A DNA stretch of 64,000 nt, from NCBI GenBank assembly GCA_042584585.1, contig JBHOSQ010000002.1, positions 12,806-76,805 on the forward strand. Reading direction: 5' to 3'. Both the position numbers and the translations under genes were made by a program. This DNA comes from an archaeon. GTDB taxonomy: Archaea; B1Sed10-29; WALL01. Positions within the stretch are counted from its first letter, which is position 1. Each line of letters starts with the position of its first letter. Below the pieces are notes generated by a model. The model searched no databases and had not been told where the DNA came from. It saw nothing but the letters and a program-made list of their open reading frames with translations. Shown here one piece after another: positions 1 to 64,000 of this stretch.

Positions 1-213
1 AAACTCGCTGACAAAAAGACGAAGGAACGGATAAAAAAGAAGATTCTTGAGATAGCGACACGCCCCCAGCTAGGTAAGCCATTAAGATTTTCATTGAGGG
101 GTGACCGCGTGGTGCGAATTCCACCGTTCAGACTTATTTACTCGGTGAAAGGTGACACCCTTTACTTACACGGCTTCAGCCACCGAAAACACGCTTACTC
201 CAAAGCGGCATAG
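1..213 (+). CDS. RelE/ParE (StbE-like) type II toxin, C-terminal part (5' end outside the window; not in the ORF track)
   Basis: Frame 1 reads KLADKKTKERIKKKILEIATRPQLGKPLRFSLRGDRVVRIPPFRLIYSVKGDTLYLHGFSHRKHAYSKAA*. The GKPL..L.G.R..R...FRLIY...HRK..Y pattern is typical of RelE. Overlaps the 3' end of the convergent glycosyltransferase by 19 nt. Confidence 0.8.
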   Translation, partial: KLADKKTKERIKKKILEIATRPQLGKPLRFSLRGDRVVRIPPFRLIYSVKGDTLYLHGFSHRKHAYSKAA

Positions 214-1304
214 AGCTTGTCGTATCCCCGTGCCGTGTGGTCCCAGGTGAAGTTTTCCTTGACCCGCTTTCTGCCGGCGCGGCCCATGCGCTTTGCCTTG
301 TCGGGAGTGGAGAGAATGGAGTTGACTGCTTCTGCCAGTGCGGCTGGGTCCCGGGGCTGGACGAGGCTGCCGACTTCTGGAGTGACCACTTCGGGGACAC
401 CGCCGACACTCGTGCCAATCACCGGAGTCTCCATGGCCATTGCCTCCACAAGGGCCATGCCGAACGGCTCGTACAACGAGGGTAATACGAATGCTTTGGC
501 GGCGCCGTATAGGCACGCCAGCTTCTGCTCGCTCACAGGCTTCGTGATGAACGTCACGTTGTCCGGCGCAAGCTTCGCCAATTTTTCCTTCTGCTTGCCA
601 CGGCCCAAAATAACAAGGCGGGCGTCGATGTTGCTCGCCGCCTCCAGCAAATACTTGAAGCCCTTCTGCTCCACAAACCGGCCGTTCGAAAACACGAAGT
701 CGCCGAACTCCGAGAGTGTCGGGGAGCAGTCCATCTTGGGGTCGTAGTCCTCAAGGTTCACGCCGTTGTAGACGACCGACGCCTTGTCCCAATACTCCTC
801 GGGAAGCGTGGTCTCGAGAGTGTTTTTGGACACCGCTGCGATGCGGTCGCACTGGCCGAAAATCTTTTCGCCGAAGAAGTCGTCGTAAAACGAGCCCGCC
901 GCGTCTGTAATCGGGTCGATGCCCTGCGGCCGCGCATTGTGCAGTGTGAGGCAAACGTGCTTCCCCCTCTTCTTCAGGGCCTTGAAGCTGTTCACCGAAT
1001 AAGTGAAGCGGTTGTGGAAATGGAACAAGTCGTTGTACTTCGCCTGCTTGCGGATGACCGCGTCCCCGTGAGGGGCCAAAGGCATCGGCGGCGGCAGCGG
1101 ATGGGGGAGATATGTTAGTACAAGGGCTCGGGCGCGGATTATTTCCATGCCCTCAATGACTTCGCGGCGCGGTGCTTTTGGATAGCGGTACGTGAGCACG
1201 GTCACGTGGTGCTTTTTGGCCAGCCTTCGGCCGACCTCGAAAATGTGCTTCTCGGTCCCCCCCATGTACGGGAAAAAGAACGGGTTGACCATACATATGT
1301 TCAT
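195..1304 (-). CDS. Glycosyltransferase family 4 (GT-B fold)
   Basis: MNICMVNPFFFPYMGGTEKH N-terminus, GRFVEQKG, and EPFGMALVEAMA (Ex7E) motif. Start moved from 1370 to the ATG at 1304, which removes the overlap with the divergent gene. Confidence 0.9.
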   Translation of the reverse strand: MNICMVNPFFFPYMGGTEKHIFEVGRRLAKKHHVTVLTYRYPKAPRREVIEGMEIIRARALVLTYLPHPLPPPMPLAPHGDAVIRKQAKYNDLFHFHNRFTYSVNSFKALKKRGKHVCLTLHNARPQGIDPITDAAGSFYDDFFGEKIFGQCDRIAAVSKNTLETTLPEEYWDKASVVYNGVNLEDYDPKMDCSPTLSEFGDFVFSNGRFVEQKGFKYLLEAASNIDARLVILGRGKQKEKLAKLAPDNVTFITKPVSEQKLACLYGAAKAFVLPSLYEPFGMALVEAMAMETPVIGTSVGGVPEVVTPEVGSLVQPRDPAALAEAVNSILSTPDKAKRMGRAGRKRVKENFTWDHTARGYDKLYAALE

Positions 1305-1352
1305 CCCACTCTTTTTGGCGATGATATTTAAATACGTAAAGCCAAAGGAAGA
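1305..1352. promoter_or_regulatory. Divergent promoter region with a central palindromic TATA-like box (TATTTAAATA, 1325-1334)
   Basis: 48-bp gap between divergent starts at 1304 and 1353/1356; the AT-rich box lies about 20-30 nt from each start. Confidence 0.5.
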
Positions 1353-2693
1353 GTGATGTTCCCGAGCCACATCTTCAGGGCCTACGATATACGGGGCAAA
1401 TACGGCGAAGACCTCACCGAAGAAATAATGGAAAACATCGGCAAAAGCCTCGGCACAATGGTTCTCGAGCGCGGGCTCAAGAGCGTGGTAGTCGGCAGGG
1501 ACACACGATGGACCTCACCCCCAATGGCAGAAGCGCTAAAGAAAGGCCTCTTGCAGGCACCCGTCGAAGTATTCGACTGCGGGGAAACAAGCTTCGGCGC
1601 CGCAGTGTACTGCGCCCAGCACCACGGGAAAGACATTTGCGCGTACGTGACCCCGTCTCACCTGCCAGCAGACCACAACGGCCTCAAAGTGTTTTATGGA
1701 ACGGGATTGTCGTTCATGTCGAAAGACATTGCCGAACTCGGGAAAAGGACAAAATCACAGGAATGGACATTGGGCGAGGGAAAAGACGGTGGGGAGCTGG
1801 ACCCAAAAGCGCCGTACATGGACCTGGTCAAAACAAACTTTGACTGTGCCGGAGTGAAGTGTGTGCTGGACTGCGGGGGCGGGGCAACGACCACAACACA
1901 CCCCGAGCTTTTCAAGGCATTGGGCATGGAAGTCACGGAACTGTTCTGCGAGAAAGACCCACAGCTAAAAGTCAGGGACCCCAAGCCAAGCGAGGAAACG
2001 ATTGGGGCATTGATTGCGAAGACACGGGAGTTGGCGGAGGGATTCGGAGTCGCGTTCGACGCGGACGGCGACCGCGCGGTGCTGGTGGACGAGCAAGGCA
2101 AGGTTTTGTCCGCGGACCAGTGCGCGGGAATAGTGGTGAAGCGATTGCTGGCGAAAGAAAAAGGCGCGGTGATCGCCACGGTCGAGTGCTCGATGGTCGC
2201 CGAAGACTACTTGAGGCCAATGGGCGCCGAAGTGGTGCGGGTGCCGGTGGGGCACACGTTCATCATGGAAGCAGGAAAAAAGTATAACGCTTTACTGGGG
2301 TACGAGGACAGCGGGCACATGGCCATGCCACGGATTGCATTGTTCGACGACCCCGTGTTTGTCGTGCTGTCGATTGCCGAGGCAATGAAAAACGAGGGGA
2401 AAAAGCTGAGTGAGCTTGCTTCCGAGGTGCCGACTTACCCGAGGAAGCGCGTCACGATTGAAGTGGGGGACGACAAGAAATTCGCGCTCATCGAAAGCCT
2501 GAAGCAAAAAATGGCCGGCGACAACGTGAACACCATGGACGGAGTGCGCGTTGAGTTTGACGACGGGTGGGTGTTGATTCGCGCGTCGAACACAGAGCCC
2601 ATTGTGCGGCTGACTGTTGAAGCCAAGACGCAGGCTCGCGTGGACGAGCTCGCCGAAGAGTTCTCGAAAGTGCTCGAGGAAGCGGCCGGATGA
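1353..2693 (+). CDS. Phosphomannomutase/phosphoglucomutase (alpha-D-phosphohexomutase)
   Basis: IFRAYDIRG start, phosphoserine loop TPSHLP (variant of TASHNP), metal loop DADGDR, VPVGH, C-terminal RASNTEP. Confidence 0.92.
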   Translation: MMFPSHIFRAYDIRGKYGEDLTEEIMENIGKSLGTMVLERGLKSVVVGRDTRWTSPPMAEALKKGLLQAPVEVFDCGETSFGAAVYCAQHHGKDICAYVTPSHLPADHNGLKVFYGTGLSFMSKDIAELGKRTKSQEWTLGEGKDGGELDPKAPYMDLVKTNFDCAGVKCVLDCGGGATTTTHPELFKALGMEVTELFCEKDPQLKVRDPKPSEETIGALIAKTRELAEGFGVAFDADGDRAVLVDEQGKVLSADQCAGIVVKRLLAKEKGAVIATVECSMVAEDYLRPMGAEVVRVPVGHTFIMEAGKKYNALLGYEDSGHMAMPRIALFDDPVFVVLSIAEAMKNEGKKLSELASEVPTYPRKRVTIEVGDDKKFALIESLKQKMAGDNVNTMDGVRVEFDDGWVLIRASNTEPIVRLTVEAKTQARVDELAEEFSKVLEEAAG

Positions 2694-3751
2694 TAGTCGT
2701 CGGCGCCGGGCCAGCCGGACTGCTCTGCGCAAAAGAAGCCGCGTCACTCGGCGCGAAAGTAACTGTTTATGAAGAGCACAAGGAAGTCGGGGAGCCCGTG
2801 AAATGCACCGGCTTGATTTCCAAAAAAGGGCTGGACAAGCTCGCCGTCGGCTACGAAGACTCGGTCTTGAACGAGTGCCGCGGAGCGCGCTTCTACTCGC
2901 CCAACGGCACGGAGCTCGAGGTAAAAAAAAGCGGGCCAGTCGCGCTTGTTGTGGACCGCGCCGTGCTCGACAAAGCCATTGCCGAAGAAGCACAGTCAGA
3001 AGGCGTGGAAATAATCACCGGGAAAAAATGGGAAGGCAAATGTGACGTCGCGGCAGACGGGCCGCTGAGTAAGTGGGGGCCGAAGAGGCAATACGTTCAT
3101 GCGTACCAAGTCACCGCGGACCTGGAAAAAGAAACCGACTTTGTCGAAATCCACTGGACCCCAGAATTCTTTGCGTGGGTCGTGCCCGTAAACAACAAGG
3201 AATGCAGGGTCGGAATCGGGGTACGAACTGGGCGTTGGCCGGAGGGCAACGCCATGGCCCCGGGCAACCCCAAAGAGGCATTGATGAAGTGGCTGCACTC
3301 CAAAAAAATGGAGCTGGAATACGACAACGAAGCGAGCGCCTTAATCCCGTTGTTCGACAATTCTCCTGCGGTGGTGGACGGCACCTGCCTCGTGGGCGAC
3401 GCGGCCGCGCACGTCAAGGCAACCACGGGAGGCGGCGTGGCAATCGGCGGGTTCAACGCCAGGATTTGCGGCGCGGTGCTTGGGGAGAACAGAAAACCGG
3501 CGGACTACGAGGCGCTGTGGCGCGAGGAATATGGCAAGGACCTGGGCATGCACCGCAGGATAAGAAACATGCTCGACAAAATCCCGCCAAGCGAAATGGA
3601 CGGCTTGTTTGAGTTGGCCAACTCGGAGGGCCTGGCGAAGACAATCGAAAGGCACGGCGACATGGAACGCCCGTGGCCGCTGCTGAACGCATTGATGCAG
3701 AAGCCGGGGCTCGCCATGAAAATGATGAAGTACGCGAAGTACCTTCAATAG
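2690..3751 (+). CDS. Geranylgeranyl reductase family FAD-dependent oxidoreductase
   Basis: VVGAGPAG Rossmann motif, PVKCTG (PxxCxG), DRAVLD, FAWVVP, LVGDAAAHVKATTGGG. Confidence 0.85.
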   Translation: MIVVGAGPAGLLCAKEAASLGAKVTVYEEHKEVGEPVKCTGLISKKGLDKLAVGYEDSVLNECRGARFYSPNGTELEVKKSGPVALVVDRAVLDKAIAEEAQSEGVEIITGKKWEGKCDVAADGPLSKWGPKRQYVHAYQVTADLEKETDFVEIHWTPEFFAWVVPVNNKECRVGIGVRTGRWPEGNAMAPGNPKEALMKWLHSKKMELEYDNEASALIPLFDNSPAVVDGTCLVGDAAAHVKATTGGGVAIGGFNARICGAVLGENRKPADYEALWREEYGKDLGMHRRIRNMLDKIPPSEMDGLFELANSEGLAKTIERHGDMERPWPLLNALMQKPGLAMKMMKYAKYLQ

Positions 3752-4866
3752 TGCTTCTTGATTATTCCGACCGCGTGGTCCATCTGTTCTTTTGTCACGT
3801 CCAGTGCCGGGTATAGGACCATGCGGCTGTCCATCACAGACGTAATCAGCCGGTCACCCAAGCACTTGTCCCAAATCTGCTTATTCTTCACGCCGAAGCC
3901 GATGCACAAGCCCTTTCCAGAGGGCTCGCAGAACTCGGACAGTTGCTTCATCAAGTAGTCGCCGCTTTCCGCCGAGCGCTGCACCAAGTTGTTCTTCTCG
4001 ATGTAATTGATGTTGGCAAGCGTGGCCTCGACACTGACTGGGAGCCAGCCGAAAGTAGAGTAGTTGCTGAACTCGAAGCGCATGGTCTCCGCGACCTCGG
4101 GCGTCGCAATGGCCGCGCCGATTCCCGCGTAGCCAGACGAAAAGCCCTTGGCTACCGTCATCACGTCGGGGCTAAGGTTGTAATGTTCTGTCGCGAACCA
4201 CTTGCCCGTACGGCCGAAGCCGGTGGCGACCTCATCCATAATGAACACGGTGTTGGTTTCCTTGCACGCCTCCTGGACCGCATCGAAAAAGGATTGCGGC
4301 GGGAGGACGACGCCAAGGTTGCAGATGATTGGCTCGGAAATGAACGCGGAAATTGTCTCTGTCTTGATTTCCTTGACCGCTTTTTCAGTGGTGGCCTCCC
4401 AGTCGTCAACTGTGAGGCGGATGGTCGGGGGATACGGGCCGAACTTTTCCTCGTGCGTGCCCACCAAAGACAGGCAGGAAAAAGACTGGCCGTGGTAAGC
4501 GCCATCGAACGCCATGAACTTCTCGCGGCGGTTGAACGCACGGGAAATCTTCATCGCGAGCTCGACCGCTTCTGTGCCGCCGGTCGCGCGGAAGCTCTTC
4601 TGGAGCTTGCCCGGAGTGAGCTTAGCCAAGCGCTTGGCGAGTGCGTCCCAGGGCAAATAAGTCGCGCGGGGAATCACGTAATTGGGCCCCTTGAACTCGC
4701 GGACGGCTCGGTTGATTTCTTTCTTGTTCCAGCCCGCGTTGCCAACACACCAGCCCATGATAAAGTCCAGGAACTTGATTGGGCCAGCCTTTAGGTAGCT
4801 GCCCTCCGAGCCCGTGATTGGCACTGGGGAGTCCAGCTTGTCCCTGAACAAGTACTCGTCAAACAT
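3745..4866 (-). CDS. Class III PLP-dependent aminotransferase (ArgD/GabT-like; substrate not determinable)
   Basis: GGTEAVE, AYHG, EPI, DEVATGFGRTG, PLP lysine in VAKG, STFG. Confidence 0.88.
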   Translation of the reverse strand: MFDEYLFRDKLDSPVPITGSEGSYLKAGPIKFLDFIMGWCVGNAGWNKKEINRAVREFKGPNYVIPRATYLPWDALAKRLAKLTPGKLQKSFRATGGTEAVELAMKISRAFNRREKFMAFDGAYHGQSFSCLSLVGTHEEKFGPYPPTIRLTVDDWEATTEKAVKEIKTETISAFISEPIICNLGVVLPPQSFFDAVQEACKETNTVFIMDEVATGFGRTGKWFATEHYNLSPDVMTVAKGFSSGYAGIGAAIATPEVAETMRFEFSNYSTFGWLPVSVEATLANINYIEKNNLVQRSAESGDYLMKQLSEFCEPSGKGLCIGFGVKNKQIWDKCLGDRLITSVMDSRMVLYPALDVTKEQMDHAVGIIKKHY

Positions 4867-4870
4867 GCAA

Positions 4871-6079
4871 TCACTCTTTTAGGCGCCTCACGGCTTCCTC
4901 GACGTCCTCGCGGTGGCCGAACGCGCTGAACCGCAGGAAACCCTCGCCCGCCGGGCCGAACCCCGAGCCGGGAGTCGTCACGACGTGCTTCTTTTCCAGC
5001 AACTCCTCGAACGCGTCCCACGAAGACTTGTTTGGGATGCGGGCCCAGATGTAAGGCGAGTTGACCCCGCCATAATTCTCGTAGCCAATGGACGTCACGG
5101 CCTCCTTAATCAGCCGCGCGTTTTCCATGTAAAAGCCAATCGTTTCATTCATCTCGCGGAGGCCCTGCTCGGTCAACGCGTTGCACACGCCGGCCTGCAC
5201 AATGTTGGACGCTCCGTTGAAAATCGTGGTCATCACCCGGTTCCAGTCCTTGATGACAGGGTGGCCGTCGTCGAACTTCAATTCACTTGGGACGACCGTC
5301 CAGCCGAGCCGGACGCCCGTAAAGCCAAGCGGCTTCGAGAACGAGCCAACCTCGATGGCGACCTCACGCGCGCCGACGACCTCGAAAATCGAGCGCGGCA
5401 AGTCCTTGTCGCGGATGAAGTCGCGGTACGCGGAATCGAAAATGATTATTGATTTGTTTTTCTTTGCGAACTCGACCAGCTCGGTTAATTGGTCCTTCGT
5501 AGAGACCGCGCCCGTCGGGTTGTTCGGAGAACAAAAGTAGATTAAGTCTGTTCGCGGAGTGTTTTCCAGGTCCGGGAAAAAATCGTTTTCGGGATTGCAC
5601 GTCATGTAAGTGATGCCGTCGAAATGCTTTTGGGCCTGGCTGTAATCACCGGTCTGCCCCATCATCACGCTGCCGTCGACGTAAACCGGGTAAGCCGGGT
5701 CCTGGACCGCAACCGTTGCCGAGCTGCCGAACATCAGCTGTATGCGGCCGATGTCGCACTTCGCGCCGTCCGAGACAAAGACTTCTTCCGCAGACGCAAG
5801 ATTGGGGTAAAAAGTCTTGGCGATTTTCCCGCGCAGCGCGGTAAGGCCCTGCTCGTCGCCATAGCCTGAATAGCCCTCGTGCGTGCCCAATCCCTCGGCC
5901 GCCTCGCGAAGCGCATTGGTGATGCACGGCGACAAAGGCTCCGTGGTGTTGCCGATGCCAAGGCTGATTACCTTTGCGTTCGGGCTCTTTTCCAGCAACG
6001 CGTTCTTCCGCCTGTTGATTTCCGGGAACAAATATCCCGCCTGAAGCTTTGCAATGTCCTTGTTTCGCTCGACCATCAA
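4871..6079 (-). CDS. dapL: LL-diaminopimelate aminotransferase
   Basis: AGYLFPEI, ISLGIGNTTEP, SDGAKCD, CSPNNPTG, DSAY, SFSK..GFTGVRLG, TPGSGFGPAGEGF; lies in the dap operon. Confidence 0.95.
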   Translation of the reverse strand: MMVERNKDIAKLQAGYLFPEINRRKNALLEKSPNAKVISLGIGNTTEPLSPCITNALREAAEGLGTHEGYSGYGDEQGLTALRGKIAKTFYPNLASAEEVFVSDGAKCDIGRIQLMFGSSATVAVQDPAYPVYVDGSVMMGQTGDYSQAQKHFDGITYMTCNPENDFFPDLENTPRTDLIYFCSPNNPTGAVSTKDQLTELVEFAKKNKSIIIFDSAYRDFIRDKDLPRSIFEVVGAREVAIEVGSFSKPLGFTGVRLGWTVVPSELKFDDGHPVIKDWNRVMTTIFNGASNIVQAGVCNALTEQGLREMNETIGFYMENARLIKEAVTSIGYENYGGVNSPYIWARIPNKSSWDAFEELLEKKHVVTTPGSGFGPAGEGFLRFSAFGHREDVEEAVRRLKE

Positions 6080-6879
6080 ATCACCCCATCAAACACGAAC
6101 TCGGCAGAGCCGGTCATGTAAACATGATTGTCCTCCGACCACTCAATGCCAAGGTCGCCCCCGGCCAAGTGGACCGTTATGCCGCGGTTGGTCTTGTTGT
6201 TCAAGACACACGCCACCCCCACCGCAGAAGCCCCTGTGCCACACGCCAAAGTCTCCCCCGCACCGCGCTCCCACACGCGAACCTCCACCTCATCCTCGTT
6301 AAGCACCTTCACGAACTCCGTGTTGATGCGGTTGGGAAAAGATGAATGGTTCTCGAAAAGGGGCCCGAGCACAGGCAGGTCAAAGCCCAAGTCGTCCGCA
6401 AACACGACGCAGTGCGGGTTGCCCATCGAAACCAAAGTGACCTTGAACGGCCTTTCGCCGACGTTCAATTCGTGGGCAATGACCTTGTCCATTCCGAAGT
6501 TCCAGTTCTTGGACTGCAATCGCGGCTCGCCCATGTCCACCTTCACGCGGTCGCCCACGATTTCCGGCTTGATAATGCCCCCGAGTGTCTCGACGGTTAT
6601 TTTCTTCTTGTCCGTGAGCCCACGCTCGTGGGCAAAGCGCGCGAGGCAGCGGATTCCGTTGCCGCACATCTCTACTTCGCCCCCGTCATGGTTCAAGATG
6701 CGCATCTTGAAGTCCGCGGAATCACTTTTGTCAATGAGCAGTATCTGGTCGCAGCCAACCCCAAAGTGGCGGTCCGCTATTTTTTTGGCGAACGCGTTAA
6801 GATCCGCCGGAAGGGTTTCCTCCATCGCGTTGATGACCACAAAATCGTTTCCGGCCCCGTGCATCTTCGTGAACTTCAC
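6076..6879 (-). CDS. dapF: Diaminopimelate epimerase
   Basis: FTKMHGAGNDF, EMCGNGIRC, GNPH, ERGAGETLACGTG. Confidence 0.97.
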   Translation of the reverse strand: MKFTKMHGAGNDFVVINAMEETLPADLNAFAKKIADRHFGVGCDQILLIDKSDSADFKMRILNHDGGEVEMCGNGIRCLARFAHERGLTDKKKITVETLGGIIKPEIVGDRVKVDMGEPRLQSKNWNFGMDKVIAHELNVGERPFKVTLVSMGNPHCVVFADDLGFDLPVLGPLFENHSSFPNRINTEFVKVLNEDEVEVRVWERGAGETLACGTGASAVGVACVLNNKTNRGITVHLAGGDLGIEWSEDNHVYMTGSAEFVFDGVI

Positions 6880-8090
6880 TGTGACTCACCAAGGACTTGG
6901 TTGATTAATTCGCCGTTGGACAAGCGGCGGCGGGACAGCCGGGCGTCGCCGTTGAACACAAATATCTCGGCCGGCATCGGGCGAAGGTTGTACACCCCAC
7001 CCATTGAATAACAATAAGCGCCAGCGTTTTCTATCACCAGGAAATCCCCTTCCCGGATTTCCCGCAGCTCACGGTCCGACGCGAACACGTCGCCCGTCTC
7101 ACAAATGTTGCCGGCAACATCATACCTCTTGAAGCCGCCGTCCGGATTTGAGGCATTGACAATCTTGTGGTAAGCGTCATAAAACACCGGGCGAATCAGC
7201 TGCGGGAAGCCCGAGTTCGTGCCGGCGATTAAGCGGCCGTTGTTGTTCTTCAAAGTGTTCACCTGGACGACCAGGTAGCCGGACTCGGCGACAATGTACT
7301 TGCCAGGCTCGAAGCACATCTCGATCTCGCGGCCGTACTCATTGCAGAACTCGGAAAAAATCTCGGTGATTCTCCTGCCGAAAGCAACGTAATCAATGCG
7401 CTTTTCGTCCTCCTTGTAAGGCACCTTGAACCCTCCGCCGAAGTCGATGAAGCGCAGGTCAGGAAAGTCCTCGCGCTTCGCGATTGCCAGCAAGTTGCCC
7501 ATGCTCTGGTAGACCTTGTCTGTTTCGGCTATCCCCGAGCCGGTGTGCTCGTGCAAGCCAACCACGCGAAGGCCGTGGCGCGCGACTATCTCCTTTACCT
7601 TCAGGACGTCCTGCCGAAGAATCCCGAACTTGGTCAAGTCACCGCCGGTTTGTACAAATTCGAACTCACCGGCGACAACGTCCGGGTTGAACCGCAGGCA
7701 AACCTCGGTGTTTGGAAACGCCGCGCCGTACTTCTCGAGGCGGGACAAAGAGCCGATGTTGAACAAGACACCAAGCCCGGCGACCTCATGCATTTCTTGC
7801 TCGGTCAGGTTGTTCGCGGTGTACAGAATCCGTTCTTTGGGGAAGCCGAGCCTCAATGCCATCTGCACTTCCGCGGGGCTCACCGCGTCGACAAACGCGC
7901 CGTTCTCGGCCAGCGTCTTGAGGATGGATGGGTTGTAGTTCGCCTTCATCGCGTAATAAATCTTTAGCTTCGGCCAGTTGATGAACTCGTGCAGCTCGAT
8001 GTAGCGCTGCAGCACCATGTCGCCGTCGTACACGTACAGCGGAGAGCCATACTCCTGGGCCAAGGAAATTAATTTGTTGTGGTCAATCAC
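6876..8090 (-). CDS. lysA: Diaminopimelate decarboxylase
   Basis: GSPLYVYD, YAMKAN (PLP lysine), KFG, HEHTGSG, DFGGG, EPGKY, ICETGD, GAY. Start placed at GTG 8090, overlapping the asd stop (GTGA); the extension to 8462 is overlap with asd. Confidence 0.95.
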   Translation of the reverse strand: MIDHNKLISLAQEYGSPLYVYDGDMVLQRYIELHEFINWPKLKIYYAMKANYNPSILKTLAENGAFVDAVSPAEVQMALRLGFPKERILYTANNLTEQEMHEVAGLGVLFNIGSLSRLEKYGAAFPNTEVCLRFNPDVVAGEFEFVQTGGDLTKFGILRQDVLKVKEIVARHGLRVVGLHEHTGSGIAETDKVYQSMGNLLAIAKREDFPDLRFIDFGGGFKVPYKEDEKRIDYVAFGRRITEIFSEFCNEYGREIEMCFEPGKYIVAESGYLVVQVNTLKNNNGRLIAGTNSGFPQLIRPVFYDAYHKIVNASNPDGGFKRYDVAGNICETGDVFASDRELREIREGDFLVIENAGAYCYSMGGVYNLRPMPAEIFVFNGDARLSRRRLSNGELINQVLGESQ

Positions 8091-9100
8091 TTGAAAACAC
8101 CTTTTTCGATTAAAGCTTCCGCGATTTGCACCGCGTTCAAAGTCGCGCCCTTCAAGAGCTGGTCGCCGCACACGAAAAACTCGATTCCGTGGTCGCCGAA
8201 CACGAGGTTGCGGCGGACCCTTCCGACTTCGACGTCGTAATTGTTGGACGCCGTGAGGGGCATTGGGTAAACATTTTCTGCCGGAGAGTCCTTCAGCACG
8301 ATGCCTGGAGTATTGGCGAACAAATCGCGCACCTCCTCGGGCGAGGCTGGCTTTTCTGTTTCGACAACAATGCTCTCGGCGTGCGCGCGGAAAGTTGGGA
8401 TGCGCACGCAAGTGCAGCTGATTGGGATGTCCACGCCGCCGAAGATTTTCCTCGTCTCCCACACAACCTTCATCTCCTCGCGCGTGTACCCGTTCTCCCC
8501 GAACGAGTCAATGTGCGGAATCACGTTGAACGCGATGGGGTGCTGGAAAGCCTCGTGGGACGGGGGTTTTCCGTCCAAGTGGTTGCGCGTTTCCGTTTCT
8601 AGTTCTTGCATGCCCTTGGCGCCCGCGCCGCTCGTGGATTGATAGGTGGAAATGAATACTTTCTTTAGGCCGTACTTTTGGTGGAGCTGCCACAAAGGAA
8701 TTGCCGCGATTGCGGTCGTGCAGTTCGGGTTAGCGATTAAGTGGGAGTCACCGATTGCGTCTGCGTTTATTTCGGGGACCACGAGGGGGACGTTGTCGTC
8801 GTAGCGGAAGGCCGACGAGTTATCGATTACATAGCACCCCGCAGCAATGGCCTGGGGCGCTTTTTCCTTGGGCCAGCCCCCGCCGATTGCGAAAAACGCC
8901 AGGCCGATTCCCGAGAAGTCCGTGGAATTGGCGTCCTCGATGGTGATGTTTCCGAAAGGAGTTTCAACTGCTTTGCCGGCCGAGCGCTCCGAGGCGAACA
9001 GGCGCAGCGAGCCCACCGGGAACTTACGGTCCGCTAGGACCTTAATCAATTCCTGGCCGACGCTGCCCGTCGCCCCGAAGACACCGACCGTGACGCCCAT
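8087..9100 (-). CDS. asd: Aspartate-semialdehyde dehydrogenase
   Basis: GATGSVG, IDNSSAFR, ANPNCTT, STYQSTSGAG, CVRIP, DQLLKGATLNAVQIAE. Confidence 0.96.
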   Translation of the reverse strand: MGVTVGVFGATGSVGQELIKVLADRKFPVGSLRLFASERSAGKAVETPFGNITIEDANSTDFSGIGLAFFAIGGGWPKEKAPQAIAAGCYVIDNSSAFRYDDNVPLVVPEINADAIGDSHLIANPNCTTAIAAIPLWQLHQKYGLKKVFISTYQSTSGAGAKGMQELETETRNHLDGKPPSHEAFQHPIAFNVIPHIDSFGENGYTREEMKVVWETRKIFGGVDIPISCTCVRIPTFRAHAESIVVETEKPASPEEVRDLFANTPGIVLKDSPAENVYPMPLTASNNYDVEVGRVRRNLVFGDHGIEFFVCGDQLLKGATLNAVQIAEALIEKGVFK

Positions 9101-9987
9101 TAAACCAGTCCCAGTTCCTTGAGCGCCGCGTCGACCGTTTGCTTGCTAGAGTCCTGCATCTCGCACATCGGCATGCGGTAAGCGCCGCCAGCCAAGCCCA
9201 TCTTGGTGCAGATGTACTTGATGGGAATTGGGTTGGTCTCGATGAACGCGATGCGCGCCATCGGTACGATGACGTCGTAGTGCATTTTTCGGGCTGACTC
9301 GAAGTCGCCCTTCAGCCCGTAGTTCACGAACTCGACCACCTTGTCAGGGATTGCGTTGCTGATTACCGAGACAACGCCCTTTCCGCCAAGAGACAGGATT
9401 GGGAGCACCATGCCGTCGTCGCCGCTGAGGACCGTGAAGTCCTGCTTGTTCGCAACCTGGTCAATCACGTCGCCCATCTGGTTGATGTTGCCCGACGCCT
9501 CCTTGACCGCGACAATGTTGTCGATTTGCGCGAGGCGCTTGAGGATAGGCGTCTCGATGTTCTTGCCTGTGCGGCCCTGGATGTTGTACACCATTATGGG
9601 AATGTCCACCGATTCTGCGACGGCCTTGAAGTGGCGGTAAATGCCTTCCGGGGTGGGCTTGTTGTAGTACGGCGTGACTACCAATGCCACGTCGGCGCCG
9701 AGCTCCGCGGCGTGCTTCGTGTTCTCGATGGCCTTGGCCGTGTTGTTGGTTCCGGTGCCGACCATAACGAACGCGCCGCCCTTTTCCTCGATAGTAATCT
9801 GGATTATTTTTTCCTGCTCCTCTGCGGAGAGGGTTGGAGTCTCGCCAGTCGTGCCGAGCGCGAGCAAGCCGTTTATCCCGTTCTTCACCTGGTTCTGGAC
9901 GTTCGACCTGACTCCGTCGTAGTCAACCTCTCCGTTGTCGAGGAAAGGCGTTATCAATGCAGTTGTAGCTCCTTCAAACATTTTCAT
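9100..9987 (-). CDS. dapA: 4-hydroxy-tetrahydrodipicolinate synthase
   Basis: TALITPF, GTTGE, TPYYNKP, YNIQGRTG, KEASG, SGDD, ETNPIPIK. Confidence 0.96.
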   Translation of the reverse strand: MKMFEGATTALITPFLDNGEVDYDGVRSNVQNQVKNGINGLLALGTTGETPTLSAEEQEKIIQITIEEKGGAFVMVGTGTNNTAKAIENTKHAAELGADVALVVTPYYNKPTPEGIYRHFKAVAESVDIPIMVYNIQGRTGKNIETPILKRLAQIDNIVAVKEASGNINQMGDVIDQVANKQDFTVLSGDDGMVLPILSLGGKGVVSVISNAIPDKVVEFVNYGLKGDFESARKMHYDVIVPMARIAFIETNPIPIKYICTKMGLAGGAYRMPMCEMQDSSKQTVDAALKELGLV

Positions 9988-10724
9988 TCACCCAATAAAG
10001 AATTCATTAAATCGTCTATAGTGTAAAACCCGTTTTTTCCGCTGACGAACTCCGCGGCAAGCACCGCCCCGAGGGCGAATCCGCTGCGGTTCCGCGCCGT
10101 GTGCTTAAGCTCGATTGAGTCGGCGCCGCTGTCGAAGCCTACAACATGGGTCCCGGGAATGTTGCCGGCGCGAGTGCTGCTCACATGGATTTCGCCGGGC
10201 TCGATTTTGCGGGACAGCTTGTCGTAGACCAGCTTGTCTTTTCTGTCGATGTTCTTGAGCAGGATCTGGCCAATCATCTCGGCCGTGCCGCTCGGGCTGT
10301 CGGCCTTGCGGTTGTGGTGGAGCTCGTGCAGGAACACGTCATAGTCCAGCACATTGTTCACCACCTTGGAGGCGGACTCGACCATCCGGAAAAACATGTT
10401 CACGCCGATGGAAAAGTTGCCCGACCAAATGAACCCGATGCCGGAATCTGCGACGAGCTTTTTGGCGTCGTCCATTTTCCCGTACCAGCCGGTCGTCCCC
10501 ATGACAGCGTTTGTCTTCAGTTCCGCGTACTTCTGGAGGTTGGGAATCGCTGTGTCGGGGTGTGTAAAGTCCACCGCCACGTCCACGCCCTCGAGGGCAC
10601 CCGCGGTTATTTCCTTGAAGTCGCCTTCCTCCGGGTCAATGGTGACAAAGCCTATTCCACGGGCCTTCGCCACGGAAGCGATTTCGTGGCCCATGCGGCC
10701 GTACCCAACAATAGCTATTTTCAT
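9984..10724 (-). CDS. dapB: 4-hydroxy-tetrahydrodipicolinate reductase
   Basis: MKIAIVGYGRMG, DFT, GTTGW, NFSIG, ELHHNRKADSPSGTA. Start at ATG 10724 (ATGA overlap with the lysC stop). Confidence 0.95.
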   Translation of the reverse strand: MKIAIVGYGRMGHEIASVAKARGIGFVTIDPEEGDFKEITAGALEGVDVAVDFTHPDTAIPNLQKYAELKTNAVMGTTGWYGKMDDAKKLVADSGIGFIWSGNFSIGVNMFFRMVESASKVVNNVLDYDVFLHELHHNRKADSPSGTAEMIGQILLKNIDRKDKLVYDKLSRKIEPGEIHVSSTRAGNIPGTHVVGFDSGADSIELKHTARNRSGFALGAVLAAEFVSGKNGFYTIDDLMNSLLGE

Positions 10725-12025
10725 TCGAACAACTCCTTGTGCAATACCTTCACGCACTTCTCCAGGTCATCGCCAGGGACAACAAAAGACAAGTTGATTC
10801 TGGACGCGCCCAAAGAAATCATTTTGATTGGGATTTGGCTGTCGCCGCAAATCGAAAAAATCCTTCCCGAAGTGCCTGTCTTGTGCCTGCCGACGACGCA
10901 CACCACGGCCATGCCGTCCTTGACCTCGACCGTGCCGTACTGCTCCAGCTCAGCAATCGCGGCGTCAAGGTTTTCGGTGTTGTCCAGCGTCATCGAGACA
11001 CTGACCTCCGAAGTCGAGACCAAGTCCACCGAAATCGCGTGCTTCTCGAACGCCTCGAAAATCTTGGCGAGGAACCCATGGGCCAAAAGCATTCGCGTCG
11101 AAGCGATTCGCACCACTGTGACGCCGCGCTTGAACGCAATCGCCGTGAACTCGCGCTCCGCCTTTGCCTCCGGCAGGATGGCCGTGCCCGGATTCGATGG
11201 GTTGAACGTGTTCAGCACCCTCACAGGAATGCTCTTCTTGACCGCCGGCCAAATGCTCTTGGGGTGCAGCACCCGCGCGCCGAAATAAGACAATTCCGAA
11301 GCCTCGTCAAACCCAATGGCATCAAGGCGCTTCGCCGCCCCCACAAGCCGCGGGTCCGTCGTGAGCACTCCGTCCACATCAGTCCAAATCTGGATTTCTT
11401 CCGCGCCGAGCGCAGAGCCGATTATCGCGGCAGTATAGTCGCTGCCGCCCCGGCCGAGCGTCGTTATCTCGCCGGACGCGCTTTTGGCGATGAACCCGGT
11501 GACCACCGGGACTGCGCCGGTTGGGAGCGTGATGCCGCTGTACGTCTCGGGCAAGACCTCGGCACACGTGTGGCTGGAGTCTGTGACAAGCCCGGCGTCC
11601 CAGCCCATGACCGCAGTGGAAGAAGTGCCCTGGGCGGTGAAAAAGGCTGCCACTGTCTTCGCGGAAAAGCGCTCGCCGAACGACATCGCGTAATCACTGG
11701 TGCGCGGCGACAACTCGCCGAGCAAGTGAATGCCATGGAACACTTCACGCAGCTCGCTGAACTCCGCGTCGAGGAGATTGGCGTCAAGCCCGAGGGCCGT
11801 GAGCAATTCAGTGTGGGGCTTGGTAATGGAATCGACCAACGCGTCCACGCCGTTCTGTCTGGACACGGCTTTCCGCGCGCTGGACAGCAACAAGTCGGTG
11901 ACGCCTGCCGCGGCGCTGACGACTATGATTGGGCTCTTGTCCAGGCGCTCGGCCACAATGCCATGGGCTCGCCTGATGCAATCCGCGTCCCCCACGGACG
12001 AGCCACCGAACTTCATCACAATCAT
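10721..12025 (-). CDS. lysC: Aspartate kinase with C-terminal ACT domains
   Basis: MIVMKFGGSSV, GERFS, TTLGRGGSDYTA, WTDVDGVLTTDPR, GARVLHP, TSEVSVS. Start at ATG 12025. Confidence 0.95.
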   Translation of the reverse strand: MIVMKFGGSSVGDADCIRRAHGIVAERLDKSPIIVVSAAAGVTDLLLSSARKAVSRQNGVDALVDSITKPHTELLTALGLDANLLDAEFSELREVFHGIHLLGELSPRTSDYAMSFGERFSAKTVAAFFTAQGTSSTAVMGWDAGLVTDSSHTCAEVLPETYSGITLPTGAVPVVTGFIAKSASGEITTLGRGGSDYTAAIIGSALGAEEIQIWTDVDGVLTTDPRLVGAAKRLDAIGFDEASELSYFGARVLHPKSIWPAVKKSIPVRVLNTFNPSNPGTAILPEAKAEREFTAIAFKRGVTVVRIASTRMLLAHGFLAKIFEAFEKHAISVDLVSTSEVSVSMTLDNTENLDAAIAELEQYGTVEVKDGMAVVCVVGRHKTGTSGRIFSICGDSQIPIKMISLGASRINLSFVVPGDDLEKCVKVLHKELFE

Positions 12026-12029
12026 GGTT

Positions 12030-12902
12030 TTATCCCTTGTAAATCCTTGTGCCGGCTTTGCCGGCGAGCGCGGGGCCGAGCTGGTCAAGCGCGCAAACGA
12101 ATGCCTTGCCTCCCGCCTCTGCGAATGAGATGCACGCCTCTACCTTGGGCCGCATCGAGCCCTCTGCCAATGACGGCAGCAGCGCGCGGGCATCCGTGGT
12201 TGTAAGCTCGCGCAAGAGCTCCTGGCCATCGGAGCCAAAACTTTTGTAGACGCCTTCGACGTCAGTGAGTATCACGAGGCGGTCGGCGCCCAAGTCGCGG
12301 GCGAGCAAATCGGCGCAGCGGTCCTTGTCAATAACCGCCTCGACGCCGTCGTAGGTGTCGCCGTTCTTGACCACGGGGATTCCGCCGCCGCCGCACGTGA
12401 TGGCCACGGCTTTTTCGCACATGGCCTTGATTGCGTTGATTTCCAGTATTTGCTTCGGCATCGGCGAGGGGACTACTTTGCGGTAGCCGCGGCCGGAGTC
12501 CTCGACCATTCCCGGCTGCGGGGAGTCGTAGAACGGGCCGACGGGCTTTGAGGGGTGTGTGAACGCGGGGTCGCCCTGGTCCACAAGGACCTGGGTGACT
12601 ACGGTTGCTGCCTCGATGCCGTAGTTAAGCAGTGTTTTTTGGAGTATGTACCCAATCAGGCCCTGGGACTCGGCGCCGCAGACATTAAGGGGCATTGCAG
12701 GGGTCTCGGGCCACTGCTGCTGCAGGAGGATGATGCCGACCTGGGGGCCGTTGCCGTGCGTGAGCACGACTTTTTCGCCGCCTGCCACCAGCTTGGCGAC
12801 GGGCTTCATGGCCTTTTCGGCGTTGTGGATCTGCTCCTTTAAAGTGCCTTTTTCTCCGGGCTGGAGCAGGGCATTGCCCCCAAGGGCTATGACAGTGAGC
12901 AT
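12030..12902 (-). CDS. arcC: Carbamate kinase
   Basis: VIALGGNALL, THGNGPQVG, KPVGPFY, GYRKVVPSP, GGGGIPV, AVIDKD, GSMRPKVEA. Confidence 0.95.
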   Translation of the reverse strand: MLTVIALGGNALLQPGEKGTLKEQIHNAEKAMKPVAKLVAGGEKVVLTHGNGPQVGIILLQQQWPETPAMPLNVCGAESQGLIGYILQKTLLNYGIEAATVVTQVLVDQGDPAFTHPSKPVGPFYDSPQPGMVEDSGRGYRKVVPSPMPKQILEINAIKAMCEKAVAITCGGGGIPVVKNGDTYDGVEAVIDKDRCADLLARDLGADRLVILTDVEGVYKSFGSDGQELLRELTTTDARALLPSLAEGSMRPKVEACISFAEAGGKAFVCALDQLGPALAGKAGTRIYKG

Positions 12903-12934
12903 TACCACGGTTATGAAAAAAGGGCTTTTTATAG

Positions 12935-13606
12935 CTACTTCCCGAAGCGGCGGTCCCTAAGGGAATACGACGAGATGGCGTCGTCAAAATCAGGTTTTTC
13001 GAAATCGGGCCACAATTTCTTGGAGAAGTACAGTTCGCTGTACGCCGACTGCCACGGCATGAACCCCGAAAGGCGCTGGGTGTCGCCCGTCCGCACGATT
13101 AAATCGGGCTCGGTGGAGGTGTAGAGGGAGTTGGAAATGTTTTCTTCGGTCACCGGAAGGCCTGCCGCCACCACGGATTGGATCGCGTCGACGAGCTCCT
13201 GCCTGCCGCCATAGCCAATCGCAAGGTTTAATGCCCTCCCAGTGTTTTCCGCGGTTGCGCGCATCAGTTCGACTGCTGCCTCCTGCACGTAATACGGAAG
13301 CATTTCGAGGCGGCCGATGACGCTTACCTTGACGTCGTTGTCCGTGATGAGCGGGTCGTTCTTGGCCTCGACGAGCTTGCGGTTCAGCAGGCGGGTGAAG
13401 ACCGATAATTCTACGCCGGTGCGGGACAGGTTTTCTGTCGAGATGGTCCACATGGTCAGCTCGTTCAGCTTGGGGACCTCGAGGCACCACTCGAAGACCT
13501 GCCGTGTCTTCTCGAAGCCCACGGAGTAAGCCTTTGCGAAGTTTACGCCGTTCTTTAGGGCGTAGCGCCGGTTGCCGTCTGGAATAAACGCGATTGAGCT
13601 CAGCAT
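12935..13606 (-). CDS. uppS: cis-prenyltransferase (UppS-like polyprenyl diphosphate synthase)
   Basis: AFIPDGNRR, STEN, YGGRQE, PDLIVRTG..RLSGFMPWQSAYSELYF, R.RRFG. Confidence 0.92.
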   Translation of the reverse strand: MLSSIAFIPDGNRRYALKNGVNFAKAYSVGFEKTRQVFEWCLEVPKLNELTMWTISTENLSRTGVELSVFTRLLNRKLVEAKNDPLITDNDVKVSVIGRLEMLPYYVQEAAVELMRATAENTGRALNLAIGYGGRQELVDAIQSVVAAGLPVTEENISNSLYTSTEPDLIVRTGDTQRLSGFMPWQSAYSELYFSKKLWPDFEKPDFDDAISSYSLRDRRFGK

Positions 13607-13672
13607 GCAAAAACCTTTAAATAGGGTAGGTGCTCTATTATTCCCTTGCGCCGAATAAAAGGGTTTTGGTAA

Positions 13673-14368
13673 ATGGACGTCTCCGTGATTATCCCAACGC
13701 TCAACGAAGAGAAGTATCTAGCGCCATGCCTCGAAAGCCTAAGCAGCCAAAGATTCAGCGGCAGCTACGAAATCATTGTTGGGGACGGGTGCTCCACGGA
13801 CAAGACCGAAAAGATTTGCGGCGAATACGGCGCCAAATTCGTGGTCGAGCCCAAGCCAACCATTGCCGCGGGCAGGCAAAAGGCGTGCGACAAGGCAAAA
13901 GGCAGGATTATCGTCTCGACGGACGCGGACATACACGCGCCGGCCGAATGGCTGGATAGCATCGCCACGCAGTTCAACGGCAACGTCGGGCTTTACGGAA
14001 ACATCGTGCCGTACGACGGCTCGGCGGCAGAGGCGTGGGTCTGCAAGAACGTGATGTCCAAGTACATGCACTTGATGGACGTGCTCGGGAAGCCCGTTCC
14101 GGCGGGGTCGAATTTGTCGTTCACGCGCAAGGCGTTCAAGGAAGTCGGCGGGTTCAACACCGAATTGGTGACCGCGGAGGACCTTGACCTGACGCACAAG
14201 CTCATGGGCGTGGGAAAAGTCGCTTATAACCCAAAAGGAGTTGTGTATGTTTCGCTCCGCCGCGTCAAGGGATGGGGCTACGGCAACTACATCAAATTCC
14301 ACGTCACTAACGCCATAAAGTACCACACCACCGGCAAAAGCCACGACTCGTACGAGCCCATCAGGTGA
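13673..14368 (+). CDS. Glycosyltransferase family 2
   Basis: VSVIIPTLNEE, DGCSTDKT, DAD, GGF...EDLD. Confidence 0.9.
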   Translation: MDVSVIIPTLNEEKYLAPCLESLSSQRFSGSYEIIVGDGCSTDKTEKICGEYGAKFVVEPKPTIAAGRQKACDKAKGRIIVSTDADIHAPAEWLDSIATQFNGNVGLYGNIVPYDGSAAEAWVCKNVMSKYMHLMDVLGKPVPAGSNLSFTRKAFKEVGGFNTELVTAEDLDLTHKLMGVGKVAYNPKGVVYVSLRRVKGWGYGNYIKFHVTNAIKYHTTGKSHDSYEPIR

Positions 14369-14385
14369 ACCCCAGGAAACAGTGT

Positions 14386-14430
14386 TTACGGCGGCCTAGG
14401 GCTGGTTTTACGCCGTAATAACCTTTAAAA
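14386..14430 (+). promoter_or_regulatory. 8-bp inverted repeat immediately upstream of the TATA-like box of the pilus operon
   Basis: TTACGGCG (14386-14393), 17-nt spacer, CGCCGTAA (14411-14418), then TTTAAAA (14424-14430) about 30 nt before the first pilin start. Confidence 0.45.
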
Positions 14431-14459
14431 AGGCTTGTTGTGTTATTCCGCTCGGAATA

Positions 14460-15056
14460 GTGGATACCATGATGAAAGGTGTAAGCCCCGCTGTATCGTA
14501 CGTTTTGCTTCTGGCCGTAGTAGTTGTGATGTCCGTGGCCGCTTATTTGTGGGGCACTTACGAGATACAGCGCCTCGAAGACCTGCCCGTGGCGCACAAC
14601 ATCGAGTCACAAATGATTTCTGTCGACCAACTGGTCCAGGCGGTGAGCCACGGCGACACCAACTTCACGACAACGATGAATTTGTACTACAGGAAGGGCG
14701 TGATACAAGTCGACGAAAGCGATGGCTGGATTAAGTACACCGCGCAATTGAACGCTGACGTCTACGAGCGGCTGGAGGAGACCGCGAACTCCACATGCAA
14801 CTCCACAACCATCGTCATCCAGGACGACGCGACCGGAATAAAGATGTCACGGATGCCGTACACGAACGTGTTCCGCGGCAGCACGGGCGGCGACGAAGCG
14901 CAGGTAATCGAAATAGTTGCGTGCTACGACGACATTCAAATAGAGGAAAGCACGGTGTGCAAGGGGCGGAGCGGCCCGCGCGCGCAGCTCACCGCAAAAA
15001 AAACCGGGTACAACGCGACGTCAAGCAAGCCCATTGTTGAGGTGAGGGTCTGCTGA
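14460..15056 (+). CDS. Archaeal type IV prepilin-like protein (class III signal peptide)
   Basis: MMKG|VSPAVSYVLLLAVVVVMSVAAYLWG matches the archaeal pilin KG|xSP pattern; first gene of the ATPase/TadC operon. Confidence 0.8.
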   Translation: MDTMMKGVSPAVSYVLLLAVVVVMSVAAYLWGTYEIQRLEDLPVAHNIESQMISVDQLVQAVSHGDTNFTTTMNLYYRKGVIQVDESDGWIKYTAQLNADVYERLEETANSTCNSTTIVIQDDATGIKMSRMPYTNVFRGSTGGDEAQVIEIVACYDDIQIEESTVCKGRSGPRAQLTAKKTGYNATSSKPIVEVRVC

Positions 15057-15502
15057 AAGGCCAGTTCAGCGTCTCGTTCGTCGCGCGCATCGCGCTTGGC
15101 CTGCTGATGGTCGTGGCGATTGCGTACGCCACGCTCGCGCTCGAAGACTCGATAAAGCGGGAGTCACAAAAGCAGACGCTCGTGAACGTCGGGGAATACG
15201 TCGGGCGCAACGTGGTCACGATCATGCAGTACCTCGACCCCGGCCAGTCCGGAAACCAAACATTCCGAATCCCACTCTCAAAAGACTACTACGCGGGCCA
15301 ATACACGGTAAAGCTGGAGGACATTGACGACGTGGTGTACATAACAGTAACGTCGCTCAAGTGGTCGGACATGTCCGCGAGGCAGCCCCTGTACCTGAAC
15401 GCCAGCAAGGTCGACATCAACACGGCCCCCGCCTTCCCGCCCGCGGTGTGCGCAACAGCAAGCCGCAACACAACACATTACCAATTGTCATTGAACTGCT
15501 GA
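15050..15502 (+). CDS. Prepilin-like protein, probably initiating at CTG upstream of the ORF-track ATG (15107)
   Basis: The in-frame upstream sequence reads LLKG|QFSVSFVARIALGLLMVVAIAYA (class III signal). In-frame TGA at 15038; SD-like GAGGTGA at 15039-15045; no ATG/GTG/TTG before KG. Confidence 0.65.
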   Translation: MLKGQFSVSFVARIALGLLMVVAIAYATLALEDSIKRESQKQTLVNVGEYVGRNVVTIMQYLDPGQSGNQTFRIPLSKDYYAGQYTVKLEDIDDVVYITVTSLKWSDMSARQPLYLNASKVDINTAPAFPPAVCATASRNTTHYQLSLNC

Positions 15503-15512
15503 GGTTGAAAAA

Positions 15513-17477
15513 ATGCCCCTGTCCAAAAAGCTCCTCGAAAGGACCGCGAACAAAATCCGCAAGAAGCGGGCTGAAGACGAGCCCGAGGAAAAAGAGGAAG
15601 AGCTCACGCTCCCCGAAATCAGGGACATTGGGGACGACCTTCAGGTGGCGGACATGGGCGAAACGCTCGGCAGGATGAAGACCGAAGAAACCGCAGACGA
15701 CCAGGAAGAGCAAGTCGAAGAGCTAAAGAAAATCAAGGAAGAGTTCGAGACCGGGCAGAAGGCCGAGGACACGGAGGGAGAAAACATTCCGCACGCGGTC
15801 GACTTTTCCGCCATCCGCGCAGGCAAAAAAGTCCAGCCAACCGAAGTCAAGATTTCTGTTCAGGACTACGCCAAGATGAAGCAAAAAATCGAGAGCATCG
15901 AAAAAGAAAGCAAGATGAAGAACATCCCGCTCAAGGCACACAAAATCCCGACGCAGTACCTCAAAAAAATGGGGGTGGCGTGGAAGCCCCCGGAATTCAC
16001 CGAAGTAAACCAAATCTATTCGCTCGTCAAGCCGTTCGCGTTCGCCAACCTGTTCTGGGACAAGAACGAGAGCAGGCTTTCGTACTACATACTCGAGCCG
16101 CACCTCACCAAAGAGCAGCAGCGCACCCTCCAAATGATAAAAGAGATTGTCGTGGACCTGCTCGACGTCAACCTCTTCGAAATAAAGAGCACGACCTCTG
16201 TCAGGGACATACTCAAGGAAAAGGTCGACAAGGTAATCCGCGACTACGGAATGGCCGTCACCGAGCACGAGTACCAAAAAATCCTGTACTACATGTACCG
16301 CGACTTCCTGGGGTTGGGAATAATTGAGGGGCTCATGCACGACCCCAACATTGAGGACATCTCGTGCGACGGCGTCAAGATACCTCTGTACATTTACCAC
16401 CGCAAGTACGCAAGCATCCCCAGCAACCTCATGTTCCACAACGAAGAAACGCTGAACAAGTTCATCATCCGCATGGCACAGCGCTGCGGCAAGCACATCT
16501 CGGTCGCAGAGCCGCTCCTGGACGGTGCGCTGCCCGACGGAAGCCGCCTTCAGGCCACTTTCTCGTCACACAAAGACATTGCTATGCAGGGCTCGACATT
16601 CACAATCCGGAAGTTCACCAAGGACCCGCTGACGATTACGGACCTGCTGAACTTCGGGACGCTCCCCGAAATGATTGGGGCGTACCTATGGGTCGCGATG
16701 GAATACAGGAAGTCAATACTGTACGCCGGCGGGACCGCGACCGGCAAGACGTCTTTCCTGAACGCCATGAGCATGTTCCTCCCGGCCGAAATGAAGATTA
16801 TCTCGATAGAGGACACGCCCGAAGTAAGGCTGCCGCACGAGCACTGGCTGCAAAAAGTCGTGCGCACGGGGTTCGGCCGCGCGGACTTAACTGGCCGCAA
16901 GTCCGGCGAGATAAGCATGTACGACCTGCTTCGTGCCGCGCTTCGTGAGAGGCCCGACGAAATTATTGTGGGAGAAGTTCGTGGCAAGGAAGCGTACGTA
17001 CTGTTCCAAGGTATGGCGACGGGACACGCAGGCATGGCGACAATCCACGGCGACTCCGTAGACGCGGTGATGCACCGTCTTCAGACGCCACCGATTAACC
17101 TATCGGCCGGGCTTCTGCAGCACTTGAACATCATCATCATCCTGACGAAGGCGCGCATCAAGGGAATCGAGGTCCGCCGCATCAAGGAAGTCGTCGAAGT
17201 CCTGGGGCTGACAAAGGAACAGGAGCCAATCATCAACACACTGTTCAGGTGGAACCCCGCGACCGACACGTTCGAGTTCTCGAGCGACAAGAGCTATGTG
17301 TTCCAGCGCATCATCGAGGACAAGGGAATCGAAGAAAAAGACATTTGGGAAGAAGTCCAGCGCCGCCGCCAAATCCTGAAGTGGATGAAAGAAAACAACA
17401 TCAGGTACTACATTGACGTCGGCAAAATCATCCAAAAATATTATTCCGCCCCGGAAGAGGTGCTCAAGAACATATGA
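15513..17477 (+). CDS. Type II/IV secretion / type IV pilus assembly ATPase (VirB11/FlaI-like) with a charged N-terminal extension
   Basis: DPNIEDISCDG, LPDGSR, FTIRKF, Walker A GGTATGKT, SIEDTPE, LRERPDEIIVGEVRG, TGH...TIH. Confidence 0.93.
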   Translation: MPLSKKLLERTANKIRKKRAEDEPEEKEEELTLPEIRDIGDDLQVADMGETLGRMKTEETADDQEEQVEELKKIKEEFETGQKAEDTEGENIPHAVDFSAIRAGKKVQPTEVKISVQDYAKMKQKIESIEKESKMKNIPLKAHKIPTQYLKKMGVAWKPPEFTEVNQIYSLVKPFAFANLFWDKNESRLSYYILEPHLTKEQQRTLQMIKEIVVDLLDVNLFEIKSTTSVRDILKEKVDKVIRDYGMAVTEHEYQKILYYMYRDFLGLGIIEGLMHDPNIEDISCDGVKIPLYIYHRKYASIPSNLMFHNEETLNKFIIRMAQRCGKHISVAEPLLDGALPDGSRLQATFSSHKDIAMQGSTFTIRKFTKDPLTITDLLNFGTLPEMIGAYLWVAMEYRKSILYAGGTATGKTSFLNAMSMFLPAEMKIISIEDTPEVRLPHEHWLQKVVRTGFGRADLTGRKSGEISMYDLLRAALRERPDEIIVGEVRGKEAYVLFQGMATGHAGMATIHGDSVDAVMHRLQTPPINLSAGLLQHLNIIIILTKARIKGIEVRRIKEVVEVLGLTKEQEPIINTLFRWNPATDTFEFSSDKSYVFQRIIEDKGIEEKDIWEEVQRRRQILKWMKENNIRYYIDVGKIIQKYYSAPEEVLKNI

Positions 17478-18355
17478 TAGCAACGAAAAAGTACTCGCTC
17501 CTCGCGTACTCGCTGCTCAAGGGCCAGGTCAGGTACCTGCTGCCGTACTTCGAAAGCCTTAAGGTCACCATTCAAAAGGCAGACCTAGGGGTCGCGCTCG
17601 ACGAATACATCGCGTCGTACATCCTGTCCAACCTCATCGCGCTGCCCGCGGCATTCGTGATTATCTGGGTGTGGATTGCCACGTTCCTCAATGGGGGAAT
17701 ACTCGAAATACTCATATCGGAGCTCGTCGGGCTCTCGCTTGTGTCCGGCATGGTCGTCCTGATTTACATGATTTACCCACAGTACCGCGTCAACACACTC
17801 AAGAACGCACTCGACAAGCACGTCGCATTCGCCGCCACACACATGGCCACGATTGCTGGAACCGGCGTGCCGCCCCACGTGATATTCCAAATGATGGGGC
17901 AGTTCGACGACTACGGAGAAATCGCGAAAGAATGCAGGAGCATCTCGCAAAACATCGTGGTGTTCGGGTACGACACACTGTCCGCAATCTCGGACGTCGC
18001 GCAGCGCACACCGTCACACAAGTTCAAAGACCTGCTGTGGTCGATTGTCGCGACCATCCGCACGGGCGGGGACCTGCGCCAAATGCTTGTCTCCAAGTCA
18101 AAAGCACTCATGGAAGAGCAAAGGCGGATTGAAGGCAAATACATCGAGACCCTATCCATGTTCGCCGAAATCTACTCCACGGTCTTCGTCGCAGGAATAG
18201 TCATGGTGTTCGTGCTGCTGTCAATCATGGGAATACTCGGCGGGCTGCCCGTCCCAGTAAAGCTCGTGCTCCAACTGACCACCTACCTCGGGCTGCCGCT
18301 AGCCGCAATCGGGTTTATCGTACTAATCGAAACCAGCAAACCATCAGGAATATGA
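17474..18355 (+). CDS. TadC/FlaJ-like (T2SSF) membrane platform protein
   Basis: Two TM hairpins flanking MATIAGTGVPP...YGEIA...G.D..SA...TPS.KF......TGGDL; coupled to the ATPase by an ATGA overlap. Confidence 0.85.
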   Translation: MIATKKYSLLAYSLLKGQVRYLLPYFESLKVTIQKADLGVALDEYIASYILSNLIALPAAFVIIWVWIATFLNGGILEILISELVGLSLVSGMVVLIYMIYPQYRVNTLKNALDKHVAFAATHMATIAGTGVPPHVIFQMMGQFDDYGEIAKECRSISQNIVVFGYDTLSAISDVAQRTPSHKFKDLLWSIVATIRTGGDLRQMLVSKSKALMEEQRRIEGKYIETLSMFAEIYSTVFVAGIVMVFVLLSIMGILGGLPVPVKLVLQLTTYLGLPLAAIGFIVLIETSKPSGI

Positions 18356-18359
18356 TTCA

Positions 18360-19571
18360 ATGGCAAGAGAAGTGAACAGGGCAATCACCGAAGTCCGCGA
18401 CCAATTGAGGAAAATCAAAAAGCGCTGGAAAGTGCTTTGGTTACTCTCCCTAATCGCATTCGCCATGGTACTCTTCAGCCTAATCTTCCAGCCCGAAAAC
18501 TTCAACCTATGGACCCTCGGCGGATTCTTCATCATGAGCGTTCCGTTCTCGTTCTACATCTACGTCGAGCACAGCCGCCTCGCCAGCATAGAGGAGCACT
18601 TCCCCGACTTCCTTAGGGACATCGCCGAATTCAAGCGAAGCGGCGTCACACTCGCAAAAGCAATACAGAACGCGTCATCCAACGACTACGGCAACCTCTC
18701 CCCCGAAGTCAAAAAAATTGCGCTGGAACTGTCGTGGGGAGTAAGCTTCGAAGAAGCCATGCAGCTCCTGCTGGGCCGCGTGGAAAGCCCCATGATAGAC
18801 CGCGCCATCTCAATCATCACCGCCGCGCAATCGGCAGGCGGCGAAGTAACCACCATCCTCGAAACCGTTTCCGCGGACCTAAGAAAGCTCAAAGAGCTCG
18901 AGGCCGAAAGAAAATCCAAACTGTCAGTCTACACCATGACAATCTACGCGATTTACCTGCTGCTGCTGTTCATCATTATTGTCTTGACAGAGTCATTGGT
19001 CCCCGCAATCCCCAAAATGCAGGCAGCCGGCGAATTCCTCGGAGGCTCGGTCGGGTCAATCTCGGAATTCGAGTTCAGGGAACTCTTGTTCCAGGTCACC
19101 GTGCTCGAGGCACTGTTCGCGGGCCTGATTTCGGGACAAATGGGCGAAGGCAAAGTCACGGCCGGCATCAAGCACTCAATCATCCTCGTGATAATCACGC
19201 TCCTGGCGTTCCAGCTCGTGCCCCCCGCGACCATCGCGGAAAAAATCGGGGAAACCATCCTCGACATCCCACCCGCCTCAGGCGTTACCACGCGGTCCAT
19301 TGAAGGCGTCGGAGAGCTCACGGAAAGCTTTGACTCAAACGACGTGGCGACCGAAGTAAAAGCGCTCGCCAAAGAACGCAACCGAAACCAATACAAAGCA
19401 TTTAGCGGCAGCCAAATCGAATTTATATCATTCGGCTGCACGCCATGCACCAGCGGGGAACTCACAATCGAAAGCGGCGAAGTTACAGTCCTACAGCCAA
19501 CCATGATACGATACAGCGTGAAGTACGCAGGCGACAGGTACCAGGTGGCATTCAGTGACGCAAACATCTAA
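18360..19571 (+). CDS. TadC/TadB-like (T2SSF) membrane protein with a C-terminal soluble extension
   Basis: IEEHFPDFLRDIAE..RSG, DYG.LS.EV..LSWG..FEEA, GLISGQMGEG...GIKH; about 115 extra residues after the last TM. Confidence 0.85.
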   Translation: MAREVNRAITEVRDQLRKIKKRWKVLWLLSLIAFAMVLFSLIFQPENFNLWTLGGFFIMSVPFSFYIYVEHSRLASIEEHFPDFLRDIAEFKRSGVTLAKAIQNASSNDYGNLSPEVKKIALELSWGVSFEEAMQLLLGRVESPMIDRAISIITAAQSAGGEVTTILETVSADLRKLKELEAERKSKLSVYTMTIYAIYLLLLFIIIVLTESLVPAIPKMQAAGEFLGGSVGSISEFEFRELLFQVTVLEALFAGLISGQMGEGKVTAGIKHSIILVIITLLAFQLVPPATIAEKIGETILDIPPASGVTTRSIEGVGELTESFDSNDVATEVKALAKERNRNQYKAFSGSQIEFISFGCTPCTSGELTIESGEVTVLQPTMIRYSVKYAGDRYQVAFSDANI

Positions 19572-20034
19572 AGGGTCAATCGGAATAGAATTCGTCGTAG
19601 CCACCGCCCTCTTCCTGGTCGCGTTCTGGTTCATCTACTTCCAAAGCGCACTCATGCTCACGCCCCAAATGCAGAGGAGCGACGTCCGCGAAATCGCGGT
19701 AGAATTCTACTCCAGCACACTGATTGCCAGCCCCGGCGAGCCGGAAAACTGGGCCGCCAGCCCCACGCAACTAGGGTTCGCGGACATGGTGAGCGGCTCG
19801 TCAACCCCAGGAGTGCTTAACAAGACCAAGCTTGATTGGGCGGACGGCCAAGACTGCGATAGTTACAACACTACCATGGCCGGAATGGAATTCGCGTGGA
19901 AGGTCACCACGTCAGTGGCCACGTGGGAATGCAACACCGACATACCCAAAGTCGGAGTAATCAAGCGGCCGGTAATCGTGTACTGGAGCGGATGGGCTTA
20001 CCGCGCCGGCACAATGGAGGTGTGGGCGGCATGA
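19555..20034 (+). CDS. Minor prepilin-like protein
   Basis: SKG|SIGIEFVVATALFLVAFWFIYF (Glu at +5); later TLIASPGEPENW..LGFA motif. Confidence 0.75.
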   Translation: MTQTSKGSIGIEFVVATALFLVAFWFIYFQSALMLTPQMQRSDVREIAVEFYSSTLIASPGEPENWAASPTQLGFADMVSGSSTPGVLNKTKLDWADGQDCDSYNTTMAGMEFAWKVTTSVATWECNTDIPKVGVIKRPVIVYWSGWAYRAGTMEVWAA

Positions 20035-20435
20035 AGAAAGGGTTCATGCGCATCCTCGAGGTCCTGATAGTGATAATGCTGCTGTTTACATTGATGACAG
20101 CGGTGGTGAAGCAAAACCCCCCCACGTCAATGGCGACGAACCTTCGGGTGCTGCAAAGGCACGCGACAGACTCGTCCAACATGATGTGCAACTGCGACAG
20201 GGCAGTAGCGATTTTCATGAGCGCGGCGTCCATGAACTGGGTTACCAGCACAATGACCTACGCCCTTCCCGAAGACATTCAATATAGCTTAATAGTAGTA
20301 AATATAACCTCCGGCGATATAATTAAGTCGTCCGGCGGAAACCTGCCTGAGACGGGCGATATCGCGACGGCAAGCTGCTCAGTCACGCGCTGGGGCCTGC
20401 CGCCAAGACAAGTAGTGGTGAGAACATGGAGATAG
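20031..20435 (+). CDS. Minor prepilin-like protein
   Basis: MKKG|FMRILEVLIVIMLLFTL; ATG 20031 overlaps the upstream stop (ATGA). The ORF-track start at 19896 is spurious. Confidence 0.75.
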   Translation: MKKGFMRILEVLIVIMLLFTLMTAVVKQNPPTSMATNLRVLQRHATDSSNMMCNCDRAVAIFMSAASMNWVTSTMTYALPEDIQYSLIVVNITSGDIIKSSGGNLPETGDIATASCSVTRWGLPPRQVVVRTWR

Positions 20436-21643
20436 GAACAAAAGGACAATTCTATATTTTGATTCTGGTGTTTATGATCTCGGTAGTCGTGGGGGTTGCT
20501 TACTTCACGACCGAGTCAAAACAACTGGAACAAGAAACGGACATCGAGCAGGAGCCAATGCTGCAGACGATTATGGACGGCTACGAGTCAGAGCTGAAGG
20601 CATCCATCGAAGGCGGGCTCTACAGCGGAAACCCCGCGTTCTACCAAGAGGTAGAGGCCAAGCTCACCACCCAAGCCGCCCAAAAAGGCTACGGGTTTAC
20701 TTCTGACTGCACTCGGACCCCAATCAATAGCTACAGCGAGCAAATCGACTGTGACATCGAGCTCTCGGTGGGCGAGAACGTTTTGACGACGAGCTTTTCC
20801 CACACCTATGCCGTGGAATTCGGGATAGAGCTGTACGCGGACGAGGACTACACCCACAAAACCACTTACTACGCGCCCGGCGACACGATTTATTACCGCG
20901 TGACGTCGCCCGCGCCCAGCGACACCAACGTGACCATCAACTACCCGGACGACCAGGAAAAAGAGAAGCAGGAAAAAAGCGGCACAGGCTTCGCGAACTT
21001 CGCTACGTTCGGAACCATTGACGTGGACGAGACCACGGGCGAGTGGGAAATATCGCTGGACAGCTCGGCCGACTCCATGAGCACAGCGTTTTACGTCCAG
21101 GAGTCCGTCGTCGACATCACCACGTACGACTCAAGCTGGATTCCCCAGGACACGTTCAACCGCGGCGAAGAAGTCAAGTACCGCATCGTCGTGTCGCCTT
21201 CCGCGAACGTTTACATGGACGTCACCGCCGGCGGGCAGGACAGGGACTACGACTGGTGGAGCGATGCCCCATCAACGCTGCACGAGTCCAGCTTTGTGGT
21301 GAGCTCGGTGGAGAGCTCGGGCACCGTTTTGACTTTGACGGCGATTGAGGACGGCTACTTCGGCGAGGCGTCGGTGAACATCACTGTTTTGTACGTGCCG
21401 TACGGCGCGTTCATTCCAGTGGACCTGGAGTACGAGCACGTTCCGTTTGACGCGTTCAAGACCTCGTGTGGGTACGAGGAGTGGTACGCCGGAACCACGA
21501 CTAACAACAGCGGCGTGCCGTTCGACTGCGTGCCGACGGGCGACGCGGTGGTGCGCGTTGCGAACGAAGTCGAAGTGATTAGTGTTCCACACGTTTACGC
21601 AGACAAACTCCATATTCTTAGCTCGAGGTGTGACGATTGCTGA
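20426..21643 (+). CDS. Large minor prepilin-like protein with Ig-like domains, ending in an apparent half domain
   Basis: TKG|QFYILILVFMISVVVGVAYF; two Ig-like repeats (Y.PGDTIYYRV, FNRGEEVKYRI); C-terminus FIPVDL...GVPF...ISVP...ADKLHILSS. Confidence 0.72.
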   Translation: MEIGTKGQFYILILVFMISVVVGVAYFTTESKQLEQETDIEQEPMLQTIMDGYESELKASIEGGLYSGNPAFYQEVEAKLTTQAAQKGYGFTSDCTRTPINSYSEQIDCDIELSVGENVLTTSFSHTYAVEFGIELYADEDYTHKTTYYAPGDTIYYRVTSPAPSDTNVTINYPDDQEKEKQEKSGTGFANFATFGTIDVDETTGEWEISLDSSADSMSTAFYVQESVVDITTYDSSWIPQDTFNRGEEVKYRIVVSPSANVYMDVTAGGQDRDYDWWSDAPSTLHESSFVVSSVESSGTVLTLTAIEDGYFGEASVNITVLYVPYGAFIPVDLEYEHVPFDAFKTSCGYEEWYAGTTTNNSGVPFDCVPTGDAVVRVANEVEVISVPHVYADKLHILSSRCDDC

Positions 21644-22020
21644 AAGTAATTAGTGTATTGTTATTGGCAGCCCTTTTGGTTGGCTGTACAAACACGGAGG
21701 AAGCCCCGGAGCCGACGGCAACGCTGGAGCCATTCGTGTCCCCCACGCCAGGGACATCAACAGCCACGGCAACACCAACAGCCACACCCGAGCCAACGCC
21801 AATTCCCATTCCAACTAAAACATTCACCACGCAGTACGAAGTCTGTGAAGACCTTACTGAAACATGGTACTGCCTCACCGACAACGGCCTTGTGACGTGC
21901 ACGCTCACGGGCATCAACGCGCCGAGCTACACGCCCAGCGAAATCACAGTTACGTGCTTCAACTTCGACTCACTCGAAGAAACAGAAGAATTCGTTATAC
22001 GTGTAGGTGATTCCCAATGA
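21637..22020 (+). CDS. Small lipoprotein with a Pro/Thr-rich linker and Cys-containing C-terminal domain
   Basis: Signal MLKVISVLLLAALLVG|C (lipobox); TATATPTATPEPTP linker; GAGGTG SD before a TTG start. Confidence 0.7.
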   Translation: MLKVISVLLLAALLVGCTNTEEAPEPTATLEPFVSPTPGTSTATATPTATPEPTPIPIPTKTFTTQYEVCEDLTETWYCLTDNGLVTCTLTGINAPSYTPSEITVTCFNFDSLEETEEFVIRVGDSQ

Positions 22021-25000
22021 AATGGCTCTTTGTTTTTGTTATAGCACTGCTATTGGTGACTGTGACAGTCGAGGCACTGGGCACGGAAATAACGCTCAAA
22101 ACCAGCTACGCCAGCGCCGACTCGCCCGGGGGCGGCCCAGGCGCGAAAAACGTGTGGCGGGACCGCGATGGATTCTACCACATTATTTTCCATGATGGCA
22201 CGAACGACAAGCTCTACTATACTTACAGCACTTCAACCGAGCCGACGAGCGCGGCCCACTTCATTACGCCGGTAATCATCTTTAATAGCGCGGAGAGGGG
22301 CTCGATGTGGCTCGACGTCTCGAGTGGCATCATCCACCTCGCTTATGCCGAAGTAGACGCGAGCCCGAGGCTAGTCTACGCAAAATGCGACACTGACGTC
22401 GGGTGCACTAGTGGCTGGACCTCGGTCGGCACAATTTACAACGGCCAGACCTATGGCTTGGCGAGCATCGTGTACCAGCAGTACACCGACATGGTAACGC
22501 ACTACATAACGCACTTCGTCTACGTAAAAGACACACTGCGGTACCGGGTTTACTACCGGGATTACGACACCGCTAGAATCTCGCCGTACTGGGGCACCGA
22601 GCAGATAGTCGACAACCTCCCGAGCGGCACCACGCAGCGCTACGTCCACCCCAGCATCGACAGGGACACCAGCGGAAGGATACACTTAGTCACCCGGACG
22701 TGGGTTGACGGCGGTGCACTCAGCACCAGAAAATGCTTGTACACCGCATCGACGGACGCCGGCCAGACCTGGAAAAACCTTGCCGGGTCAGTCGGGTACA
22801 ACGACCTGCTCAGCAGCAACTACGTAGAAGCCTGCTCCATAAATGTCCCATCCCCCGCCAAAAGCTCGAGCTACCAAGTGCCACACGTCGCGATTGAAGG
22901 GGCCAGCAGCCACACCCAGTGGCACACGAAAGGAAGCGCGCTGACCGGAGGCACGTGGAGCACCCCATGGAGCTACTACACCAGCTATGCGAACTGGGGG
23001 AACCTAGGGAGCGACATCAACGGCAACACGTTTTATAGTTATTCTAGACGGAACGGCGTCGTCGGCTATGTCTACGCCAGGCAGCGAAACAACGCGGGGG
23101 CCTGGCAGACCCAAGACACACTACACGCCAGCGGCAACAGCGCGCACCAAGTGATGGAGGCGCACGCGCCGCTCTGCAGCCGGGGCGACATCGGCGTGCT
23201 CTACGGAGCCACGGGAACCAGCACCCTTTACTTCCGCACGATAGACGGCGCGTACAGCGAATGCAACACCCCGCCCACGCTCAGCAGTGTCACGGTCTCA
23301 ACAGACCCAATCCAGGGTGGGGGCGAACAAACAGTGACTCCAAGCGGCCAAGGCGACGCGGACTCTGACCCGCTGAAGTTTGTATGCTGCATCGGAGAAG
23401 GAGCGTCATGCACGCCCACGACCGGGAACACCGTCTGTAATGAAGGGCAGACCACGTACTCATCCCCGTACTCGTCCATGACGTGCACGTACGACGCTAC
23501 TGCCGGGGCAACCCAAAGTGAAGCCGCGTACTGCCGCACGTACGACGGCACTGAATACCACATGGAAGTTGGTGGCGCAAACGACGCTTATGACGTTGAC
23601 TCAGACGCGCCAGTGACGACTGACAACGGGGTCGCCGACAACTGTTACGGTGGGGACTGGAGCTTAACTCTCTCACCGACCGACGCTGGTGCCGCAAGCG
23701 TTGACTGGACCAAGTACTGCGTCGACGATGTGTCCAACGACTGCACGCCAAGCACGACTGGGACTTCGGTGCCAACTGACTGTGGCGCCGGCAACGCGTG
23801 TGACGTCTACGTGCGCTACCAATCACAGGACACGGTCGGCAACCTTGAGAGCGTGAAGTCCAGTGGAAACATTAGCATCGACCGCGCGCCCCCGAACCCG
23901 TCAAGCATCACTGGCATAGTGCCAAGCGCGGGCCAGCTCGCCGTTACCGCGTCGCAGGTTACGGACGTTGGGTGCTGGGGCGACAACTGGTACTACTTTA
24001 CTTGTGCATCCGGCGCGTGCAACGACCGGACATGGACACTGAACGACTGGACCCACACCGACGTGGGGCTCGCCCCAGCAACGGAATTCTGTTACACCAT
24101 TACAGTGAGAGACGGCGCGACCAACACAGGCAGCGCGTCTTCACAAGTGTGTGGCATCACGCCCGGGAACCAGCCAACGAGCATGTCGGCGACTGCGTCC
24201 ATAGCCGCGCCGCTTAACTCGGAAAGAGGCAACGTTGACTTGTCGTGGAGCGCGAACAGCAACCCCGGCGGAACTATATACTCAATAGAGCGCGACCAGG
24301 CCTGGATTGCAAACACGACGAGCACGACGTATACTGACACGGCCGGCAGCGACAACACGGAGTACTGCTACCGCGTGCGCGCGGCGCACCCGAGTGGCTC
24401 ATACGGAAGCTACAGCACGGAAGAGTGCGCGATGACCGCTGACCGCACTTCCCCCGCGACGCCCAGTCTGACTGCGGCCGCGGACAACGTGCTGAACCAA
24501 GTAAACTTGAGTTGGGACCAGGGCGACGACAACTTGGTCGGCTACTGGCCGTTCGAGGAAGGCAGTGGCTCATCAACTGATGACTGGAGCCCGGCCGGCG
24601 GCGACGGCACGCTGCAGGGCCCGGACTGGATTAGTGGGCAATACGGGCGGGCGCTGGACTTCGTGCTCGCAAACACGGATTACGTTGACGTGCCTTCGGG
24701 GGCGTTGCTGGACCTAAGCGCCGGGACCAACAGCTTCACAATAGTCGGGTGGATAAATCCGGACCTGTCGCAAGACGTTGGGCCGATTATTTCCACGAGG
24801 GACGTGATAAACGGCGTGGTGACCAAGGGCTACGGATTCGAGACCAACATAAACACCGCGAACGGCATGAAGGTGAACAGCCTACGGCTGGTGCTCGGCA
24901 CTCCAGCGTGGAAGTGGAACGTGTGGGGCTCGGAAACAAACAGCCTCGTGCCGGGGTCGTGGCAGCACGTCGCGGTTGTGGTGACCGGCACTAATACGGC

Positions 25001-28000
25001 GTCGAAGACAGTGCAGTTCTACATCGACGGCGTCGAGTCCAATACATATTACTGGACAGCAAGCACAGAAACAGATGTATTGCTTTGGGGTGACAATCCG
25101 TTGTCGAACCGCATCGGCGGGTACTATCCCGCGACTTACCCACCGTATGGCGTCGGCTACTTCGACGGAAGCATTGACGAGTTAAGGGTTTATGCCGGCA
25201 AAGCGTTCACGCAAGAAGAAATATTCAACGACATGGAGTCAGGGCTAATCACGCACGGCGTGCACAGGGGCGCGACTTCCTGGGAGTACGGGCCGGCCGA
25301 CGGGCTAGCCGACAACTTCAGCGACGGAGACTACACAAATGACCCCACGTGGACCGTGCCCGTTGGCACCTGGGCCGTGAGCTCGGAAAAACTGACACAA
25401 TCATTCACGGGCGGCGGCTGGACAAAGATAACCGCCGGGAGCTCCAGTTGGGACGACTACGTGTTTTCTGTCAAAGTAAAGCCAACCACCATCACTGAGA
25501 CGTATCCAAACGTTGGTCTCATGTTGAGGGCGCAGAACTCTAACACGTACTACGGTATCTTCCACCACCAAGACGACAACACGTGGAGAGTTTATGACTA
25601 CCAAGATGCCGCGTACATATTCACGTCAAGCGCAATGAGCCTAGCCATGAACGAATGGCACGAGCTGAAGGCAAAAGTAGTGGGAGACAACCTCAAGTTC
25701 TATGTCGACGGAGTGCTGGTCGCGGACCTAACGGACAGCACAATGTCCACAGGGTACATCGGCCTGCTGACGCTGTACACCGCCGCAGAATTTGACGACA
25801 TCAAAGTAACACCGCTCATCGCTGACGACGAGTACGGGGACAGCGGCGCGGCAGATACCACTGCACCGAACAACGGCGCGACGCCCACGATTGACCAAAT
25901 CGCGATTAACAGCATGCGCGTGAACTGGGGCACGTCCGCGGACAACGGCAACACCTGGTACCACTACATCACGGCCTTCGACGACGAAGGCAACGAAGAC
26001 AACATTTTCCACGACGGGGGATGCGAGAAGGGCACGAACCCATGCTACTTCAAGGCTGGGAGCCTCGTCAGCAGCGGGTACACAGTGGACAGCTCTGTCG
26101 CGTACACTGGTGGATACTCTGTCCGGCAGGACACCTCCTCAAGCACCAAGTACTTCGGCTCGGACTTCATCATAGGCACTGACATTGAGCCGAACACAGA
26201 CTACATCGCAGAGTGCATGGTGAAGACTGCTTTGTCCGCGGGATACGCGAGGATATACCCAGAGCACCAGTTTACGACCCTGCACTTCAACAGTGTGAGC
26301 GGCACAACAGACTGGACGAGGATACACACGTCATTCACCTCCGGTGCCTCGGGCGACGTGCGCCTCCTCCGGTACACAATGGGGACCGCCACCGGCCAAA
26401 CGTGGTGGGACGACTGCACGCTCCACAAGCTCACTGAGACCACAGTTACTACCGGCGTTGGCTCGGACGACTATTATGTCTACAACACAGTCGGCAGCGG
26501 CGATGGTGGGACGAACAGTAGTTGGCAGGCGACCCCCTACACCGACACCAGTCTGTCGGCTAACACTCAATACTGTTACAAGGTCCGCGCAAGAGACAAT
26601 GCGGGAACGCCGAATGTCGGCGACTTCGGCTCGCAGACGTGCAAATGGACCCTCCCGGAAGACCCTGACGCCATCTGCACGTCCGGCCACGTGGCTGGCA
26701 CATGGAGCAGCAACAACGACCCCTCCTTCACCATCGACGGCGATGCAAACGCGTACCACTACGATTGGAACGGCGCGTCAAGCGACACGATTACCACCGG
26801 TGACTCGACAATCACAAGCCCACACACGTTCACGGACACCGCGGACGGCACTTGGTACCTGCACCTCATAAGCGCGAACCCAGACGGCGCAGTCAACCCC
26901 GGGGGCACGCAAACATTCTCGGTCGGCGGGTGGAAGATAGACGCCACTGCGCCGACATCAGTCAGCACAAGCGGGGGCACGGCGGGCTGGCAGAACACCG
27001 CCGCAAGCGCGGGCGTCTCGTGCAGCGACGCGACCAGCGGGTGCGACACAAGCACTTATAGAGTATACAACCGCGGGAGCGCGGGGGCGTGTGACACCAA
27101 CTACGCAACTTACACGCAAACAGTGCCGTACTCCGTCACGAGCCAGCAGTGGATATGCGCCGCGGCAAAAGACAACGCGGGCAACGTAAAGTACCAAGGC
27201 ACCGCAACCGAGTTCCAGGTCGACATGCTTGACCCCACCACGAGCGACAACGCGGACACGGTGACGTGCCACAACATCGACCAAACAGTGACGCTGACTC
27301 CAGGAGACACCGGCGGGTCAGGGCTCGCGGACACTGATTACTGCGTTGACACCGGGAACTCTTGCACCCCGACCACAAGTGGCACAAGCGCGAGCGTCAC
27401 GTGCGCCGACGGCGGCTATTGCCAGCAGTACGTGAGGTACTTCTCTACTGACACAGCGGGCAACACCGAGACAGTGAACTCCGTGGGCACCATAAAAATC
27501 GACAAGGCTCCGCCGAGCACGCCGAGCATCACCGTGATAACGCCCGGCAGCCAGCAAATTGCGCTCACGTCAAGCGTTGTGAGTGACGTTGGCTGTGAAG
27601 GCGGAGTACAGTACTACTTTGACTGCGTGTCCGGTGCTTGTAACGACCGGACCTGGGCGTCCGGGAACACTTACACCGACACTGGCTTGGCCGATAATAC
27701 TTACTACTGCTACAAAGTCAAGGCAAAAGACGCGAACAACAAAGAGACTGTGCTGTCCGCCCAACAATGCGCGTGGACCACCACTCCCGCGCCGACGCTG
27801 GACTCCGTGACTGCGGAGGAGGACGGCCTGCTAGTCGCACAGAAGGACAGCCTTCTTATTGACTGGACAGGCAACGGCGCCACTTCGTACGACCTCGAGA
27901 GGACGACAGACACCACGACCGTTTACTCAGGCGGCAACACGGACTACACAGACCTAAACCTCGACGACAACAGCGAGTACTGCTACCACGTGCGGGGCGT

Positions 28001-31000
28001 TGACGGCGGAGGCACGCCAGGCAGCTGGTCAAGCACAGTGTGCGGGATTAATGCCGACCGCACCGGGCCCACGAGCCCGGTCTACAACGCGACCGGAACA
28101 CAGGGCAATCCGGCGACTGACTGCGTGCACATTCTTGAAGAAAGGGGAGCGGTGGCGAGCGGCGTGTACTGGATTGACCCACTGCAGGACGGCGGGGGAT
28201 TCGAAGTATACTGTGACATGCTTACTGACGGCGGCGGCTGGACGCTCGTGGACAACGACGCGGTCAACGCAGAAGTATTCCTTTCCCGTGAGCCAATAGC
28301 GAACACCGACCCCGGAATAACAGCTGGCAAGTATTTGCAGGAGTGGGCGTGGGGCCCACAGCCAAGGCTCATGGTCAAGAGCTCAGTGTACAATGGAGAC
28401 TTGAACTGGGTTACGTTGATTCCGTTGACTGCGTTTGCCAACGAGTACCCGACCGTGACCACTCAGCCGACCAGCGAGCCAGACGCGTGGGCGGCGGACA
28501 AGCTGAACGGCAACATGTGGAACGACGGCGGCTCCTGGATTTACTCCGGGTCAGGAAGGTTTGGCTCGGTGTGGATTGGGAACGGCGGCGCGCCCACCGC
28601 AGCGTGCAACTACGCAAGCACGAAAGTGAGTGGGCTCGGCACGTACGCCAACGGTGACGTCTCGACGTGCTCTACTTGGGTGCGGCCGCGTGACCCACCA
28701 GTGCCCGCGAACAGTGTTTCGTTCGAGTGGACCCAGGGCGACTCGAACCTAGTGCTTTACATGCCGTTCGAGGAAGGCACTGGAGCGGCGACGGACGACT
28801 GGAGTTCCAGCGAAAACGACGGCACGAAGATTGGGACCTGGACAACAGGGAATACAGACACATACACTGGAGGCGCACTGAACTTTGGCGGCAGTAGCGA
28901 GTATGTAAATATTCCGTACGACGCGAGCCTTGCACCCGACCAGCTGACGGTCATGGCGTGGTTCAACGCGGACGCCTTTGTCAACAACCAGAGAATAGTC
29001 TCGAAGACAGAGGGTGGCGGATACCAGTTAAGCATTAACGAAGCGGCCTGCCCCGGAGAAGTATGCATGCTCGTCCATACTGGGAGCTATCACGTTGTCA
29101 GCTACGCACATTCAAACTTGAACACTGGCCAATGGCATCACATGACAGGAACATACGACGGCAGTACCGCGAAGCTGTACATAGACGGCGTTGAAGTAGA
29201 CTCCAACTCAAACCCCAGCGGCAACATTGTGTACAACGCGAACAACCCCTTGTGCGTCGGGGCTGAAGCCACTTCAAACAGCTGCGGCGGCGGGTACCAA
29301 TTCCTTGGAGAAGTCGACGAAGTCCGCGTGTACGACACGGCACTCACGCAGCGCGAGATAATCGATGCGATGCAGTCGGGTGTAATAGGCCACGGAGTGC
29401 TGCGGGCCGACAACAATGCAGGAGGCGCCACGTACACGCCTGTCGGCGGGCTGATTAGCGCCACCAGCGGCACACTCGCGCCAGAAGACTATGTTCAAGA
29501 CTTCTGGCTGGAGTTCGACTCCATGGAAGACGTGAGCGGCGGCGAGGCGTGGGAAGTGCAGTTCAAGGACGGTGGCGCCTTTGAGTACATTGTCGACAGG
29601 ACATCGCTCACCAATGTGCGGCTGCAGAACACTGCTTGCGGCGGCACGCAGCAATCATTCACCGCGCCAATCGGCCAAGGAGTGTGGGAAAACATAGACA
29701 TAATCAAGCACGGCGCCGACATTATGATTTATCAGGACAACGTATTCGTCGGCGAGACGACCCTCCAGTCCTGCAACGACCCATTCGACACAATCACAAT
29801 CAGCGGCGAAGGAATGAAGAACATCAGGCTCGTGCCGTTCAACTACGACAACGAGATTACCGACACGGTTGCAAAGGACGAGACCGGGCCCAACACGCCA
29901 AGCGCGCCGACTGTCACGGCGGTGTCAACCAGCAGCCTGAGTGTTGATTGGACTGAGGTCACGGACAACGGCGACGACTGGTTCCACGTTGTTACTGCAT
30001 GGGACGACAACGGGAACGACGACAACATACTCAACAACTGGCCCAGCATCAAGGAGTACTACGGGCTTGCGGGATATCCCTTCTGGAGCGACGCCACGCT
30101 CCGCAGCAGCGGGCGCGTTGAGCCCGGTGAAAGGATAATGATACAGTTCTACGAAAAGCTCCACCCCCTCTCGGCCGCGGACAGTGACTGGGTGAGCTGC
30201 TACATATATGAAACCGGGCCATGGGCAAACTCGTGCAGCGACTCAAGCGCCGCCACAACATGGGACTGGGGACAGTGCAACCGCATCGTGGGCACTGGCG
30301 GCACGGACTACGTGGTCGGCTGCTACCACGGGCCCAACAACGAGCACACCGCAGACGGCGCATATGTGCGGGACCTACGGCTCCGCAAAGTCCACGAGGA
30401 AACCGTCATCACAAACACAAAAGACTACTACGTCGCCGGGACGAGCCTGAACGCGTGGTACACGAGCGGCGCGCAGGCCGCGGGCAGCCTCTCGAGCAAC
30501 ACGCAGTACTGTTACACTGTCAAGGCGCGGGACAACGGGCTCAACGAGGGAACGGCGAGCGGCTCCGGGTGCAAGTACACCTTGCCGGTCGACCCGACGT
30601 TCTCGGTGAGCCACACCGCGAGCCAATGGAGCGCGGACGACACCGTGGAATTCACGGTCAGCAACTCGGACGGCGCTACTTACTACTACGTTTGGGACCA
30701 GAACCCGGGGACAAACCCAACCGGTGGGACCACGTGGGACGGGACACTGCTCACCAAGACCGCGACTGCGGACGGCAACAACTGGTACCTCCACGTTGTG
30801 GCGGAAAACCCGGACAACGCCCAAAACCCGAATGGCGCAGAGCACCTCGGGCCGTACTTCATTGACACGACCGGGCCGTCGAGTGTTAGTACAACTGGCG
30901 CCCCGGCGGGATGGCAGAACACTGACGCCAGTGCGAGTGTTTCGTGCAGCGACGCGAGCAGCTTGTGCGACTCGGCGACTTACAGGGTTTACAACCGCGG

Positions 31001-31523
31001 GTCGGCGGGGGCGTGCTCGACGACGTACGGCGACTACACGCAGACAGTGGCGTATTCAGTAACAAGCCAGCAATGGATTTGCGCGGCCGCGAAGGACAAC
31101 GTGGGCAACACCGCGTACCAGGCGACTGCCACGGAATTCATGGTCGACAAGACCGCGCCCGGCGCGCCTGCATTGACAGTGGTGCAGTACACCAGCGCGA
31201 CGTGCCCAACGTTCCAGTGGGACGAGGCAGTCGACACCGGTGGCTCAGGAATAAAGGACTACGAGCTTGAGGTCGCGAGGGACAATAATACTTGGGTGAC
31301 AGACCCGGTGGGGCTTGACAACGACGGGTTCGACACCGGGTGGATTGCGCAGGCGACGTACTGCAATGGTGTCTCGTGCTCGTACACCCCAAGCACAACA
31401 CACGAGTGCTCAGCAGGCATGTACGGCGGGGGGACTGCTTGCTTATGCCAGGGCGCATGGTACTGGAGAGTGAGGGCAAGGGACGCGTCACAAAACGAGG
31501 GGCCTTGGGCAGAAGAAGAGTGA
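22017..31523 (+). CDS. Giant secreted surface protein, 3168 aa (propeller-like N-terminus, FN3/Ig repeats, 2 LamG, ConA/CBM-like and fibrinogen-like domains)
   Basis: Sec signal MKWLFVFVIALLLVTVTVEA; Asp-box STDAGQTW; LamG motifs LVGYWPFEEG...WQHVAV...FDGSIDELRVY; YCDMLTDGGGW; many YCY.V.A.D FN3 strands; no C-terminal TM. SD GGTGA upstream. Confidence 0.88.
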   Translation: MKWLFVFVIALLLVTVTVEALGTEITLKTSYASADSPGGGPGAKNVWRDRDGFYHIIFHDGTNDKLYYTYSTSTEPTSAAHFITPVIIFNSAERGSMWLDVSSGIIHLAYAEVDASPRLVYAKCDTDVGCTSGWTSVGTIYNGQTYGLASIVYQQYTDMVTHYITHFVYVKDTLRYRVYYRDYDTARISPYWGTEQIVDNLPSGTTQRYVHPSIDRDTSGRIHLVTRTWVDGGALSTRKCLYTASTDAGQTWKNLAGSVGYNDLLSSNYVEACSINVPSPAKSSSYQVPHVAIEGASSHTQWHTKGSALTGGTWSTPWSYYTSYANWGNLGSDINGNTFYSYSRRNGVVGYVYARQRNNAGAWQTQDTLHASGNSAHQVMEAHAPLCSRGDIGVLYGATGTSTLYFRTIDGAYSECNTPPTLSSVTVSTDPIQGGGEQTVTPSGQGDADSDPLKFVCCIGEGASCTPTTGNTVCNEGQTTYSSPYSSMTCTYDATAGATQSEAAYCRTYDGTEYHMEVGGANDAYDVDSDAPVTTDNGVADNCYGGDWSLTLSPTDAGAASVDWTKYCVDDVSNDCTPSTTGTSVPTDCGAGNACDVYVRYQSQDTVGNLESVKSSGNISIDRAPPNPSSITGIVPSAGQLAVTASQVTDVGCWGDNWYYFTCASGACNDRTWTLNDWTHTDVGLAPATEFCYTITVRDGATNTGSASSQVCGITPGNQPTSMSATASIAAPLNSERGNVDLSWSANSNPGGTIYSIERDQAWIANTTSTTYTDTAGSDNTEYCYRVRAAHPSGSYGSYSTEECAMTADRTSPATPSLTAAADNVLNQVNLSWDQGDDNLVGYWPFEEGSGSSTDDWSPAGGDGTLQGPDWISGQYGRALDFVLANTDYVDVPSGALLDLSAGTNSFTIVGWINPDLSQDVGPIISTRDVINGVVTKGYGFETNINTANGMKVNSLRLVLGTPAWKWNVWGSETNSLVPGSWQHVAVVVTGTNTASKTVQFYIDGVESNTYYWTASTETDVLLWGDNPLSNRIGGYYPATYPPYGVGYFDGSIDELRVYAGKAFTQEEIFNDMESGLITHGVHRGATSWEYGPADGLADNFSDGDYTNDPTWTVPVGTWAVSSEKLTQSFTGGGWTKITAGSSSWDDYVFSVKVKPTTITETYPNVGLMLRAQNSNTYYGIFHHQDDNTWRVYDYQDAAYIFTSSAMSLAMNEWHELKAKVVGDNLKFYVDGVLVADLTDSTMSTGYIGLLTLYTAAEFDDIKVTPLIADDEYGDSGAADTTAPNNGATPTIDQIAINSMRVNWGTSADNGNTWYHYITAFDDEGNEDNIFHDGGCEKGTNPCYFKAGSLVSSGYTVDSSVAYTGGYSVRQDTSSSTKYFGSDFIIGTDIEPNTDYIAECMVKTALSAGYARIYPEHQFTTLHFNSVSGTTDWTRIHTSFTSGASGDVRLLRYTMGTATGQTWWDDCTLHKLTETTVTTGVGSDDYYVYNTVGSGDGGTNSSWQATPYTDTSLSANTQYCYKVRARDNAGTPNVGDFGSQTCKWTLPEDPDAICTSGHVAGTWSSNNDPSFTIDGDANAYHYDWNGASSDTITTGDSTITSPHTFTDTADGTWYLHLISANPDGAVNPGGTQTFSVGGWKIDATAPTSVSTSGGTAGWQNTAASAGVSCSDATSGCDTSTYRVYNRGSAGACDTNYATYTQTVPYSVTSQQWICAAAKDNAGNVKYQGTATEFQVDMLDPTTSDNADTVTCHNIDQTVTLTPGDTGGSGLADTDYCVDTGNSCTPTTSGTSASVTCADGGYCQQYVRYFSTDTAGNTETVNSVGTIKIDKAPPSTPSITVITPGSQQIALTSSVVSDVGCEGGVQYYFDCVSGACNDRTWASGNTYTDTGLADNTYYCYKVKAKDANNKETVLSAQQCAWTTTPAPTLDSVTAEEDGLLVAQKDSLLIDWTGNGATSYDLERTTDTTTVYSGGNTDYTDLNLDDNSEYCYHVRGVDGGGTPGSWSSTVCGINADRTGPTSPVYNATGTQGNPATDCVHILEERGAVASGVYWIDPLQDGGGFEVYCDMLTDGGGWTLVDNDAVNAEVFLSREPIANTDPGITAGKYLQEWAWGPQPRLMVKSSVYNGDLNWVTLIPLTAFANEYPTVTTQPTSEPDAWAADKLNGNMWNDGGSWIYSGSGRFGSVWIGNGGAPTAACNYASTKVSGLGTYANGDVSTCSTWVRPRDPPVPANSVSFEWTQGDSNLVLYMPFEEGTGAATDDWSSSENDGTKIGTWTTGNTDTYTGGALNFGGSSEYVNIPYDASLAPDQLTVMAWFNADAFVNNQRIVSKTEGGGYQLSINEAACPGEVCMLVHTGSYHVVSYAHSNLNTGQWHHMTGTYDGSTAKLYIDGVEVDSNSNPSGNIVYNANNPLCVGAEATSNSCGGGYQFLGEVDEVRVYDTALTQREIIDAMQSGVIGHGVLRADNNAGGATYTPVGGLISATSGTLAPEDYVQDFWLEFDSMEDVSGGEAWEVQFKDGGAFEYIVDRTSLTNVRLQNTACGGTQQSFTAPIGQGVWENIDIIKHGADIMIYQDNVFVGETTLQSCNDPFDTITISGEGMKNIRLVPFNYDNEITDTVAKDETGPNTPSAPTVTAVSTSSLSVDWTEVTDNGDDWFHVVTAWDDNGNDDNILNNWPSIKEYYGLAGYPFWSDATLRSSGRVEPGERIMIQFYEKLHPLSAADSDWVSCYIYETGPWANSCSDSSAATTWDWGQCNRIVGTGGTDYVVGCYHGPNNEHTADGAYVRDLRLRKVHEETVITNTKDYYVAGTSLNAWYTSGAQAAGSLSSNTQYCYTVKARDNGLNEGTASGSGCKYTLPVDPTFSVSHTASQWSADDTVEFTVSNSDGATYYYVWDQNPGTNPTGGTTWDGTLLTKTATADGNNWYLHVVAENPDNAQNPNGAEHLGPYFIDTTGPSSVSTTGAPAGWQNTDASASVSCSDASSLCDSATYRVYNRGSAGACSTTYGDYTQTVAYSVTSQQWICAAAKDNVGNTAYQATATEFMVDKTAPGAPALTVVQYTSATCPTFQWDEAVDTGGSGIKDYELEVARDNNTWVTDPVGLDNDGFDTGWIAQATYCNGVSCSYTPSTTHECSAGMYGGGTACLCQGAWYWRVRARDASQNEGPWAEEE
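26985..27225 (+). repeat. Intragenic ~80-codon duplication, copy 1 (copy 2 at about 30909-31150)
   Basis: GWQNT.ASA.VSCSDA.S.CD..TYRVYNRGSAGAC...YTQTV.YSVTSQQWICAAAKDN.GN..YQ.TATEF.VD occurs twice in the 3168-aa protein. Confidence 0.85.
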
Positions 31524-31527
31524 TACA

Positions 31528-32088
31528 ATGGCTAAGAAGAAAAAGATCAAGGTCGACCCCAAAGTTTGGTGGGTGGTCGGAGGAATAATAGTGGTTGCAG
31601 TCATAGCAGCGGCATTCCTCATGGCCAGCGACCAGGGAATAATCAAGCCAATCACGATTCCGGGGCTGCCCGCGGGCCCGGAGCAGCCAATAAAGCTGTG
31701 CGACTACAACGGCGTCTGTGACGGCGTGGAGACGCGCGAGTCGTGCCCCGAGGACTGCATCGAGCCGCAAGCGCTTTCAGTGGAACGGGACGAAGAGTCC
31801 CCTGTGACTGACTCGACGCCAACAGTCGAGATACTCATGGAAAGCGGGACCGGCGTCGCGTCTTGTGGGACGGGCACAAACGACGCCACGCAGTGGGAAT
31901 GCGTTGTGGAGGAGCCGGGCGCAATCAGCACAATGGTGCGGTGCACGCTACTGAATTATCATTTTGACGGCAAGTACATGCTTGCCTTGCGGTGCAAGGA
32001 CAACAACGGCGCTGACTTGCCCATGCAGCTCATTGACGACACAACGGTTTGTGCGGACCCCGTAACCGGATGCGGGAGGTGGCTCTAA
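31528..32088 (+). CDS. Small N-terminally anchored Cys-rich membrane protein
   Basis: Basic N-terminus, one TM (VWWVVGGIIVVAVIAAAFLM), CDYNGVCDGVETRESCPEDC motif, Ig-like remainder. Confidence 0.75.
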   Translation: MAKKKKIKVDPKVWWVVGGIIVVAVIAAAFLMASDQGIIKPITIPGLPAGPEQPIKLCDYNGVCDGVETRESCPEDCIEPQALSVERDEESPVTDSTPTVEILMESGTGVASCGTGTNDATQWECVVEEPGAISTMVRCTLLNYHFDGKYMLALRCKDNNGADLPMQLIDDTTVCADPVTGCGRWL

Positions 32089-35000
32089 ATGAAGTACGCC
32101 GCATTGTTCGCGCTGCTTTTGATGGTCAGCACAGCCTTTGGCTTATTGATAGTTGACTGGAGCCCGCCGGACGGGACCATAACGCTGTACGACACATGGA
32201 ACCAAGATGTTAGCTACGGCAGGGGATGCAACAGCCCAATTTGTGATAACTACCCCCCGGGCGTGGACGGGCAGGTCACCGTGAACTTCACGAACGTGAC
32301 TGATGCATACGAAGGGCAAGCAGTCGCCGTGGCCGGACTGGAGAATTGTTGGATAACCGACTGTGAATTGCTGGACAAGACCGGCTGCCCGGCGTGCCCG
32401 TACGTGAGCTGCGAGGCGTATAGCCCGGACAACGCATTCTTTAACTACGGCGACCCCGTGGACGGGTCAAGCGTCGACTGGACCACCATTGAGGGCACCG
32501 GCGACCAATACGACACCCACTTGGCACACGAGCTTTGGACCGAGGGGCCCGGCACCGACTGGTCGCCATCATGGCCCACACTCCTCCCGCAACCGAACGA
32601 AGGCGTTAGGACGATTAAAGCAATTTGCGCAGACAAGGCGGGCAACATTGCCATCCAAATGCAAGACGACATTTATGGTGACTTTGTGGACCCATACGCC
32701 ACGATTAGTTACAGCGGCGGATACCAATCAAGCACCAGCATAAGCATCACACAGACTGCCTCGGACCAAGGCAGGAGCCCACCACCGGACCCAATAACAC
32801 ATGACACGCAACGGGACCGCGCCGTGATGGCGGACGGAGTGCTGGGAGCGTGGGAAGGCTGGTCCACCATTGACACCAGCGGCACGAACTTCAATTGGGA
32901 CGGGCCGGACTGCTACGGAGTCAAGCTCAGGTACCGCAGCCACGACGTTGCGGACAGGTATAGTGATTGGGAAGACCCAAGTATTACAGTATATATAGAT
33001 ACTAACACCCCTGGTGCAGTTGGGTCGCTCACCTCGACCTCGCACCCCCTTGGCACCACTGCGTACGCGAACCAGACCGCGACATTCACGTGGAGCGACC
33101 CGCAGCCGTGCAGCGGGACGCAGTACTACGCGACCGCGGTGACGCAGAGCTCGTCGCACTCGTGGACTGGGACCGAGCCGACGTCGGCCGGCACGAGCAA
33201 CGTGACGACCGGGTTGGCCGAAGGGACTTGGTACTTCCACATCCGGTCGCGGAACAACGCTGGCACGTGGGGGACCGCGGACTCGTTCATGATTAACGTT
33301 GACTTGGGGGCGCCGACGCCGAACCCCGCGACGGTTGCGAGTGTGGTCGTGGACTCGGACACACAGGTGACTGTCACCGCGACCACGGCGACTGATGCGT
33401 TCGCCCCGATTTATTACCGCGCGAACGAGACGACTGGAAACAGCGGCGGCACGAACTTCACGTGGCAGACAGGCACGTCGTTTGTTGACGGCGGGCTCGC
33501 AATAAGCACGCAGTACTGTTACATTGTCCAGTACAAGGACAAGTGGGACAACGAGGGCGCGTGGACCACGACACCAGTGTGTGACTACAGCAATGCAGCG
33601 GTGCCCGGGGCGCCGACAGTGACTCTCTTGCCAGAGAGCAGCCCATTGAACAGCGGGCTCACGATGGCGAACATCGTTATCGACGAGAACGGGAACCCGG
33701 CCACAGTGCTCTACAACATAAAAGACGTGGCCACCGGACTCCACGTACAGGCGGACGGAACGCTTGGAGCCAGCGCAGCATGGATGAGTTATGTAAACTG
33801 GGGCGGCTCGAGCGGGATTGACGTAACGCTCGAGGACGATTTTGTGTACTCATTCGCTGTAAAGGCGAATGGGGGCGGAGGGGACTTCAGTGCTTACGGA
33901 CCGGCGATTACTGTGACAGCATTGGACAGAACCGGACCGTCGCCAGTGGACTTGACCGCGACAGCGGACATCGCAAACAACCGTGTCAACTTGACGTGGC
34001 CGTGGGCAAGCGATGAGATAGCACCGGATATTGACTCCGGATTGGTTGGGCACTGGGAGCTGGAGGACAACACGCTTGACAGCTCAGGCAACGGGCACGA
34101 TGGAACCAACCCACTGGGCATTTCATGGGTGGACGGGATACAGGGACAGGCGGGCCACTTCGTAAACGGCCGGACGGCGACGGACATAACCACTAACTAC
34201 TTGCCCTTGACGGTGAGTTTTTGGGTCAAGGAAGACGCAAACACATGGGAGTCCTCCGCCGCAATCGGAAAGCGCGACGGGTCTAGCGGGTGGATGTTTT
34301 ACCGCAATCCCACGTGGGGAGACGGCAACCTTGGGCTCTTGACCTATTACGTAAACACTGACCCCATCACCACAAGCTACATCAACTACGTTTATGGGCT
34401 CAACGACGGCAATTGGCACCACATCGCGTTCACCATTGAGAACGGCGTGACGACGACTTACAAGGATGGCGTGCTGAACGAGCGGTACGTCATGCCTAAC
34501 TTCGACTACTGGCTCAACAACTCCCAGGGCATAAGTCTTGGCTCCGAAAAGGCGGGTAGTGCGAGCTGGAACTTCGACGGGTACTTGGACGACATGCGCG
34601 TGTACGACCGCTTGCTCACGGAAGACGAAATAAAGGCTTTGACACTCGTGGGGCAGTGGCACTTCGATGAAGGCACTGGCACGGACGCGTTCGACGCGAG
34701 TGGGTTCGGAAACGATGGGACGATAACTGGAGCCACGTGGGCTGACGGCGTGCACGGCAGCGCGCTTGACTTTGACGGGGCTGGCGACTACATCGACGCT
34801 GGCACCGGGAACGGCTTTAAGATGGAGGACGGCGCCTTCACGTTTGAGGCAATGGTCAAAAGCGATGGGGGGATTGAAGCTTCTCCAGTCATTATGCAAA
34901 GAATGTATAACGGAGACTGCGGCGGCTCATCCAATAGCGATGCCATGCGGCTTGGGACCACCCACACAGCCGGCTCTGGCAACCCCGAGTACCCACTGTT

Positions 35001-38000
35001 CTGGGTCAGGGACAAAAACGGCAACTCGGCGACCGCCACCTCAACCGTCGACATAAACGACGGCAAGTGGCACCACGTGGCAGGCGTGAGGACTTCTTCA
35101 ACAATATACATTTACGTTGATGGAGTTGAGACAGGCACTGCCTCCGCAAGCAGCATCGGGGAGATCTGCCCAACAAACCCGTTTGTAATCGGCAGGCACA
35201 GCAGCTCAGCCCAGCGCTTCAACGGAAAAATTGATGAGGCACGCGTGTGGCGCAGGGCGTTGACAGCGTCGGAGCTGCAGTCGCGCGCTTGGTACATGCC
35301 GTTCAGGTCTGCGATGCTTGAAGCGAACTATGATGCAATCAAGGGCGCGGCCGACGACTTCAGTGACGGGGATTACACGAGCAATCCTGTGTGGACGCCG
35401 GGCATCGGTGGGAGCACATGGGGCGTCGAGAATGGGCAAGTGTTTACACAAAGCACGACCGCCTCTGAAAGCTCGCTCACGCTCACAGAAAACATCGCGG
35501 CGGGCGAGCCGTTCGTGATGACCGTGGACAAGGTCACTGACTGGGCTGAAACCGGAATCCATGGCGGAGGACATTACATACGGCAATACACCGCAGGCAA
35601 TTACCAAGTCTCGGGAGTGACCATACCCCACGCCTATGCCCAGCACTGGCGGCTAGAGTTCGACGGCACGACGTACAGGTTCTACTTGAACGACGAATTA
35701 ATCCGCGAGTGGGCAGGCAGCAGTAACGGAATATTCGACCTTTATGACGACAGGAACGCTGCGAGTGGCAAAGTGTACTACGACAACGTCAAGGTTTATT
35801 CGCTGCAGGGCAACAGCTACGAGGACACTGACGCAAGCGACACCGAAGCGCCCGACACGCCAGGCGCGCCGACGCTCACCGCGTACAGCACTTCCATACT
35901 AGGAGTCGCGTGGACAGGTGTGAGTGACACCGGCAACGACTGGTTCCACTTTGTCAAGGCGTTTGACACAACTGGGAACGAAGACAATTACCACCCGAGC
36001 AACGGGCTGGTCAGCTACTGGCCGCTCGGCGACGGGAGCACGGGCAGCGCAGACGGCGCGGTGACGCTGAACCGCGAGAGCACGGACCACGGAACTGTGT
36101 ACGGCGCGACGTGGGTCGATGGCGAGTACGGTAGTGCATTGGACTTCGACGGCGCCGACGACTACGTCACCATCGCCAACACGCACGCATTCGCGAACGA
36201 CGACTTTAGTTATACCTTGTGGTTCAAGGCGGACACGCCGCAGGACAACTGGCAGGGCATTATGCTCCAGAACAACTACCACACCGGCGCGCCGAACACG
36301 TTCTTCGTAGCCGCAATCAGGGGCACGAACGACCCGCCGAACCAGGACAAGGTGCAGGTGTACGACAGGTACAACGGCATCAACGTCGCCGACTACTCGG
36401 ACGGGCTTTACACCGACGGCGAGTGGCACCACTTGGCGGTCACTTATGACCGTGACGGCATGAGGCGGTTCTACATAGACGGCGCGTTCCAAAAAGAGAC
36501 AGACATAAGCCCGCACATCGCCATCGCGTTCCAGACCGCGCCGCTGCAATTGGGGCGGGACCTCACTGGCGCACAAGGCGGAACCACCGGTGGAGTATAC
36601 GCGTACGATGGCTCGCTCGACGAGATATTGATGTACAGCCGCGTCTTAACACCTGAAGAAGTCGCGGGCATCTACCACCGCGGCTTGATACAGCAAAGCA
36701 CGGTCACGACCGGGATTAATGACTACTACGTGAACGGCACCTCACTGGACCAGTGGTACACCACATCACCGCAGAACGCGACCAGCCTCGGTACGAACAC
36801 GCGGCACTGCTACAACATAACGGCGAGGGACAACGCGCTTAACGTCGGCAACGTGGGCGGCACGCAGTGCAACTACACGCTCGCGGTCAAGCCAAGCATC
36901 CTGGCTGGGTCCATGGTCTGCGACGGCAACACCAGCAGCGGGTACAAGTGTGACGTTCCCTTCAGTATGGGCGACAACCCGCTTTATACAGAGTATTATA
37001 TAACCGCGACGAGCACCGACGGCGGAACAGGATTCACGGACTCTGGGTGGATTACGGTAAGGGAGACCTATGTTGATACGGGCCTCGACCCGCACAAGAC
37101 GTACTGCTACAAAATCAACGCGAGAAACGGCGACGGAACACTCACCGGCCAGTACACCCAGGTGTGCAAGACCGTAGCCAACAACGTGCCAACGCTGGGG
37201 AGCGCGACCGGCAACACGGATCCAATCAAGGGTACGGCCCAGCAGACGCTTACAATCGGCGGGGTTGACGACCTGGACCAGGAATTGCTATACATCCACT
37301 GCTGTACGGACGAGGCCAACACGTGCACGCCAACTAACATCAACGACGTGTGCAGCAGCAACGATGCCCATCCATACTCGTCGCTGTCTTGCTCGTATGC
37401 CACTGGTGGCGTGACGACTCGGACCGAATACGTGCGGTGCGTCACAAACGACACTCATGACGTTTCCACGCCGGTGACGAGCGACTCTTACCTCGTTGAC
37501 TCGGTTGCGCCGACGACGACGGACAACCACAGCGCTGGCAGCTGCAACGCCGTCGACCAAGTCGTGAGCCTTTCTGCTGGCGACGATGTTGGAGGAGTCG
37601 GCGTGGACTCGACGCTGTACTGCGTGGACACGGCAAACACTTGCAACCCTGTGACAAGCTATTCGGCTCCGGTGACAGTGACTTGCTCGGCAGGCACCGC
37701 GTGCACCAAGTACTTGAGGTACAACTCAAGTGACGTGGTGGACAACCAGGAAACGGTCAACAGCGCTGCCGTCCAAATCGACAAGTCCAATCCAGACGAC
37801 GGCGTGATAGCGAACATTGTGTCGCTCGGCACGGACAGCCTTAGGGTCACGGCCACCGCGGGCACAGACGACGGGTGCGGAAACTCGAGCCTGCAGTACT
37901 ACTTCACCTGCCAATCCGGCGCGTGCAACGATGGCACGTGGCAAAGCGGATTGGTTTATGACGACAGTGGGCTGTCGCCGGCGACTGAGTATTGTTACAG

Positions 38001-41000
38001 TGTCAAGGTCCGGGACGACGCCGGCAACGAAGGCGCGGACTCCGCGGACACGTGTGCGTACACCGACGCGAGCGTGCCGACGATGGACTCCATCACGGCA
38101 GAGGGCACGCCGCTTAACTCTGGAATCGGGCGAGTGGAAGTCAACTGGAGTGGCAACCCAGCCGGAACTGACTACGAAGTGCAGCGCGACAAGTTCTTGA
38201 CGAGGTACAGCGGAACAAACACGGCTTATACTGACACTGGACTGGACAACACATGGTACTGCTACCGCGTGCGGGCCCAGCCGTCGGGAGGCTCGTGGAG
38301 CGGCTGGAGCAACGAATTGTGCACGGTTACTTTGGACAGGACTGGGCCGTCGCCGCCGAACTTGACTGCGACGCCGGACAACGTGAACAACCGCGTTGAC
38401 TTGGACTGGACGTGGGCGAACGACGAAATCGCGCCGGACATTGACAGCGGAATGGTCGGGCACTGGAGGTTCGAGGAGGGCAGCGGCATAGCGACATATG
38501 ACTCATCAGGAAGCAACATCGATGGGACTATAGTCGGCACCCCACAATGGGTTACAGGCCTAGCAGGCAACGCAGTCCAGCTGGACAACAGCTACATCAA
38601 TCTCGGGGACGCTCCAACACTAGACATAGCTACTGAACTCACTTTATCCATGTGGGTGAAGCCAGATGCGTTTGTTGTGGACAAGTTCCTGTTCGGCGGC
38701 TCATGGAGTTACCACGGCTATTCCCTGCGCTTCGATGATGCCGATAACTCGCAGCTGGAATGGTATGTTGGTGACGGAAGCGCGTATCATTTCTTCACCT
38801 ACCCCCACGGCATGGTAACAGGAAAGTGGTACAATATCGTATGCACTTATGACGGAACCGAAGGCAAGGTGTTCGTGAACGGGAACCTGATTGGCTCAAG
38901 AATCGAGCCGTTCATACCGGACGGCGCGTACATACAGGACCACGTGATTGGCACGGACGGAAGCAAGGCAAAACACTTCACTGGAACCATGGACGACGTT
39001 CGCGTGTACAACCGCGCGCTCACCGACGAAGAGGTGAAGTGGCTGACTCTCGTCGGCCAATGGCACTTCGATGAAGGCACTGGCACGGACGCGTTCGACG
39101 CGACTGGGTTCGGAAACGACGGATCGTTTGTTGGTGACCCCGCGTGGACTGATGGCGTGCACAACACGGCGCTTGAGTTCGACGGAAGCAACTACGTCAG
39201 CGCTGGAAGCAGCGAAGCCTTGAACCCGAGACAGCAGGGGTGGACCGCAGAAATGATGGTCAAGTCAACCCAGAAGAGCGGGGGCAACGGCGGCTACATA
39301 CGTGTCATGGGAAGGTACGAAGCAGGAGACTACTGGCTGCTCAGGACCCACACGAGCAGTGGTGACTACCCTGTGTTCCAGATAACTGATGGGAGTAACT
39401 CTGCCGGTGTCGCGGGCACTACAACCGTCACCGACGGCGTGTGGCACCACCTAGCGTTTGTGTATGACTACGACGACTCAAGGACATACATCTACATAGA
39501 CGGAGTTGAAGACGCGGCCAACGATTGGACTGGAACCTCAATGGGGGACATCAACCCAAGCACTGCCCTCCAAATTGGTCAATCACAAGCAGCCAATGAA
39601 GGATACAGCGGCAAAATCGACGAAGTCCGCGTGTGGAGAAGGGCATTGACCGCGGCAGAGATACAGGCACGGGCGAAGTACGGGCTGTATCGGGCTGCGG
39701 CGCTTGACGGGGCATACGAGCCAGTTGACGGGCTGTGGGATGACTTCGATGGCGCGGCTGTGGACACGGCTACGTGGACCGAACTAACTACCAACGACGC
39801 ATCCATAACAGTGTCCAACAGCGAAGTAACACTCGACGACAATACGGGGATAGCCCACCTAACCACACAAGAAAACTTTGGGGTGTATGGAACACTTGAG
39901 TTCGACCTCAAGGCAAACACTCCCGAGCCGGGGTCCACTTGGTACAGAATAGCCAAAGTCCCAAACACGTTCTATGTCGACGCCGGCAACATTTTCTCTA
40001 TATGGATGACCGGTGGAGTTCAGCTTGGCATAGTAAACGACTACGAATTCCATAACTGGAAGTTCACTTTGGACGGGACGCACATACGGGTTGTCTACGA
40101 CGGCAACGTGATATACACGGCGGACCAGGCCAGCAGCCTGGGGACCATCCGCTTGGGCAACGACTTCAGTACCGAACACGGGAACATGGTGTTCAAAAAC
40201 GTTAAGTTCACGCCGCTGATTAGCACGAACACATACCAAGACACTGGCGCGAGCGACACGGCAGGGCCGAACACTCCTGCAGCGCCGACTGTATTGCCCA
40301 TCAACAGCACCGCAATGCAGGCCTCGTGGAGTGGAGTGGGAGACGTCGGCACCGGGTGGTGGCACTACGTCAAGGCGTTTGACTCGGAAGGCAACGAAGA
40401 CAATTATCACGACAGCAGCGAGCTCATTGGCTACTGGCCGTTCAGTGAAGGCAGCACGGGAAGCGCGGACGGAGTGACGACGTATGACTCCGTTGGCACC
40501 AACGAGGGCACGGTAAGCGGTGCGGCGTGGGCAACAGGCGCTTACGGCACAGCACTTGATTTCACTGGCGGAAACACAGACAAAGTAGCACTGGCCACTC
40601 CCCTCACCCAAACAGTGTGGAGCACGACCTTCTGGGCGCGGCAAGACGCCGGGGCAGACATCAAGGGAATGATAATGGGCGACACCAGCAACACAATCAG
40701 CTTCATATGGTTCTGGGAAGGCAGCTACTTCAGGTTCAGGTCCAACAGTGGCACTCTCGACTGGCCAGAGCTGACCGACTTCACGACGATGGCCCATTAT
40801 GCACTCGTGAGCGACGGCGTTAGTGTAACGCTGTACAAGAACGGCGTGCAAGTCGGCAGCCCCCAGACGCCGGCATCAACAGAATTCACGGTAAATGCGA
40901 TTGGACAGGGGTACAACAACATTGACTATTCGTTTGACGGCGTGATTGACGAAGTGATGGTATACGACCGCGTGCTCACCGACGATGAAGTGGTAAGCAA

Positions 41001-44000
41001 CTACAAGCGTGGCGCGGCCAAGTTCTCGACAGTTGTTACTGGCCTGCAGGACTATTACGTCAACGAGACCACTGGCAACGGCACCGGCGGGGCGGCGGCA
41101 GTGGCGGCGTACAACGACACCAGCCTGACGCCGAACGGATACGCGTGCTACGAAGTGCGGGCAAGGGACAACGCCAACAACTGGGGATTGTTCTCGAGCC
41201 CGACGTGCAACTACACGCTCGCGGTGACACCCGGGGCAAGCGTCACGTGCAGCCGAAACCCAGACCACTGCAACGTCACGATTTCACCGAACGGCAACGC
41301 GGCGGGCACAGAATACAACGTCAACAACACCCAGGGCGGAACCGACAGCGGGTGGATAACCGCGTCGTACTACGACGACACCAGCGTAAGCGGCCAACAA
41401 ATGTGCTACAAGGTCAGGGCCCGCAACGCCAACGGAATCGAGACCAACGAGTCCACCGAAGTGTGCGACAACATGCCCAACACCGCGCCGACCACGCCAG
41501 TGCTTGTGTCACCGACCAACGGCGCGATTGTCTCGACGCTGACGCCGACGCTTGATTGGCAGGACAGCAGTGACAACGAAAACGACAGCATTAACTACGA
41601 AGTGTTGCTGTGGGGCGACACGCCACCAAGCTTCACGATAACCAACTTCAACAACGGCGCGAAGACCAACACCACGACCGACGCGGACAGGTACGGCCAG
41701 GGCAGTGGGCTGGAGCTGGACATGCCTTACGCGGCCAAGGACGCGAACCTCGTGTCGTACTGGAGGATGGAAGGCGACGCGGTGGACGAGGCCGGGCCAA
41801 ACCACGGCACAATCACTGAAGCCACGCCAGACGCCGGAAAGTTCGGCAGTGGCCTGCACTTCGACGGGTCAAACGACAAGGTGACCATACAGAATGACCC
41901 CTCGCTGAACCCGGCGCAGATAACAGTCGCGAGCTGGTTCAACCCGGACGTTGGAGGCATAGGAGAGCAAAAAACATTGCTGATGAAGGCCTTCACGTCA
42001 CACACCACGCCGCACTACCAGTACACGCTTACAATCATAGACAAGGTGGACTACGAAAAGAAGCTTGCGTTTTACGCGGCGGTTGGAGGGGTGCTTTACG
42101 ACACGGGAGCGGGGTCACTCAACTACGACTACGGCGAATGGCACCTCGCAACCGGCACGTACGACGGCGGAACCATGCGCCTGTACCTGGATGACCAAGA
42201 AGTGGCATTCAGCGATGCGCCCAGTGGACCACTGAACTCGTTCGACACAGAACTAGCGTTCGCAGACTACCCCAACCTCGGCGACACCTCGAGTTACCAA
42301 TACGGTGGGGTGCTTGACGAGATGAAGATTTACGACCGCCCGTTGACAGGGCCGGAAGTGACAGAGCTGTTCAACAACGGAAACCAGTACAAGGCATACG
42401 GCTACTGGGAAAGCGAGACCATTGTCCCGCAGGGCGTGCCCAACAAGCTGAGCATAACCCACTCCGGGTTGAGCACGAGCTCTTACATAGACAAGGTCGA
42501 GTGGCTGGTAAGCGGGCAGGTCAAGGCAACGTACGGCACCGACGTGACAAGTGGGTCGCTCACAGAGATAACCACGCCGACAAGCGGGAGCTTCGACGAC
42601 GTAGACAGCGACTACAAGATACGGATTTACCTTGCCGGCGACGGGACCGCCACGCCAACGCTCACGCAGCTAACCGGCGAATACACCAGCCTGCACAAGA
42701 CCGGGCTGGGAAGCAGCCAATACATAATCCAGGCAAGTGAACAGTTGGTGGGCGGGAACTACAGCTGGAAAGTCAAGGCACACGACAGCTGGGCGTCGTC
42801 TGGCTGGAGCAGCACGTGGACGTTCCAGGTCCAGACCAACGACCCCGTGCTCAGCAGCGTGCAAGTCACGCCGGCGCACCCAACAGTAGTGGACGGCCTC
42901 GGGTGCTCGTGGGTGATTACAGACGTTGACTTCAACGACACTTTGACCGCGGACGTCACCTGGAAAAAGAACGGCGCGCCAATCGCCACGTGGGACATCA
43001 CGGGCATGGCCTGCCAGAACGGGCAGGTGTGCACCGCCACCAGCGCACCCACGTCCAGCGACATCGCGGCAGGCGAAGTGTGGACGTGTGTGGTGACGGC
43101 AAAGGACGCGGCACAGCTCACAGACGAAAAGAACGACACGGCAACAATACTCAAGGCCCTTACGGTGTGGTACACGGACGGGACATACGACACGTTCGCG
43201 TACACCCCCGAGGCATGGGACGTGTTCAGCGCAAACATGGAGAGCACTTTCCAGGGCTCGTGCGGCGGGTTCGCGCCGAACTGGTGGAACACCAACTGGC
43301 CGCTCAGGATACCCGTGGACGTCACAGAAAACACTGATGGCATGAGCCAATACCAAGTCAAGGTCGAGCTGGACGCTGGGTTCAACTACGGCGCCACCGA
43401 GACAGGTGGGAGCGACATACGGTTCGCCGACGACGCCAAGGTGCCACTGCCGTACTGGATAGAGACGTGGAACCCGGGCGGGACGAGCGTGATTTGGGTC
43501 AAAGCCGACTTGGCTAGCGGGCCCAACCCATTGTGGATGTACTACGGCAACGCTGGAGAGCCGAGTGAGAGTGACGGGACCGCGGTGTTCATTTCGTTCG
43601 ACGACGGCGAGGCCGGAAACTTGGTGCTCAACCCCGCGGGAGCGGGAAGCATCGAGCGCGTTGGCGGAAGGATCTACGGGGAATCAGTGGCGGCCGCGGA
43701 CGGCTGGCTAATCGGGACAATCCTGTCCGGCGAGCCGTTCATCGCCAAGGCGAAGCTTGAGAGCGGCGCGACTGGCAACGGCGGCATCGAGGCACTGGCC
43801 TTAAGCAACTGGGCGGCAGTGCCTGTTCCGATGATTAACACTGCGTTCAACCCCAACGCACGGTTCGGCATCAAGCGCTACCTGGACGACCACACCTTGT
43901 ACGTGCACTACATGGACAACGCGGGCAGCGGGTGGTACTACGACGCGGTGAACAACGTGTGGGCCGACAGCCCGACTAACTGGAAGGTTGCTGGGCCGGG

Positions 44001-44394
44001 CGAGTACACGCTGATGGTCTGGGACGACGGAATCAACTACAACGCGGACATTATCGAGGAAGGCGCCGGAAGCGTGTTCACTGTCCCGCCGTCGATACCG
44101 AAGTCACAGGTCAAGGACTTCCAGGACGGGATTGCCATCGTGGCGGGCGAGCCGTACACCAGCCACTATTACGGCCAGCAGTACGTCGACGACTGGAGGA
44201 TTCGGAAGCACGTGGACACAGACCCGAGCGTTGTCCCGGGCGGCGAAGAAAGCGGCGGAAGTGGCCCGGGGCCGGGCAGCAAGTACGTGTTCTACTCGAT
44301 GAAGGACATTGACGAGACCAAGATAGTCGACGAGGTTTGGTTCGCGACAAAGGACAAGTGGCAGGTCAACGCCATAACGGTCGAGAGGGCATGA
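32089..44394 (+). CDS. Giant secreted surface protein, 4101 aa (FN3/Ig repeats, about 7 LamG domains, DUF2341-like domain near the C-terminus)
   Basis: Sec signal MKYAALFALLLMVSTAFG; seven (L/M/I)V(G/S)(H/Q/Y)W-type starts ending in (I/L/M)D(D/E)..(V/I/M)(Y/W).R.LT; WW.TNWPLRIP..V...SDIRF...LPYWIE.W....IWVK...MYYGN (DUF2341-like, from 43282); no C-terminal TM. Confidence 0.88.
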   Translation: MKYAALFALLLMVSTAFGLLIVDWSPPDGTITLYDTWNQDVSYGRGCNSPICDNYPPGVDGQVTVNFTNVTDAYEGQAVAVAGLENCWITDCELLDKTGCPACPYVSCEAYSPDNAFFNYGDPVDGSSVDWTTIEGTGDQYDTHLAHELWTEGPGTDWSPSWPTLLPQPNEGVRTIKAICADKAGNIAIQMQDDIYGDFVDPYATISYSGGYQSSTSISITQTASDQGRSPPPDPITHDTQRDRAVMADGVLGAWEGWSTIDTSGTNFNWDGPDCYGVKLRYRSHDVADRYSDWEDPSITVYIDTNTPGAVGSLTSTSHPLGTTAYANQTATFTWSDPQPCSGTQYYATAVTQSSSHSWTGTEPTSAGTSNVTTGLAEGTWYFHIRSRNNAGTWGTADSFMINVDLGAPTPNPATVASVVVDSDTQVTVTATTATDAFAPIYYRANETTGNSGGTNFTWQTGTSFVDGGLAISTQYCYIVQYKDKWDNEGAWTTTPVCDYSNAAVPGAPTVTLLPESSPLNSGLTMANIVIDENGNPATVLYNIKDVATGLHVQADGTLGASAAWMSYVNWGGSSGIDVTLEDDFVYSFAVKANGGGGDFSAYGPAITVTALDRTGPSPVDLTATADIANNRVNLTWPWASDEIAPDIDSGLVGHWELEDNTLDSSGNGHDGTNPLGISWVDGIQGQAGHFVNGRTATDITTNYLPLTVSFWVKEDANTWESSAAIGKRDGSSGWMFYRNPTWGDGNLGLLTYYVNTDPITTSYINYVYGLNDGNWHHIAFTIENGVTTTYKDGVLNERYVMPNFDYWLNNSQGISLGSEKAGSASWNFDGYLDDMRVYDRLLTEDEIKALTLVGQWHFDEGTGTDAFDASGFGNDGTITGATWADGVHGSALDFDGAGDYIDAGTGNGFKMEDGAFTFEAMVKSDGGIEASPVIMQRMYNGDCGGSSNSDAMRLGTTHTAGSGNPEYPLFWVRDKNGNSATATSTVDINDGKWHHVAGVRTSSTIYIYVDGVETGTASASSIGEICPTNPFVIGRHSSSAQRFNGKIDEARVWRRALTASELQSRAWYMPFRSAMLEANYDAIKGAADDFSDGDYTSNPVWTPGIGGSTWGVENGQVFTQSTTASESSLTLTENIAAGEPFVMTVDKVTDWAETGIHGGGHYIRQYTAGNYQVSGVTIPHAYAQHWRLEFDGTTYRFYLNDELIREWAGSSNGIFDLYDDRNAASGKVYYDNVKVYSLQGNSYEDTDASDTEAPDTPGAPTLTAYSTSILGVAWTGVSDTGNDWFHFVKAFDTTGNEDNYHPSNGLVSYWPLGDGSTGSADGAVTLNRESTDHGTVYGATWVDGEYGSALDFDGADDYVTIANTHAFANDDFSYTLWFKADTPQDNWQGIMLQNNYHTGAPNTFFVAAIRGTNDPPNQDKVQVYDRYNGINVADYSDGLYTDGEWHHLAVTYDRDGMRRFYIDGAFQKETDISPHIAIAFQTAPLQLGRDLTGAQGGTTGGVYAYDGSLDEILMYSRVLTPEEVAGIYHRGLIQQSTVTTGINDYYVNGTSLDQWYTTSPQNATSLGTNTRHCYNITARDNALNVGNVGGTQCNYTLAVKPSILAGSMVCDGNTSSGYKCDVPFSMGDNPLYTEYYITATSTDGGTGFTDSGWITVRETYVDTGLDPHKTYCYKINARNGDGTLTGQYTQVCKTVANNVPTLGSATGNTDPIKGTAQQTLTIGGVDDLDQELLYIHCCTDEANTCTPTNINDVCSSNDAHPYSSLSCSYATGGVTTRTEYVRCVTNDTHDVSTPVTSDSYLVDSVAPTTTDNHSAGSCNAVDQVVSLSAGDDVGGVGVDSTLYCVDTANTCNPVTSYSAPVTVTCSAGTACTKYLRYNSSDVVDNQETVNSAAVQIDKSNPDDGVIANIVSLGTDSLRVTATAGTDDGCGNSSLQYYFTCQSGACNDGTWQSGLVYDDSGLSPATEYCYSVKVRDDAGNEGADSADTCAYTDASVPTMDSITAEGTPLNSGIGRVEVNWSGNPAGTDYEVQRDKFLTRYSGTNTAYTDTGLDNTWYCYRVRAQPSGGSWSGWSNELCTVTLDRTGPSPPNLTATPDNVNNRVDLDWTWANDEIAPDIDSGMVGHWRFEEGSGIATYDSSGSNIDGTIVGTPQWVTGLAGNAVQLDNSYINLGDAPTLDIATELTLSMWVKPDAFVVDKFLFGGSWSYHGYSLRFDDADNSQLEWYVGDGSAYHFFTYPHGMVTGKWYNIVCTYDGTEGKVFVNGNLIGSRIEPFIPDGAYIQDHVIGTDGSKAKHFTGTMDDVRVYNRALTDEEVKWLTLVGQWHFDEGTGTDAFDATGFGNDGSFVGDPAWTDGVHNTALEFDGSNYVSAGSSEALNPRQQGWTAEMMVKSTQKSGGNGGYIRVMGRYEAGDYWLLRTHTSSGDYPVFQITDGSNSAGVAGTTTVTDGVWHHLAFVYDYDDSRTYIYIDGVEDAANDWTGTSMGDINPSTALQIGQSQAANEGYSGKIDEVRVWRRALTAAEIQARAKYGLYRAAALDGAYEPVDGLWDDFDGAAVDTATWTELTTNDASITVSNSEVTLDDNTGIAHLTTQENFGVYGTLEFDLKANTPEPGSTWYRIAKVPNTFYVDAGNIFSIWMTGGVQLGIVNDYEFHNWKFTLDGTHIRVVYDGNVIYTADQASSLGTIRLGNDFSTEHGNMVFKNVKFTPLISTNTYQDTGASDTAGPNTPAAPTVLPINSTAMQASWSGVGDVGTGWWHYVKAFDSEGNEDNYHDSSELIGYWPFSEGSTGSADGVTTYDSVGTNEGTVSGAAWATGAYGTALDFTGGNTDKVALATPLTQTVWSTTFWARQDAGADIKGMIMGDTSNTISFIWFWEGSYFRFRSNSGTLDWPELTDFTTMAHYALVSDGVSVTLYKNGVQVGSPQTPASTEFTVNAIGQGYNNIDYSFDGVIDEVMVYDRVLTDDEVVSNYKRGAAKFSTVVTGLQDYYVNETTGNGTGGAAAVAAYNDTSLTPNGYACYEVRARDNANNWGLFSSPTCNYTLAVTPGASVTCSRNPDHCNVTISPNGNAAGTEYNVNNTQGGTDSGWITASYYDDTSVSGQQMCYKVRARNANGIETNESTEVCDNMPNTAPTTPVLVSPTNGAIVSTLTPTLDWQDSSDNENDSINYEVLLWGDTPPSFTITNFNNGAKTNTTTDADRYGQGSGLELDMPYAAKDANLVSYWRMEGDAVDEAGPNHGTITEATPDAGKFGSGLHFDGSNDKVTIQNDPSLNPAQITVASWFNPDVGGIGEQKTLLMKAFTSHTTPHYQYTLTIIDKVDYEKKLAFYAAVGGVLYDTGAGSLNYDYGEWHLATGTYDGGTMRLYLDDQEVAFSDAPSGPLNSFDTELAFADYPNLGDTSSYQYGGVLDEMKIYDRPLTGPEVTELFNNGNQYKAYGYWESETIVPQGVPNKLSITHSGLSTSSYIDKVEWLVSGQVKATYGTDVTSGSLTEITTPTSGSFDDVDSDYKIRIYLAGDGTATPTLTQLTGEYTSLHKTGLGSSQYIIQASEQLVGGNYSWKVKAHDSWASSGWSSTWTFQVQTNDPVLSSVQVTPAHPTVVDGLGCSWVITDVDFNDTLTADVTWKKNGAPIATWDITGMACQNGQVCTATSAPTSSDIAAGEVWTCVVTAKDAAQLTDEKNDTATILKALTVWYTDGTYDTFAYTPEAWDVFSANMESTFQGSCGGFAPNWWNTNWPLRIPVDVTENTDGMSQYQVKVELDAGFNYGATETGGSDIRFADDAKVPLPYWIETWNPGGTSVIWVKADLASGPNPLWMYYGNAGEPSESDGTAVFISFDDGEAGNLVLNPAGAGSIERVGGRIYGESVAAADGWLIGTILSGEPFIAKAKLESGATGNGGIEALALSNWAAVPVPMINTAFNPNARFGIKRYLDDHTLYVHYMDNAGSGWYYDAVNNVWADSPTNWKVAGPGEYTLMVWDDGINYNADIIEEGAGSVFTVPPSIPKSQVKDFQDGIAIVAGEPYTSHYYGQQYVDDWRIRKHVDTDPSVVPGGEESGGSGPGPGSKYVFYSMKDIDETKIVDEVWFATKDKWQVNAITVERA
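34657..34715 (+). repeat. 59-bp direct repeat, copy 1 (copy 2 at 39061-39119; 58/59 identical)
   Basis: TGGCACTTCGATGAAGGCACTGGCACGGACGCGTTCGACGCGA(G/C)TGGGTTCGGAAACGA at the junction between tandem LamG domains. Confidence 0.92.
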
Positions 44395-44696
44395 AAGTCG
44401 AGTGGGCGACCACGCCGTGGCAGAAGTTCCTGGGGCTCATGTTCCGGAAAGAAGTAAAGAAGCCACTAGTGCTTGTGCTGGGAAAAGAGTCACGAATGGG
44501 CGCGAGCATCCACATGATGTTCATGCGGTTCCCGATTGACGCCGTTTTTCTTGACACGGAAAGGAAGGTGGTTGACACAGCCACCCTGCGGCCGTGGGCG
44601 CTTAACTACACCCCCAAGAAGCCCGCGAAGTACGTGGTCGAGATGAAGGCCGGGACTGCAAACCACAAGTTGGGAGCCACGGTGAAACTGGAGTAA
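44391..44696 (+). CDS. DUF192 family protein
   Basis: A.TPWQKFLGLMFR...IHMMFMRFPIDAVFLD...LRPW...P..PAKYVVEM. ATG 44391 overlaps the giant gene's stop (ATGA). Confidence 0.85.
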   Translation: MKVEWATTPWQKFLGLMFRKEVKKPLVLVLGKESRMGASIHMMFMRFPIDAVFLDTERKVVDTATLRPWALNYTPKKPAKYVVEMKAGTANHKLGATVKLE

Positions 44697-44757
44697 GTAT
44701 TTTATTCTTCAAGCGCATAACCCAATGCGAGAGGAGTCTTAATGGGGGAGAGGGAGA

Positions 44758-46407
44758 ATGAGGTTAGTAGTTGACGAGTGCAGCCACTGCAACGCATGCG
44801 TAGAGACATGCCCGCACAAGGCAAACTTTGAGTGCAGGCAATGCCTTGAGCCGGAATGCGTGAAGGCCTGCCCGCACGGGGCTTTTTACGAGGCAGCCAC
44901 CGGCGTGTGGGGCATTGACGAAGAAAAGTGTGATGGGTGCGGGCTCTGTGCCATGACGTGCCCGTACAACGCAATTTATGTGGACGGGTACGCCCGGAAA
45001 TGCGACTTGTGCGGCGGGGACCCGAAGTGCGCGAAGGTGTGTGTGAAAGGATTGCGGCTCGATGCCACGGAAGAAGAAAATGAAGAGACGCGGAGGATAC
45101 TCGGCTGGGAAAAAATGGGTGGGGAGTATGACACTGGAGTCTATTTCCCAAGCTGCCAGGAAGCGCGATTGGTTGAGGGGGTGGTCAAGGCATTCCGCGA
45201 GGCAGCCAAGCAGGAGGATACAGACGTAGAAGAAGTATTCGAGGAATACTGTGAGGCGCAGGGGCTGGTTTTGGACGAAGGGCAGCACGAGGACTTGCTG
45301 CGGCTCATGAAGTACGAGGTGCACGGCTTTTCTGTGCTCGAGCCACTGCTGGCGGACGAGTCGCTCGAGGAGATTACTGTGAATGGGATAGGGGAGCCGA
45401 TAAGAGTATACCGCCGCGGCGTCGGTTGGCTCGAAGCAGACGTCGCTTTCCTCGACGCGAAAAAAGTCGTTGGCGTTATCAACCGGATTGCGCGGTCGCT
45501 GGGGAGGAGGATTACTCTGCAGAAGCCGAGGATAAACGCGTGCCTGCCGAACGGGTCGCGACTGCACGCCGCGATTCCGCCGGTGACGAAGCAGCCCTGC
45601 CTGACGATAAGGAAGTTCACCGAAAAGCCACTGTCGCCGAGGCAGTTGATTGACAACGAGACAATCAGCGCGGAAGCCATGGCGTTTTTGTGGATGGCCA
45701 TGCAGTGCGACCTGAATATCTTGGTGGCCGGGTCGACCGGGTCGGGCAAGACGACGACGCTGAATTGCCTGAGCGCGTTTATCCCGCTGACCGAGCGCGT
45801 GATCATCGTGGAAGAGACACCGGAAATAAGCATCCCCCACGAGCACAGCGTGCGGCTTACCGTGAACCACGAGCTAGGGATAAAAATGGGTGATTTGGTG
45901 AGGGACACGCTGAGGATGAGGCCGGACAGGATTGTTGTGGGCGAGGTGCGGAGTGCTGGCGAGGCAAAGGCATTGATGGACACCATGCTCGCCGGGCAGG
46001 GAAAGGGAAGCGTGGCGACTTTTCATGCGCTGAGCACCCGGGAGGCAATCAACCGCCTGAAGGCGCTGGGAATAAGCGACCATGACCTGCCCACCATTGA
46101 CTTGATTGTCGTGCAGAAGCGGTGGGACCGGTACGACCCGGAGGAAAAGCGGACGGAAGAATTGCGGAGGGTCATGGAAATAAGCGAAGTGACGGCCAAC
46201 GGGGCAAAGCCCTTGTTCGACTACGACACGGCAAAGGGAAAGCTAGTAAGGGTTGGGAGTGGCCAGGTGGGGAAAAAGATTATGAAGGCGTTTTCGCTGG
46301 ACGAGCTGGACGGGGAATGGGCGAAGCGCGAGAAAGCGCTTACGGATTCTTCCGAAGACTTCACAGAGGCGGTGAGGCAGGTAAATGAAACTGTTTTCGG
46401 GGCTTGA
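44758..46407 (+). CDS. TadA/CpaF-like pilus ATPase with an N-terminal multi-[4Fe-4S] ferredoxin domain
   Basis: 16 Cys in four groups (CSHCNACVETCP, CRQCLEPECVKACP, CDGCGLCAMTCP, CDLCGGDPKCAKVC), then LEEITVNG, LPNGSRLHA, TIRKF, Walker A GSTGSGKTT, VEETPE, LRMRPDRIVVGEVR, ATFHA. Confidence 0.9.
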   Translation: MRLVVDECSHCNACVETCPHKANFECRQCLEPECVKACPHGAFYEAATGVWGIDEEKCDGCGLCAMTCPYNAIYVDGYARKCDLCGGDPKCAKVCVKGLRLDATEEENEETRRILGWEKMGGEYDTGVYFPSCQEARLVEGVVKAFREAAKQEDTDVEEVFEEYCEAQGLVLDEGQHEDLLRLMKYEVHGFSVLEPLLADESLEEITVNGIGEPIRVYRRGVGWLEADVAFLDAKKVVGVINRIARSLGRRITLQKPRINACLPNGSRLHAAIPPVTKQPCLTIRKFTEKPLSPRQLIDNETISAEAMAFLWMAMQCDLNILVAGSTGSGKTTTLNCLSAFIPLTERVIIVEETPEISIPHEHSVRLTVNHELGIKMGDLVRDTLRMRPDRIVVGEVRSAGEAKALMDTMLAGQGKGSVATFHALSTREAINRLKALGISDHDLPTIDLIVVQKRWDRYDPEEKRTEELRRVMEISEVTANGAKPLFDYDTAKGKLVRVGSGQVGKKIMKAFSLDELDGEWAKREKALTDSSEDFTEAVRQVNETVFGA

Positions 46408-47125
46408 GAAAGACCTGCGGCTCGCAGAGATGGGACAGGACAGGGAAAAGTGGCTGAAGTACTGCGCGGCTTCTGCCGGAGCGGGGTTCATGGCAATGCT
46501 TGCCGCCTGGCCAACAGCCGCGCCGGTCGTGGCGGGGATTGTATTTGCTGCCGTGTACAAAATCCCGTGGTACAGGAAGAAGTCATTGGCTGGAAAAGCC
46601 GAGAAGGAGTTGCCGCTCGTGCTGAGGTCAATGGCCACGCTGGTATCGGTCGGGCTTCCGTTCGAGGAAGCTCTGCGGCAGAGCTGCGGCGACTCCGTGC
46701 TGGCGAGGCACGTGCATATTGCGTTGGGCGAAGTGAAATTGGGGGCGCCGGTGCCACAGGCACTTAACTCGATGGCGGAAAGGATTGACTCGAAGCAAAT
46801 GCAGAAGGCGGTGATGCAGCTCAACACGATTTACGCCAAGAAAGGCGGCGTGTCCGCACTGAAAAAAATGAGCGCGGAAATCGCTGCCGCGCAAAAAGCG
46901 GCGTTGCGCGAGTACGCGGGAAAGCTCGCGGTGTACTCGCTCGTCTTCATCGCGTTGTCCGCGGTGCTGCCGGCACTGTTCCAGGCGTACGTTATTGTGG
47001 GGTCCGCGTTCATGAGCGTGAAGCTGACGCCAAGCGACGCTTTTTGGGTTCCGGTGGTCGCTTTTCCAGTGATTGACTGCGCGATGCTCGCCATCATAAA
47101 GCTGAGGAGGCCATTCTTCGCATGA
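46385..47125 (+). CDS. TadB/TadC-like (T2SSF) membrane protein
   Basis: EKELPLVLRSMATLVSVGLPFEEAL...EVKLGAPVPQAL..MAERIDS with flanking TMs; follows the ATPase. Confidence 0.82.
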   Translation: MKLFSGLEKDLRLAEMGQDREKWLKYCAASAGAGFMAMLAAWPTAAPVVAGIVFAAVYKIPWYRKKSLAGKAEKELPLVLRSMATLVSVGLPFEEALRQSCGDSVLARHVHIALGEVKLGAPVPQALNSMAERIDSKQMQKAVMQLNTIYAKKGGVSALKKMSAEIAAAQKAALREYAGKLAVYSLVFIALSAVLPALFQAYVIVGSAFMSVKLTPSDAFWVPVVAFPVIDCAMLAIIKLRRPFFA

Positions 47126-47979
47126 TGGACAGGTTGTTGTTTGGGGTGCAGAAGGCAATGACCGGCCTGGGGTGGGGAGACGCCAGGCAGTGGCTGGGGC
47201 GCGCCATGTGGGCAGGGGCGGCAGTATTGGTGTTGGGAGTTGCATTGCACGAGTGGCTCGTTTGTACGATTTCGCTGCTTCCGCTGGCCGCGATGTATGC
47301 GGTGCCGACGTATTTCTGGGCAAGGAAGCAAAGGCTCATGGAAGAAGAGCTGCCGCAAGCGCTTTACCGCGCCGCCTCCAGCACAATAAGGCCCATGGAA
47401 GAGTTGGTTGGTGAGCTGGCCGAGGGGGGCACGCCATTGGCCGGGGAATTCGCGAAAGCGAACAGGCAGGTGGCGAACGGCGTCGCGGTCGACGACGCAC
47501 TCGAGGCCATGGTGGAGTGCAACGACTCCCAACTGCTGAAACGCGCGATTGGGCTGGTTTTGCAGGGCTACCGCACGGGCGCGGACATGGGCGACTCGCT
47601 GCGGGAGACGGCCGAGGAAATCAGCGGCGCCGCAGAAGTGGTGCGGGAGCAGGCCGCGACCACCGCGATAGAGAAGTATACCTTATTGCTTGCTGGGGGT
47701 GTGATTGTGCCACTCGTTCTCGGGGCATTGGTGTCGATGGTGTCGACGCTGAACTTCACGGGCCTCGCCGAAATAGGGTTCGGGCCCGCCGACCCGAAGG
47801 CGATGCTGGCGAGCGCGCTGCTCGGGAGCCAGATTTACATCCTTGAGTACGCGGTGATTGCGTCCGTGTTCGTCGCCTACCAGGAAAACAACATTGAGAA
47901 GGCGTTTGTCTACGCGGCGGTGCTGGTGCCGTTGTCAATGGCATTGTTCTTGGCCGCAAAAGCGGCGATGGTCGTATGA
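47122..47979 (+). CDS. TadC-like (T2SSF) membrane protein
   Basis: MEEELPQALYRAAS...EF......NG..VDDAL...TGADM..SLRETAEE, multiple TMs. Confidence 0.82.
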   Translation: MMDRLLFGVQKAMTGLGWGDARQWLGRAMWAGAAVLVLGVALHEWLVCTISLLPLAAMYAVPTYFWARKQRLMEEELPQALYRAASSTIRPMEELVGELAEGGTPLAGEFAKANRQVANGVAVDDALEAMVECNDSQLLKRAIGLVLQGYRTGADMGDSLRETAEEISGAAEVVREQAATTAIEKYTLLLAGGVIVPLVLGALVSMVSTLNFTGLAEIGFGPADPKAMLASALLGSQIYILEYAVIASVFVAYQENNIEKAFVYAAVLVPLSMALFLAAKAAMVV

Positions 47980-48225
47980 GACACCCCCCTACCACCTATT
48001 GCAATTACTATTCAGAGATAATGGGGATTAACGAATAGCCCGGAAAGGAGGGTATACAGAGGATACACTCGACTGCGTGGGCGGGCAACGTTCTGGTGCG
48101 CTTCAGGGTCAAGGACAGGGGATACTGCCGGCTCAAGGCGCAGCAGATTGGCGCCGTGATTGACGTGCGGCTCGCCACGCTGAGCGCGAAAACATTCCGC
48201 TAGCTTTTTAAACCGCTAGCGAATA

Positions 48226-48987
48226 ATGGGTTTTATGGCAGAGAAGGAGCAAGTCGTGAAAATAGTCCAGACCCACCCCCAAAAGGTCGAGGGCTATACT
48301 TTGGTGGAGGGATTCCCAGGCATTGGCCTAATCGGCACGATTGCCGTGGGCTATTTGGCGGAAAAGCAGAAGACCGAGCCCGTCGGCTACATAATGTCCC
48401 GGCAGTTCCCCCCGATGGCGTCCATCCACAAGGGCGAGCCCCTTTTCCCCGCACGGATTTACGTCGACCACAAGCACAAGCTTGTGCTGTTGTTCTCCGA
48501 ATTCGTCGTGCCAGCGAGCACGGTCTATGACATCGCCGACCAAATAATCGCGTGGGCCCAGGAAAACAAAATCAAGCGGATTATTTCACTGGCGGGAATG
48601 ACTTCCCGGGAAAAGGCGGGCGAGTCCGAGATTTATGGGATTGCCTCGACCGATGGCATGATAAAAGACCTCGAGAAGCACAAAGTAAAGGTAATCACAG
48701 AAGGCGTGACGACCGGAGTGTCGGGAATACTCATGGCCAAGTGCAACGCCATCAAGTTCCCCGCGCTTAGCCTCTTGATTGAGACGGAGCACGGCTACCC
48801 AGACCCCGGTGCCGCGGCGGAGCTCTTGGAGCGGCTCGAAAAGTTCCTCGGCTACGACATAAAGACCGCGGACCTGTTGGGCGAGGCCAAGGAAATCGAG
48901 GGCAAGATGAAGAAAATGCTCACCCAAATCAAGCTCGGGAAGATGAAGTACCAAGAAGCGGAAGAAAAAACGCCTATGTACGGCTAA
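48226..48987 (+). CDS. PAC2-family archaeal proteasome assembly chaperone
   Basis: VEGFPGIGLIGTIA, FPP, PARIY, GVSGIL, YPDPGAAA; C-terminal MYG. TTTTTAAA about 20 nt upstream. Confidence 0.9.
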   Translation: MGFMAEKEQVVKIVQTHPQKVEGYTLVEGFPGIGLIGTIAVGYLAEKQKTEPVGYIMSRQFPPMASIHKGEPLFPARIYVDHKHKLVLLFSEFVVPASTVYDIADQIIAWAQENKIKRIISLAGMTSREKAGESEIYGIASTDGMIKDLEKHKVKVITEGVTTGVSGILMAKCNAIKFPALSLLIETEHGYPDPGAAAELLERLEKFLGYDIKTADLLGEAKEIEGKMKKMLTQIKLGKMKYQEAEEKTPMYG

Positions 48988-49022
48988 GGCTTCTGCAAAC
49001 CGATTTGGGAATCCACACTGAA

Positions 49023-49053
49023 CTAGGGGGATGCCAATTGGCATCCCCCCTAG
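49023..49053. repeat. Intergenic palindrome with a perfect 24-bp core
   Basis: GGGGGATGCCAATTGGCATCCCCC (49026-49049), extended by CTA...TAG with a one-base bulge. Confidence 0.85.
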
Positions 49054-49129
49054 GCCGGCGGCAATTGTCACTCCCTGCGTTCTCAGCCCCCCAGTAAGTA
49101 TTTTATACTTCCGAGGCTTAACTAGGCTC

Positions 49130-49666
49130 GTGAGGCTCCAGGACTACTACCGGCTAATGTCACCCAAGCTAACCGTGCTAGTCACAACCATTGACGAAAA
49201 AGGCAGGACCGACGTGTCCCCGTTTTCGTTCGTTTCGCCGGTCTCGTTCGAGCCCCCCCTCGTGATGCTTAGCGTGGGGCTGAACAAGCACTCTTACTGG
49301 GCAATGACCCGCGTCAAAGAGTTCGTGATTAATGTTCCGACCGAAAAAATCCTGGACAAGCTCTGGATTGCCGGCGGAAAATGGGACCCCAACGAGAGCA
49401 AGATAGACAAAGCGAAGCTGAAAACGGAGCCAGCCGAAAAAGTGAGGCCACCCCGGCTCTCGGAGTGCGTTGCGCACATCGAGTGCTACGAAGAGTTCTC
49501 GAAAAAGGCGGGGGACCACATCATGGTCGTCGGAAAAGTCGTCGCCGTGTCCGCGAACGAGGAATACCTCGACGAAAACAACAATCTGAAGGTTGATGAC
49601 GCCCGGCCGCCGCTGCATATAGCAGACAATTTGTTCGCTTTCCCGTATGTAACAAAAAGCTTGTGA
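49130..49666 (+). CDS. Flavin reductase-like FMN-binding protein
   Basis: P..TVLVTT...G..DVSPFSF...SFEPP, EFVINVP, PPRLSEC.AHIEC, GDH..VVGKV. Start at GTG 49130, about 22 nt after TTTTATAC (49101-49108). Confidence 0.88.
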   Translation: MRLQDYYRLMSPKLTVLVTTIDEKGRTDVSPFSFVSPVSFEPPLVMLSVGLNKHSYWAMTRVKEFVINVPTEKILDKLWIAGGKWDPNESKIDKAKLKTEPAEKVRPPRLSECVAHIECYEEFSKKAGDHIMVVGKVVAVSANEEYLDENNNLKVDDARPPLHIADNLFAFPYVTKSL

Positions 49667-49669
49667 AAA

Positions 49670-50593
49670 CTATTTCTTTAGGGCACTCACGAGGAGCGGC
49701 AGCAGTATTGTCGCGTCGCCCTCGACAGTGACGTACTTGGCGTCTTCCTTTACCTTGCCCCACGAGACTGCCTCGCGGACCCTGGCGCCGGAAAGCGAGC
49801 CGTCCCACTCCGCCGCAGTCGTCATGCCAATCGCGTAATCCAAGCCCCCGCGGAACTGGTTCCACCAAATCACGTGGTGCTTGCTGATGCCGCCGCCAAC
49901 CATCAAGGCACCGGTGTTCTTCGCATCGAAGACTATTTCGCTAAGTGCCTGCTCGTCCTCGAACAGGTTTACCTTGAAGTCCTTGTGGCTGTCCTGCCAG
50001 TACATCCAAAGCTGTGAGCCCCACGCGCCGTCCATCGGGCCCGGCAGGAAAACCGGGACCTTGTTTTTCCACGCCCAGTACGCAATGGACTCTTCCGCCT
50101 TTTCCTCGTCCTTGATTGCCTCGCCAAAGGCCCAGACCAGGTCGCGCGTGGACCACTCGGATTTCTTTTTGTGCAGCTTCGGGAGGATTTCCTGCATTTT
50201 CTGCTCCAGAATAACGCCGTATGAATCGTTGGGGACGAAGACGTTCCCAAGCCGGTTAATGCCCTTCTTGTACAGCTCGGCGTCGTCCGCCTGGAAAGAG
50301 CCGTGGTAGTAATCCCTCCACAAGCGCGCGAGGTCATGGTCCATCGTGCCACACGTCGTTATGACGACGTCTGCCATTTTTTCCTTTACCATCTCCTTGA
50401 TGATGCCGCGCGTCCCGGTGGCGATAATGCACGCGGGAAACGACAAGAACTTTGTGCAGTCCCCGTCGAGCATGCGCTTGTAAATGTCCGTGGCTACCCC
50501 CAACTTTTTTGCCGTGAAGCCACCGGAGCCAAGGTACTGGCTCATCAGCTCTTCGACGCTTTCAGTTGCATGAATATCCCTAACAGGTTCCAT
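49670..50593 (-). CDS. dys: Deoxyhypusine synthase
   Basis: GGFTA, ATGTRG, TTCGTMDHD, INRLGNVFVP, GGGISKHH, DGSLSGARVREAVSWGKV, EGDAT. Start at ATG 50593. Confidence 0.95.
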   Translation of the reverse strand: MEPVRDIHATESVEELMSQYLGSGGFTAKKLGVATDIYKRMLDGDCTKFLSFPACIIATGTRGIIKEMVKEKMADVVITTCGTMDHDLARLWRDYYHGSFQADDAELYKKGINRLGNVFVPNDSYGVILEQKMQEILPKLHKKKSEWSTRDLVWAFGEAIKDEEKAEESIAYWAWKNKVPVFLPGPMDGAWGSQLWMYWQDSHKDFKVNLFEDEQALSEIVFDAKNTGALMVGGGISKHHVIWWNQFRGGLDYAIGMTTAAEWDGSLSGARVREAVSWGKVKEDAKYVTVEGDATILLPLLVSALKK

Positions 50594-50606
50594 AGAAAAA
50601 CACCCC

Positions 50607-53600
50607 TTAAGTCTTGCGGTAAATGAAGTACATTCCCGCGAACAAGAAAAGCAGGTACATGAACAGCTCGGCACCCTCGCCGCGGAGCGGAACCGCCGGC
50701 GGGGTGATGTCCTCGCCCTCGTATTCCCTGACTTCGCTGCGCACGCTGCTCGGCTGCAGCAGCGGCGGGTCAGTGCGGCCGGTGATTGGGTTGAAGCCGT
50801 TGAGCTTGAAGTCGTTGTTCAGCTCGACCGGCTGGCCGTTCACGAATATGTAGTTGTTGTTGTCCGCGTCGTAGCGGATGGCGCCGCCGGTCCCCTTCAG
50901 ATAAGTGACGAGCGCTTCCTCGAGCAATATGTTGCCTTTGCCGTCGTTTATCGTCAAAAGCGTCCGGCCAAGCGAGTCTACCTTGGTCTGGATTTCGCGG
51001 AGCAGGTTGGCCTCGACGTGTGGCTGGTCCTTCTCGTACACCAGTATGTCGCCGGTCGCCTCGTCAATCTCGACTTGGTCCGCGTCGTAAATCTCTTTTT
51101 CCCCGTTGTAGAACAACTCGAACTTGGTCTCGTTGTCCTCGTCGGTGAAGAACCTCCAGCCCGCCTTCTCCTCGTCCTGGACCTCTCCGTCTCCGTTCAT
51201 GTCCTTCCACGCGTCCAGCCTCGTGATGGTGCCGAGCTTGTCGCCGCCCGGAACCCCCGCGACCGCCGCGTTAAGCCCGAGCAAGTTGTTCTGTGCGTCA
51301 AACACTTCCAATTGCTCGCCGGTAACGCTGCGCAAAGGCACGCCCTGAGTGTAGTCAAGCCACTGCTTGCCACTCATGGTCGGCATGAAGTACTTGGGGA
51401 GAATGTAAATCTTGTCGCCCTTCTTGATTATCGAGCCGCCGGTGAACACCGCGGACTCGAAGCCAAGTGTCTCGTCGTTGAACAAGACGTTCGCTGTGGC
51501 GGTGACGGTGGCGTCTTCCTCGCTGAAGCCGAACGAGCCGTCGGGCCGGTCGTGCTCGAAGCGGAAGTCGCCGTTGTAGTCCACGCTCGGGTAGATGGAG
51601 CCGCCGTCCGTGTTGATTACGCGGAGCGTGCCCATCATCCTTGCGACTTCGTCAAAGCCTTCTTCCTCGAACTTTGTGACGACGTCCTGGTTGATTGTGA
51701 GGCGTGTCCCGGTCTTGTCCACCGAGAACAGCATGCAATCAGTTGCCGCTGGCGTGTTCACCGCAATCGCGGTGTTGGGAATCACTAGTGCGGGGAGCTC
51801 GGTGTCCATCCACTTGAACGGCACCAACTCGTCCGTGACGATTGTCCTGCCGCCGACCGTGACCGACTCGCCCTGGATGTTGAGGCATGTTTCTTCCATT
51901 GGGTTGCCAGCGTCGTCAAGGCTACACAGGTTAATCGGTAGGTTGCCCTCGAGCCACTGGACTGAGACGTCCTGCAGGTGCGCGTAGTACACCTCATCCA
52001 TCGCTATTCGGCCGGACGCGTCGTATCCCTCGGTGTGGACGTTGAGCTGCTGCTGCGAGAACTCTTCCAGCGGGTTGGTGACGTCGCCGAGGCCGCTGGC
52101 GTCAAGGAAGTCGCCGACGGGCAGGTTCTCTAGGCCGGGCAGGGACTTCAGTTGCTCTGCCTGCTGCTGCTCCGCAATCATGACCGGGTCGCTGTAGGAC
52201 GCGGCGCCAATAATCGTGAAAGTGTGTTCCTGGCACGTGCCCAAGTCGCGGAGGCACGCCTCGCGGAGCTGGATTTTGTAAATCGCGAGCGCGACGTCTG
52301 CAAGCACTATTACCGCGCCGGCGGGACCAGCCAAGCCCATGGATGCAATCGCAACGTCGGCTACTGCAGTGCCGACCATTCCAGTGCTGCCCATTCCTTC
52401 CTGGTTGAGGCAGCTGCTCAGGACCGTGGCGCAGTTTTTTCTCTCGTCGCACGTGAAATCAGGGTTGTCGGACTCGCCTGTACGCACACATTGGGAAAGG
52501 TCCTCCATGTCGGTGTACTGCGCGGTCACGAACGCCTCACCCGCGAGGAGTGAGCTCTTCGTCGTTAGGAATAAGCCGAGCGGTGCGCCAAGTACGCTCG
52601 CACCGAGCCCAAGGCCGCCGAGCGTCCCGCGGGTGAAGAACAGTGAATAAGAAGATGACGCAAGGAGCATGTTGGTGAACACGCCCCAGTTCCCTATCTT
52701 CTTAATGAAAGAGTCGAACTGCGTGAAGACTCCGCCCGGCAGGTTTTGCTCGTCCTCGTACATGTGGCCGTACAAGTCAATCTTGTTGGTCCACATGCCC
52801 ATTGCGGTTACGAGATTGTTTTCGCCGCCTTTTTTGTGCATGGTGCGGACGTCTTCGACCGCTGAGTAGACGTGGTCATCCCACTCGCGGATGTGCATGA
52901 TGTAATGGTCGCCTTTCTGCTCGATGTGGGTGGTGCCGGTCGGGTTTTCTTCGACTACTTCGATTACTCCACCACTGGGCGGGTACATTATCCCGCCGAA
53001 CACGAGGACGTCGCCGAGCAGGTTTGCCTTCGAGACGAGGGGCTCCATGTTTTCGTTTACTTGTCCAAGCACGCCGAAGAAAATGGCGCCGAGCTCGCCG
53101 CCCGTGTAAGATGACAACAAGCCTTTGACGAGGCTGTTCTGGGCGAGGAGCACGATGACTGAGTCGTCTTGGTAGTACTCGCCGATTTCGTCTTTGTTGT
53201 AGCGGAGGGTCAGGCCCGCGCCGCTGAGCTCGAAGAAGCCCTGGCGGAAGAACAAGTCGTTGACCGAGTGCAGGCCGCGCGCGACCATGACCGCGAGCGT
53301 ACCTGGGCTCGTGTAAATAGCTATGGCGAGGCGGTTAAGCGAGTTTACTGCAACCTGAACGCCAATGCTTCCACCTGACCTAGCTGCACTTTCTGCTGCG
53401 TCAGGGAACACTTCCTTGAAAATGGCTGAGGGTGAGCCACTCGTAACAGCGGTGCCAAACCGCCTCAGGCCGCCTGCAGCCCTCTGCCCGACAATTCCAT
53501 CGAGGAGCGCGATGCCGGCGTCCTGTTCGCCCATTAACTCTTTGGCAAGATCCTCATAGCCCAGGGGCGATAAGACTTCTTGTCCACCCTGACGAAACAT

Positions 53601-55265
53601 ATTCTTTTCATTACGGAGGTAAAAGTCAAAGTCGTCTCCCCATCTTGTTTGTCTCTCATCTACTGGCAGGCGCAAGTAGCCTTCGTAAAGCTCGTCCCGC
53701 CTTTTCAGCCAGTCTTCTGCCTTGGCTACCTTCCCCTCCATCATATAGTCCAAGTCAACTGTTGCAACGCCCCGTTCCATCTTAGCGACGAGGCCTTGCC
53801 CCGAGACAGCCGACTGGATATCCCCGCTCTTCATGGCTCTACCCAAGTCGTCGTATTGCTTGAACAACTCTTTTCCGGTATCTGCGTCTATAATATTCTT
53901 TTCGTACTTGGCGAGCTGCCCTTGGTAGGTGGCTATATCGTCATAAGAATGCAGCCCAGCGGGGAAATTATTATTCAAATAATTAAGCAGCCGCTGGTTT
54001 TGGGCAAGTTCTGAAACTCCCCCATCACCCAGCCCATTCAACCGATACAATTCTTGAGCCATTTCAGGGTCATTAACAAACTCCTGGATGAAGTTCAGAT
54101 TAGTGTAGTAATTGTAGTCCGTCATCATCCCCTTACTGATGGGAACCTCATCAATGTTCTGAAGGGCCTTGGCCCTCAACACATCCATCTGTTTTATGCC
54201 TTGCTCCCCTCGCGTCGAAAACAATTCTCCTAGTGCCTCCAATTGCTTTGGATCTTTTGGATCCAGACTCGCAACGTCGTCTGCGAAACCCCCATGCGTC
54301 TTCGCCAAACTGCGCAGGTCAGTCATAGCCAAGGAATCGTCCATCATCTTGCCGGCGCTTCCCCTGCTGGTGGCGACATCCCTAATCCACTGGAAAAACC
54401 CTTTTCGTTGGTTGGCGTTCGCTCCTTTTTTCAAGTGTTTTGCAGTTTTGAACGATGCAGCCGCGCCAACAACGCCGACCACTAAGTCGACCATGTCCAG
54501 CTTTTTCATGGCAGCCGTGTAAATCACGAGTGCCTGTGGAAGAATGAAAACAGTCGAGCCGGGGCCGCTCGTGGCCATGCTCGTCGTGAACTCCGTCATG
54601 CGGATTCGGGATTGGCCAAGGTCCAAAACATCCGCAGGCGCGAGCTCGCCGATTCCCTCAAGGCTCACGAAGAAAGACATTAAGTCGGCCTTCGTCTTCG
54701 CCTTCTCAAGCTCCGCGATGTAAGCATCGCGCTTGTCCAAGTCGCCCTTAGCCACGCACACATTCTCGGTCACGTTCGACGGGCTCTTCCCGCACATCGC
54801 AAGGTTTTCCCGGAGGTGGCCGCCGTACTCGATTCTTCCGGTGATTTCGGTGCCAATCAAGTAGCCGTTGTCCGGGCGCATTAAATCATCGAGAACCTCG
54901 TAGTAAAACACGGCGCCGTCAGGCCCCATGAAATAAAAGTTGTAGTTGTCGAGCAATTTCGAGCGGTCCGTGCGGGTGTCGACGCCCAATTCCTCGAGCG
55001 CGGACTGGCGGCGGTACTCTTCCGCAGAAGTCGCGACGTCCTGCGTCACAATCCCCTGCAAGGCAGTCGCCTGACGGTAGTCAAGCTCCACAACCTCAAG
55101 GGCGGAATCAACCGCACACGTGCTGCCAGGCTCGGAAATTAGCTCAGGCTCACCAGAAATTAGCTCGATTTCTTCCTCGCCGTTCTCCTGCGCCATAACG
55201 CCGAACGGCGTGAACAGCGAGAACAATAGGAGGGACAAAATGAATACAGCAGACGCCCTATCCAT
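50607..55265 (-). CDS. Large (1552 aa) secreted/membrane protein of unknown function with a C-terminal sorting-signal-like tail
   Basis: Signal peptide; internal Gly/Ala-rich hydrophobic helices; C-terminus PPAVPLRGEGAE-LFMYLLFLFAGMYFIY-RKT. TATA-like box about 25 nt upstream. Confidence 0.8.
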   Translation of the reverse strand: MDRASAVFILSLLLFSLFTPFGVMAQENGEEEIELISGEPELISEPGSTCAVDSALEVVELDYRQATALQGIVTQDVATSAEEYRRQSALEELGVDTRTDRSKLLDNYNFYFMGPDGAVFYYEVLDDLMRPDNGYLIGTEITGRIEYGGHLRENLAMCGKSPSNVTENVCVAKGDLDKRDAYIAELEKAKTKADLMSFFVSLEGIGELAPADVLDLGQSRIRMTEFTTSMATSGPGSTVFILPQALVIYTAAMKKLDMVDLVVGVVGAAASFKTAKHLKKGANANQRKGFFQWIRDVATSRGSAGKMMDDSLAMTDLRSLAKTHGGFADDVASLDPKDPKQLEALGELFSTRGEQGIKQMDVLRAKALQNIDEVPISKGMMTDYNYYTNLNFIQEFVNDPEMAQELYRLNGLGDGGVSELAQNQRLLNYLNNNFPAGLHSYDDIATYQGQLAKYEKNIIDADTGKELFKQYDDLGRAMKSGDIQSAVSGQGLVAKMERGVATVDLDYMMEGKVAKAEDWLKRRDELYEGYLRLPVDERQTRWGDDFDFYLRNEKNMFRQGGQEVLSPLGYEDLAKELMGEQDAGIALLDGIVGQRAAGGLRRFGTAVTSGSPSAIFKEVFPDAAESAARSGGSIGVQVAVNSLNRLAIAIYTSPGTLAVMVARGLHSVNDLFFRQGFFELSGAGLTLRYNKDEIGEYYQDDSVIVLLAQNSLVKGLLSSYTGGELGAIFFGVLGQVNENMEPLVSKANLLGDVLVFGGIMYPPSGGVIEVVEENPTGTTHIEQKGDHYIMHIREWDDHVYSAVEDVRTMHKKGGENNLVTAMGMWTNKIDLYGHMYEDEQNLPGGVFTQFDSFIKKIGNWGVFTNMLLASSSYSLFFTRGTLGGLGLGASVLGAPLGLFLTTKSSLLAGEAFVTAQYTDMEDLSQCVRTGESDNPDFTCDERKNCATVLSSCLNQEGMGSTGMVGTAVADVAIASMGLAGPAGAVIVLADVALAIYKIQLREACLRDLGTCQEHTFTIIGAASYSDPVMIAEQQQAEQLKSLPGLENLPVGDFLDASGLGDVTNPLEEFSQQQLNVHTEGYDASGRIAMDEVYYAHLQDVSVQWLEGNLPINLCSLDDAGNPMEETCLNIQGESVTVGGRTIVTDELVPFKWMDTELPALVIPNTAIAVNTPAATDCMLFSVDKTGTRLTINQDVVTKFEEEGFDEVARMMGTLRVINTDGGSIYPSVDYNGDFRFEHDRPDGSFGFSEEDATVTATANVLFNDETLGFESAVFTGGSIIKKGDKIYILPKYFMPTMSGKQWLDYTQGVPLRSVTGEQLEVFDAQNNLLGLNAAVAGVPGGDKLGTITRLDAWKDMNGDGEVQDEEKAGWRFFTDEDNETKFELFYNGEKEIYDADQVEIDEATGDILVYEKDQPHVEANLLREIQTKVDSLGRTLLTINDGKGNILLEEALVTYLKGTGGAIRYDADNNNYIFVNGQPVELNNDFKLNGFNPITGRTDPPLLQPSSVRSEVREYEGEDITPPAVPLRGEGAELFMYLLFLFAGMYFIYRKT

Positions 55266-55318
55266 ACTATGTTTATACCATTAAAGAGTATATAAAGGTC
55301 GCGTCTTCTCCGTCAGCG

Positions 55319-55747
55319 CTAGAGCAGCGCAAAGACCTGGAACACAAACACCATGAAATACCAGAAGACTAAGGACGCCAAAAGCGACAGGAAGTAAATC
55401 ATGAGGTGCCACGGCAGCACCGGCCACTTCTCCATGATTTTGCGGTAGACCATTGCCATTGGCATCACGAAGACGACAAAGGTATAGGTCGCGGGCTCGA
55501 AAAAAGTCAGGATGGGAATAGCCGTCCCGTACCAGAAGGCGATGACGGTTTGTGCCAGAAGGAAATACGCCTCTGTCGCGAGAAACGCGGAAAAGTACCA
55601 CGGCTTCAGGTTCTTGAGCGCGAGCTTCGCCGCAACCGCCGCGGCAAACGCCACGAGCGACGAAAGAAACGCGATTATGAGCGTCGCTTGGTAGTCGCCG
55701 TACAGGAGCGGCAGCCTCAAAAACGTGAAATAAATCTCGAGCAGCAT
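55319..55747 (-). CDS. Small multi-pass membrane protein, unknown function
   Basis: About four hydrophobic segments; start placed at ATG 55747. Confidence 0.65.
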   Translation of the reverse strand: MLLEIYFTFLRLPLLYGDYQATLIIAFLSSLVAFAAAVAAKLALKNLKPWYFSAFLATEAYFLLAQTVIAFWYGTAIPILTFFEPATYTFVVFVMPMAMVYRKIMEKWPVLPWHLMIYFLSLLASLVFWYFMVFVFQVFALL

Positions 55748-55767
55748 TCGGTTACACCATACGCGCT

Positions 55768-56313
55768 TCAGTAATAAATCTTTATGTCCATCACGCACCG
55801 GAAAGTGCCGCACGTCTTGTGCTCGATGGGCGAAGAGTAATACGAAAACTTGTAAAAGTTGATTGTGCCGTCAGGGTTCCGGAGGCGCGACAGCAAGTTG
55901 CCGCAGTCCAGGTAAATCGGGTTTTCCGTGTCGCCGACGCGCACGCCGTCGGACTCGCTGTACAAAGTGAGCAAAAGCGGCGTGGGGGACTGCTCGCAAA
56001 GCTCCTCCCACTGCGAGTTAAGCAGTGCATAGCGGCCGCTAGTGCTGTTGAAGTCACCGCGCATGTACGACCCCATTTCGTTCAGCCACGGCTTCAGCAC
56101 CGCCCCTCCGCCAATGTCGTATTCGTACTCCAGGTTGCTCAATGCCACGACAGAGCTGCCGACGTAGTCAGAAAAGTAAATGTAGCGGTAGGCCTCGAAG
56201 CTCTTGTTGCCGTAGACAGAGCCCGCCCACAAAAGCACGGCCGCCGCGAGCCCGCAAATCATCAGGAAAAAAATCGCGTCGAAGACCATTGCCTGGCCCC
56301 TCTTCATGTCCAC
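55768..56313 (-). CDS. Prepilin-like protein
   Basis: KRG|QAMVFDAIFFLMICGLAAAVLLW. Confidence 0.75.
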   Translation of the reverse strand: MDMKRGQAMVFDAIFFLMICGLAAAVLLWAGSVYGNKSFEAYRYIYFSDYVGSSVVALSNLEYEYDIGGGAVLKPWLNEMGSYMRGDFNSTSGRYALLNSQWEELCEQSPTPLLLTLYSESDGVRVGDTENPIYLDCGNLLSRLRNPDGTINFYKFSYYSSPIEHKTCGTFRCVMDIKIYY

Positions 56314-56855
56314 GTCGTCACCACCAGAGTCGCCAGCTCGTTGCCGGTCTCGGCCTCAATCAAAACAGGGTACACGAGGGAGATAAAGAAGTCTGTTTCG
56401 TATGGGATGGAGTCGCCGTATTCGTCCTCGGTGTCGACGCACGGGTTTTCGTAAAGCCGGTCGTTGAACGGCGACGAAGTCAAGCGCGGGATGAACTCAA
56501 TTGTTTCCACCGGGACGCCGGGGTCGTGCTTCTTCAGCTCCAGCTTCGCGCGCACCCCATAGTTCGCCTTGGTGCGGTCCACCAGCGCGCACATCCCCGA
56601 GGTGTCGTCGCCCCAATACTCTTTCGAGAACACCAATTGCGAGCGCGCCGCCTTTGCCAGCGCGACGTTCGCCTCTATCAAAAGCGCGGCGTTTCGCTTC
56701 TCGGTATAATAGTCGTACGTCAAAGTGATTGCCGAAAAAAACAGCATCAATCCAAGGGCAATCGGGAAAATCGCGGGGAAGTCGTCGCCCAACGGCCCGA
56801 GGTATCCCCTAGATGCAGTTGGAATTATCTTCCCACCCCCCATAGCAGCACTCAC
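56304..56855 (-). CDS. Prepilin-like protein
   Basis: SRG|YLGPLGDDFPAIFPIALGLMLFFSAI; start uncertain (56855 or 56843). Confidence 0.65.
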   Translation of the reverse strand: MSAAMGGGKIIPTASRGYLGPLGDDFPAIFPIALGLMLFFSAITLTYDYYTEKRNAALLIEANVALAKAARSQLVFSKEYWGDDTSGMCALVDRTKANYGVRAKLELKKHDPGVPVETIEFIPRLTSSPFNDRLYENPCVDTEDEYGDSIPYETDFFISLVYPVLIEAETGNELATLVVTTWT

Positions 56856-57441
56856 CCAGCCGCTCTACAGAAGCCTCGACGGGCACGCCTTCCTTGACAG
56901 TGCCCACGCAAAACACGGTGTTGTTCCGCGAGAATATGATTGTGTCGTCCCGGCCGGAATTCACTGACGGCGAGACGATGAGCGTGTCGCTGGGAAACGC
57001 TTCCCTGAAGCCGACTTCGCCGTCCCTGCCCTCGAACAAAAGGATTTCGCCGTTCGGGTCGTCCGAAATGTCGAAGGGCATGCTTACTGCTGTGGCTGCA
57101 ACAATGCCGTCTTCCGTCATTTCGTCCTCGGTCTCGTGCAGTCCCCACGCCAGAAAAATCGCGACCCGCTCGTTGGACACGCGCTTGACCATCACGGTGT
57201 AGGGGCGCGACGCTTCCCTCACCTCCATGAGCCTCGACAAGTAGACACTGTCGGTGCTGGCCCGGTAAAGCAACGCGCCGTTCGCGACCTCGCCCCACAA
57301 AAGCGTGTGGCTGCGCGCGGTGTCAGAAATTATTTTTTCGCTGTAGACCCGCATGAACAAAGTGAGCACAAGCACGAGCGAGAATAAGAAAATCAGCATT
57401 ACCATCTTGCTCATTATCCACATTCCCAAGCCGCGCTTCAC
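56809..57441 (-). CDS. Prepilin-like protein
   Basis: MKRG|LGMWIMSKMVMLIFLFSLVLVL; SD GAGGTG upstream. Confidence 0.7.
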   Translation of the reverse strand: MKRGLGMWIMSKMVMLIFLFSLVLVLTLFMRVYSEKIISDTARSHTLLWGEVANGALLYRASTDSVYLSRLMEVREASRPYTVMVKRVSNERVAIFLAWGLHETEDEMTEDGIVAATAVSMPFDISDDPNGEILLFEGRDGEVGFREAFPSDTLIVSPSVNSGRDDTIIFSRNNTVFCVGTVKEGVPVEASVERLGECCYGGWEDNSNCI

Positions 57442-57453
57442 TCAAAAACCACC

Positions 57454-58005
57454 TCAGTTCGGGACCTTGCACATGAAAACTTTGTAGCCCTCTTTTATCA
57501 ACGCAATCTGGTAATAGCCCGGGATAAGCATGGTACCCCCCGCGGCAATGTCCTCGTAGTCGTACCTAAAACACTCGTCGGTGATGAACTCCATGTTCAC
57601 CGGAATCCGCACGCACACCGGCGACGTCGCCTGGGCCAAGCCCAGCGATTCCCCAGTGTATGGATCCTTGTCCTCATACACTCCTTCGAGTAGCATACAA
57701 TTTGGATCATGGCAAATTTGTTGGCATGCGTCGCGGCCTTGCGGCGTCAGCGTGAAGTTGTCGACCCTCAATCCCGGGCACGAGTAAAGCGCCAGGTCGA
57801 CCGCCACTATGCGCTTTGTGCCCCCCAGTGTCGACGAAAGCTCGATGTCGCGCGCGAAGCCCTGCATGTTGTTCTGCACCCTCTGCTCGCACTCCCACGA
57901 CTGGAAAGAGTCAAACAAAAACGCGGCCACGGGGATGACCATCGCCATCATTGCGACCGCAAGCAAAAGCGAAAACGGGGCCTCTTCTTGTCCACGACTA
58001 GCCAT
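57454..58005 (-). CDS. Prepilin-like protein, Cys-rich
   Basis: SRG|QEEAPFSLLLAVAMMAMVIPVAAFLF; 8 Cys in the globular part. Confidence 0.72.
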   Translation of the reverse strand: MASRGQEEAPFSLLLAVAMMAMVIPVAAFLFDSFQSWECEQRVQNNMQGFARDIELSSTLGGTKRIVAVDLALYSCPGLRVDNFTLTPQGRDACQQICHDPNCMLLEGVYEDKDPYTGESLGLAQATSPVCVRIPVNMEFITDECFRYDYEDIAAGGTMLIPGYYQIALIKEGYKVFMCKVPN

Positions 58006-58036
58006 AACAAAAACAAAGAAAGAGTTGTTTAAATTC

Positions 58037-58174
58037 TTATGGGGCTGCGGAGACCGCGCCAGCGACCGCCGACTGGAACATCGGCTTGATTACGCTGATG
58101 AGCAAAATGGCTGCGATGGCTGCCAAAATCAAGAGATAGATGGGCGTCCAATTAACGTCGCCCCTCTTGTCCAT
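58037..58174 (-). CDS. 45-aa Flp-like mini-pilin (below the ORF-track size cut-off)
   Basis: MDKRG|DVNWTPIYLLILAAIAAILLISVIKPMFQSAVAGAVSAAP*; fills the gap between two prepilin genes on the same strand. Confidence 0.75.
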   Translation of the reverse strand: MDKRGDVNWTPIYLLILAAIAAILLISVIKPMFQSAVAGAVSAAP

Positions 58175-58200
58175 CAGCAGCCACTTAAGCCACATAAACC

Positions 58201-58659
58201 TTACCGCTCAGCCCTGAAGCCAATGCTGCACAATTCGCCTCGTCCACTCGGGCAGTACGCGCGTATCGATCCCGACACGTCCGACTTCACCGCCAAATGG
58301 CCTTCGGTGGTTGCAGTGCCTTCAGTACACTCGAACTGGGCCTCAGAAAACTCGTAGCCCGTACACTGGCTCATTGAGCTGCCCTCGCAGCAGAAGCCAA
58401 CCGAGTACTCGTTCAGCTCGGCAGCGCGAGCCACCGCGTTCGCAAAGAACTCTTCGTCCTCATTGAACCTGACGACGTTCGAGACAGAGGCACGGCCCCC
58501 GCCACGGACTTCCTTCAGTTCCTGGCCCATGACCCTCAACGGGTCTTCACTGGCAATCGTAATTCCGCCGATGATGTTCAGCAAAATCACTAGGATTGCG
58601 CCTGCCACCACCGCAGCAATCAATAATTTGAAAGCGTCAAAAGCTTGTCCACGTTGCAT
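58201..58659 (-). CDS. Prepilin-like protein (candidate major pilin, with its own TATA box)
   Basis: MQRG|QAFDAFKLLIAAVVAGAILVILLNII; TTTATATA on the minus strand at about 58698-58705 and an SD-like AGGGG upstream. Confidence 0.78.
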   Translation of the reverse strand: MQRGQAFDAFKLLIAAVVAGAILVILLNIIGGITIASEDPLRVMGQELKEVRGGGRASVSNVVRFNEDEEFFANAVARAAELNEYSVGFCCEGSSMSQCTGYEFSEAQFECTEGTATTEGHLAVKSDVSGSIRAYCPSGRGELCSIGFRAER

Positions 58660-58709
58660 TTTGGATAACCCCCTTCGTTAACGGATAATGAGTTGAGATA
58701 TATAAAGCT

Positions 58710-59279
58710 TTAGCAAACAGTTTCGCCAAACCACGCGTGGCACTTGTTTTCCTCACAAACCACGCACACATCGATGCTTTCGCCCGGCGCGAACCCCATC
58801 GTGGTGCACCTCGAGGTCACGAGGCCACACTTCCCCAGCACGGTCACGGGCACCTCGCCCTCAAGGCAATACGGATGGCGGCAATGCATGAAAACGTCTA
58901 CGTTGGACGGCAGTCCCGACTTGAACACCAATGCCTCGGAAGAGAACTCTTCTTCCTCAAGAATCGCTTCCCTCACGAAGTTCACGCCCGTCTCCCTGCC
59001 CGCATAGGCAGAGCTGAGCAATTCGGATGTGACGAAAAACACGGACGCCGCCGGAGCCTGCTCCCTCACAGACTGCACCACCCCGTAAACGACCATCAGC
59101 ATGACGACAGCAATGACCCCGCCCTGCAAAAGCTTCATCACGGCCCATTGTTGCCCGCGGGAGCCGATGCCAATGCCAAACCGCCTGCGAAGCAGGCCGG
59201 GGGGTTTGCTTCCCGGGGTAGCAGGGGGGCAGAGCCCCCCTAAGACGCCGGTACATTGCTGGCCCTTGGAGCCAATCAA
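58710..59279 (-). CDS. Prepilin-like protein with a duplicated class III motif and an in-frame palindromic insert
   Basis: MIGSKG|QQ, then IGSRG|QQWAVMKLLQGGVIAVVMLMVVY 36 residues later; Cys-rich C-terminus. Confidence 0.68.
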   Translation of the reverse strand: MIGSKGQQCTGVLGGLCPPATPGSKPPGLLRRRFGIGIGSRGQQWAVMKLLQGGVIAVVMLMVVYGVVQSVREQAPAASVFFVTSELLSSAYAGRETGVNFVREAILEEEEFSSEALVFKSGLPSNVDVFMHCRHPYCLEGEVPVTVLGKCGLVTSRCTTMGFAPGESIDVCVVCEENKCHAWFGETVC

Positions 59280-61454
59280 CTACATTGCCCCCGCAGTCAT
59301 CTTCATCGCCATAAACGTCACGCCAAAGAAAATAGCCATGGCAATGGGCATCGCCTGGGCCAACGCCATCTTGAACGCCAGGTCGTTGTCGCCCTCGTTG
59401 ACGTGCGAGGCAAAATACATGAGGATGGCCACAATCTCAATCATGTAAAAGCTGATTATTAAAAGGAGCTCGGCCTGCGACGCCGCGCTCTCCAACACAT
59501 CCGCCCCGCCCAAAGACGGCATCTCGAACGCCCCGCCGGGCATGCTCGACGAGCCCTCGCTCAGCCCCGACTTGCCCATGGACGACATCGCGCTCATGAT
59601 GATTTGCTGGAGCGCGATTGTGATGCCGAGCACGACCGGCGCGATGAACATGCTCATCGTCGCCATCATGGTAGTGATGTCCGAAAGCATTGCCTTCAGC
59701 GCCTTCTCGACTTTTTGCATGTCACGGATTTGCAGCGAGAGAGAGATTAGTGAGCGGGCTGCGGTCTGCACCCCAAGGCCCAGCGAGTCGACCACGATGC
59801 GCATCGTGCCGTGGATGAACCCACTCGGGATGAACCGGAGCGATCCGTACGCCTCGTCGAACAAAGCCGTCTTCACGGTCATGCCAAGCATGCGGACGTT
59901 ATGGAGCGTCGGCAGGAAAATTCTTTTTGTCGCCTGGGAGTTGGGAATGAACTCCGCGGCGTGCTTCATCGCGTCCTCCATGGGGCGGCCCTCGCCAAGG
60001 CGCGACGCCAGGATGTAAAGCGTTTCCTGGAACCCGTTCTCCATCTCGATGAGCTCGCGCTGCATCGCCCACCTGTCCTTGTAGCTCGACCACAGGAAGA
60101 ACCCAAACGCCGACACGATGCCGAGCATGAAGCCCGCGTATTGCAGGTACGGGATGCAGCCGATGGTGCGGTGGACCAAGCCCGAGGCGTCGGTTATTGG
60201 GCCGAGCCCGCCGAGCAGGCAGTAGCTGTCATACCCCGACTCGAAAGACAGTGGCTGCGGGTCGAGGAAGGGCGTGCCGATTAACGACGCGACCACGAGG
60301 CCCGCGAAAATCATGAAAGCGACTACACGCACAGGCAATTGGTAGCCCGCAATGCTGAACCATCCCGGCTTCGGAAGGCCAGGCATGTCGGCGGGGACCT
60401 TCGGGACCTCGCGCGTCGGCGGGCGCTTCTCGAGAATGCTCTTCGCGAGGAAAAACGACGCCACCGGAATAAGCAAATTGTAAATGACCGCGAGCGGGAA
60501 AGCGCCGGCGAGCCAGCCGATGTCCTCGCCGCCCATCATCGCGCCGACCGGGATGATGATAATCAGCAAAAGCGGGAGCAGCACGCCGAAGTAGTACAGG
60601 TAGATGCTCGGCTGGTGCATCGCGCGGCTGTAGAAATCCATTTTTTCCTGGATGCCCTCGAGCACGTCGCTGATTGCCTTGTCGAGCAAGTCGTTCCGCT
60701 TGTTCTCGTCCGCCTCCATCACGGACGAGCGGATGAGCATGAGCGCGTGCTTGAACTCGGAAGAGTACTCGCCCCACTTCCACGCCATGTTGTCCAAAGC
60801 CTCTTCGACAGACCGGTACTTGCCGACGTGAATGTCGTACTGCAGGTCCTTGAAGTCCTCGGCGATGCGGCCCTGGCCGTGCTTCGCCACGAAGCCAATG
60901 GCGCGCTCGAGGTTTGGCGTCACCTTCATCGCCATGACAAAATAATTAACGATTTCGGGAATGAACGTCAGGGAGCGGATGCGCAGCTTTTCCGCTTCCT
61001 TCATTGGGTAGGACTGCACGTAGTACATGGCGTACATCGCGAGCGCGAACGGCCCGAAGTACCAGAACAGCCCCAAGTCCATGGTCAATGGATGGCCGAT
61101 TAAAGTGAAGCCGGCGATTGTTATCGGGCCAATCATCGTGGAAAAGATGTACTCCATCAATGCCCACACAAACGCGATGCCGACGCCGACGTACATAACG
61201 AACAATGGCGCGGAATTCAATTCCGCGGGCTTCAATTTCCAGCCGAGGAAAGCAAGTGCGACCTTGTACTGCTCGGTCAACTCTTTTTTCGCGCCCGAGC
61301 CGAACATCTTGTGGGTGTACTTACAGAAGTTGATGTAGCGGTTCGGCTTCACCACTTCTTTTGTCTTGGCCTTCTTGCCGCCGCCGAAAAGGAGCTCCGC
61401 CACGTTGGCCTTGGGCTTACTCTTTGGCTTTCGGCTTGACCTTGGCAAGTGCAT
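59280..61454 (-). CDS. TadC/FlaJ-like platform protein with two T2SSF domains
   Basis: Two repeats of a TM hairpin plus helical domain (IPEIVNYFVMAMKVTPNLERAI; FQETLYILASRLGEGRPMEDA). Alternative start at GTG 61403. Confidence 0.8.
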   Translation of the reverse strand: MHLPRSSRKPKSKPKANVAELLFGGGKKAKTKEVVKPNRYINFCKYTHKMFGSGAKKELTEQYKVALAFLGWKLKPAELNSAPLFVMYVGVGIAFVWALMEYIFSTMIGPITIAGFTLIGHPLTMDLGLFWYFGPFALAMYAMYYVQSYPMKEAEKLRIRSLTFIPEIVNYFVMAMKVTPNLERAIGFVAKHGQGRIAEDFKDLQYDIHVGKYRSVEEALDNMAWKWGEYSSEFKHALMLIRSSVMEADENKRNDLLDKAISDVLEGIQEKMDFYSRAMHQPSIYLYYFGVLLPLLLIIIIPVGAMMGGEDIGWLAGAFPLAVIYNLLIPVASFFLAKSILEKRPPTREVPKVPADMPGLPKPGWFSIAGYQLPVRVVAFMIFAGLVVASLIGTPFLDPQPLSFESGYDSYCLLGGLGPITDASGLVHRTIGCIPYLQYAGFMLGIVSAFGFFLWSSYKDRWAMQRELIEMENGFQETLYILASRLGEGRPMEDAMKHAAEFIPNSQATKRIFLPTLHNVRMLGMTVKTALFDEAYGSLRFIPSGFIHGTMRIVVDSLGLGVQTAARSLISLSLQIRDMQKVEKALKAMLSDITTMMATMSMFIAPVVLGITIALQQIIMSAMSSMGKSGLSEGSSSMPGGAFEMPSLGGADVLESAASQAELLLIISFYMIEIVAILMYFASHVNEGDNDLAFKMALAQAMPIAMAIFFGVTFMAMKMTAGAM

Positions 61455-63720
61455 TCCTCCTCGAAACCAATTCCTTCACGAAGCCTTCCTTCACCCACTG
61501 CTTCCACTCGTCCAACACCTTGGGGTAGTCGACGGCGCCGATTTCCCGGCGCGACTGCTCCTGCATAAGCACGTACTTGTCGTTCGCGCGCACGGTGTAG
61601 CCCGCCTCGAGCAAGCCGGGGATTTTGTACTCGTTCTTCATGTCCACCATGAACTGCTTGGAAGAAGCGCGGTGCTGCACGTCCTCCCAAATCATGTCAA
61701 TGTCCATGCCACGGCGGCTCTGGATTTTCTTGAAGAACTGCGAGTTCTCGAAAATGTTGTCCTTATGGACCGTTTGGGTGTCGGTCGTCGCGTCATAGGT
61801 CATCAAGTCGATGAGCCCACCCTCGCGCCCCGGGTCCTCGTACCAGGTCTTCCCGACCTCGGTGATTTCCACGAGGCGGCGCGTCTTCTGCAGCGAGCCC
61901 TTGAACCGAATCGGCGCCGACACAATGCACATGTCCGTCGCCTTGAACGAAGTGTTCGGGACGCCGAGGTCGTTGACCACGCGGTCCCAGACCGAGTAAG
62001 CGTTCTCCGCGTGAATCGTCCCCATGACTACGTTGCCGACGGCGCCGACGCGCATGGCCTCGTAAAGCACAAGCGCTTCCTTCGAGCGGACCTCGCCCAT
62101 AATCAGGACAGAGTCGCCGAGGCGCAGCGCGGTGCGCAGCGCGTCCTCGGGCGATACCTCGGAGCTGATTGCACCGACAGTGATTGCGGAGCGCGTCTTC
62201 AGGCGGCAAATGTTGTAGCCGGTCTTGCGCATGTGCTCGACCGGCAGCTCAAGCGTGTCCTCGATTGTGATGATACGGAGCGACGGCAAAATCTCGAGCA
62301 TCAGGCTCATCATCATCGACGTCTTGCCGGAGCCACGGGAGCCGACAATCAGTGACGACGCCTGCGCGTCGATGAGGAACGACAACAGGCCCGCGACCTC
62401 CGGCGTAATCATCTTCACGCCGATGAATTGCGGGAGGGTCCACGGCGTCCCCTTGTGGAGGCGGAGCGCGAACGCGACGCCGTCCGGAGACAGCGGCGGC
62501 CCGATGGTCGCGGTGCGGGTGTGGTACTCGTGCAGGTCGAAGTCCAAGACACTGTGTGCCTCGTCGAACGGCCTCCCGGACAGCGAGCGGAACCTGGAAA
62601 TGATGGAGTTCGCCTCTTCACCGGAAAAGAACACGTTGGTCTGGCACGGGCCGTAGTCGCTGTGCACGACGTAGACCGGCTTCTGTCCCAGTGGCGCGTC
62701 GATGTATACGTCGGTCAAGCGCTCGTCGCTGAGGAGAAGGCCCATCATGCCGAAGCCAACGGTGTAGCGCGCGACGATTTGCGCGAGCTGCTTTACGTCC
62801 GACTGCGTGACTTCGATGTCATTTTGCCTCGCCAAGTCGGCGATTGTTGTCTCGTAGATGCGCATGAAATAGTCTTTGCTCGTCGCGAGCTCGGTGAACT
62901 CCAGGCCCTCGGGGTGGTACTCGCTGACTATTTCTTTTGTCTTGCTGAGCAGGAAGTATTGCTCGGGAGTGAGTGCGTACTCGGGCGGGTTGATGTGGTA
63001 CAAGTACTCGATTTTTTCGGGGTGCTTGTAAATCGTGACGGTCGTTCCCTTGACAGTGTACTGGTCGAGCAACTCGATTTGCTCGGGAAGCTTGAACAGC
63101 AGGCGCGAGCCGATGAACGACGGCTTTAGCTGGGCCTCGAAAACCGTGTGGTAAAAGCCCCTTCCGGGTGGGAGCTTCTTCAGCTTTCTGACGTAGGTCT
63201 TGAGCCGCTGGATTAGGTCGGTGGCCTCGAAGTTTGCCTTGATGTATTCCAAAGTAGTGAGGTACGTTTCGGTGCACTTCTTTTGGTCTGGCGGAAGCTG
63301 CGCGAGCGTTGCCTTTTCGCGCTGGATTGCCTCGACGCATTTCAGGTAGGCACGAATCGGGTCGGTGCGGAGCAGGTCAGAAGCAATGTTAACGACCAGG
63401 TCGTGGCGCGTCGGCAAGTACTGGGAACACGCGTCCCCGCCCAAGTACTGCGGCGACCAAACCCCTTTGACGCGAAGCCGCTGCACCAGCTCGGCGAGCT
63501 GCTTGAGCATTCGCGTCTGCTCTTCGTCGTAGACTCGCTCGTAGACTTCGGCGAGCACCACGCGGTCTGCGTCGGTCTTGCCAAGGTATTCGATTACCTC
63601 GGACATACGCTGCGGATAGTCCGCGATGCTAGGCCCATAAGACGAGCCGCGGCAGTCAATAATCAGGTACTTGGTCGTACCCTCACTCTTGACAGTGTAG
63701 GGGCTCTTTTCCTCAGCCAT
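61417..63720 (-). CDS. Type II/IV secretion / pilus ATPase with a long N-terminal domain
   Basis: Walker A GSRGSGKT, TIEDTLE, LRLGDSVLIMGEVRS, GTIHA. Start at ATG 63720 (MAEEKSPY), about 25 nt downstream of TTATATAC on the minus strand. Confidence 0.9.
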   Translation of the reverse strand: MAEEKSPYTVKSEGTTKYLIIDCRGSSYGPSIADYPQRMSEVIEYLGKTDADRVVLAEVYERVYDEEQTRMLKQLAELVQRLRVKGVWSPQYLGGDACSQYLPTRHDLVVNIASDLLRTDPIRAYLKCVEAIQREKATLAQLPPDQKKCTETYLTTLEYIKANFEATDLIQRLKTYVRKLKKLPPGRGFYHTVFEAQLKPSFIGSRLLFKLPEQIELLDQYTVKGTTVTIYKHPEKIEYLYHINPPEYALTPEQYFLLSKTKEIVSEYHPEGLEFTELATSKDYFMRIYETTIADLARQNDIEVTQSDVKQLAQIVARYTVGFGMMGLLLSDERLTDVYIDAPLGQKPVYVVHSDYGPCQTNVFFSGEEANSIISRFRSLSGRPFDEAHSVLDFDLHEYHTRTATIGPPLSPDGVAFALRLHKGTPWTLPQFIGVKMITPEVAGLLSFLIDAQASSLIVGSRGSGKTSMMMSLMLEILPSLRIITIEDTLELPVEHMRKTGYNICRLKTRSAITVGAISSEVSPEDALRTALRLGDSVLIMGEVRSKEALVLYEAMRVGAVGNVVMGTIHAENAYSVWDRVVNDLGVPNTSFKATDMCIVSAPIRFKGSLQKTRRLVEITEVGKTWYEDPGREGGLIDLMTYDATTDTQTVHKDNIFENSQFFKKIQSRRGMDIDMIWEDVQHRASSKQFMVDMKNEYKIPGLLEAGYTVRANDKYVLMQEQSRREIGAVDYPKVLDEWKQWVKEGFVKELVSRRNALAKVKPKAKE

Positions 63721-63755
63721 CCTGCTTAAAAACGTGGGGGGAGTATATAAGAGTA

Positions 63756-64000
63756 ATGCTGCTCGAAAAGCGGAAAGGGGTAAGGTTTGCTGTTGGGACC
63801 GCGGTATTCGGCGGATTGGCGTACCTCGTTGCCTCGGGCCTGATGCCCGTGCTGAAGCCGTTGACCGCGGCAATGTCGGCAGCGGTGCTGTCGCTTTTTG
63901 GCTCGGCGTATTCCCAGGGCGCACTCGTTTTCTTCAACTCGCTTTCTGTGCAAGTGATTCCGCTTTGCGTGGGCGACATTGAGATCGCCGTCTTGGCGGG
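63756..64000 (+). CDS. Archaeosortase/exosortase family protein, N-terminal part (runs off the window; not in the ORF track)
   Basis: MLLEKRKGVRFAVGTAVFGGLAYLVASGLMPVLKPLTAAMSAAVLSLFG...VQVIPLCVGDIEIAVLA: TM, amphipathic TA..S..L..G helix, then a V...CxG motif like the catalytic Cys region of exo/archaeosortases. Confidence 0.62.
   Translation, partial: MLLEKRKGVRFAVGTAVFGGLAYLVASGLMPVLKPLTAAMSAAVLSLFGSAYSQGALVFFNSLSVQVIPLCVGDIEIAVLA

What the first reader, a model, noticed from the sequence alone, without database searches (positions are those of the whole stretch)
21404..44394. One protein domain appears split between a minor pilin and a giant adhesin 21.5 kb downstream
Seen: the 405-aa prepilin ends with FIPVDL...GVPFDCVPTGDAVVRVANEVEVISVPHVYADKLHILSS (21404-21643). 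The 4101-aa protein ends with ALTVWYTDGTYDTFAYTPEAWD (from 43156), then a DUF2341-like insert, then KYVFYSMKDIDETKIVDEVWFATKDKWQVNAITVE (44281-44394). From memory, these match the first and second halves of a single beta-sandwich module found in glycoside hydrolases and secreted proteins (VDL...GVPF...I.(L/V)P...L.LL.S / V.Y.DG...W...YVF....LD..K.V..V.L.....V.A(I/V)T). Each protein carries only its half. Inference A: the halves complement in trans, docking an anchorless ~440-kDa lectin protein onto a pilus subunit, a pilus-adhesin coupling I do not know to be described. Inference B: a four-gene 21.5-kb cassette inserted into an ancestral pilin gene and captured its 3' end.
Basis: partly seen in the sequence, partly recalled or inferred. 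Interest (0 to 1): 0.88.

Follow-up and report, generated by a model that had tools for sequence, protein, structure and literature searches.

The report
Archaeal pilus subunit and its adhesin
A tiny symbiotic-type archaeon has a conserved pilus gene cluster in which the tail of a large pilus subunit and the tail of a giant sticky protein always occur together, which suggests that the giant is held on the pilus by these two pieces, although this could not be tested by folding.

Summary
The quoted sequences are at the stated coordinates. The window comes from a 1.0-Mb DPANN archaeon (Iainarchaeota/Diapherotrites). The region is a 17-gene type IV pilus cluster that is conserved across its order.

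The 405-aa protein is a large minor pilin with a distinct C-terminal region of about 84 aa. The 4101-aa protein is a Sec-secreted, anchorless LamG/DUF2341 adhesin. It ends in an 87-aa family module that, in this window, is interrupted by a 336-aa DUF2341 insert. Insert-free orthologues show this.

Inference B (a cassette split a pilin gene) is not supported. The pilin end is native, no fused form was found, and an adhesin gene lies between pilin and DUF192 in other families.

Inference A is partly supported by comparison only:
- 10 genomes have both the pilin tail and the module.
- 2 genomes from different families have a pilin cut at a domain boundary, followed directly by DUF192, and no adhesin.
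- No genome is discordant.

Neither piece matches any Pfam, NCBIfam or PDB family, so "two halves of one known domain" remains unverified.

In bacteria, PilY1/MshQ dock on PilK-type pilins by C-terminal strand complementation. If real, this locus would be an archaeal variant of that mechanism.

The parts
14460..15056 (+). p198, candidate (major) pilin with class III signal (MKG|VSPAVSYVLLL)
   Evidence: Weak hit to TIGR02537 archaellin/pilin N-terminal domain (E 0.001, 18.5 bits, cut-off 20). Conserved at this place in 6 of 6 relatives examined.
15107..15502 (+). p131, small conserved protein. Orthologues start about 20 aa earlier with MLKGQ... (pilin-like).
   Evidence: no family hit
15513..17477 (+). 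secretion ATPase 1 (T2SSE/VirB11 type)
   Evidence: PF00437 E 6.3e-33
17474..19571 (+). two platform (TadC/T2SSF) genes, 17474-18355 and 18360-19571
   Evidence: PF00482 E 8.4e-15 and 2e-18
19555..20034 (+). p159, small minor pilin (SKG|SIGIEF), acidic residue at +5
   Evidence: an acidic residue is kept at +5 in the window and in 6 of 6 orthologues
20031..20435 (+). p179, small minor pilin. Likely start is MKKG|FMRILE at 20031; the ORF is open from 19896.
   Evidence: G|F.R.LE with Glu at +6 in the window and in 6 of 6 orthologues
20426..21643 (+). pilin405, large minor pilin: signal and helix 1-30, head 31-134 with Cys95/Cys109, two homologous Ig-like repeats 135-221 and 222-321, C-terminal region 322-405
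   Evidence: repeats related by hhalign at 96.6%; weak MG2 hit E 0.005, below cut-off
21389..21640 (+). pilin C-terminal region (residues 322-405): CGY..WY, VPF, P388 motifs and a lone conserved Cys348
   Evidence: no family; absent from the short pilins of G022 and G028
21637..22020 (+). lipo127, small lipoprotein-like protein (LLVGC lipobox by eye); first gene of the lineage-specific insertion
   Evidence: orthologues only in G026 and G024
22017..31523 (+). giant3168, Sec-type secreted LamG/FN3-like protein without the module
31528..32088 (+). p186, small protein with an N-terminal membrane anchor, Cys-rich
32089..44394 (+). giant4101, Sec-type secreted adhesin-like protein: 7 Laminin_G_3 stretches, FN3-like domains, internal duplication, no anchor
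42856..43155 (+). Ig-like domain with 4 Cys that precedes the module (residues about 3590-3689)
43156..43266 (+). module part 1 (residues 3690-3726): V.YTDG...W...F..SC
   Evidence: profile A6 positions 2-38, E 3e-6
43267..44274 (+). 336-aa insert in the module's Cys loop: DUF2341 (43408-43617) plus a following beta-rich domain
   Evidence: PF10102. 4944 proteins at E<=1e-3 were mostly matched in this part. Absent in G025 of the same genus.
44275..44391 (+). module part 2 (residues 4063-4101): Y.Y....d..KivD.v.F.....Q.tAiTvE
   Evidence: profile A6 positions 42-82, E 6e-4
44391..44696 (+). DUF192 protein, no signal peptide; its start overlaps the giant's stop (ATGA)
   Evidence: PF02643 E 1.7e-17; conserved in 8 of 8 relatives where that side of the locus was seen
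44758..46407 (+). secretion ATPase 2 with an N-terminal two-[4Fe-4S] ferredoxin domain
   Evidence: PF00437 E 4.6e-38, Fer4 E 1.7e-11
46385..47979 (+). two more platform (TadC/T2SSF) genes, 46385-47125 and 47122-47979
   Evidence: PF00482

Best explanation
The region is an order-wide conserved archaeal type IV pilus (Epd/system-1-like) gene cluster. Three class-III-signal proteins in a row (p159, p179, pilin405) are minor pilins. The protein encoded just before DUF192 is a Sec-exported, anchorless tip adhesin; in this window that is the 4101-aa giant. Its body is freely exchangeable (LamG, FN3-like, DUF2341). Its last 87 residues or so form a conserved adaptor module, and here a DUF2341 unit has been inserted into that module's loop.

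I propose that this module binds the distinct C-terminal region of pilin405 and so fixes the adhesin on the pilus tip. This would resemble PilC/PilY1/MshQ docking on PilK-type minor pilins in bacteria.

Shown: the anatomy, the conservation, the insertion, and the co-occurrence. Inferred: the physical contact, its geometry (sheet augmentation or a shared sandwich), and a possible disulfide between the two conserved lone cysteines.
For: (1) Synteny. The order pilin -> module-bearing secreted protein -> DUF192 -> Fer4-ATPase -> 2 TadC holds in 6 of 9 relatives examined downstream (G026, G023, G020, G030, G027, G021). In the other 3 (G025, G024, G019) the contig ends and the module lies on another contig. 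The upstream order p198-p131-ATPase-TadC-TadC-p159-p179 holds in 6 of 6 relatives.

(2) Distribution over 31 genomes of the phylum. The pilin occurs in 12 of 13 genomes of the order and 0 of 18 outside it. The module occurs in 10 of 13 and 0 of 18, once per genome.

(3) Co-occurrence at sub-gene level. 10 genomes have a long pilin plus the module. G022 (family f1) has a 227-aa pilin that ends at the Ig1/Ig2 boundary. G028 (family f4) has a pilin that ends 2 residues after Ig2. Both short pilins are followed directly by DUF192 with no adhesin gene, and neither genome has a module. The only pilin-tail hit in these genomes was a 16-bit match inside a DUF2341 of another protein.

(4) Conserved end, variable body. 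Between distant orthologues, the only shared part is the module with or without the preceding Ig domain. Of 36 pairs, 30 gave hits, and 6 pairs involving insert-bearing proteins gave none by BLAST. This conserved-end, variable-body layout is as described for PilC/PilY1 (PMC12918778, passages).

(5) The last strand Q.TA.T is among the invariant columns of the module. The pilin tail has the most columns with >=90% conservation of the four extracellular regions (8 of 79).

(6) Cysteines. 14 of 15 pilins have an odd cysteine count, and the unpaired one lies in CGY of the tail. All module sequences seen keep a Cys at the start of the variable loop.

(7) p159 keeps an acidic residue at +5 and p179 at +6, while pilin405 has none. 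This resembles GspI/J versus the apical GspK/PilK (PMC12918778, passage).

(8) Large DUF2341 proteins in archaeal T4P loci were already predicted to be tip adhesins (PMC4858521, passage).
Against: No structural or co-folding test could be run.

The pilin 3' end and the adhesin gene are adjacent, so one deletion can remove both. The two co-losses are therefore weaker evidence than two losses of unlinked genes, and there are only 2 events.

Whole module proteins mostly have even cysteine counts (50, 24, 6, 18, 18, 18, 18), which does not call for an intermolecular disulfide. The window's own pilin has 6 Cys, also an even number.

The pilin tail is only slightly more conserved than the other pilin regions (mean top-residue frequency 0.52 against 0.45-0.49).

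In bacteria the adhesin's strand complements the pilin's head sheet, not an extra C-terminal domain. By that analogy the partner could equally be the head of pilin405, or p159/p179.

An 84-aa beta-rich region is large enough to be a complete domain by itself.
Confidence: 0.5

Rival explanations
1. Strict form of the first reader's Inference A. The pilin tail (322-405) and the module (3690-3726 plus 4063-4101) are the N- and C-terminal halves of one beta-sandwich fold known as a single chain in glycoside hydrolases. Neither folds alone, and they assemble in trans into one domain with a shared core.
For: The sizes fit: about 84 + 87 aa make a sandwich of about 170 aa. The pilin ends, and the module begins, at what look like strand boundaries. 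The co-occurrence and co-loss pattern fits. The tail is not a third copy of the pilin's Ig repeats (hhalign 0.1-0.2%, against 96.6% for Ig1 versus Ig2). There is one lone conserved Cys on each side.
Against: No Pfam, NCBIfam or PDB family matches either piece. No single-chain form was found among the 5.8 billion clusters searched with both profiles; those searches covered only proteins of 166-2000 aa that share words with the query. None was found among the 178 session proteins. Each piece has about 6-7 predicted strands by eye, enough for a small domain of its own. The module tolerates a 336-aa insertion and loops of variable length, which suits an autonomous fold.
Confidence: 0.2
2. The two conserved tails do not touch. 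The module is an adaptor for something else: the head sheet of a minor pilin as in PilY1-PilK, the S-layer or cell surface, or the host. The pilin tail has its own function, for example binding or stabilising.
For: In the bacterial precedent the contact is with the pilin head sheet (PMC12918778, sections 10 and 11 read). Adjacent genes are lost together by single deletions. No direct evidence of contact exists (closed).
Against: The module occurs once per genome and only in this locus. A general surface anchor would be expected on several secreted proteins, including giant3168, which lacks it. Both deletions removed the pilin tail cleanly at domain boundaries together with the adhesin, and 0 of 12 genomes keep one without the other.
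Confidence: 0.27
3. Inference B. A four-gene 21.5-kb cassette was inserted into an ancestral pilin gene and captured its 3' end, so that the giant's last 37 aa are the old pilin terminus.
For: lipo127-giant3168-p186 (21637-32088) is indeed lineage-specific: it occurs in G000, G026 and G024 only, of 10 loci examined.
Against: That insertion lies between genes. The pilin end (…HILSSRCDSC and its variants) is conserved in all 15 long pilins aligned. Module parts 1 and 2 are contiguous at the end of a non-pilin secreted protein in 7 insert-free genomes. No pilin carries the module. The short pilins that abut DUF192 carry neither piece.
Confidence: 0.02
4. The junctions at 21640 and 43150 are assembly errors in a repeat-rich region.
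For: The giants are repetitive (internal duplication). Read support could not be obtained.
Against: The same pilin -> lipo junction is present in the separate assemblies G026 and G024. The same module-part-1 -> DUF2341 -> module-part-2 architecture is present in G026's 1094-aa protein and, with another insert, in P0031.
Confidence: 0.01

Closest known systems
PilC/PilY1 (and MshQ) tip adhesins docked on PilK-family minor pilins by C-terminal beta-strand complementation (Ellison et al. 2026 preprint PMC12918778: abstract, passages, sections 10 and 11 read; Yount et al. 2026 PMC13711793: abstract read)
   Same: Minor pilin genes are followed at once by a large Sec-exported adhesin gene. The N-terminal adhesin body is variable (in bacteria it can exceed 3000 aa), the C-terminal end is conserved, and there is no membrane anchor. 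The largest, last-encoded minor pilin lacks the acidic residue near +5. MshQ-type and PilY-type adhesins are linked with DUF2341/LamG in the literature (PMC4858521, passage).
   Different: There is no PilY1 beta-propeller (no such Pfam hit). The conserved end is an 87-aa module, not a tail of about 10 aa. The proposed socket is an extra C-terminal region of the pilin, not its head sheet. The organism is an archaeon with no outer membrane or secretin. Contact is not shown here.
GspK (T2SS) and CpaL/TadG (Tad pili): the complementing strand is supplied in cis (PMC12918778, sections 10 and 11)
   Same: The idea that one sheet can be completed in cis or in trans in related systems. CpaL tolerates a middle insert of about 470 aa between the pilin-like domain and the terminal strand, much as the module here tolerates a 336-aa insert.
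   Different: No cis (fused) form of this archaeal pair was found.
Archaeal Epd/system-1 type IV pilus loci with large DUF2341 proteins predicted as tip adhesins (Makarova, Koonin, Albers 2016, PMC4858521, passages; PLoS Genet 2026, PMC13705601, passages and section 11)
   Same: [quoted passage not shown] There are several class-III-signal minor pilins and large secreted DUF2341 proteins in the locus. Occurrence in some DPANN is noted.
   Different: These papers give no attachment mechanism: 'strand complementation' occurs 0 times in PMC13705601. PMC13705601 says DPANN rarely have ordered loci, but this one is ordered and conserved. This locus also has a second ATPase with a ferredoxin domain, and DUF192.
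Donor-strand complementation in chaperone-usher pili and archaeal threads (recalled, from no call)
   Same: An incomplete beta-sandwich is completed by a strand from another chain.
   Different: Those link identical or similar subunits into a fibre. Here the two would be unlike proteins, with several strands on each side.

Membership tests
Archaeal type IV pilin (class III signal peptide) | Short charged N-terminus, [KR]-G/A cleavage site, then a hydrophobic helix of about 20 aa | tested here: met
   By sequence: MEIGTKGQ|FYILILVFMISVVVGVAYF. Q8 is invariant in 15 of 15 pilins. Motif read by eye; no cleavage predictor was run.
Archaeal type IV pilin (class III signal peptide) | Match to a curated pilin N-terminal model (TIGR02537 or Pfam) | tested here: not met
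   pilin405 has no hit at E<=0.1 and no Pfam pilin family. Only p198 gives a weak hit (E 0.001, below cut-off).
Type IV pilus machinery (T2SSE ATPase, T2SSF/TadC platform) | PF00437 and PF00482 genes beside the pilins | tested here: met
   2 ATPases and 4 platform genes above cut-off
PilC/PilY1 adhesins | Conserved C-terminal beta-propeller domain | tested here: not met
   No PilY1/PilC Pfam family among the 10 families hit by the giant or in its last 514 aa
PilC/PilY1 adhesins | Extreme C-terminal strand completes a minor pilin sheet | not testable with these tools
PilC/PilY1 adhesins | Sec signal, no anchor, gene directly after the minor pilin genes | tested here: met
   MKYAALFALLLMVSTAFG... 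and no C-terminal hydrophobic stretch (by eye); synteny
DUF2341 (PF10102) | Score above the Pfam gathering cut-off | tested here: met
   73.7 bits against 23.4, residues 3774-3843
Laminin_G_3 / ConA-like lectin (PF13385) | Score above the Pfam gathering cut-off | tested here: met
   E 1.9e-149, 7 stretches in the giant; E 1.8e-44, 3 stretches in giant3168
   0 Pfam families for the window pieces at E<=10. Among the 10 tail and 5 module sequences there were only scattered single-member chance hits. PDB profile searches gave no hit below E 0.049.
The Atlas gave no usable hit (best TM 0.42) and did not hold the module sequences.
GspK/PilK-type apical minor pilin | Lacks the acidic residue near +5 that the other minor pilins keep | tested here: met
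   pilin405: QFYIL..., none in 15 of 15. p159 has E/D at +5 and p179 has E at +6 in the window and in 6 of 6 orthologues. The rule is bacterial; its meaning in archaea is inference.
GspK/PilK-type apical minor pilin | Sequence match to the T2SSK family | tested here: not met
   No such Pfam hit
DUF192 (PF02643) | Score above the Pfam gathering cut-off | tested here: met
   63.8 bits against 27

The most novel reading that the evidence does not exclude
One beta-sandwich domain is encoded in two genes. Its first half is the tail of the apical minor pilin and its second half is the tail of the tip adhesin. The two assemble outside the cell into a single fold, perhaps locked by a disulfide between the two lone conserved cysteines (pilin Cys348, giant Cys3725). 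This would give DPANN archaea a plug-and-socket that lets them exchange huge adhesin bodies, and even insert domains into the plug, without touching the pilus.
Probability: 0.2. Interest if true: 0.8.

Novelty: new variant of a known kind. Interest (0 to 1): 0.58.

Why it matters
How DPANN archaea hold on to their hosts is largely unknown, and how archaeal type IV pili carry adhesins has not been described in the papers I could search. This locus offers a concrete, small and testable pair: an 84-aa pilin tail and an 87-aa adhesin tail. The two are gained and lost together across an archaeal order.

If they bind, the strand-complementation principle recently shown for bacterial PilC/PilY1 extends to archaea in an enlarged, domain-sized form. 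It would also explain how anchorless proteins of over 400 kDa are displayed. If they do not bind, the module is still the one constant part of a fast-changing adhesin family and a good handle for finding its true partner.

Tried and rejected
Folding. Structure prediction and complex prediction (G023 pilin 321-405 with the insert-free module, each as an alignment) were closed, so nothing was folded. Fold search therefore could not be used.

Atlas. The pilin tail gave no feature hit and only structure rows with TM <=0.42 and unrelated families. The module sequences were not held.

Is the pilin tail a third Ig repeat? No: hhalign gives 0.1-0.2%. Is it DUF2341-like, a lead from a 16-bit hit in G028? 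No: 1.1% against a 424-row DUF2341 profile, and the module scores 7.5%. Are tail and module copies of each other? No: 1.4%, with only a short F..SCG likeness. The module scores <=3.3% against the pilin's head, Ig1, Ig2 and tail.

lipo127 and p186 are not similar by BLAST (E 0.38).

A cysteine parity test for an intermolecular disulfide gave consistent results for the pilins but not for the module proteins.

The search for related loci would not take A6 or A2 because they lack a conserved stretch. No scan of genome or metagenome contigs was made.

Reads. One DNA run was listed, with a word share of 0.08 and no RNA holder. Laid on 42000-45000, it gave only two 151-nt contigs inside the insert (43306-43578) and a 32-nt piece at 44920-44951. 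Neither junction was covered, so this says nothing on assembly, habitat or expression.

Control genomes. DUF2341 rings in Methanocaldococcus jannaschii and Methanosarcina acetivorans, but no loci are given for controls. [quoted passage not shown]

Supplements of PMC13705601 (S10 Fig, S4 and S5 Tables on DPANN loci) and of PMC12918778 (Figs S9-S15) are closed. They may already show loci or models that bear on this.

Not in print, as far as searched: an archaeal adhesin-to-pilin docking module. The searches were made, plus term look-ups.

Rows left out. A5 holds 10 of the 15 long pilins (those held as DNA). A6 holds 5 of the 10 genomes' modules; the insert-bearing G000 and G026 were left out, as were G025, G024 and G019, which were found later. 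The short pilins are in no alignment.
Full report
What is there. The window lies in a 1.02-Mb, 84%-complete genome. Its closest named protein relatives are annotated Candidatus Diapherotrites archaeon, so it is a DPANN archaeon.

Bases 14460-47979 on the + strand hold one gene cluster:
- p198, a pilin with a weak TIGR02537 hit
- p131
- a T2SSE ATPase
- two T2SSF/TadC genes
- three proteins with class-III-type N-termini: p159, p179 and the 405-aa pilin
- a small lipoprotein-like gene
- a 3168-aa secreted protein
- a small membrane-anchored protein
- the 4101-aa secreted protein
- DUF192
- a second T2SSE ATPase with an N-terminal two-cluster ferredoxin domain
- two more TadC genes
.

The observation. 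The giant has 7 Laminin_G_3 stretches and one DUF2341 at residues 3774-3843.

In relatives, the protein encoded just before DUF192 always ends with the same unit of about 87 aa (V.YTDG..W..-..W...F..SC - short loop - Y.Y....d..KivD.v.F.d....QitAiT.EK). In G023, G020, G030, G027, G021, G025 and G024 its two parts are joined by a loop of only about 10-20 aa. G019 has a longer, Cys-rich loop. A profile of five insert-free modules hits the giant twice, at 3690-3726 and at 4063-4100. The 336 aa between them are therefore an insertion. G026 of the same genus also carries an insert, G025 of the same genus does not, and a database relative (P0031) carries a different, longer one. The loop that begins with the conserved Cys is thus an insertion hot spot.

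What the two pieces are not. Neither the pilin tail (322-405) nor the module matches any Pfam family at E<=10, any NCBIfam model or any PDB sequence by profile search. They are not related to each other (hhalign 1.4%). The tail is not a third copy of the pilin's two Ig-like repeats, which are clearly related to one another (96.6% against 0.1-0.2%). Neither piece is DUF2341-like. The claim that they are the two halves of a known glycoside-hydrolase beta-sandwich therefore rests on memory alone.

Profile searches of 5.8 billion protein clusters for longer proteins found only 405-425-aa pilins with the tail (8 of 8 hits) and only non-pilin secreted proteins with the module (7 of 7 hits). Those searches see only proteins of 166-2000 aa that share words with the query, so a distant single-chain form is not excluded.

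Inference B. The pilin has the same length and the same end in every long form: 15 were aligned, down to 24-29% identity. In all six relatives with a contiguous long-pilin locus, a module-bearing gene lies between pilin and DUF192. In the simplest case, G023, it is a 799-aa LamG protein right after the pilin. Only lipo127-giant3168-p186 (21637-32088) is restricted to G000, G026 and G024, and it sits between genes. The giant is the resident orthologue, enlarged by an internal duplication (residues 500-1722 resemble 1991-3152 at 35% identity, E 4e-178) and by the DUF2341 insertion. Nothing suggests an ancestral pilin gene that carried both pieces.

The comparative evidence is nevertheless informative.

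Among 31 genomes of the phylum, the pilin occurs in 12 of 13 genomes of the order and in 0 of 18 outside it. The module occurs in 10 of 13 and 0 of 18, exactly once per genome. The genome with neither is 61% complete.

The two genomes with a pilin but no module are the telling ones. In G022 (family f1) the pilin is 227 aa and ends at the Ig1/Ig2 boundary. In G028 (family f4) it ends two residues after Ig2. In both, the next gene is DUF192 and there is no adhesin gene. Neither genome has a module at E<=1, nor a pilin tail elsewhere apart from a chance-level 16-bit hit inside another protein's DUF2341.

So 10 genomes have both pieces, 2 have neither, and none has only one. The two losses lie in different families whose other members have both. 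The caveat is that the pilin's 3' end and the adhesin gene are neighbours, so a single deletion can take both. Even so, both deletions end cleanly at domain boundaries and keep the DUF192 start.

Further points fit an adaptor role.
- Between distant orthologues the module, with or without the preceding Ig domain, is the only shared part.
- It is always at the extreme C-terminus.
- giant3168, which is secreted from the same locus, lacks it, so it is not a general surface anchor.
- 14 of 15 pilins have an odd number of cysteines, with the unpaired one in the tail's CGY motif. The one pilin that lost it (G024) has a new Cys in a longer tail.
- The module always keeps a Cys at the start of its loop. 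Whole module proteins mostly have even counts, however, so a cross-chain disulfide is only a possibility.

Comparison with what is known. Makarova et al. 2016 (PMC4858521, passages) found large DUF2341 proteins in archaeal T4P loci and proposed them as tip adhesins, by analogy with PilY. A 2026 survey (PMC13705601, passages and section 11) describes system-1/Epd loci with two platform genes, also in some DPANN. It states that DPANN rarely have ordered loci and does not discuss attachment.

For bacteria, a 2026 preprint (PMC12918778: abstract, passages, sections 10 and 11) and a 2026 paper (PMC13711793: abstract) report the following. The extreme C-terminus of PilC/PilY1, and by modelling that of MshQ, completes the sheet of the PilK-type minor pilin. 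GspK and CpaL supply the same strand in cis. PilK-type pilins lack the Glu at +5.

The locus here has the same grammar: small pilin, small pilin, large pilin, then a Sec-exported adhesin. p159 keeps an acidic residue at +5 and p179 at +6, while pilin405 has none.

If real, it would be an archaeal, domain-sized variant: an 87-aa plug instead of a 10-aa tail, and an extra C-terminal pilin region as the socket.

Verdict. Inference B is rejected. Inference A is plausible and supported by co-occurrence, but contact is unproven. I put 0.5 on docking between the pilin tail and the module, 0.2 on the strict one-fold-in-two-genes reading, about 0.27 on no direct contact, and little on the rest. The finding is a new variant of a known kind and worth a co-folding run and a pull-down.

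Noticed in passing
window 44758-46407 (+): The second secretion ATPase carries an N-terminal domain with two 4Fe-4S ferredoxin motifs (Fer4 E 1.7e-11) ahead of the T2SSE domain. Orthologues with the same start (CxxCxxC...) follow DUF192 in the relatives. A redox-sensing pilus ATPase is unusual.
   Followed up: partly
window 44391-44696 (+): The DUF192 gene has no signal peptide. Its ATG overlaps the giant's TGA (ATGA), and it keeps its place after the adhesin, or directly after the short pilin, in every relative where that side of the locus was seen. Its role in a pilus locus is unexplained.
   Followed up: partly
window 32089-44394, residues 500-1722 and 1991-3152: The giant contains an internal duplication of about 1200 aa (35% identity over 1265 aa, E 4e-178).
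   Followed up: yes
window 21637-32088: lipo127 + giant3168 + p186 form a block found only in G000, G026 and G024. In G026 each large protein is followed by a p186-like small membrane protein, which suggests giant/anchor pairs. lipo127 and p186 are not similar by BLAST.
   Followed up: partly
window 19555-20435 and 20426-20515: After the predicted cleavage site, p159 has a conserved acidic residue at +5 (SIGIEF) and p179 has G|FMRILE, much like the bacterial G|FTLIE. The large pilin and p198 have none.
   Followed up: partly
L035 (G026:C3) 4341-7628 (-): The orthologue of ATPase 1 in G026 is 1095 aa against 654 aa here. The first 505 aa align, so about 440 extra residues (an insertion, perhaps an intein) lie inside or after it.
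   Followed up: no
window 50607-55265 (-): A 1552-aa ORF has no Pfam family at E<=0.01.
   Followed up: no
window 22017-31523, residues 2025-2080: giant3168 has weak hits to fibrinogen C-terminal (E 4.3e-7) and fibrillar collagen C-terminal (E 4.6e-5) domains, families that are mostly eukaryotic.
   Followed up: no
P0174 (G020, 1106 aa): The module-bearing protein of G020 has 105 cysteines in 1106 residues.
   Followed up: no
window 14460-47979: This is an ordered, 17-gene type IV filament locus conserved across a DPANN order. A 2026 survey states that DPANN rarely show ordered loci (PMC13705601, passages).
   Followed up: partly

What the first reader, a model, noticed from the sequence alone, without database searches (positions are those of the whole stretch)
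24441..41061. Four copies of a three-slot FN3 scaffold loaded with interchangeable lectin-like domains
Seen: both giants contain two copies of the same super-module (about 24441-26480, 28056-30434, 33925-36732, 38335-41061). Conserved linkers are DRT.P....A......V...W [slot 1] R.....Y....G [slot 2] D..A.D...P....PT......W....D.G..W.H...A(F/W)D..GN(E/D)DN [slot 3] TV.T...DYYV. Cargo differs between copies: slot 1 holds one LamG in the first giant and two tandem LamG in the second; slot 2 holds unrelated-looking ConA-like domains; slot 3 holds CBM-like domains in the first giant and LamG in the second. The cargo interrupts FN3 strands (nested insertion) instead of being strung end to end, and several inserts look more AT-rich than the linkers. 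Inference: a recombination-driven cassette system that diversifies glycan or host recognition.
Basis: partly seen in the sequence, partly recalled or inferred. Interest (0 to 1): 0.8.

Follow-up and report, generated by a model that had tools for sequence, protein, structure and literature searches.

The report
Lectin domains nested in FN3 scaffold
Two giant secreted proteins of a tiny DPANN archaeon each carry two copies of a conserved stalk unit whose loops hold sugar-binding-type domains, and relatives show that these domains were exchanged slot by slot, a likely way of changing what the cell sticks to.

Summary
Both giants (22017-31523 and 32089-44394) contain two copies each of one super-module, with the stated linkers at the stated coordinates.

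The linkers add up to about two FN3 domains. Complete lectin-like domains sit between them:
- LamG, once or twice.
- A DUF1080/CBM66-like domain.
- A CBM4_9-like domain or another LamG.

Nesting is supported by sequence only. Relatives have empty slots that restore contiguous FN3-like sequence. Both AlphaFold runs were of low confidence.

Cargo exchange is real on an evolutionary scale. Same-genus orthologues differ in slot 1 only. One slot-3 domain is 77% identical inside linkers that are 31-47% identical. One relative's LamG is a clear chimera.

There is no sign of an active or dedicated cassette system. Module repeats are at most 81% identical in DNA, and cargo composition matches the genome. 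Slot 2 mostly reflects divergence of one family.

The closest known design is the split domain of bacterial RTX adhesins. LamG-rich DPANN surface proteins are also known. An earlier scan note on another genome described a LamG nested in an Ig-like module. Verdict: a new variant of a known kind, of moderate interest.

The parts
22017..31523 (+). Giant 1 (P0001, 3168 aa), Sec-type signal peptide by eye, modules M1 and M2
   Evidence: orthologue in G002 over the N-terminal ~1600 aa (45%) and C-terminal 220 aa (61%)
32089..44394 (+). Giant 2 (P0002, 4101 aa), signal peptide by eye, modules M3 and M4, one more LamG and a DUF2341 domain near the C-terminus
   Evidence: the G002 counterpart lacks M3 and M4
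24441..24515 (+). M1 linker A (DRTSP...VNLSW; FN3-like strands A and B)
   Evidence: the equivalent G3b piece aligns to canonical FN3 positions 10-25, weakly
24516..25253 (+). M1 slot 1: LamG
   Evidence: PF13385 63.7 bits, profile 3-150 of 151
25254..25304 (+). M1 linker B (HGVHRG...WEYGPADG; FN3-like strands C and C')
   Evidence: contiguous with linker A in relatives that have an empty slot 1
25305..25820 (+). M1 slot 2: DUF1080 / 3-keto-disaccharide-hydrolase-like (CBM66-like) ConA-fold domain
   Evidence: PF06439 51.3 bits, profile 14-186 of 187; levanase CBM chain 4azz_A E 9e-6
25821..26003 (+). M1 linker C (E-like strand, an A'B'-like hairpin with Trp, then the F-like WYHYITAFDDEGNEDN)
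26004..26438 (+). M1 slot 3: CBM4_9-like domain
   Evidence: PF22637 27.0 bits against cut-off 27; 79% identical to G002 and 77-78% to G003 module b
26439..26654 (+). M1 linker D (TTVTTG, then FN3 strands C to G)
   Evidence: hhalign to canonical FN3 positions 31-88, 97.8%; HMM hit 1499-1545
28056..28103 (+). M2 linker A, first part (strand A)
28104..28703 (+). M2 extra slot (A-B loop): fibrinogen-related lectin-like domain
   Evidence: PF00147 34.2 bits, profile 4-48 of 221 only; FIBCD1, FGL1, tachylectin-5A and intelectin chains E 7e-8 to 2e-3 over ~50 aa
28704..28730 (+). M2 linker A, second part (strand B, VSFEW)
28731..29390 (+). M2 slot 1: LamG
   Evidence: 62-67% identical to the slot-1b LamG of G003 module d
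29391..29450 (+). M2 linker B
29451..29840 (+). M2 slot 2: unassigned beta-rich domain
   Evidence: no Pfam hit; no hhalign link at 50% or more; language-model leads to ConA-like CBM clusters only
29841..30026 (+). M2 linker C
30027..30395 (+). M2 slot 3: unassigned domain
   Evidence: no Pfam hit; 40% identical to slot 3 of G003 module a; lead to CBM_4_9 only
30396..30584 (+). M2 linker D
33925..33999 (+). M3 linker A
34000..35313 (+). M3 slot 1: two tandem LamG domains (34000-34638 and 34639-35313)
35314..35370 (+). M3 linker B
35371..35802 (+). M3 slot 2: divergent DUF1080-like domain
   Evidence: no Pfam hit; hhalign 98.8% to the DUF1080-like slot-2 group
35803..35988 (+). M3 linker C
35989..36693 (+). 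M3 slot 3: LamG
   Evidence: PF13385 88.2 bits
36694..36882 (+). M3 linker D
38335..38409 (+). M4 linker A
38410..39699 (+). M4 slot 1: two tandem LamG domains (38410-39042 and 39043-39699)
39700..39756 (+). M4 linker B
39757..40218 (+). M4 slot 2: divergent DUF1080-like domain
   Evidence: no significant Pfam hit; hhalign 93.2% to the slot-2 group; this whole segment is absent from G003 module d
40219..40404 (+). M4 linker C
40405..41022 (+). M4 slot 3: LamG
   Evidence: PF13385 63.9 bits; 64-65% identical to slot 3 of G003 module d
41023..41220 (+). M4 linker D
   Evidence: HMM hit 2991-3043 to canonical FN3 positions 31-83
15513..19571 (+). Upstream type IV pilus-like genes: one T2SSE ATPase and two T2SSF platform proteins
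   Evidence: synteny kept in G002
19555..22020 (+). Small ORFs between the pilus genes and giant 1. Two have pilin-like N-termini (..KGS / ..KGQ followed by a hydrophobic stretch) and one is lipoprotein-like, all by eye
   Evidence: 42-66% identical counterparts in G002
31528..32088 (+). 186-aa membrane-anchored ORF between the giants
   Evidence: two homologues in the G002 locus
44758..47979 (+). Downstream second pilus-like set: a ferredoxin-domain/T2SSE fusion and two T2SSF proteins

Best explanation
These are two Sec-secreted, adhesin-type giant surface proteins of a small-genome DPANN archaeon (Iainarchaeum / Diapherotrites by the labels of its nearest relatives). They are encoded inside a type IV pilus-like locus.

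Each giant holds two copies of a conserved super-module. The module is a scaffold of about 170-180 residues, equal to two FN3 domains' worth of strands. It is interrupted at three or four loops by complete lectin-like beta-sandwich domains: LamG, a DUF1080/CBM66-like domain, a CBM4_9-like domain or a further LamG, and once a fibrinogen-related domain. The design is the 'split domain with a budding ligand-binding domain' known from bacterial RTX adhesins. Here it is multiplied, so that one scaffold presents three to five heads.

The likely role (inferred) is multivalent binding of glycans on a host cell envelope or on polysaccharide.

Diversity arose in four ways: by whole-module duplication and loss, by divergence of resident domains, by loss or gain of single cargo domains, and by homologous recombination between equivalent slots of paralogous modules. 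The conserved linkers and the conserved LamG ends served as homology arms for that recombination.

Shown here: the four copies, the domain content, the empty-slot variants, and the mosaic and chimeric patterns. Inferred: the nested 3D topology, glycan or host binding, and the recombination mechanism. It is not a programmed switching system.
For: Copies and linkers.

Cargo domains are complete within their slots. LamG covers profile positions 3-150 of 151 and PF06439 covers 14-186 of 187. Linkers A and B are only 25 and 17-20 aa, too short to be domains. A+B+C+D comes to 166-179 aa, against 85 positions for one canonical FN3 of the same proteins.

Natural empty slots. Slot 1 is empty in G003 module b and in a P0037 module, giving contiguous ...VDLDWTATGTNYNLWRVSG... 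Slot 2 is empty in G003 module d, by a clean 150-aa gap against M4.

Linker D aligns to canonical FN3 positions 31-88 with 97.8% probability.

Mosaicism:
- M1 against G002: slot 1 32%, slot 2 83%, slot 3 79%.
- M1 against G3b: slot 3 77%, linker C 31%, slot 2 24%.
- M2 against G3d: slot 1 62%, slot 3 13%.
- M4 against G3d: slot 3 64%.
- Chimeric LamG: M2-like to M4-like informative sites are 72:7 inside the tract and 2:35 outside, Fisher p 3e-20 (uncorrected for the choice of breakpoints).
- Tree: G2_S1 with 37b_S1 at 99/99, and M4_S3 with G3d_S3 at 100/99.

Module number varies between congeners. G002 has one module in giant 1 and none in giant 2.

The module also occurs in archaeal giants from other sources: P0037, P0045, P0137 and P0152.

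Context: pilus ATPase and platform genes and pilin-like ORFs lie on both sides. The organism is archaeal, with a 1.02 Mb genome.

Literature passages read: LamG / ConA-like surface proteins are proposed host-attachment factors in DPANN (PMC10266531, PMC7443923). Ligand-binding domains budding from Ig-like split domains are described in RTX adhesins (PMC12077191).
Against: No confident 3D model exists. AlphaFold2 on M1 gave mean pLDDT 53.3 and on G003 module b 46.2, each with an 8-row alignment, so nesting rests on sequence logic alone.

Pfam fn3-type models barely see the linkers. Of 10 linker segments scanned, 3 gave only weak hits at E 0.01-0.07.

The first FN3 of the scaffold is supported only by short, weak profile matches with E 0.002-0.04.

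No binding, localisation or expression data exist, and no sequencing run could be listed.

High conservation of the M1-type slot-3 domain could in part reflect stronger purifying selection rather than transfer.

The direction and timing of the exchanges are unknown. All comparisons are between genomes, none within a population.

Neither giant shows an obvious C-terminal anchor, so the attachment to the cell is unexplained (by eye).
Confidence: 0.6

Rival explanations
1. Beads on a string. The lectin-like domains and FN3-like pieces are simply arranged end to end. The conserved 'linkers' are short inter-domain connectors or degenerate half-domains, and nothing is nested.
For: Both AlphaFold2 models are of low confidence and do not show a folded first FN3. 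Pfam FN3-type models give no significant hit on linkers A, B or C.
Against: Linkers A (25 aa) and B (17-20 aa) are conserved, carry FN3 strand motifs and become contiguous in relatives that lack slot 1. Linkers B and C become contiguous where slot 2 is missing. The total scaffold length equals two FN3 domains. Linker D is only the C-to-G part of an FN3, so its A and B strands must come from upstream of slot 3.
Confidence: 0.15
2. An active, programmed cassette-switching system. Cargo would be exchanged at high frequency within a population by a dedicated recombination or mutagenesis mechanism, comparable to pilin gene conversion or to diversity-generating retroelements.
For: There is slot-wise mosaicism between genomes and a chimeric LamG. 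The module linkers are conserved in sequence and could serve as recombination sites.
Against: No near-identical DNA repeats link the modules. The best are 81% over 148 nt and 73% over 289 nt. No silent cassette copies were found elsewhere in the 1.02 Mb assembly: profile matches that include the linkers lie only in the two giants. No reverse transcriptase or recombinase turned up among the 20 neighbouring ORFs scanned. The exchanged segments are 62-79% identical, not near-identical, so the events are old. The assembly is 84% complete, so absence is not proven.
Confidence: 0.05
3. Divergence only. Every module descends vertically, and the low identity of some cargo domains is due to fast diversifying selection on binding surfaces, without recombination.
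For: Slot-2 domains of M1, M3, M4 and of relatives are very divergent members of one family (hhalign 93-99%). LamGs largely group by slot. M3 and M4 fit a plain duplication.
Against: The G003 LamG switches from M4-like to M2-like and back in three blocks. The G002 slot-1 LamG is closer to a distant protein's LamG (50%) than to its congener's (32%), while its slots 2 and 3 show the reverse pattern. The M1-type slot-3 domain sits in non-orthologous scaffolds.
Confidence: 0.05
4. The architecture is the same but the role differs. The heads would capture environmental polysaccharide, for feeding or biofilm anchoring, rather than recognise a host cell.
For: Cargo resembles carbohydrate-binding modules of glycoside hydrolases: a levanase CBM at E 9e-6 and a GH10-associated module at E 1e-3, plus PF06439 and CBM_4_9.
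Against: No catalytic glycoside hydrolase domain was found in either giant at E 0.01 or better. The literature on DPANN proposes host attachment for LamG-type surface proteins, but this is itself untested (passages read). The genes lie in a pilus locus. Nothing here decides between the two roles.
Confidence: 0.15

Closest known systems
Ig-like 'split domains' that project ligand-binding domains in bacterial RTX adhesins (AhLap, FrhA, MpIBP). I read passages of PMC12077191. Graham et al. 2024, Proteins 92:933, I saw only in that paper's reference list. PMC10865825 and PMC5550230 I saw only in the search listing.
   Same: A beta-sandwich stalk domain is interrupted by a complete ligand-binding domain whose two ends lie together. 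The cargo includes carbohydrate-binding modules, and the setting is a giant fibrillar adhesin.
   Different: There, each split domain buds one ligand-binding domain. Here one conserved scaffold unit carries three to five. There are no RTX repeats and no type I secretion signal (no such Pfam hit at E 0.01 or better). The host is an archaeon with Sec signal peptides. The scaffold is FN3-like with an unusual strand order. The 3D structure is not confirmed here.
LamG / ConA-like lectin surface proteins and giant surface proteins of DPANN archaea (passages of PMC10266531 and PMC7443923).
   Same: Small-genome archaeon, organism-specific secreted proteins with several LamG domains, and a proposed role in host attachment.
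   Different: Those papers describe domain counts, not a conserved multi-slot FN3 module or slot-wise exchange. The nanohaloarchaeal giants are said to carry a VirB4/TraG-like ATPase domain, and no such hit was found here.
FN3 binding loops BC, DE and FG, as exploited in engineered monobodies. This is from my own knowledge and comes from no call.
   Same: If the interleaved reading is right, the three slots are exactly the BC, C'E (DE) and FG loops at one pole of the first FN3.
   Different: In monobodies the loops are short peptides. Here each loop would carry a whole 120-240 aa domain. The loop assignment is inferred from weak profile matches.
[quoted passage not shown] This is general knowledge; one preprint on phage proteins was seen only in a search listing.
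   Same: Conserved flanks with variable binding heads, and chimeric junctions inside conserved sequence.
   Different: No donor cassettes, no near-identical repeats and no dedicated enzyme were seen. The events are old.

Membership tests
Laminin_G_3 (PF13385) | Profile match above the curated cut-off over nearly the whole model | tested here: met
   P0001 scores 151.9 bits over 3 stretches and P0002 492.8 bits over 7 stretches. Slot segments score 63.7, 88.2 and 63.9 bits against a cut-off of 27.6, covering profile positions 1-3 to 150-151 of 151. Of 14 genome-wide matches, 10 lie in the two giants.
3keto-disac_hyd / DUF1080 (PF06439; CBM66-like) | Profile match above the cut-off | tested here: inconclusive
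   Met for M1 slot 2 (51.3 bits against 26.8; levanase CBM E 9e-6). M3 and M4 slot 2 have no Pfam hit and link only by hhalign (98.8% and 93.2%). M2 slot 2 is not linked.
CBM_4_9 (PF22637 / PF02018) | Profile match above the cut-off | tested here: inconclusive
   M1 slot 3 scores 27.0 bits against a cut-off of 27 on PF22637, and 16 bits against 25.9 on PF02018. M2 slot 3 has no hit, only a language-model lead.
Fibrinogen_C / fibrinogen-related domain (PF00147) | Match over the whole ~220-residue domain, including the ligand-binding P subdomain | tested here: inconclusive
   The score of 34.2 exceeds the cut-off of 22, but only profile positions 4-48 of 221 align. PDB chains align over ~50 residues only.
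Fibronectin type III fold (scaffold) | Seven-strand sandwich with a B-strand Trp and an F-strand Tyr-corner motif; sequence match to FN3 profiles | tested here: inconclusive
   Linker D matches canonical FN3 domains of the same proteins at positions 31-88 (97.8%). The other pieces match only weakly, though in consistent positions. Pfam FN3-type hits are sub-threshold. The 3D models are of low confidence.
Split-domain design of adhesins | Strands on both sides of a complete inserted domain belong to one beta-sandwich | tested here: inconclusive
   The sequence evidence is in favour: empty-slot variants and whole cargo domains with very short flanks. Strand pairing could not be seen.
RTX adhesins | [quoted passage not shown] | tested here: not met
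   Neither giant has an RTX-type Pfam family at E 0.01 or better. Both have N-terminal signal peptides by eye. They are therefore analogues, not members.
Diversity-generating retroelement or programmed cassette variation | Reverse transcriptase with near-identical template/variable repeats, or silent donor cassettes | tested here: not met
   The best direct repeats are 81% over 148 nt and 73% over 289 nt. No such enzyme was found in the 20 neighbouring ORFs scanned. Linker-bearing matches in the assembly lie only in the giants. The rest of the window's ORFs were not scanned.
Nanohaloarchaeal SPEARE-type giant proteins | A VirB4/TraG-like ATPase domain in the giant protein (as stated in PMC10266531, passages read) | tested here: not met
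   No such family appears in the Pfam scan of either giant.

The most novel reading that the evidence does not exclude
The scaffold is an interleaved double FN3. The strand order along the chain is A B [slot 1] C C' [slot 2] E, then the A'B' hairpin of the second FN3, then F [slot 3] G of the first FN3, then C-G of the second.

This has two consequences. First, the three slots are the BC, C'E(DE) and FG loops of one FN3. These are the three loops that form its natural binding pole, and each has been replaced by a whole lectin domain. Second, the chain crosses the FN3-FN3 junction three times, which would make a rigid hub.

This hub is a conserved host-recognition unit of DPANN archaea whose heads are exchanged slot by slot.
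Probability: 0.35. Interest if true: 0.7.

Novelty: new variant of a known kind. Interest (0 to 1): 0.5.

Why it matters
DPANN archaea are thought to live attached to other cells, and what decides their partner is largely unknown. This finding offers a conserved, recognisable module that concentrates three to five lectin-type heads on one small scaffold, with documented head-swapping between lineages. That gives a concrete handle: express the heads, find their ligands, and compare them with host range.

Structurally, a single FN3-type unit carrying whole domains in several loops would extend the split-domain principle from bacterial RTX adhesins to archaea, and from one head to several heads per scaffold. 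If the interleaved strand order holds, it would be an unusual natural topology of possible use to protein engineers.

The practical value for annotation is that the linker motifs (DRTxP, W.H...AFD..GNEDN, TV.TG..DYYV) mark domain boundaries. Pfam alone does not reveal these.

Tried and rejected
1. AlphaFold2 of M1 (745 aa, 8-row alignment) gave mean pLDDT 53.3 and pTM 0.46. AlphaFold2 of G003 module b (510 aa, slot 1 empty) gave pLDDT 46.2. Both are too poor to read topology, and no coordinates are available. I ran no fold search on them, because low-confidence models give meaningless matches.

2. Complex prediction on three natural scaffold pieces of G003 module b (A-C', E-F, G-G2) gave no verdict, scoring 0.03 against a mark of 0.32. 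This is no evidence either way.

3. The search for related loci with the linker-C alignment returned an error, because no stretch was conserved enough. Single-protein scans of metagenome and genome contigs found only the G002 orthologue as a full match (1 of 4 genome loci). The 5 metagenome loci and the other 3 genome loci cover only the first 25-179 residues of slot 2.

4. The look-up of sequencing runs listed no run, so read mapping for population variants was not possible.

5. The whole-library profile search was swamped by LamG arrays. Of the 150 best hits, 4 besides the window's own protein had a best stretch spanning most of the module.

6. Pfam on 10 linker segments gave only 3 weak hits.

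7. Foreign origin of the cargo by composition was rejected, because cargo GC3 equals that of the flanking genes.

8. Rfam found nothing in the window.

9. Literature searches returned no description of this three-slot module. This covers only the held library, and I read passages of three papers only.

10. A 'sequential' strand reading, in which the A'B'-like hairpin is really F and G of the first FN3, was considered. It is less likely, because that hairpin carries the B-strand Trp motif and the following segment carries the F-strand motif. It is not excluded.

Full report
WHAT IS THERE

The window is G000:C2:12806-76805 of a 1,016,689-base, 32-contig assembly that is 84% complete. Deoxyhypusine synthase and a PAC2 proteasome-assembly protein in the window mark it as archaeal. 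The same-genus orthologue of giant 1 lies on a record titled Candidatus Iainarchaeum archaeon (L030). An identical-cluster protein is labelled Candidatus Diapherotrites archaeon. The organism is therefore a DPANN archaeon.

There are two + strand ORFs, 22017-31523 (3168 aa, P0001) and 32089-44394 (4101 aa, P0002). Both start with Sec-type signal peptides (by eye).

They lie between two sets of type IV pilus-like genes. Upstream are one T2SSE ATPase and two T2SSF platform proteins at 15513-19571. Downstream is a ferredoxin-T2SSE fusion with two T2SSF proteins at 44758-47979. Small ORFs in between have pilin-like ..KGS/..KGQ-hydrophobic N-termini, again by eye.

CHECK OF THE OBSERVATION

The modules align with 28-32% identity, and the invariant columns cluster in the linkers. 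A profile of the four scores 1015-1300 bits on each copy.

Pfam on the slot segments gave the following:
- LamG in slot 1 of M1 (63.7 bits) and in slot 3 of M3 and M4 (88.2 and 63.9 bits).
- PF06439 (DUF1080 / 3-keto-disaccharide hydrolase) in slot 2 of M1 (51.3 bits).
- A borderline CBM_4_9_1 in slot 3 of M1 (27.0 against a cut-off of 27).
- Nothing significant in slot 2 of M2, M3 or M4, or in slot 3 of M2.

M3 and M4 carry two LamGs in slot 1.

M2 has an extra insert of about 200 aa inside linker A. Its first ~50 residues match the fibrinogen-related domain: PF00147 at 34.2 bits, and FIBCD1, FGL1, tachylectin-5A and intelectin chains at E 7e-8 to 2e-3.

The module also extends about 55 aa beyond DYYV, to the end of an FN3.

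IS THE CARGO NESTED?

No tool here gave a usable 3D answer. AlphaFold2 on M1 gave mean pLDDT 53.3 and on a simpler relative module 46.2, each with an 8-row alignment. The argument is therefore from sequence.

(a) The cargo domains are complete inside their slots: LamG covers profile positions 3-150 of 151 and PF06439 covers 14-186 of 187. The flanking linkers A and B are only 25 and 17-20 aa.

(b) Linkers A+B+C+D total 166-179 aa. This equals two canonical FN3 domains; the HMM built from 12 upstream FN3s has 85 positions.

(c) Relatives supply natural 'cargo removed' versions. G003 module b and one P0037 module have no slot 1 and read ...VDLDWTATGTNYNLWRVSG..., a B strand running straight into a C strand. 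G003 module d has no slot 2, with a clean gap of about 150 aa against M4.

(d) Linker D aligns to positions 31-88 (strands C to G) of the canonical FN3 with 97.8% probability. Its A and B strands must therefore lie upstream of slot 3.

(e) Piecewise profile-profile alignments are each weak (E 0.002-0.02; 0.004 for linker A) but consistent. They place the start of linker C on positions 47-60 (E strand and EF loop), its middle on 16-30 (B strand with Trp, BC loop), and its end (WYHY..AFD..GNE) on 62-75 (F strand and FG loop). Linker A falls on positions 10-25.

Read together, the chain order is A B [S1] C C' [S2] E | A' B' | F [S3] G | C C' E F G. That is two FN3 domains with the F-G hairpin of the first and the A-B hairpin of the second exchanged in order.

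From textbook FN3 topology (my own knowledge), this arrangement is sterically natural. The EF loop and C-terminus of the first domain face the N-terminus and BC loop of the second. It also puts all three slots on the BC, C'E and FG loops at one pole of the first FN3.

There is a slight hint in the poor M1 model. The A'B' hairpin (pLDDT 85-88) is as confident as linker D (66-88). The F-like and G-like strands (51-62 and 53-55) are as poor as linkers A and B.

I rate the nested design at about 0.75 and the interleaved order at about 0.35-0.5.

IS THE CARGO INTERCHANGEABLE?

Within this genome, M3 and M4 look like a plain duplication. Each segment's best within-genome partner is the same segment of the other: slot 1a 33-36%, slot 1b 45-48%, slot 3 29-30%. 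DNA repeats between modules are old, at most 81% identical over 148 nt.

Between genomes the picture is mosaic. A search of 41 related genomes, the own genome included, found matches that reach linkers C and D only in G000, G002 (same genus) and G003 (same family). Another 16 genomes matched mainly in the LamG part.

Percent identity by segment ('abs.' = the slot is empty in one of the pair):

| Pair | A | S1a | S1(b) | S2 | C | S3 | D |
|---|---|---|---|---|---|---|---|
| M1 vs G002 module | 61 | - | 32 | 83 | 65 | 79 | 59 |
| M1 vs G003 module b | 46 | - | abs. | 24 | 31 | 77 | 47 |
| M4 vs G003 module d | 61 | 32 | 42 | abs. | 50 | 64 | 34 |
| M2 vs G003 module d | - | - | 62 | - | - | 13 | - |

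- M1 against the G002 module. The G002 slot-1 LamG is instead 48-50% identical to a LamG of P0037, and the two group with 99/99 support. Slots 2 and 3 of G002 are only 26-28% identical to those of that protein.
- M1 against G003 module b. The high identity starts at the first residue after GN.GN and ends at KLTET, so this exchange is bounded by the slot.
- The slot-1b LamG of module d is a three-block chimera. The first ~50 residues are M4/M3-like (21-22 of 28-29). The core, C7 residues 689-846, is M2-like: 72 of 79 informative sites. The last ~30 residues are M4-like again. Outside the tract, 35 of 37 informative sites are M4-like. Fisher p is 3e-20, not corrected for the choice of breakpoints.

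Breakpoints for LamG thus lie inside the conserved LamG ends, not in the FN3 linkers.

In the LamG tree the slot-1a, slot-1b and slot-3 LamGs mostly keep apart (weak to good support). Exchange is therefore between equivalent slots, as homologous recombination between paralogous modules would give.

Whole modules also come and go. The G002 orthologue of giant 1 has one module, with a different middle region in place of M2. The G002 counterpart of giant 2 goes from the N-terminal region straight to the post-M4 region.

Slot 2 is mostly a story of divergence. The slot-2 domains of M1, M3, M4 and of G003 modules b and c all link to one DUF1080-like group at 93-99% hhalign probability. M2 does not.

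COMPOSITION

| Segment class | GC | GC3 |
|---|---|---|
| Cargo | 0.572 | 0.725 (95% 0.709-0.741) |
| Linkers | 0.612 | 0.789 (95% 0.757-0.818) |
| Rest of the giants | 0.600 | 0.765 |
| Seven flanking genes | 0.554 | 0.740 |

However, cargo matches the local background, so this is no sign of import.

WIDER DISTRIBUTION

A profile search of 1.84 billion representatives was dominated by LamG arrays. Among the 150 best hits, four proteins besides the window's own had a best stretch spanning most of the module: P0045, P0070 (the G002 orthologue), P0137 and P0037. A word-based search added P0152 and P0153.

P0037, P0045, P0137 and P0152 all carry the linker C and D motifs, with LamG / DUF1080-like / CBM-like cargo in the same order. 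In P0153 only the DRTxP start was found. Where labelled, they come from archaeal metagenome bins. One is labelled Methanobacterium sp., on a 10 kb contig.

Every DRTxP start that could be checked is preceded by a canonical FN3.

WHAT IT MOST LIKELY DOES

The heads resemble carbohydrate-binding modules and lectins: a levanase CBM at E 9e-6 and a GH10-associated module at E 1e-3, the fibrinogen-related lectins, and LamG. No catalytic domain was found.

Passages of two papers on cultivated nanohaloarchaea state that organism-specific LamG / ConA-like surface proteins are thought to mediate attachment of DPANN cells to hosts (PMC10266531, PMC7443923).

Passages of PMC12077191 describe how ligand-binding domains of RTX adhesins bud from Ig-like split domains with their termini adjacent.

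My reading is that each super-module is a rigid hub presenting three to five glycan-binding heads, on giant adhesins that work with, or beside, the neighbouring pili. Its specificity is renewed over evolutionary time by module gain and loss, by divergence, and by recombination between equivalent slots.

Binding, localisation and the 3D topology are inferred, not shown.

NOVELTY

The ingredients are known: DPANN LamG adhesins, split-domain adhesins, and domain shuffling. What I did not find described is the following:
- A conserved archaeal unit with several cargo domains in the loops of one FN3-type scaffold.
- The likely interleaved strand order.
- The documented slot-wise mosaic, including a chimeric LamG.

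They cover the held library only, I read passages of three papers, and supplements were not consulted.

I class this as a new variant of a known kind, with interest 0.5.

Noticed in passing
window 28104-28703: A fibrinogen-related (ficolin / intelectin / tachylectin-type) lectin-like domain sits in an archaeal surface protein, inserted in the A-B loop of the first FN3-like piece of M2. Only the N-terminal ~50 residues match known members. No homologue was found in the other modules compared.
   Followed up: partly
window 44758-46407: The pilus-type T2SSE ATPase downstream of giant 2 has an N-terminal 4Fe-4S ferredoxin domain (Fer4 at residues 25-98, T2SSE at 191-465). This is an unusual fusion for a secretion ATPase.
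   Followed up: no
L024 (G003:C14), L022 (G003:C86), L023 (G003:C7): Three contigs of relative G003 overlap end to end at the protein level: the C14 end equals the C86 start, and the C86 end equals the C7 start. Together they encode one giant of more than 6000 aa with four modules. The assembly broke inside the repeats.
   Followed up: partly
L021 (G002:C3:80000-99999): The same-genus genome keeps the gene order (platform protein, pilin-like ORFs, giant 1, small ORF, giant 2). However, giant 1 has a VCBS/FG-GAP-type middle region instead of M2 (families PF01839 and PF13517 precomputed for P0070). Giant 2 lacks M3 and M4. An extra 527-aa ORF combines a giant-2-like N-terminus with a giant-1-like C-terminus.
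   Followed up: partly
window 50607-55265 (-) and 59280-61454 (-): Two further large ORFs (1552 aa and 724 aa) have no Pfam family at E 0.001 or better. They lie next to a third T2SSE-type ATPase at 61417-63924.
   Followed up: no
P0137 (protein): A module-bearing giant of low-GC-type composition is labelled Methanobacterium sp. on a 10 kb contig. The label may reflect binning rather than the true host lineage.
   Followed up: no
window 42000-44394 (P0002 C-terminal part): Giant 2 ends with a further LamG (about aa 3218-3431) and a DUF2341 domain (aa 3774-3843, 73.7 bits). No recognisable membrane anchor is present, so how the protein stays on the cell is open.
   Followed up: no
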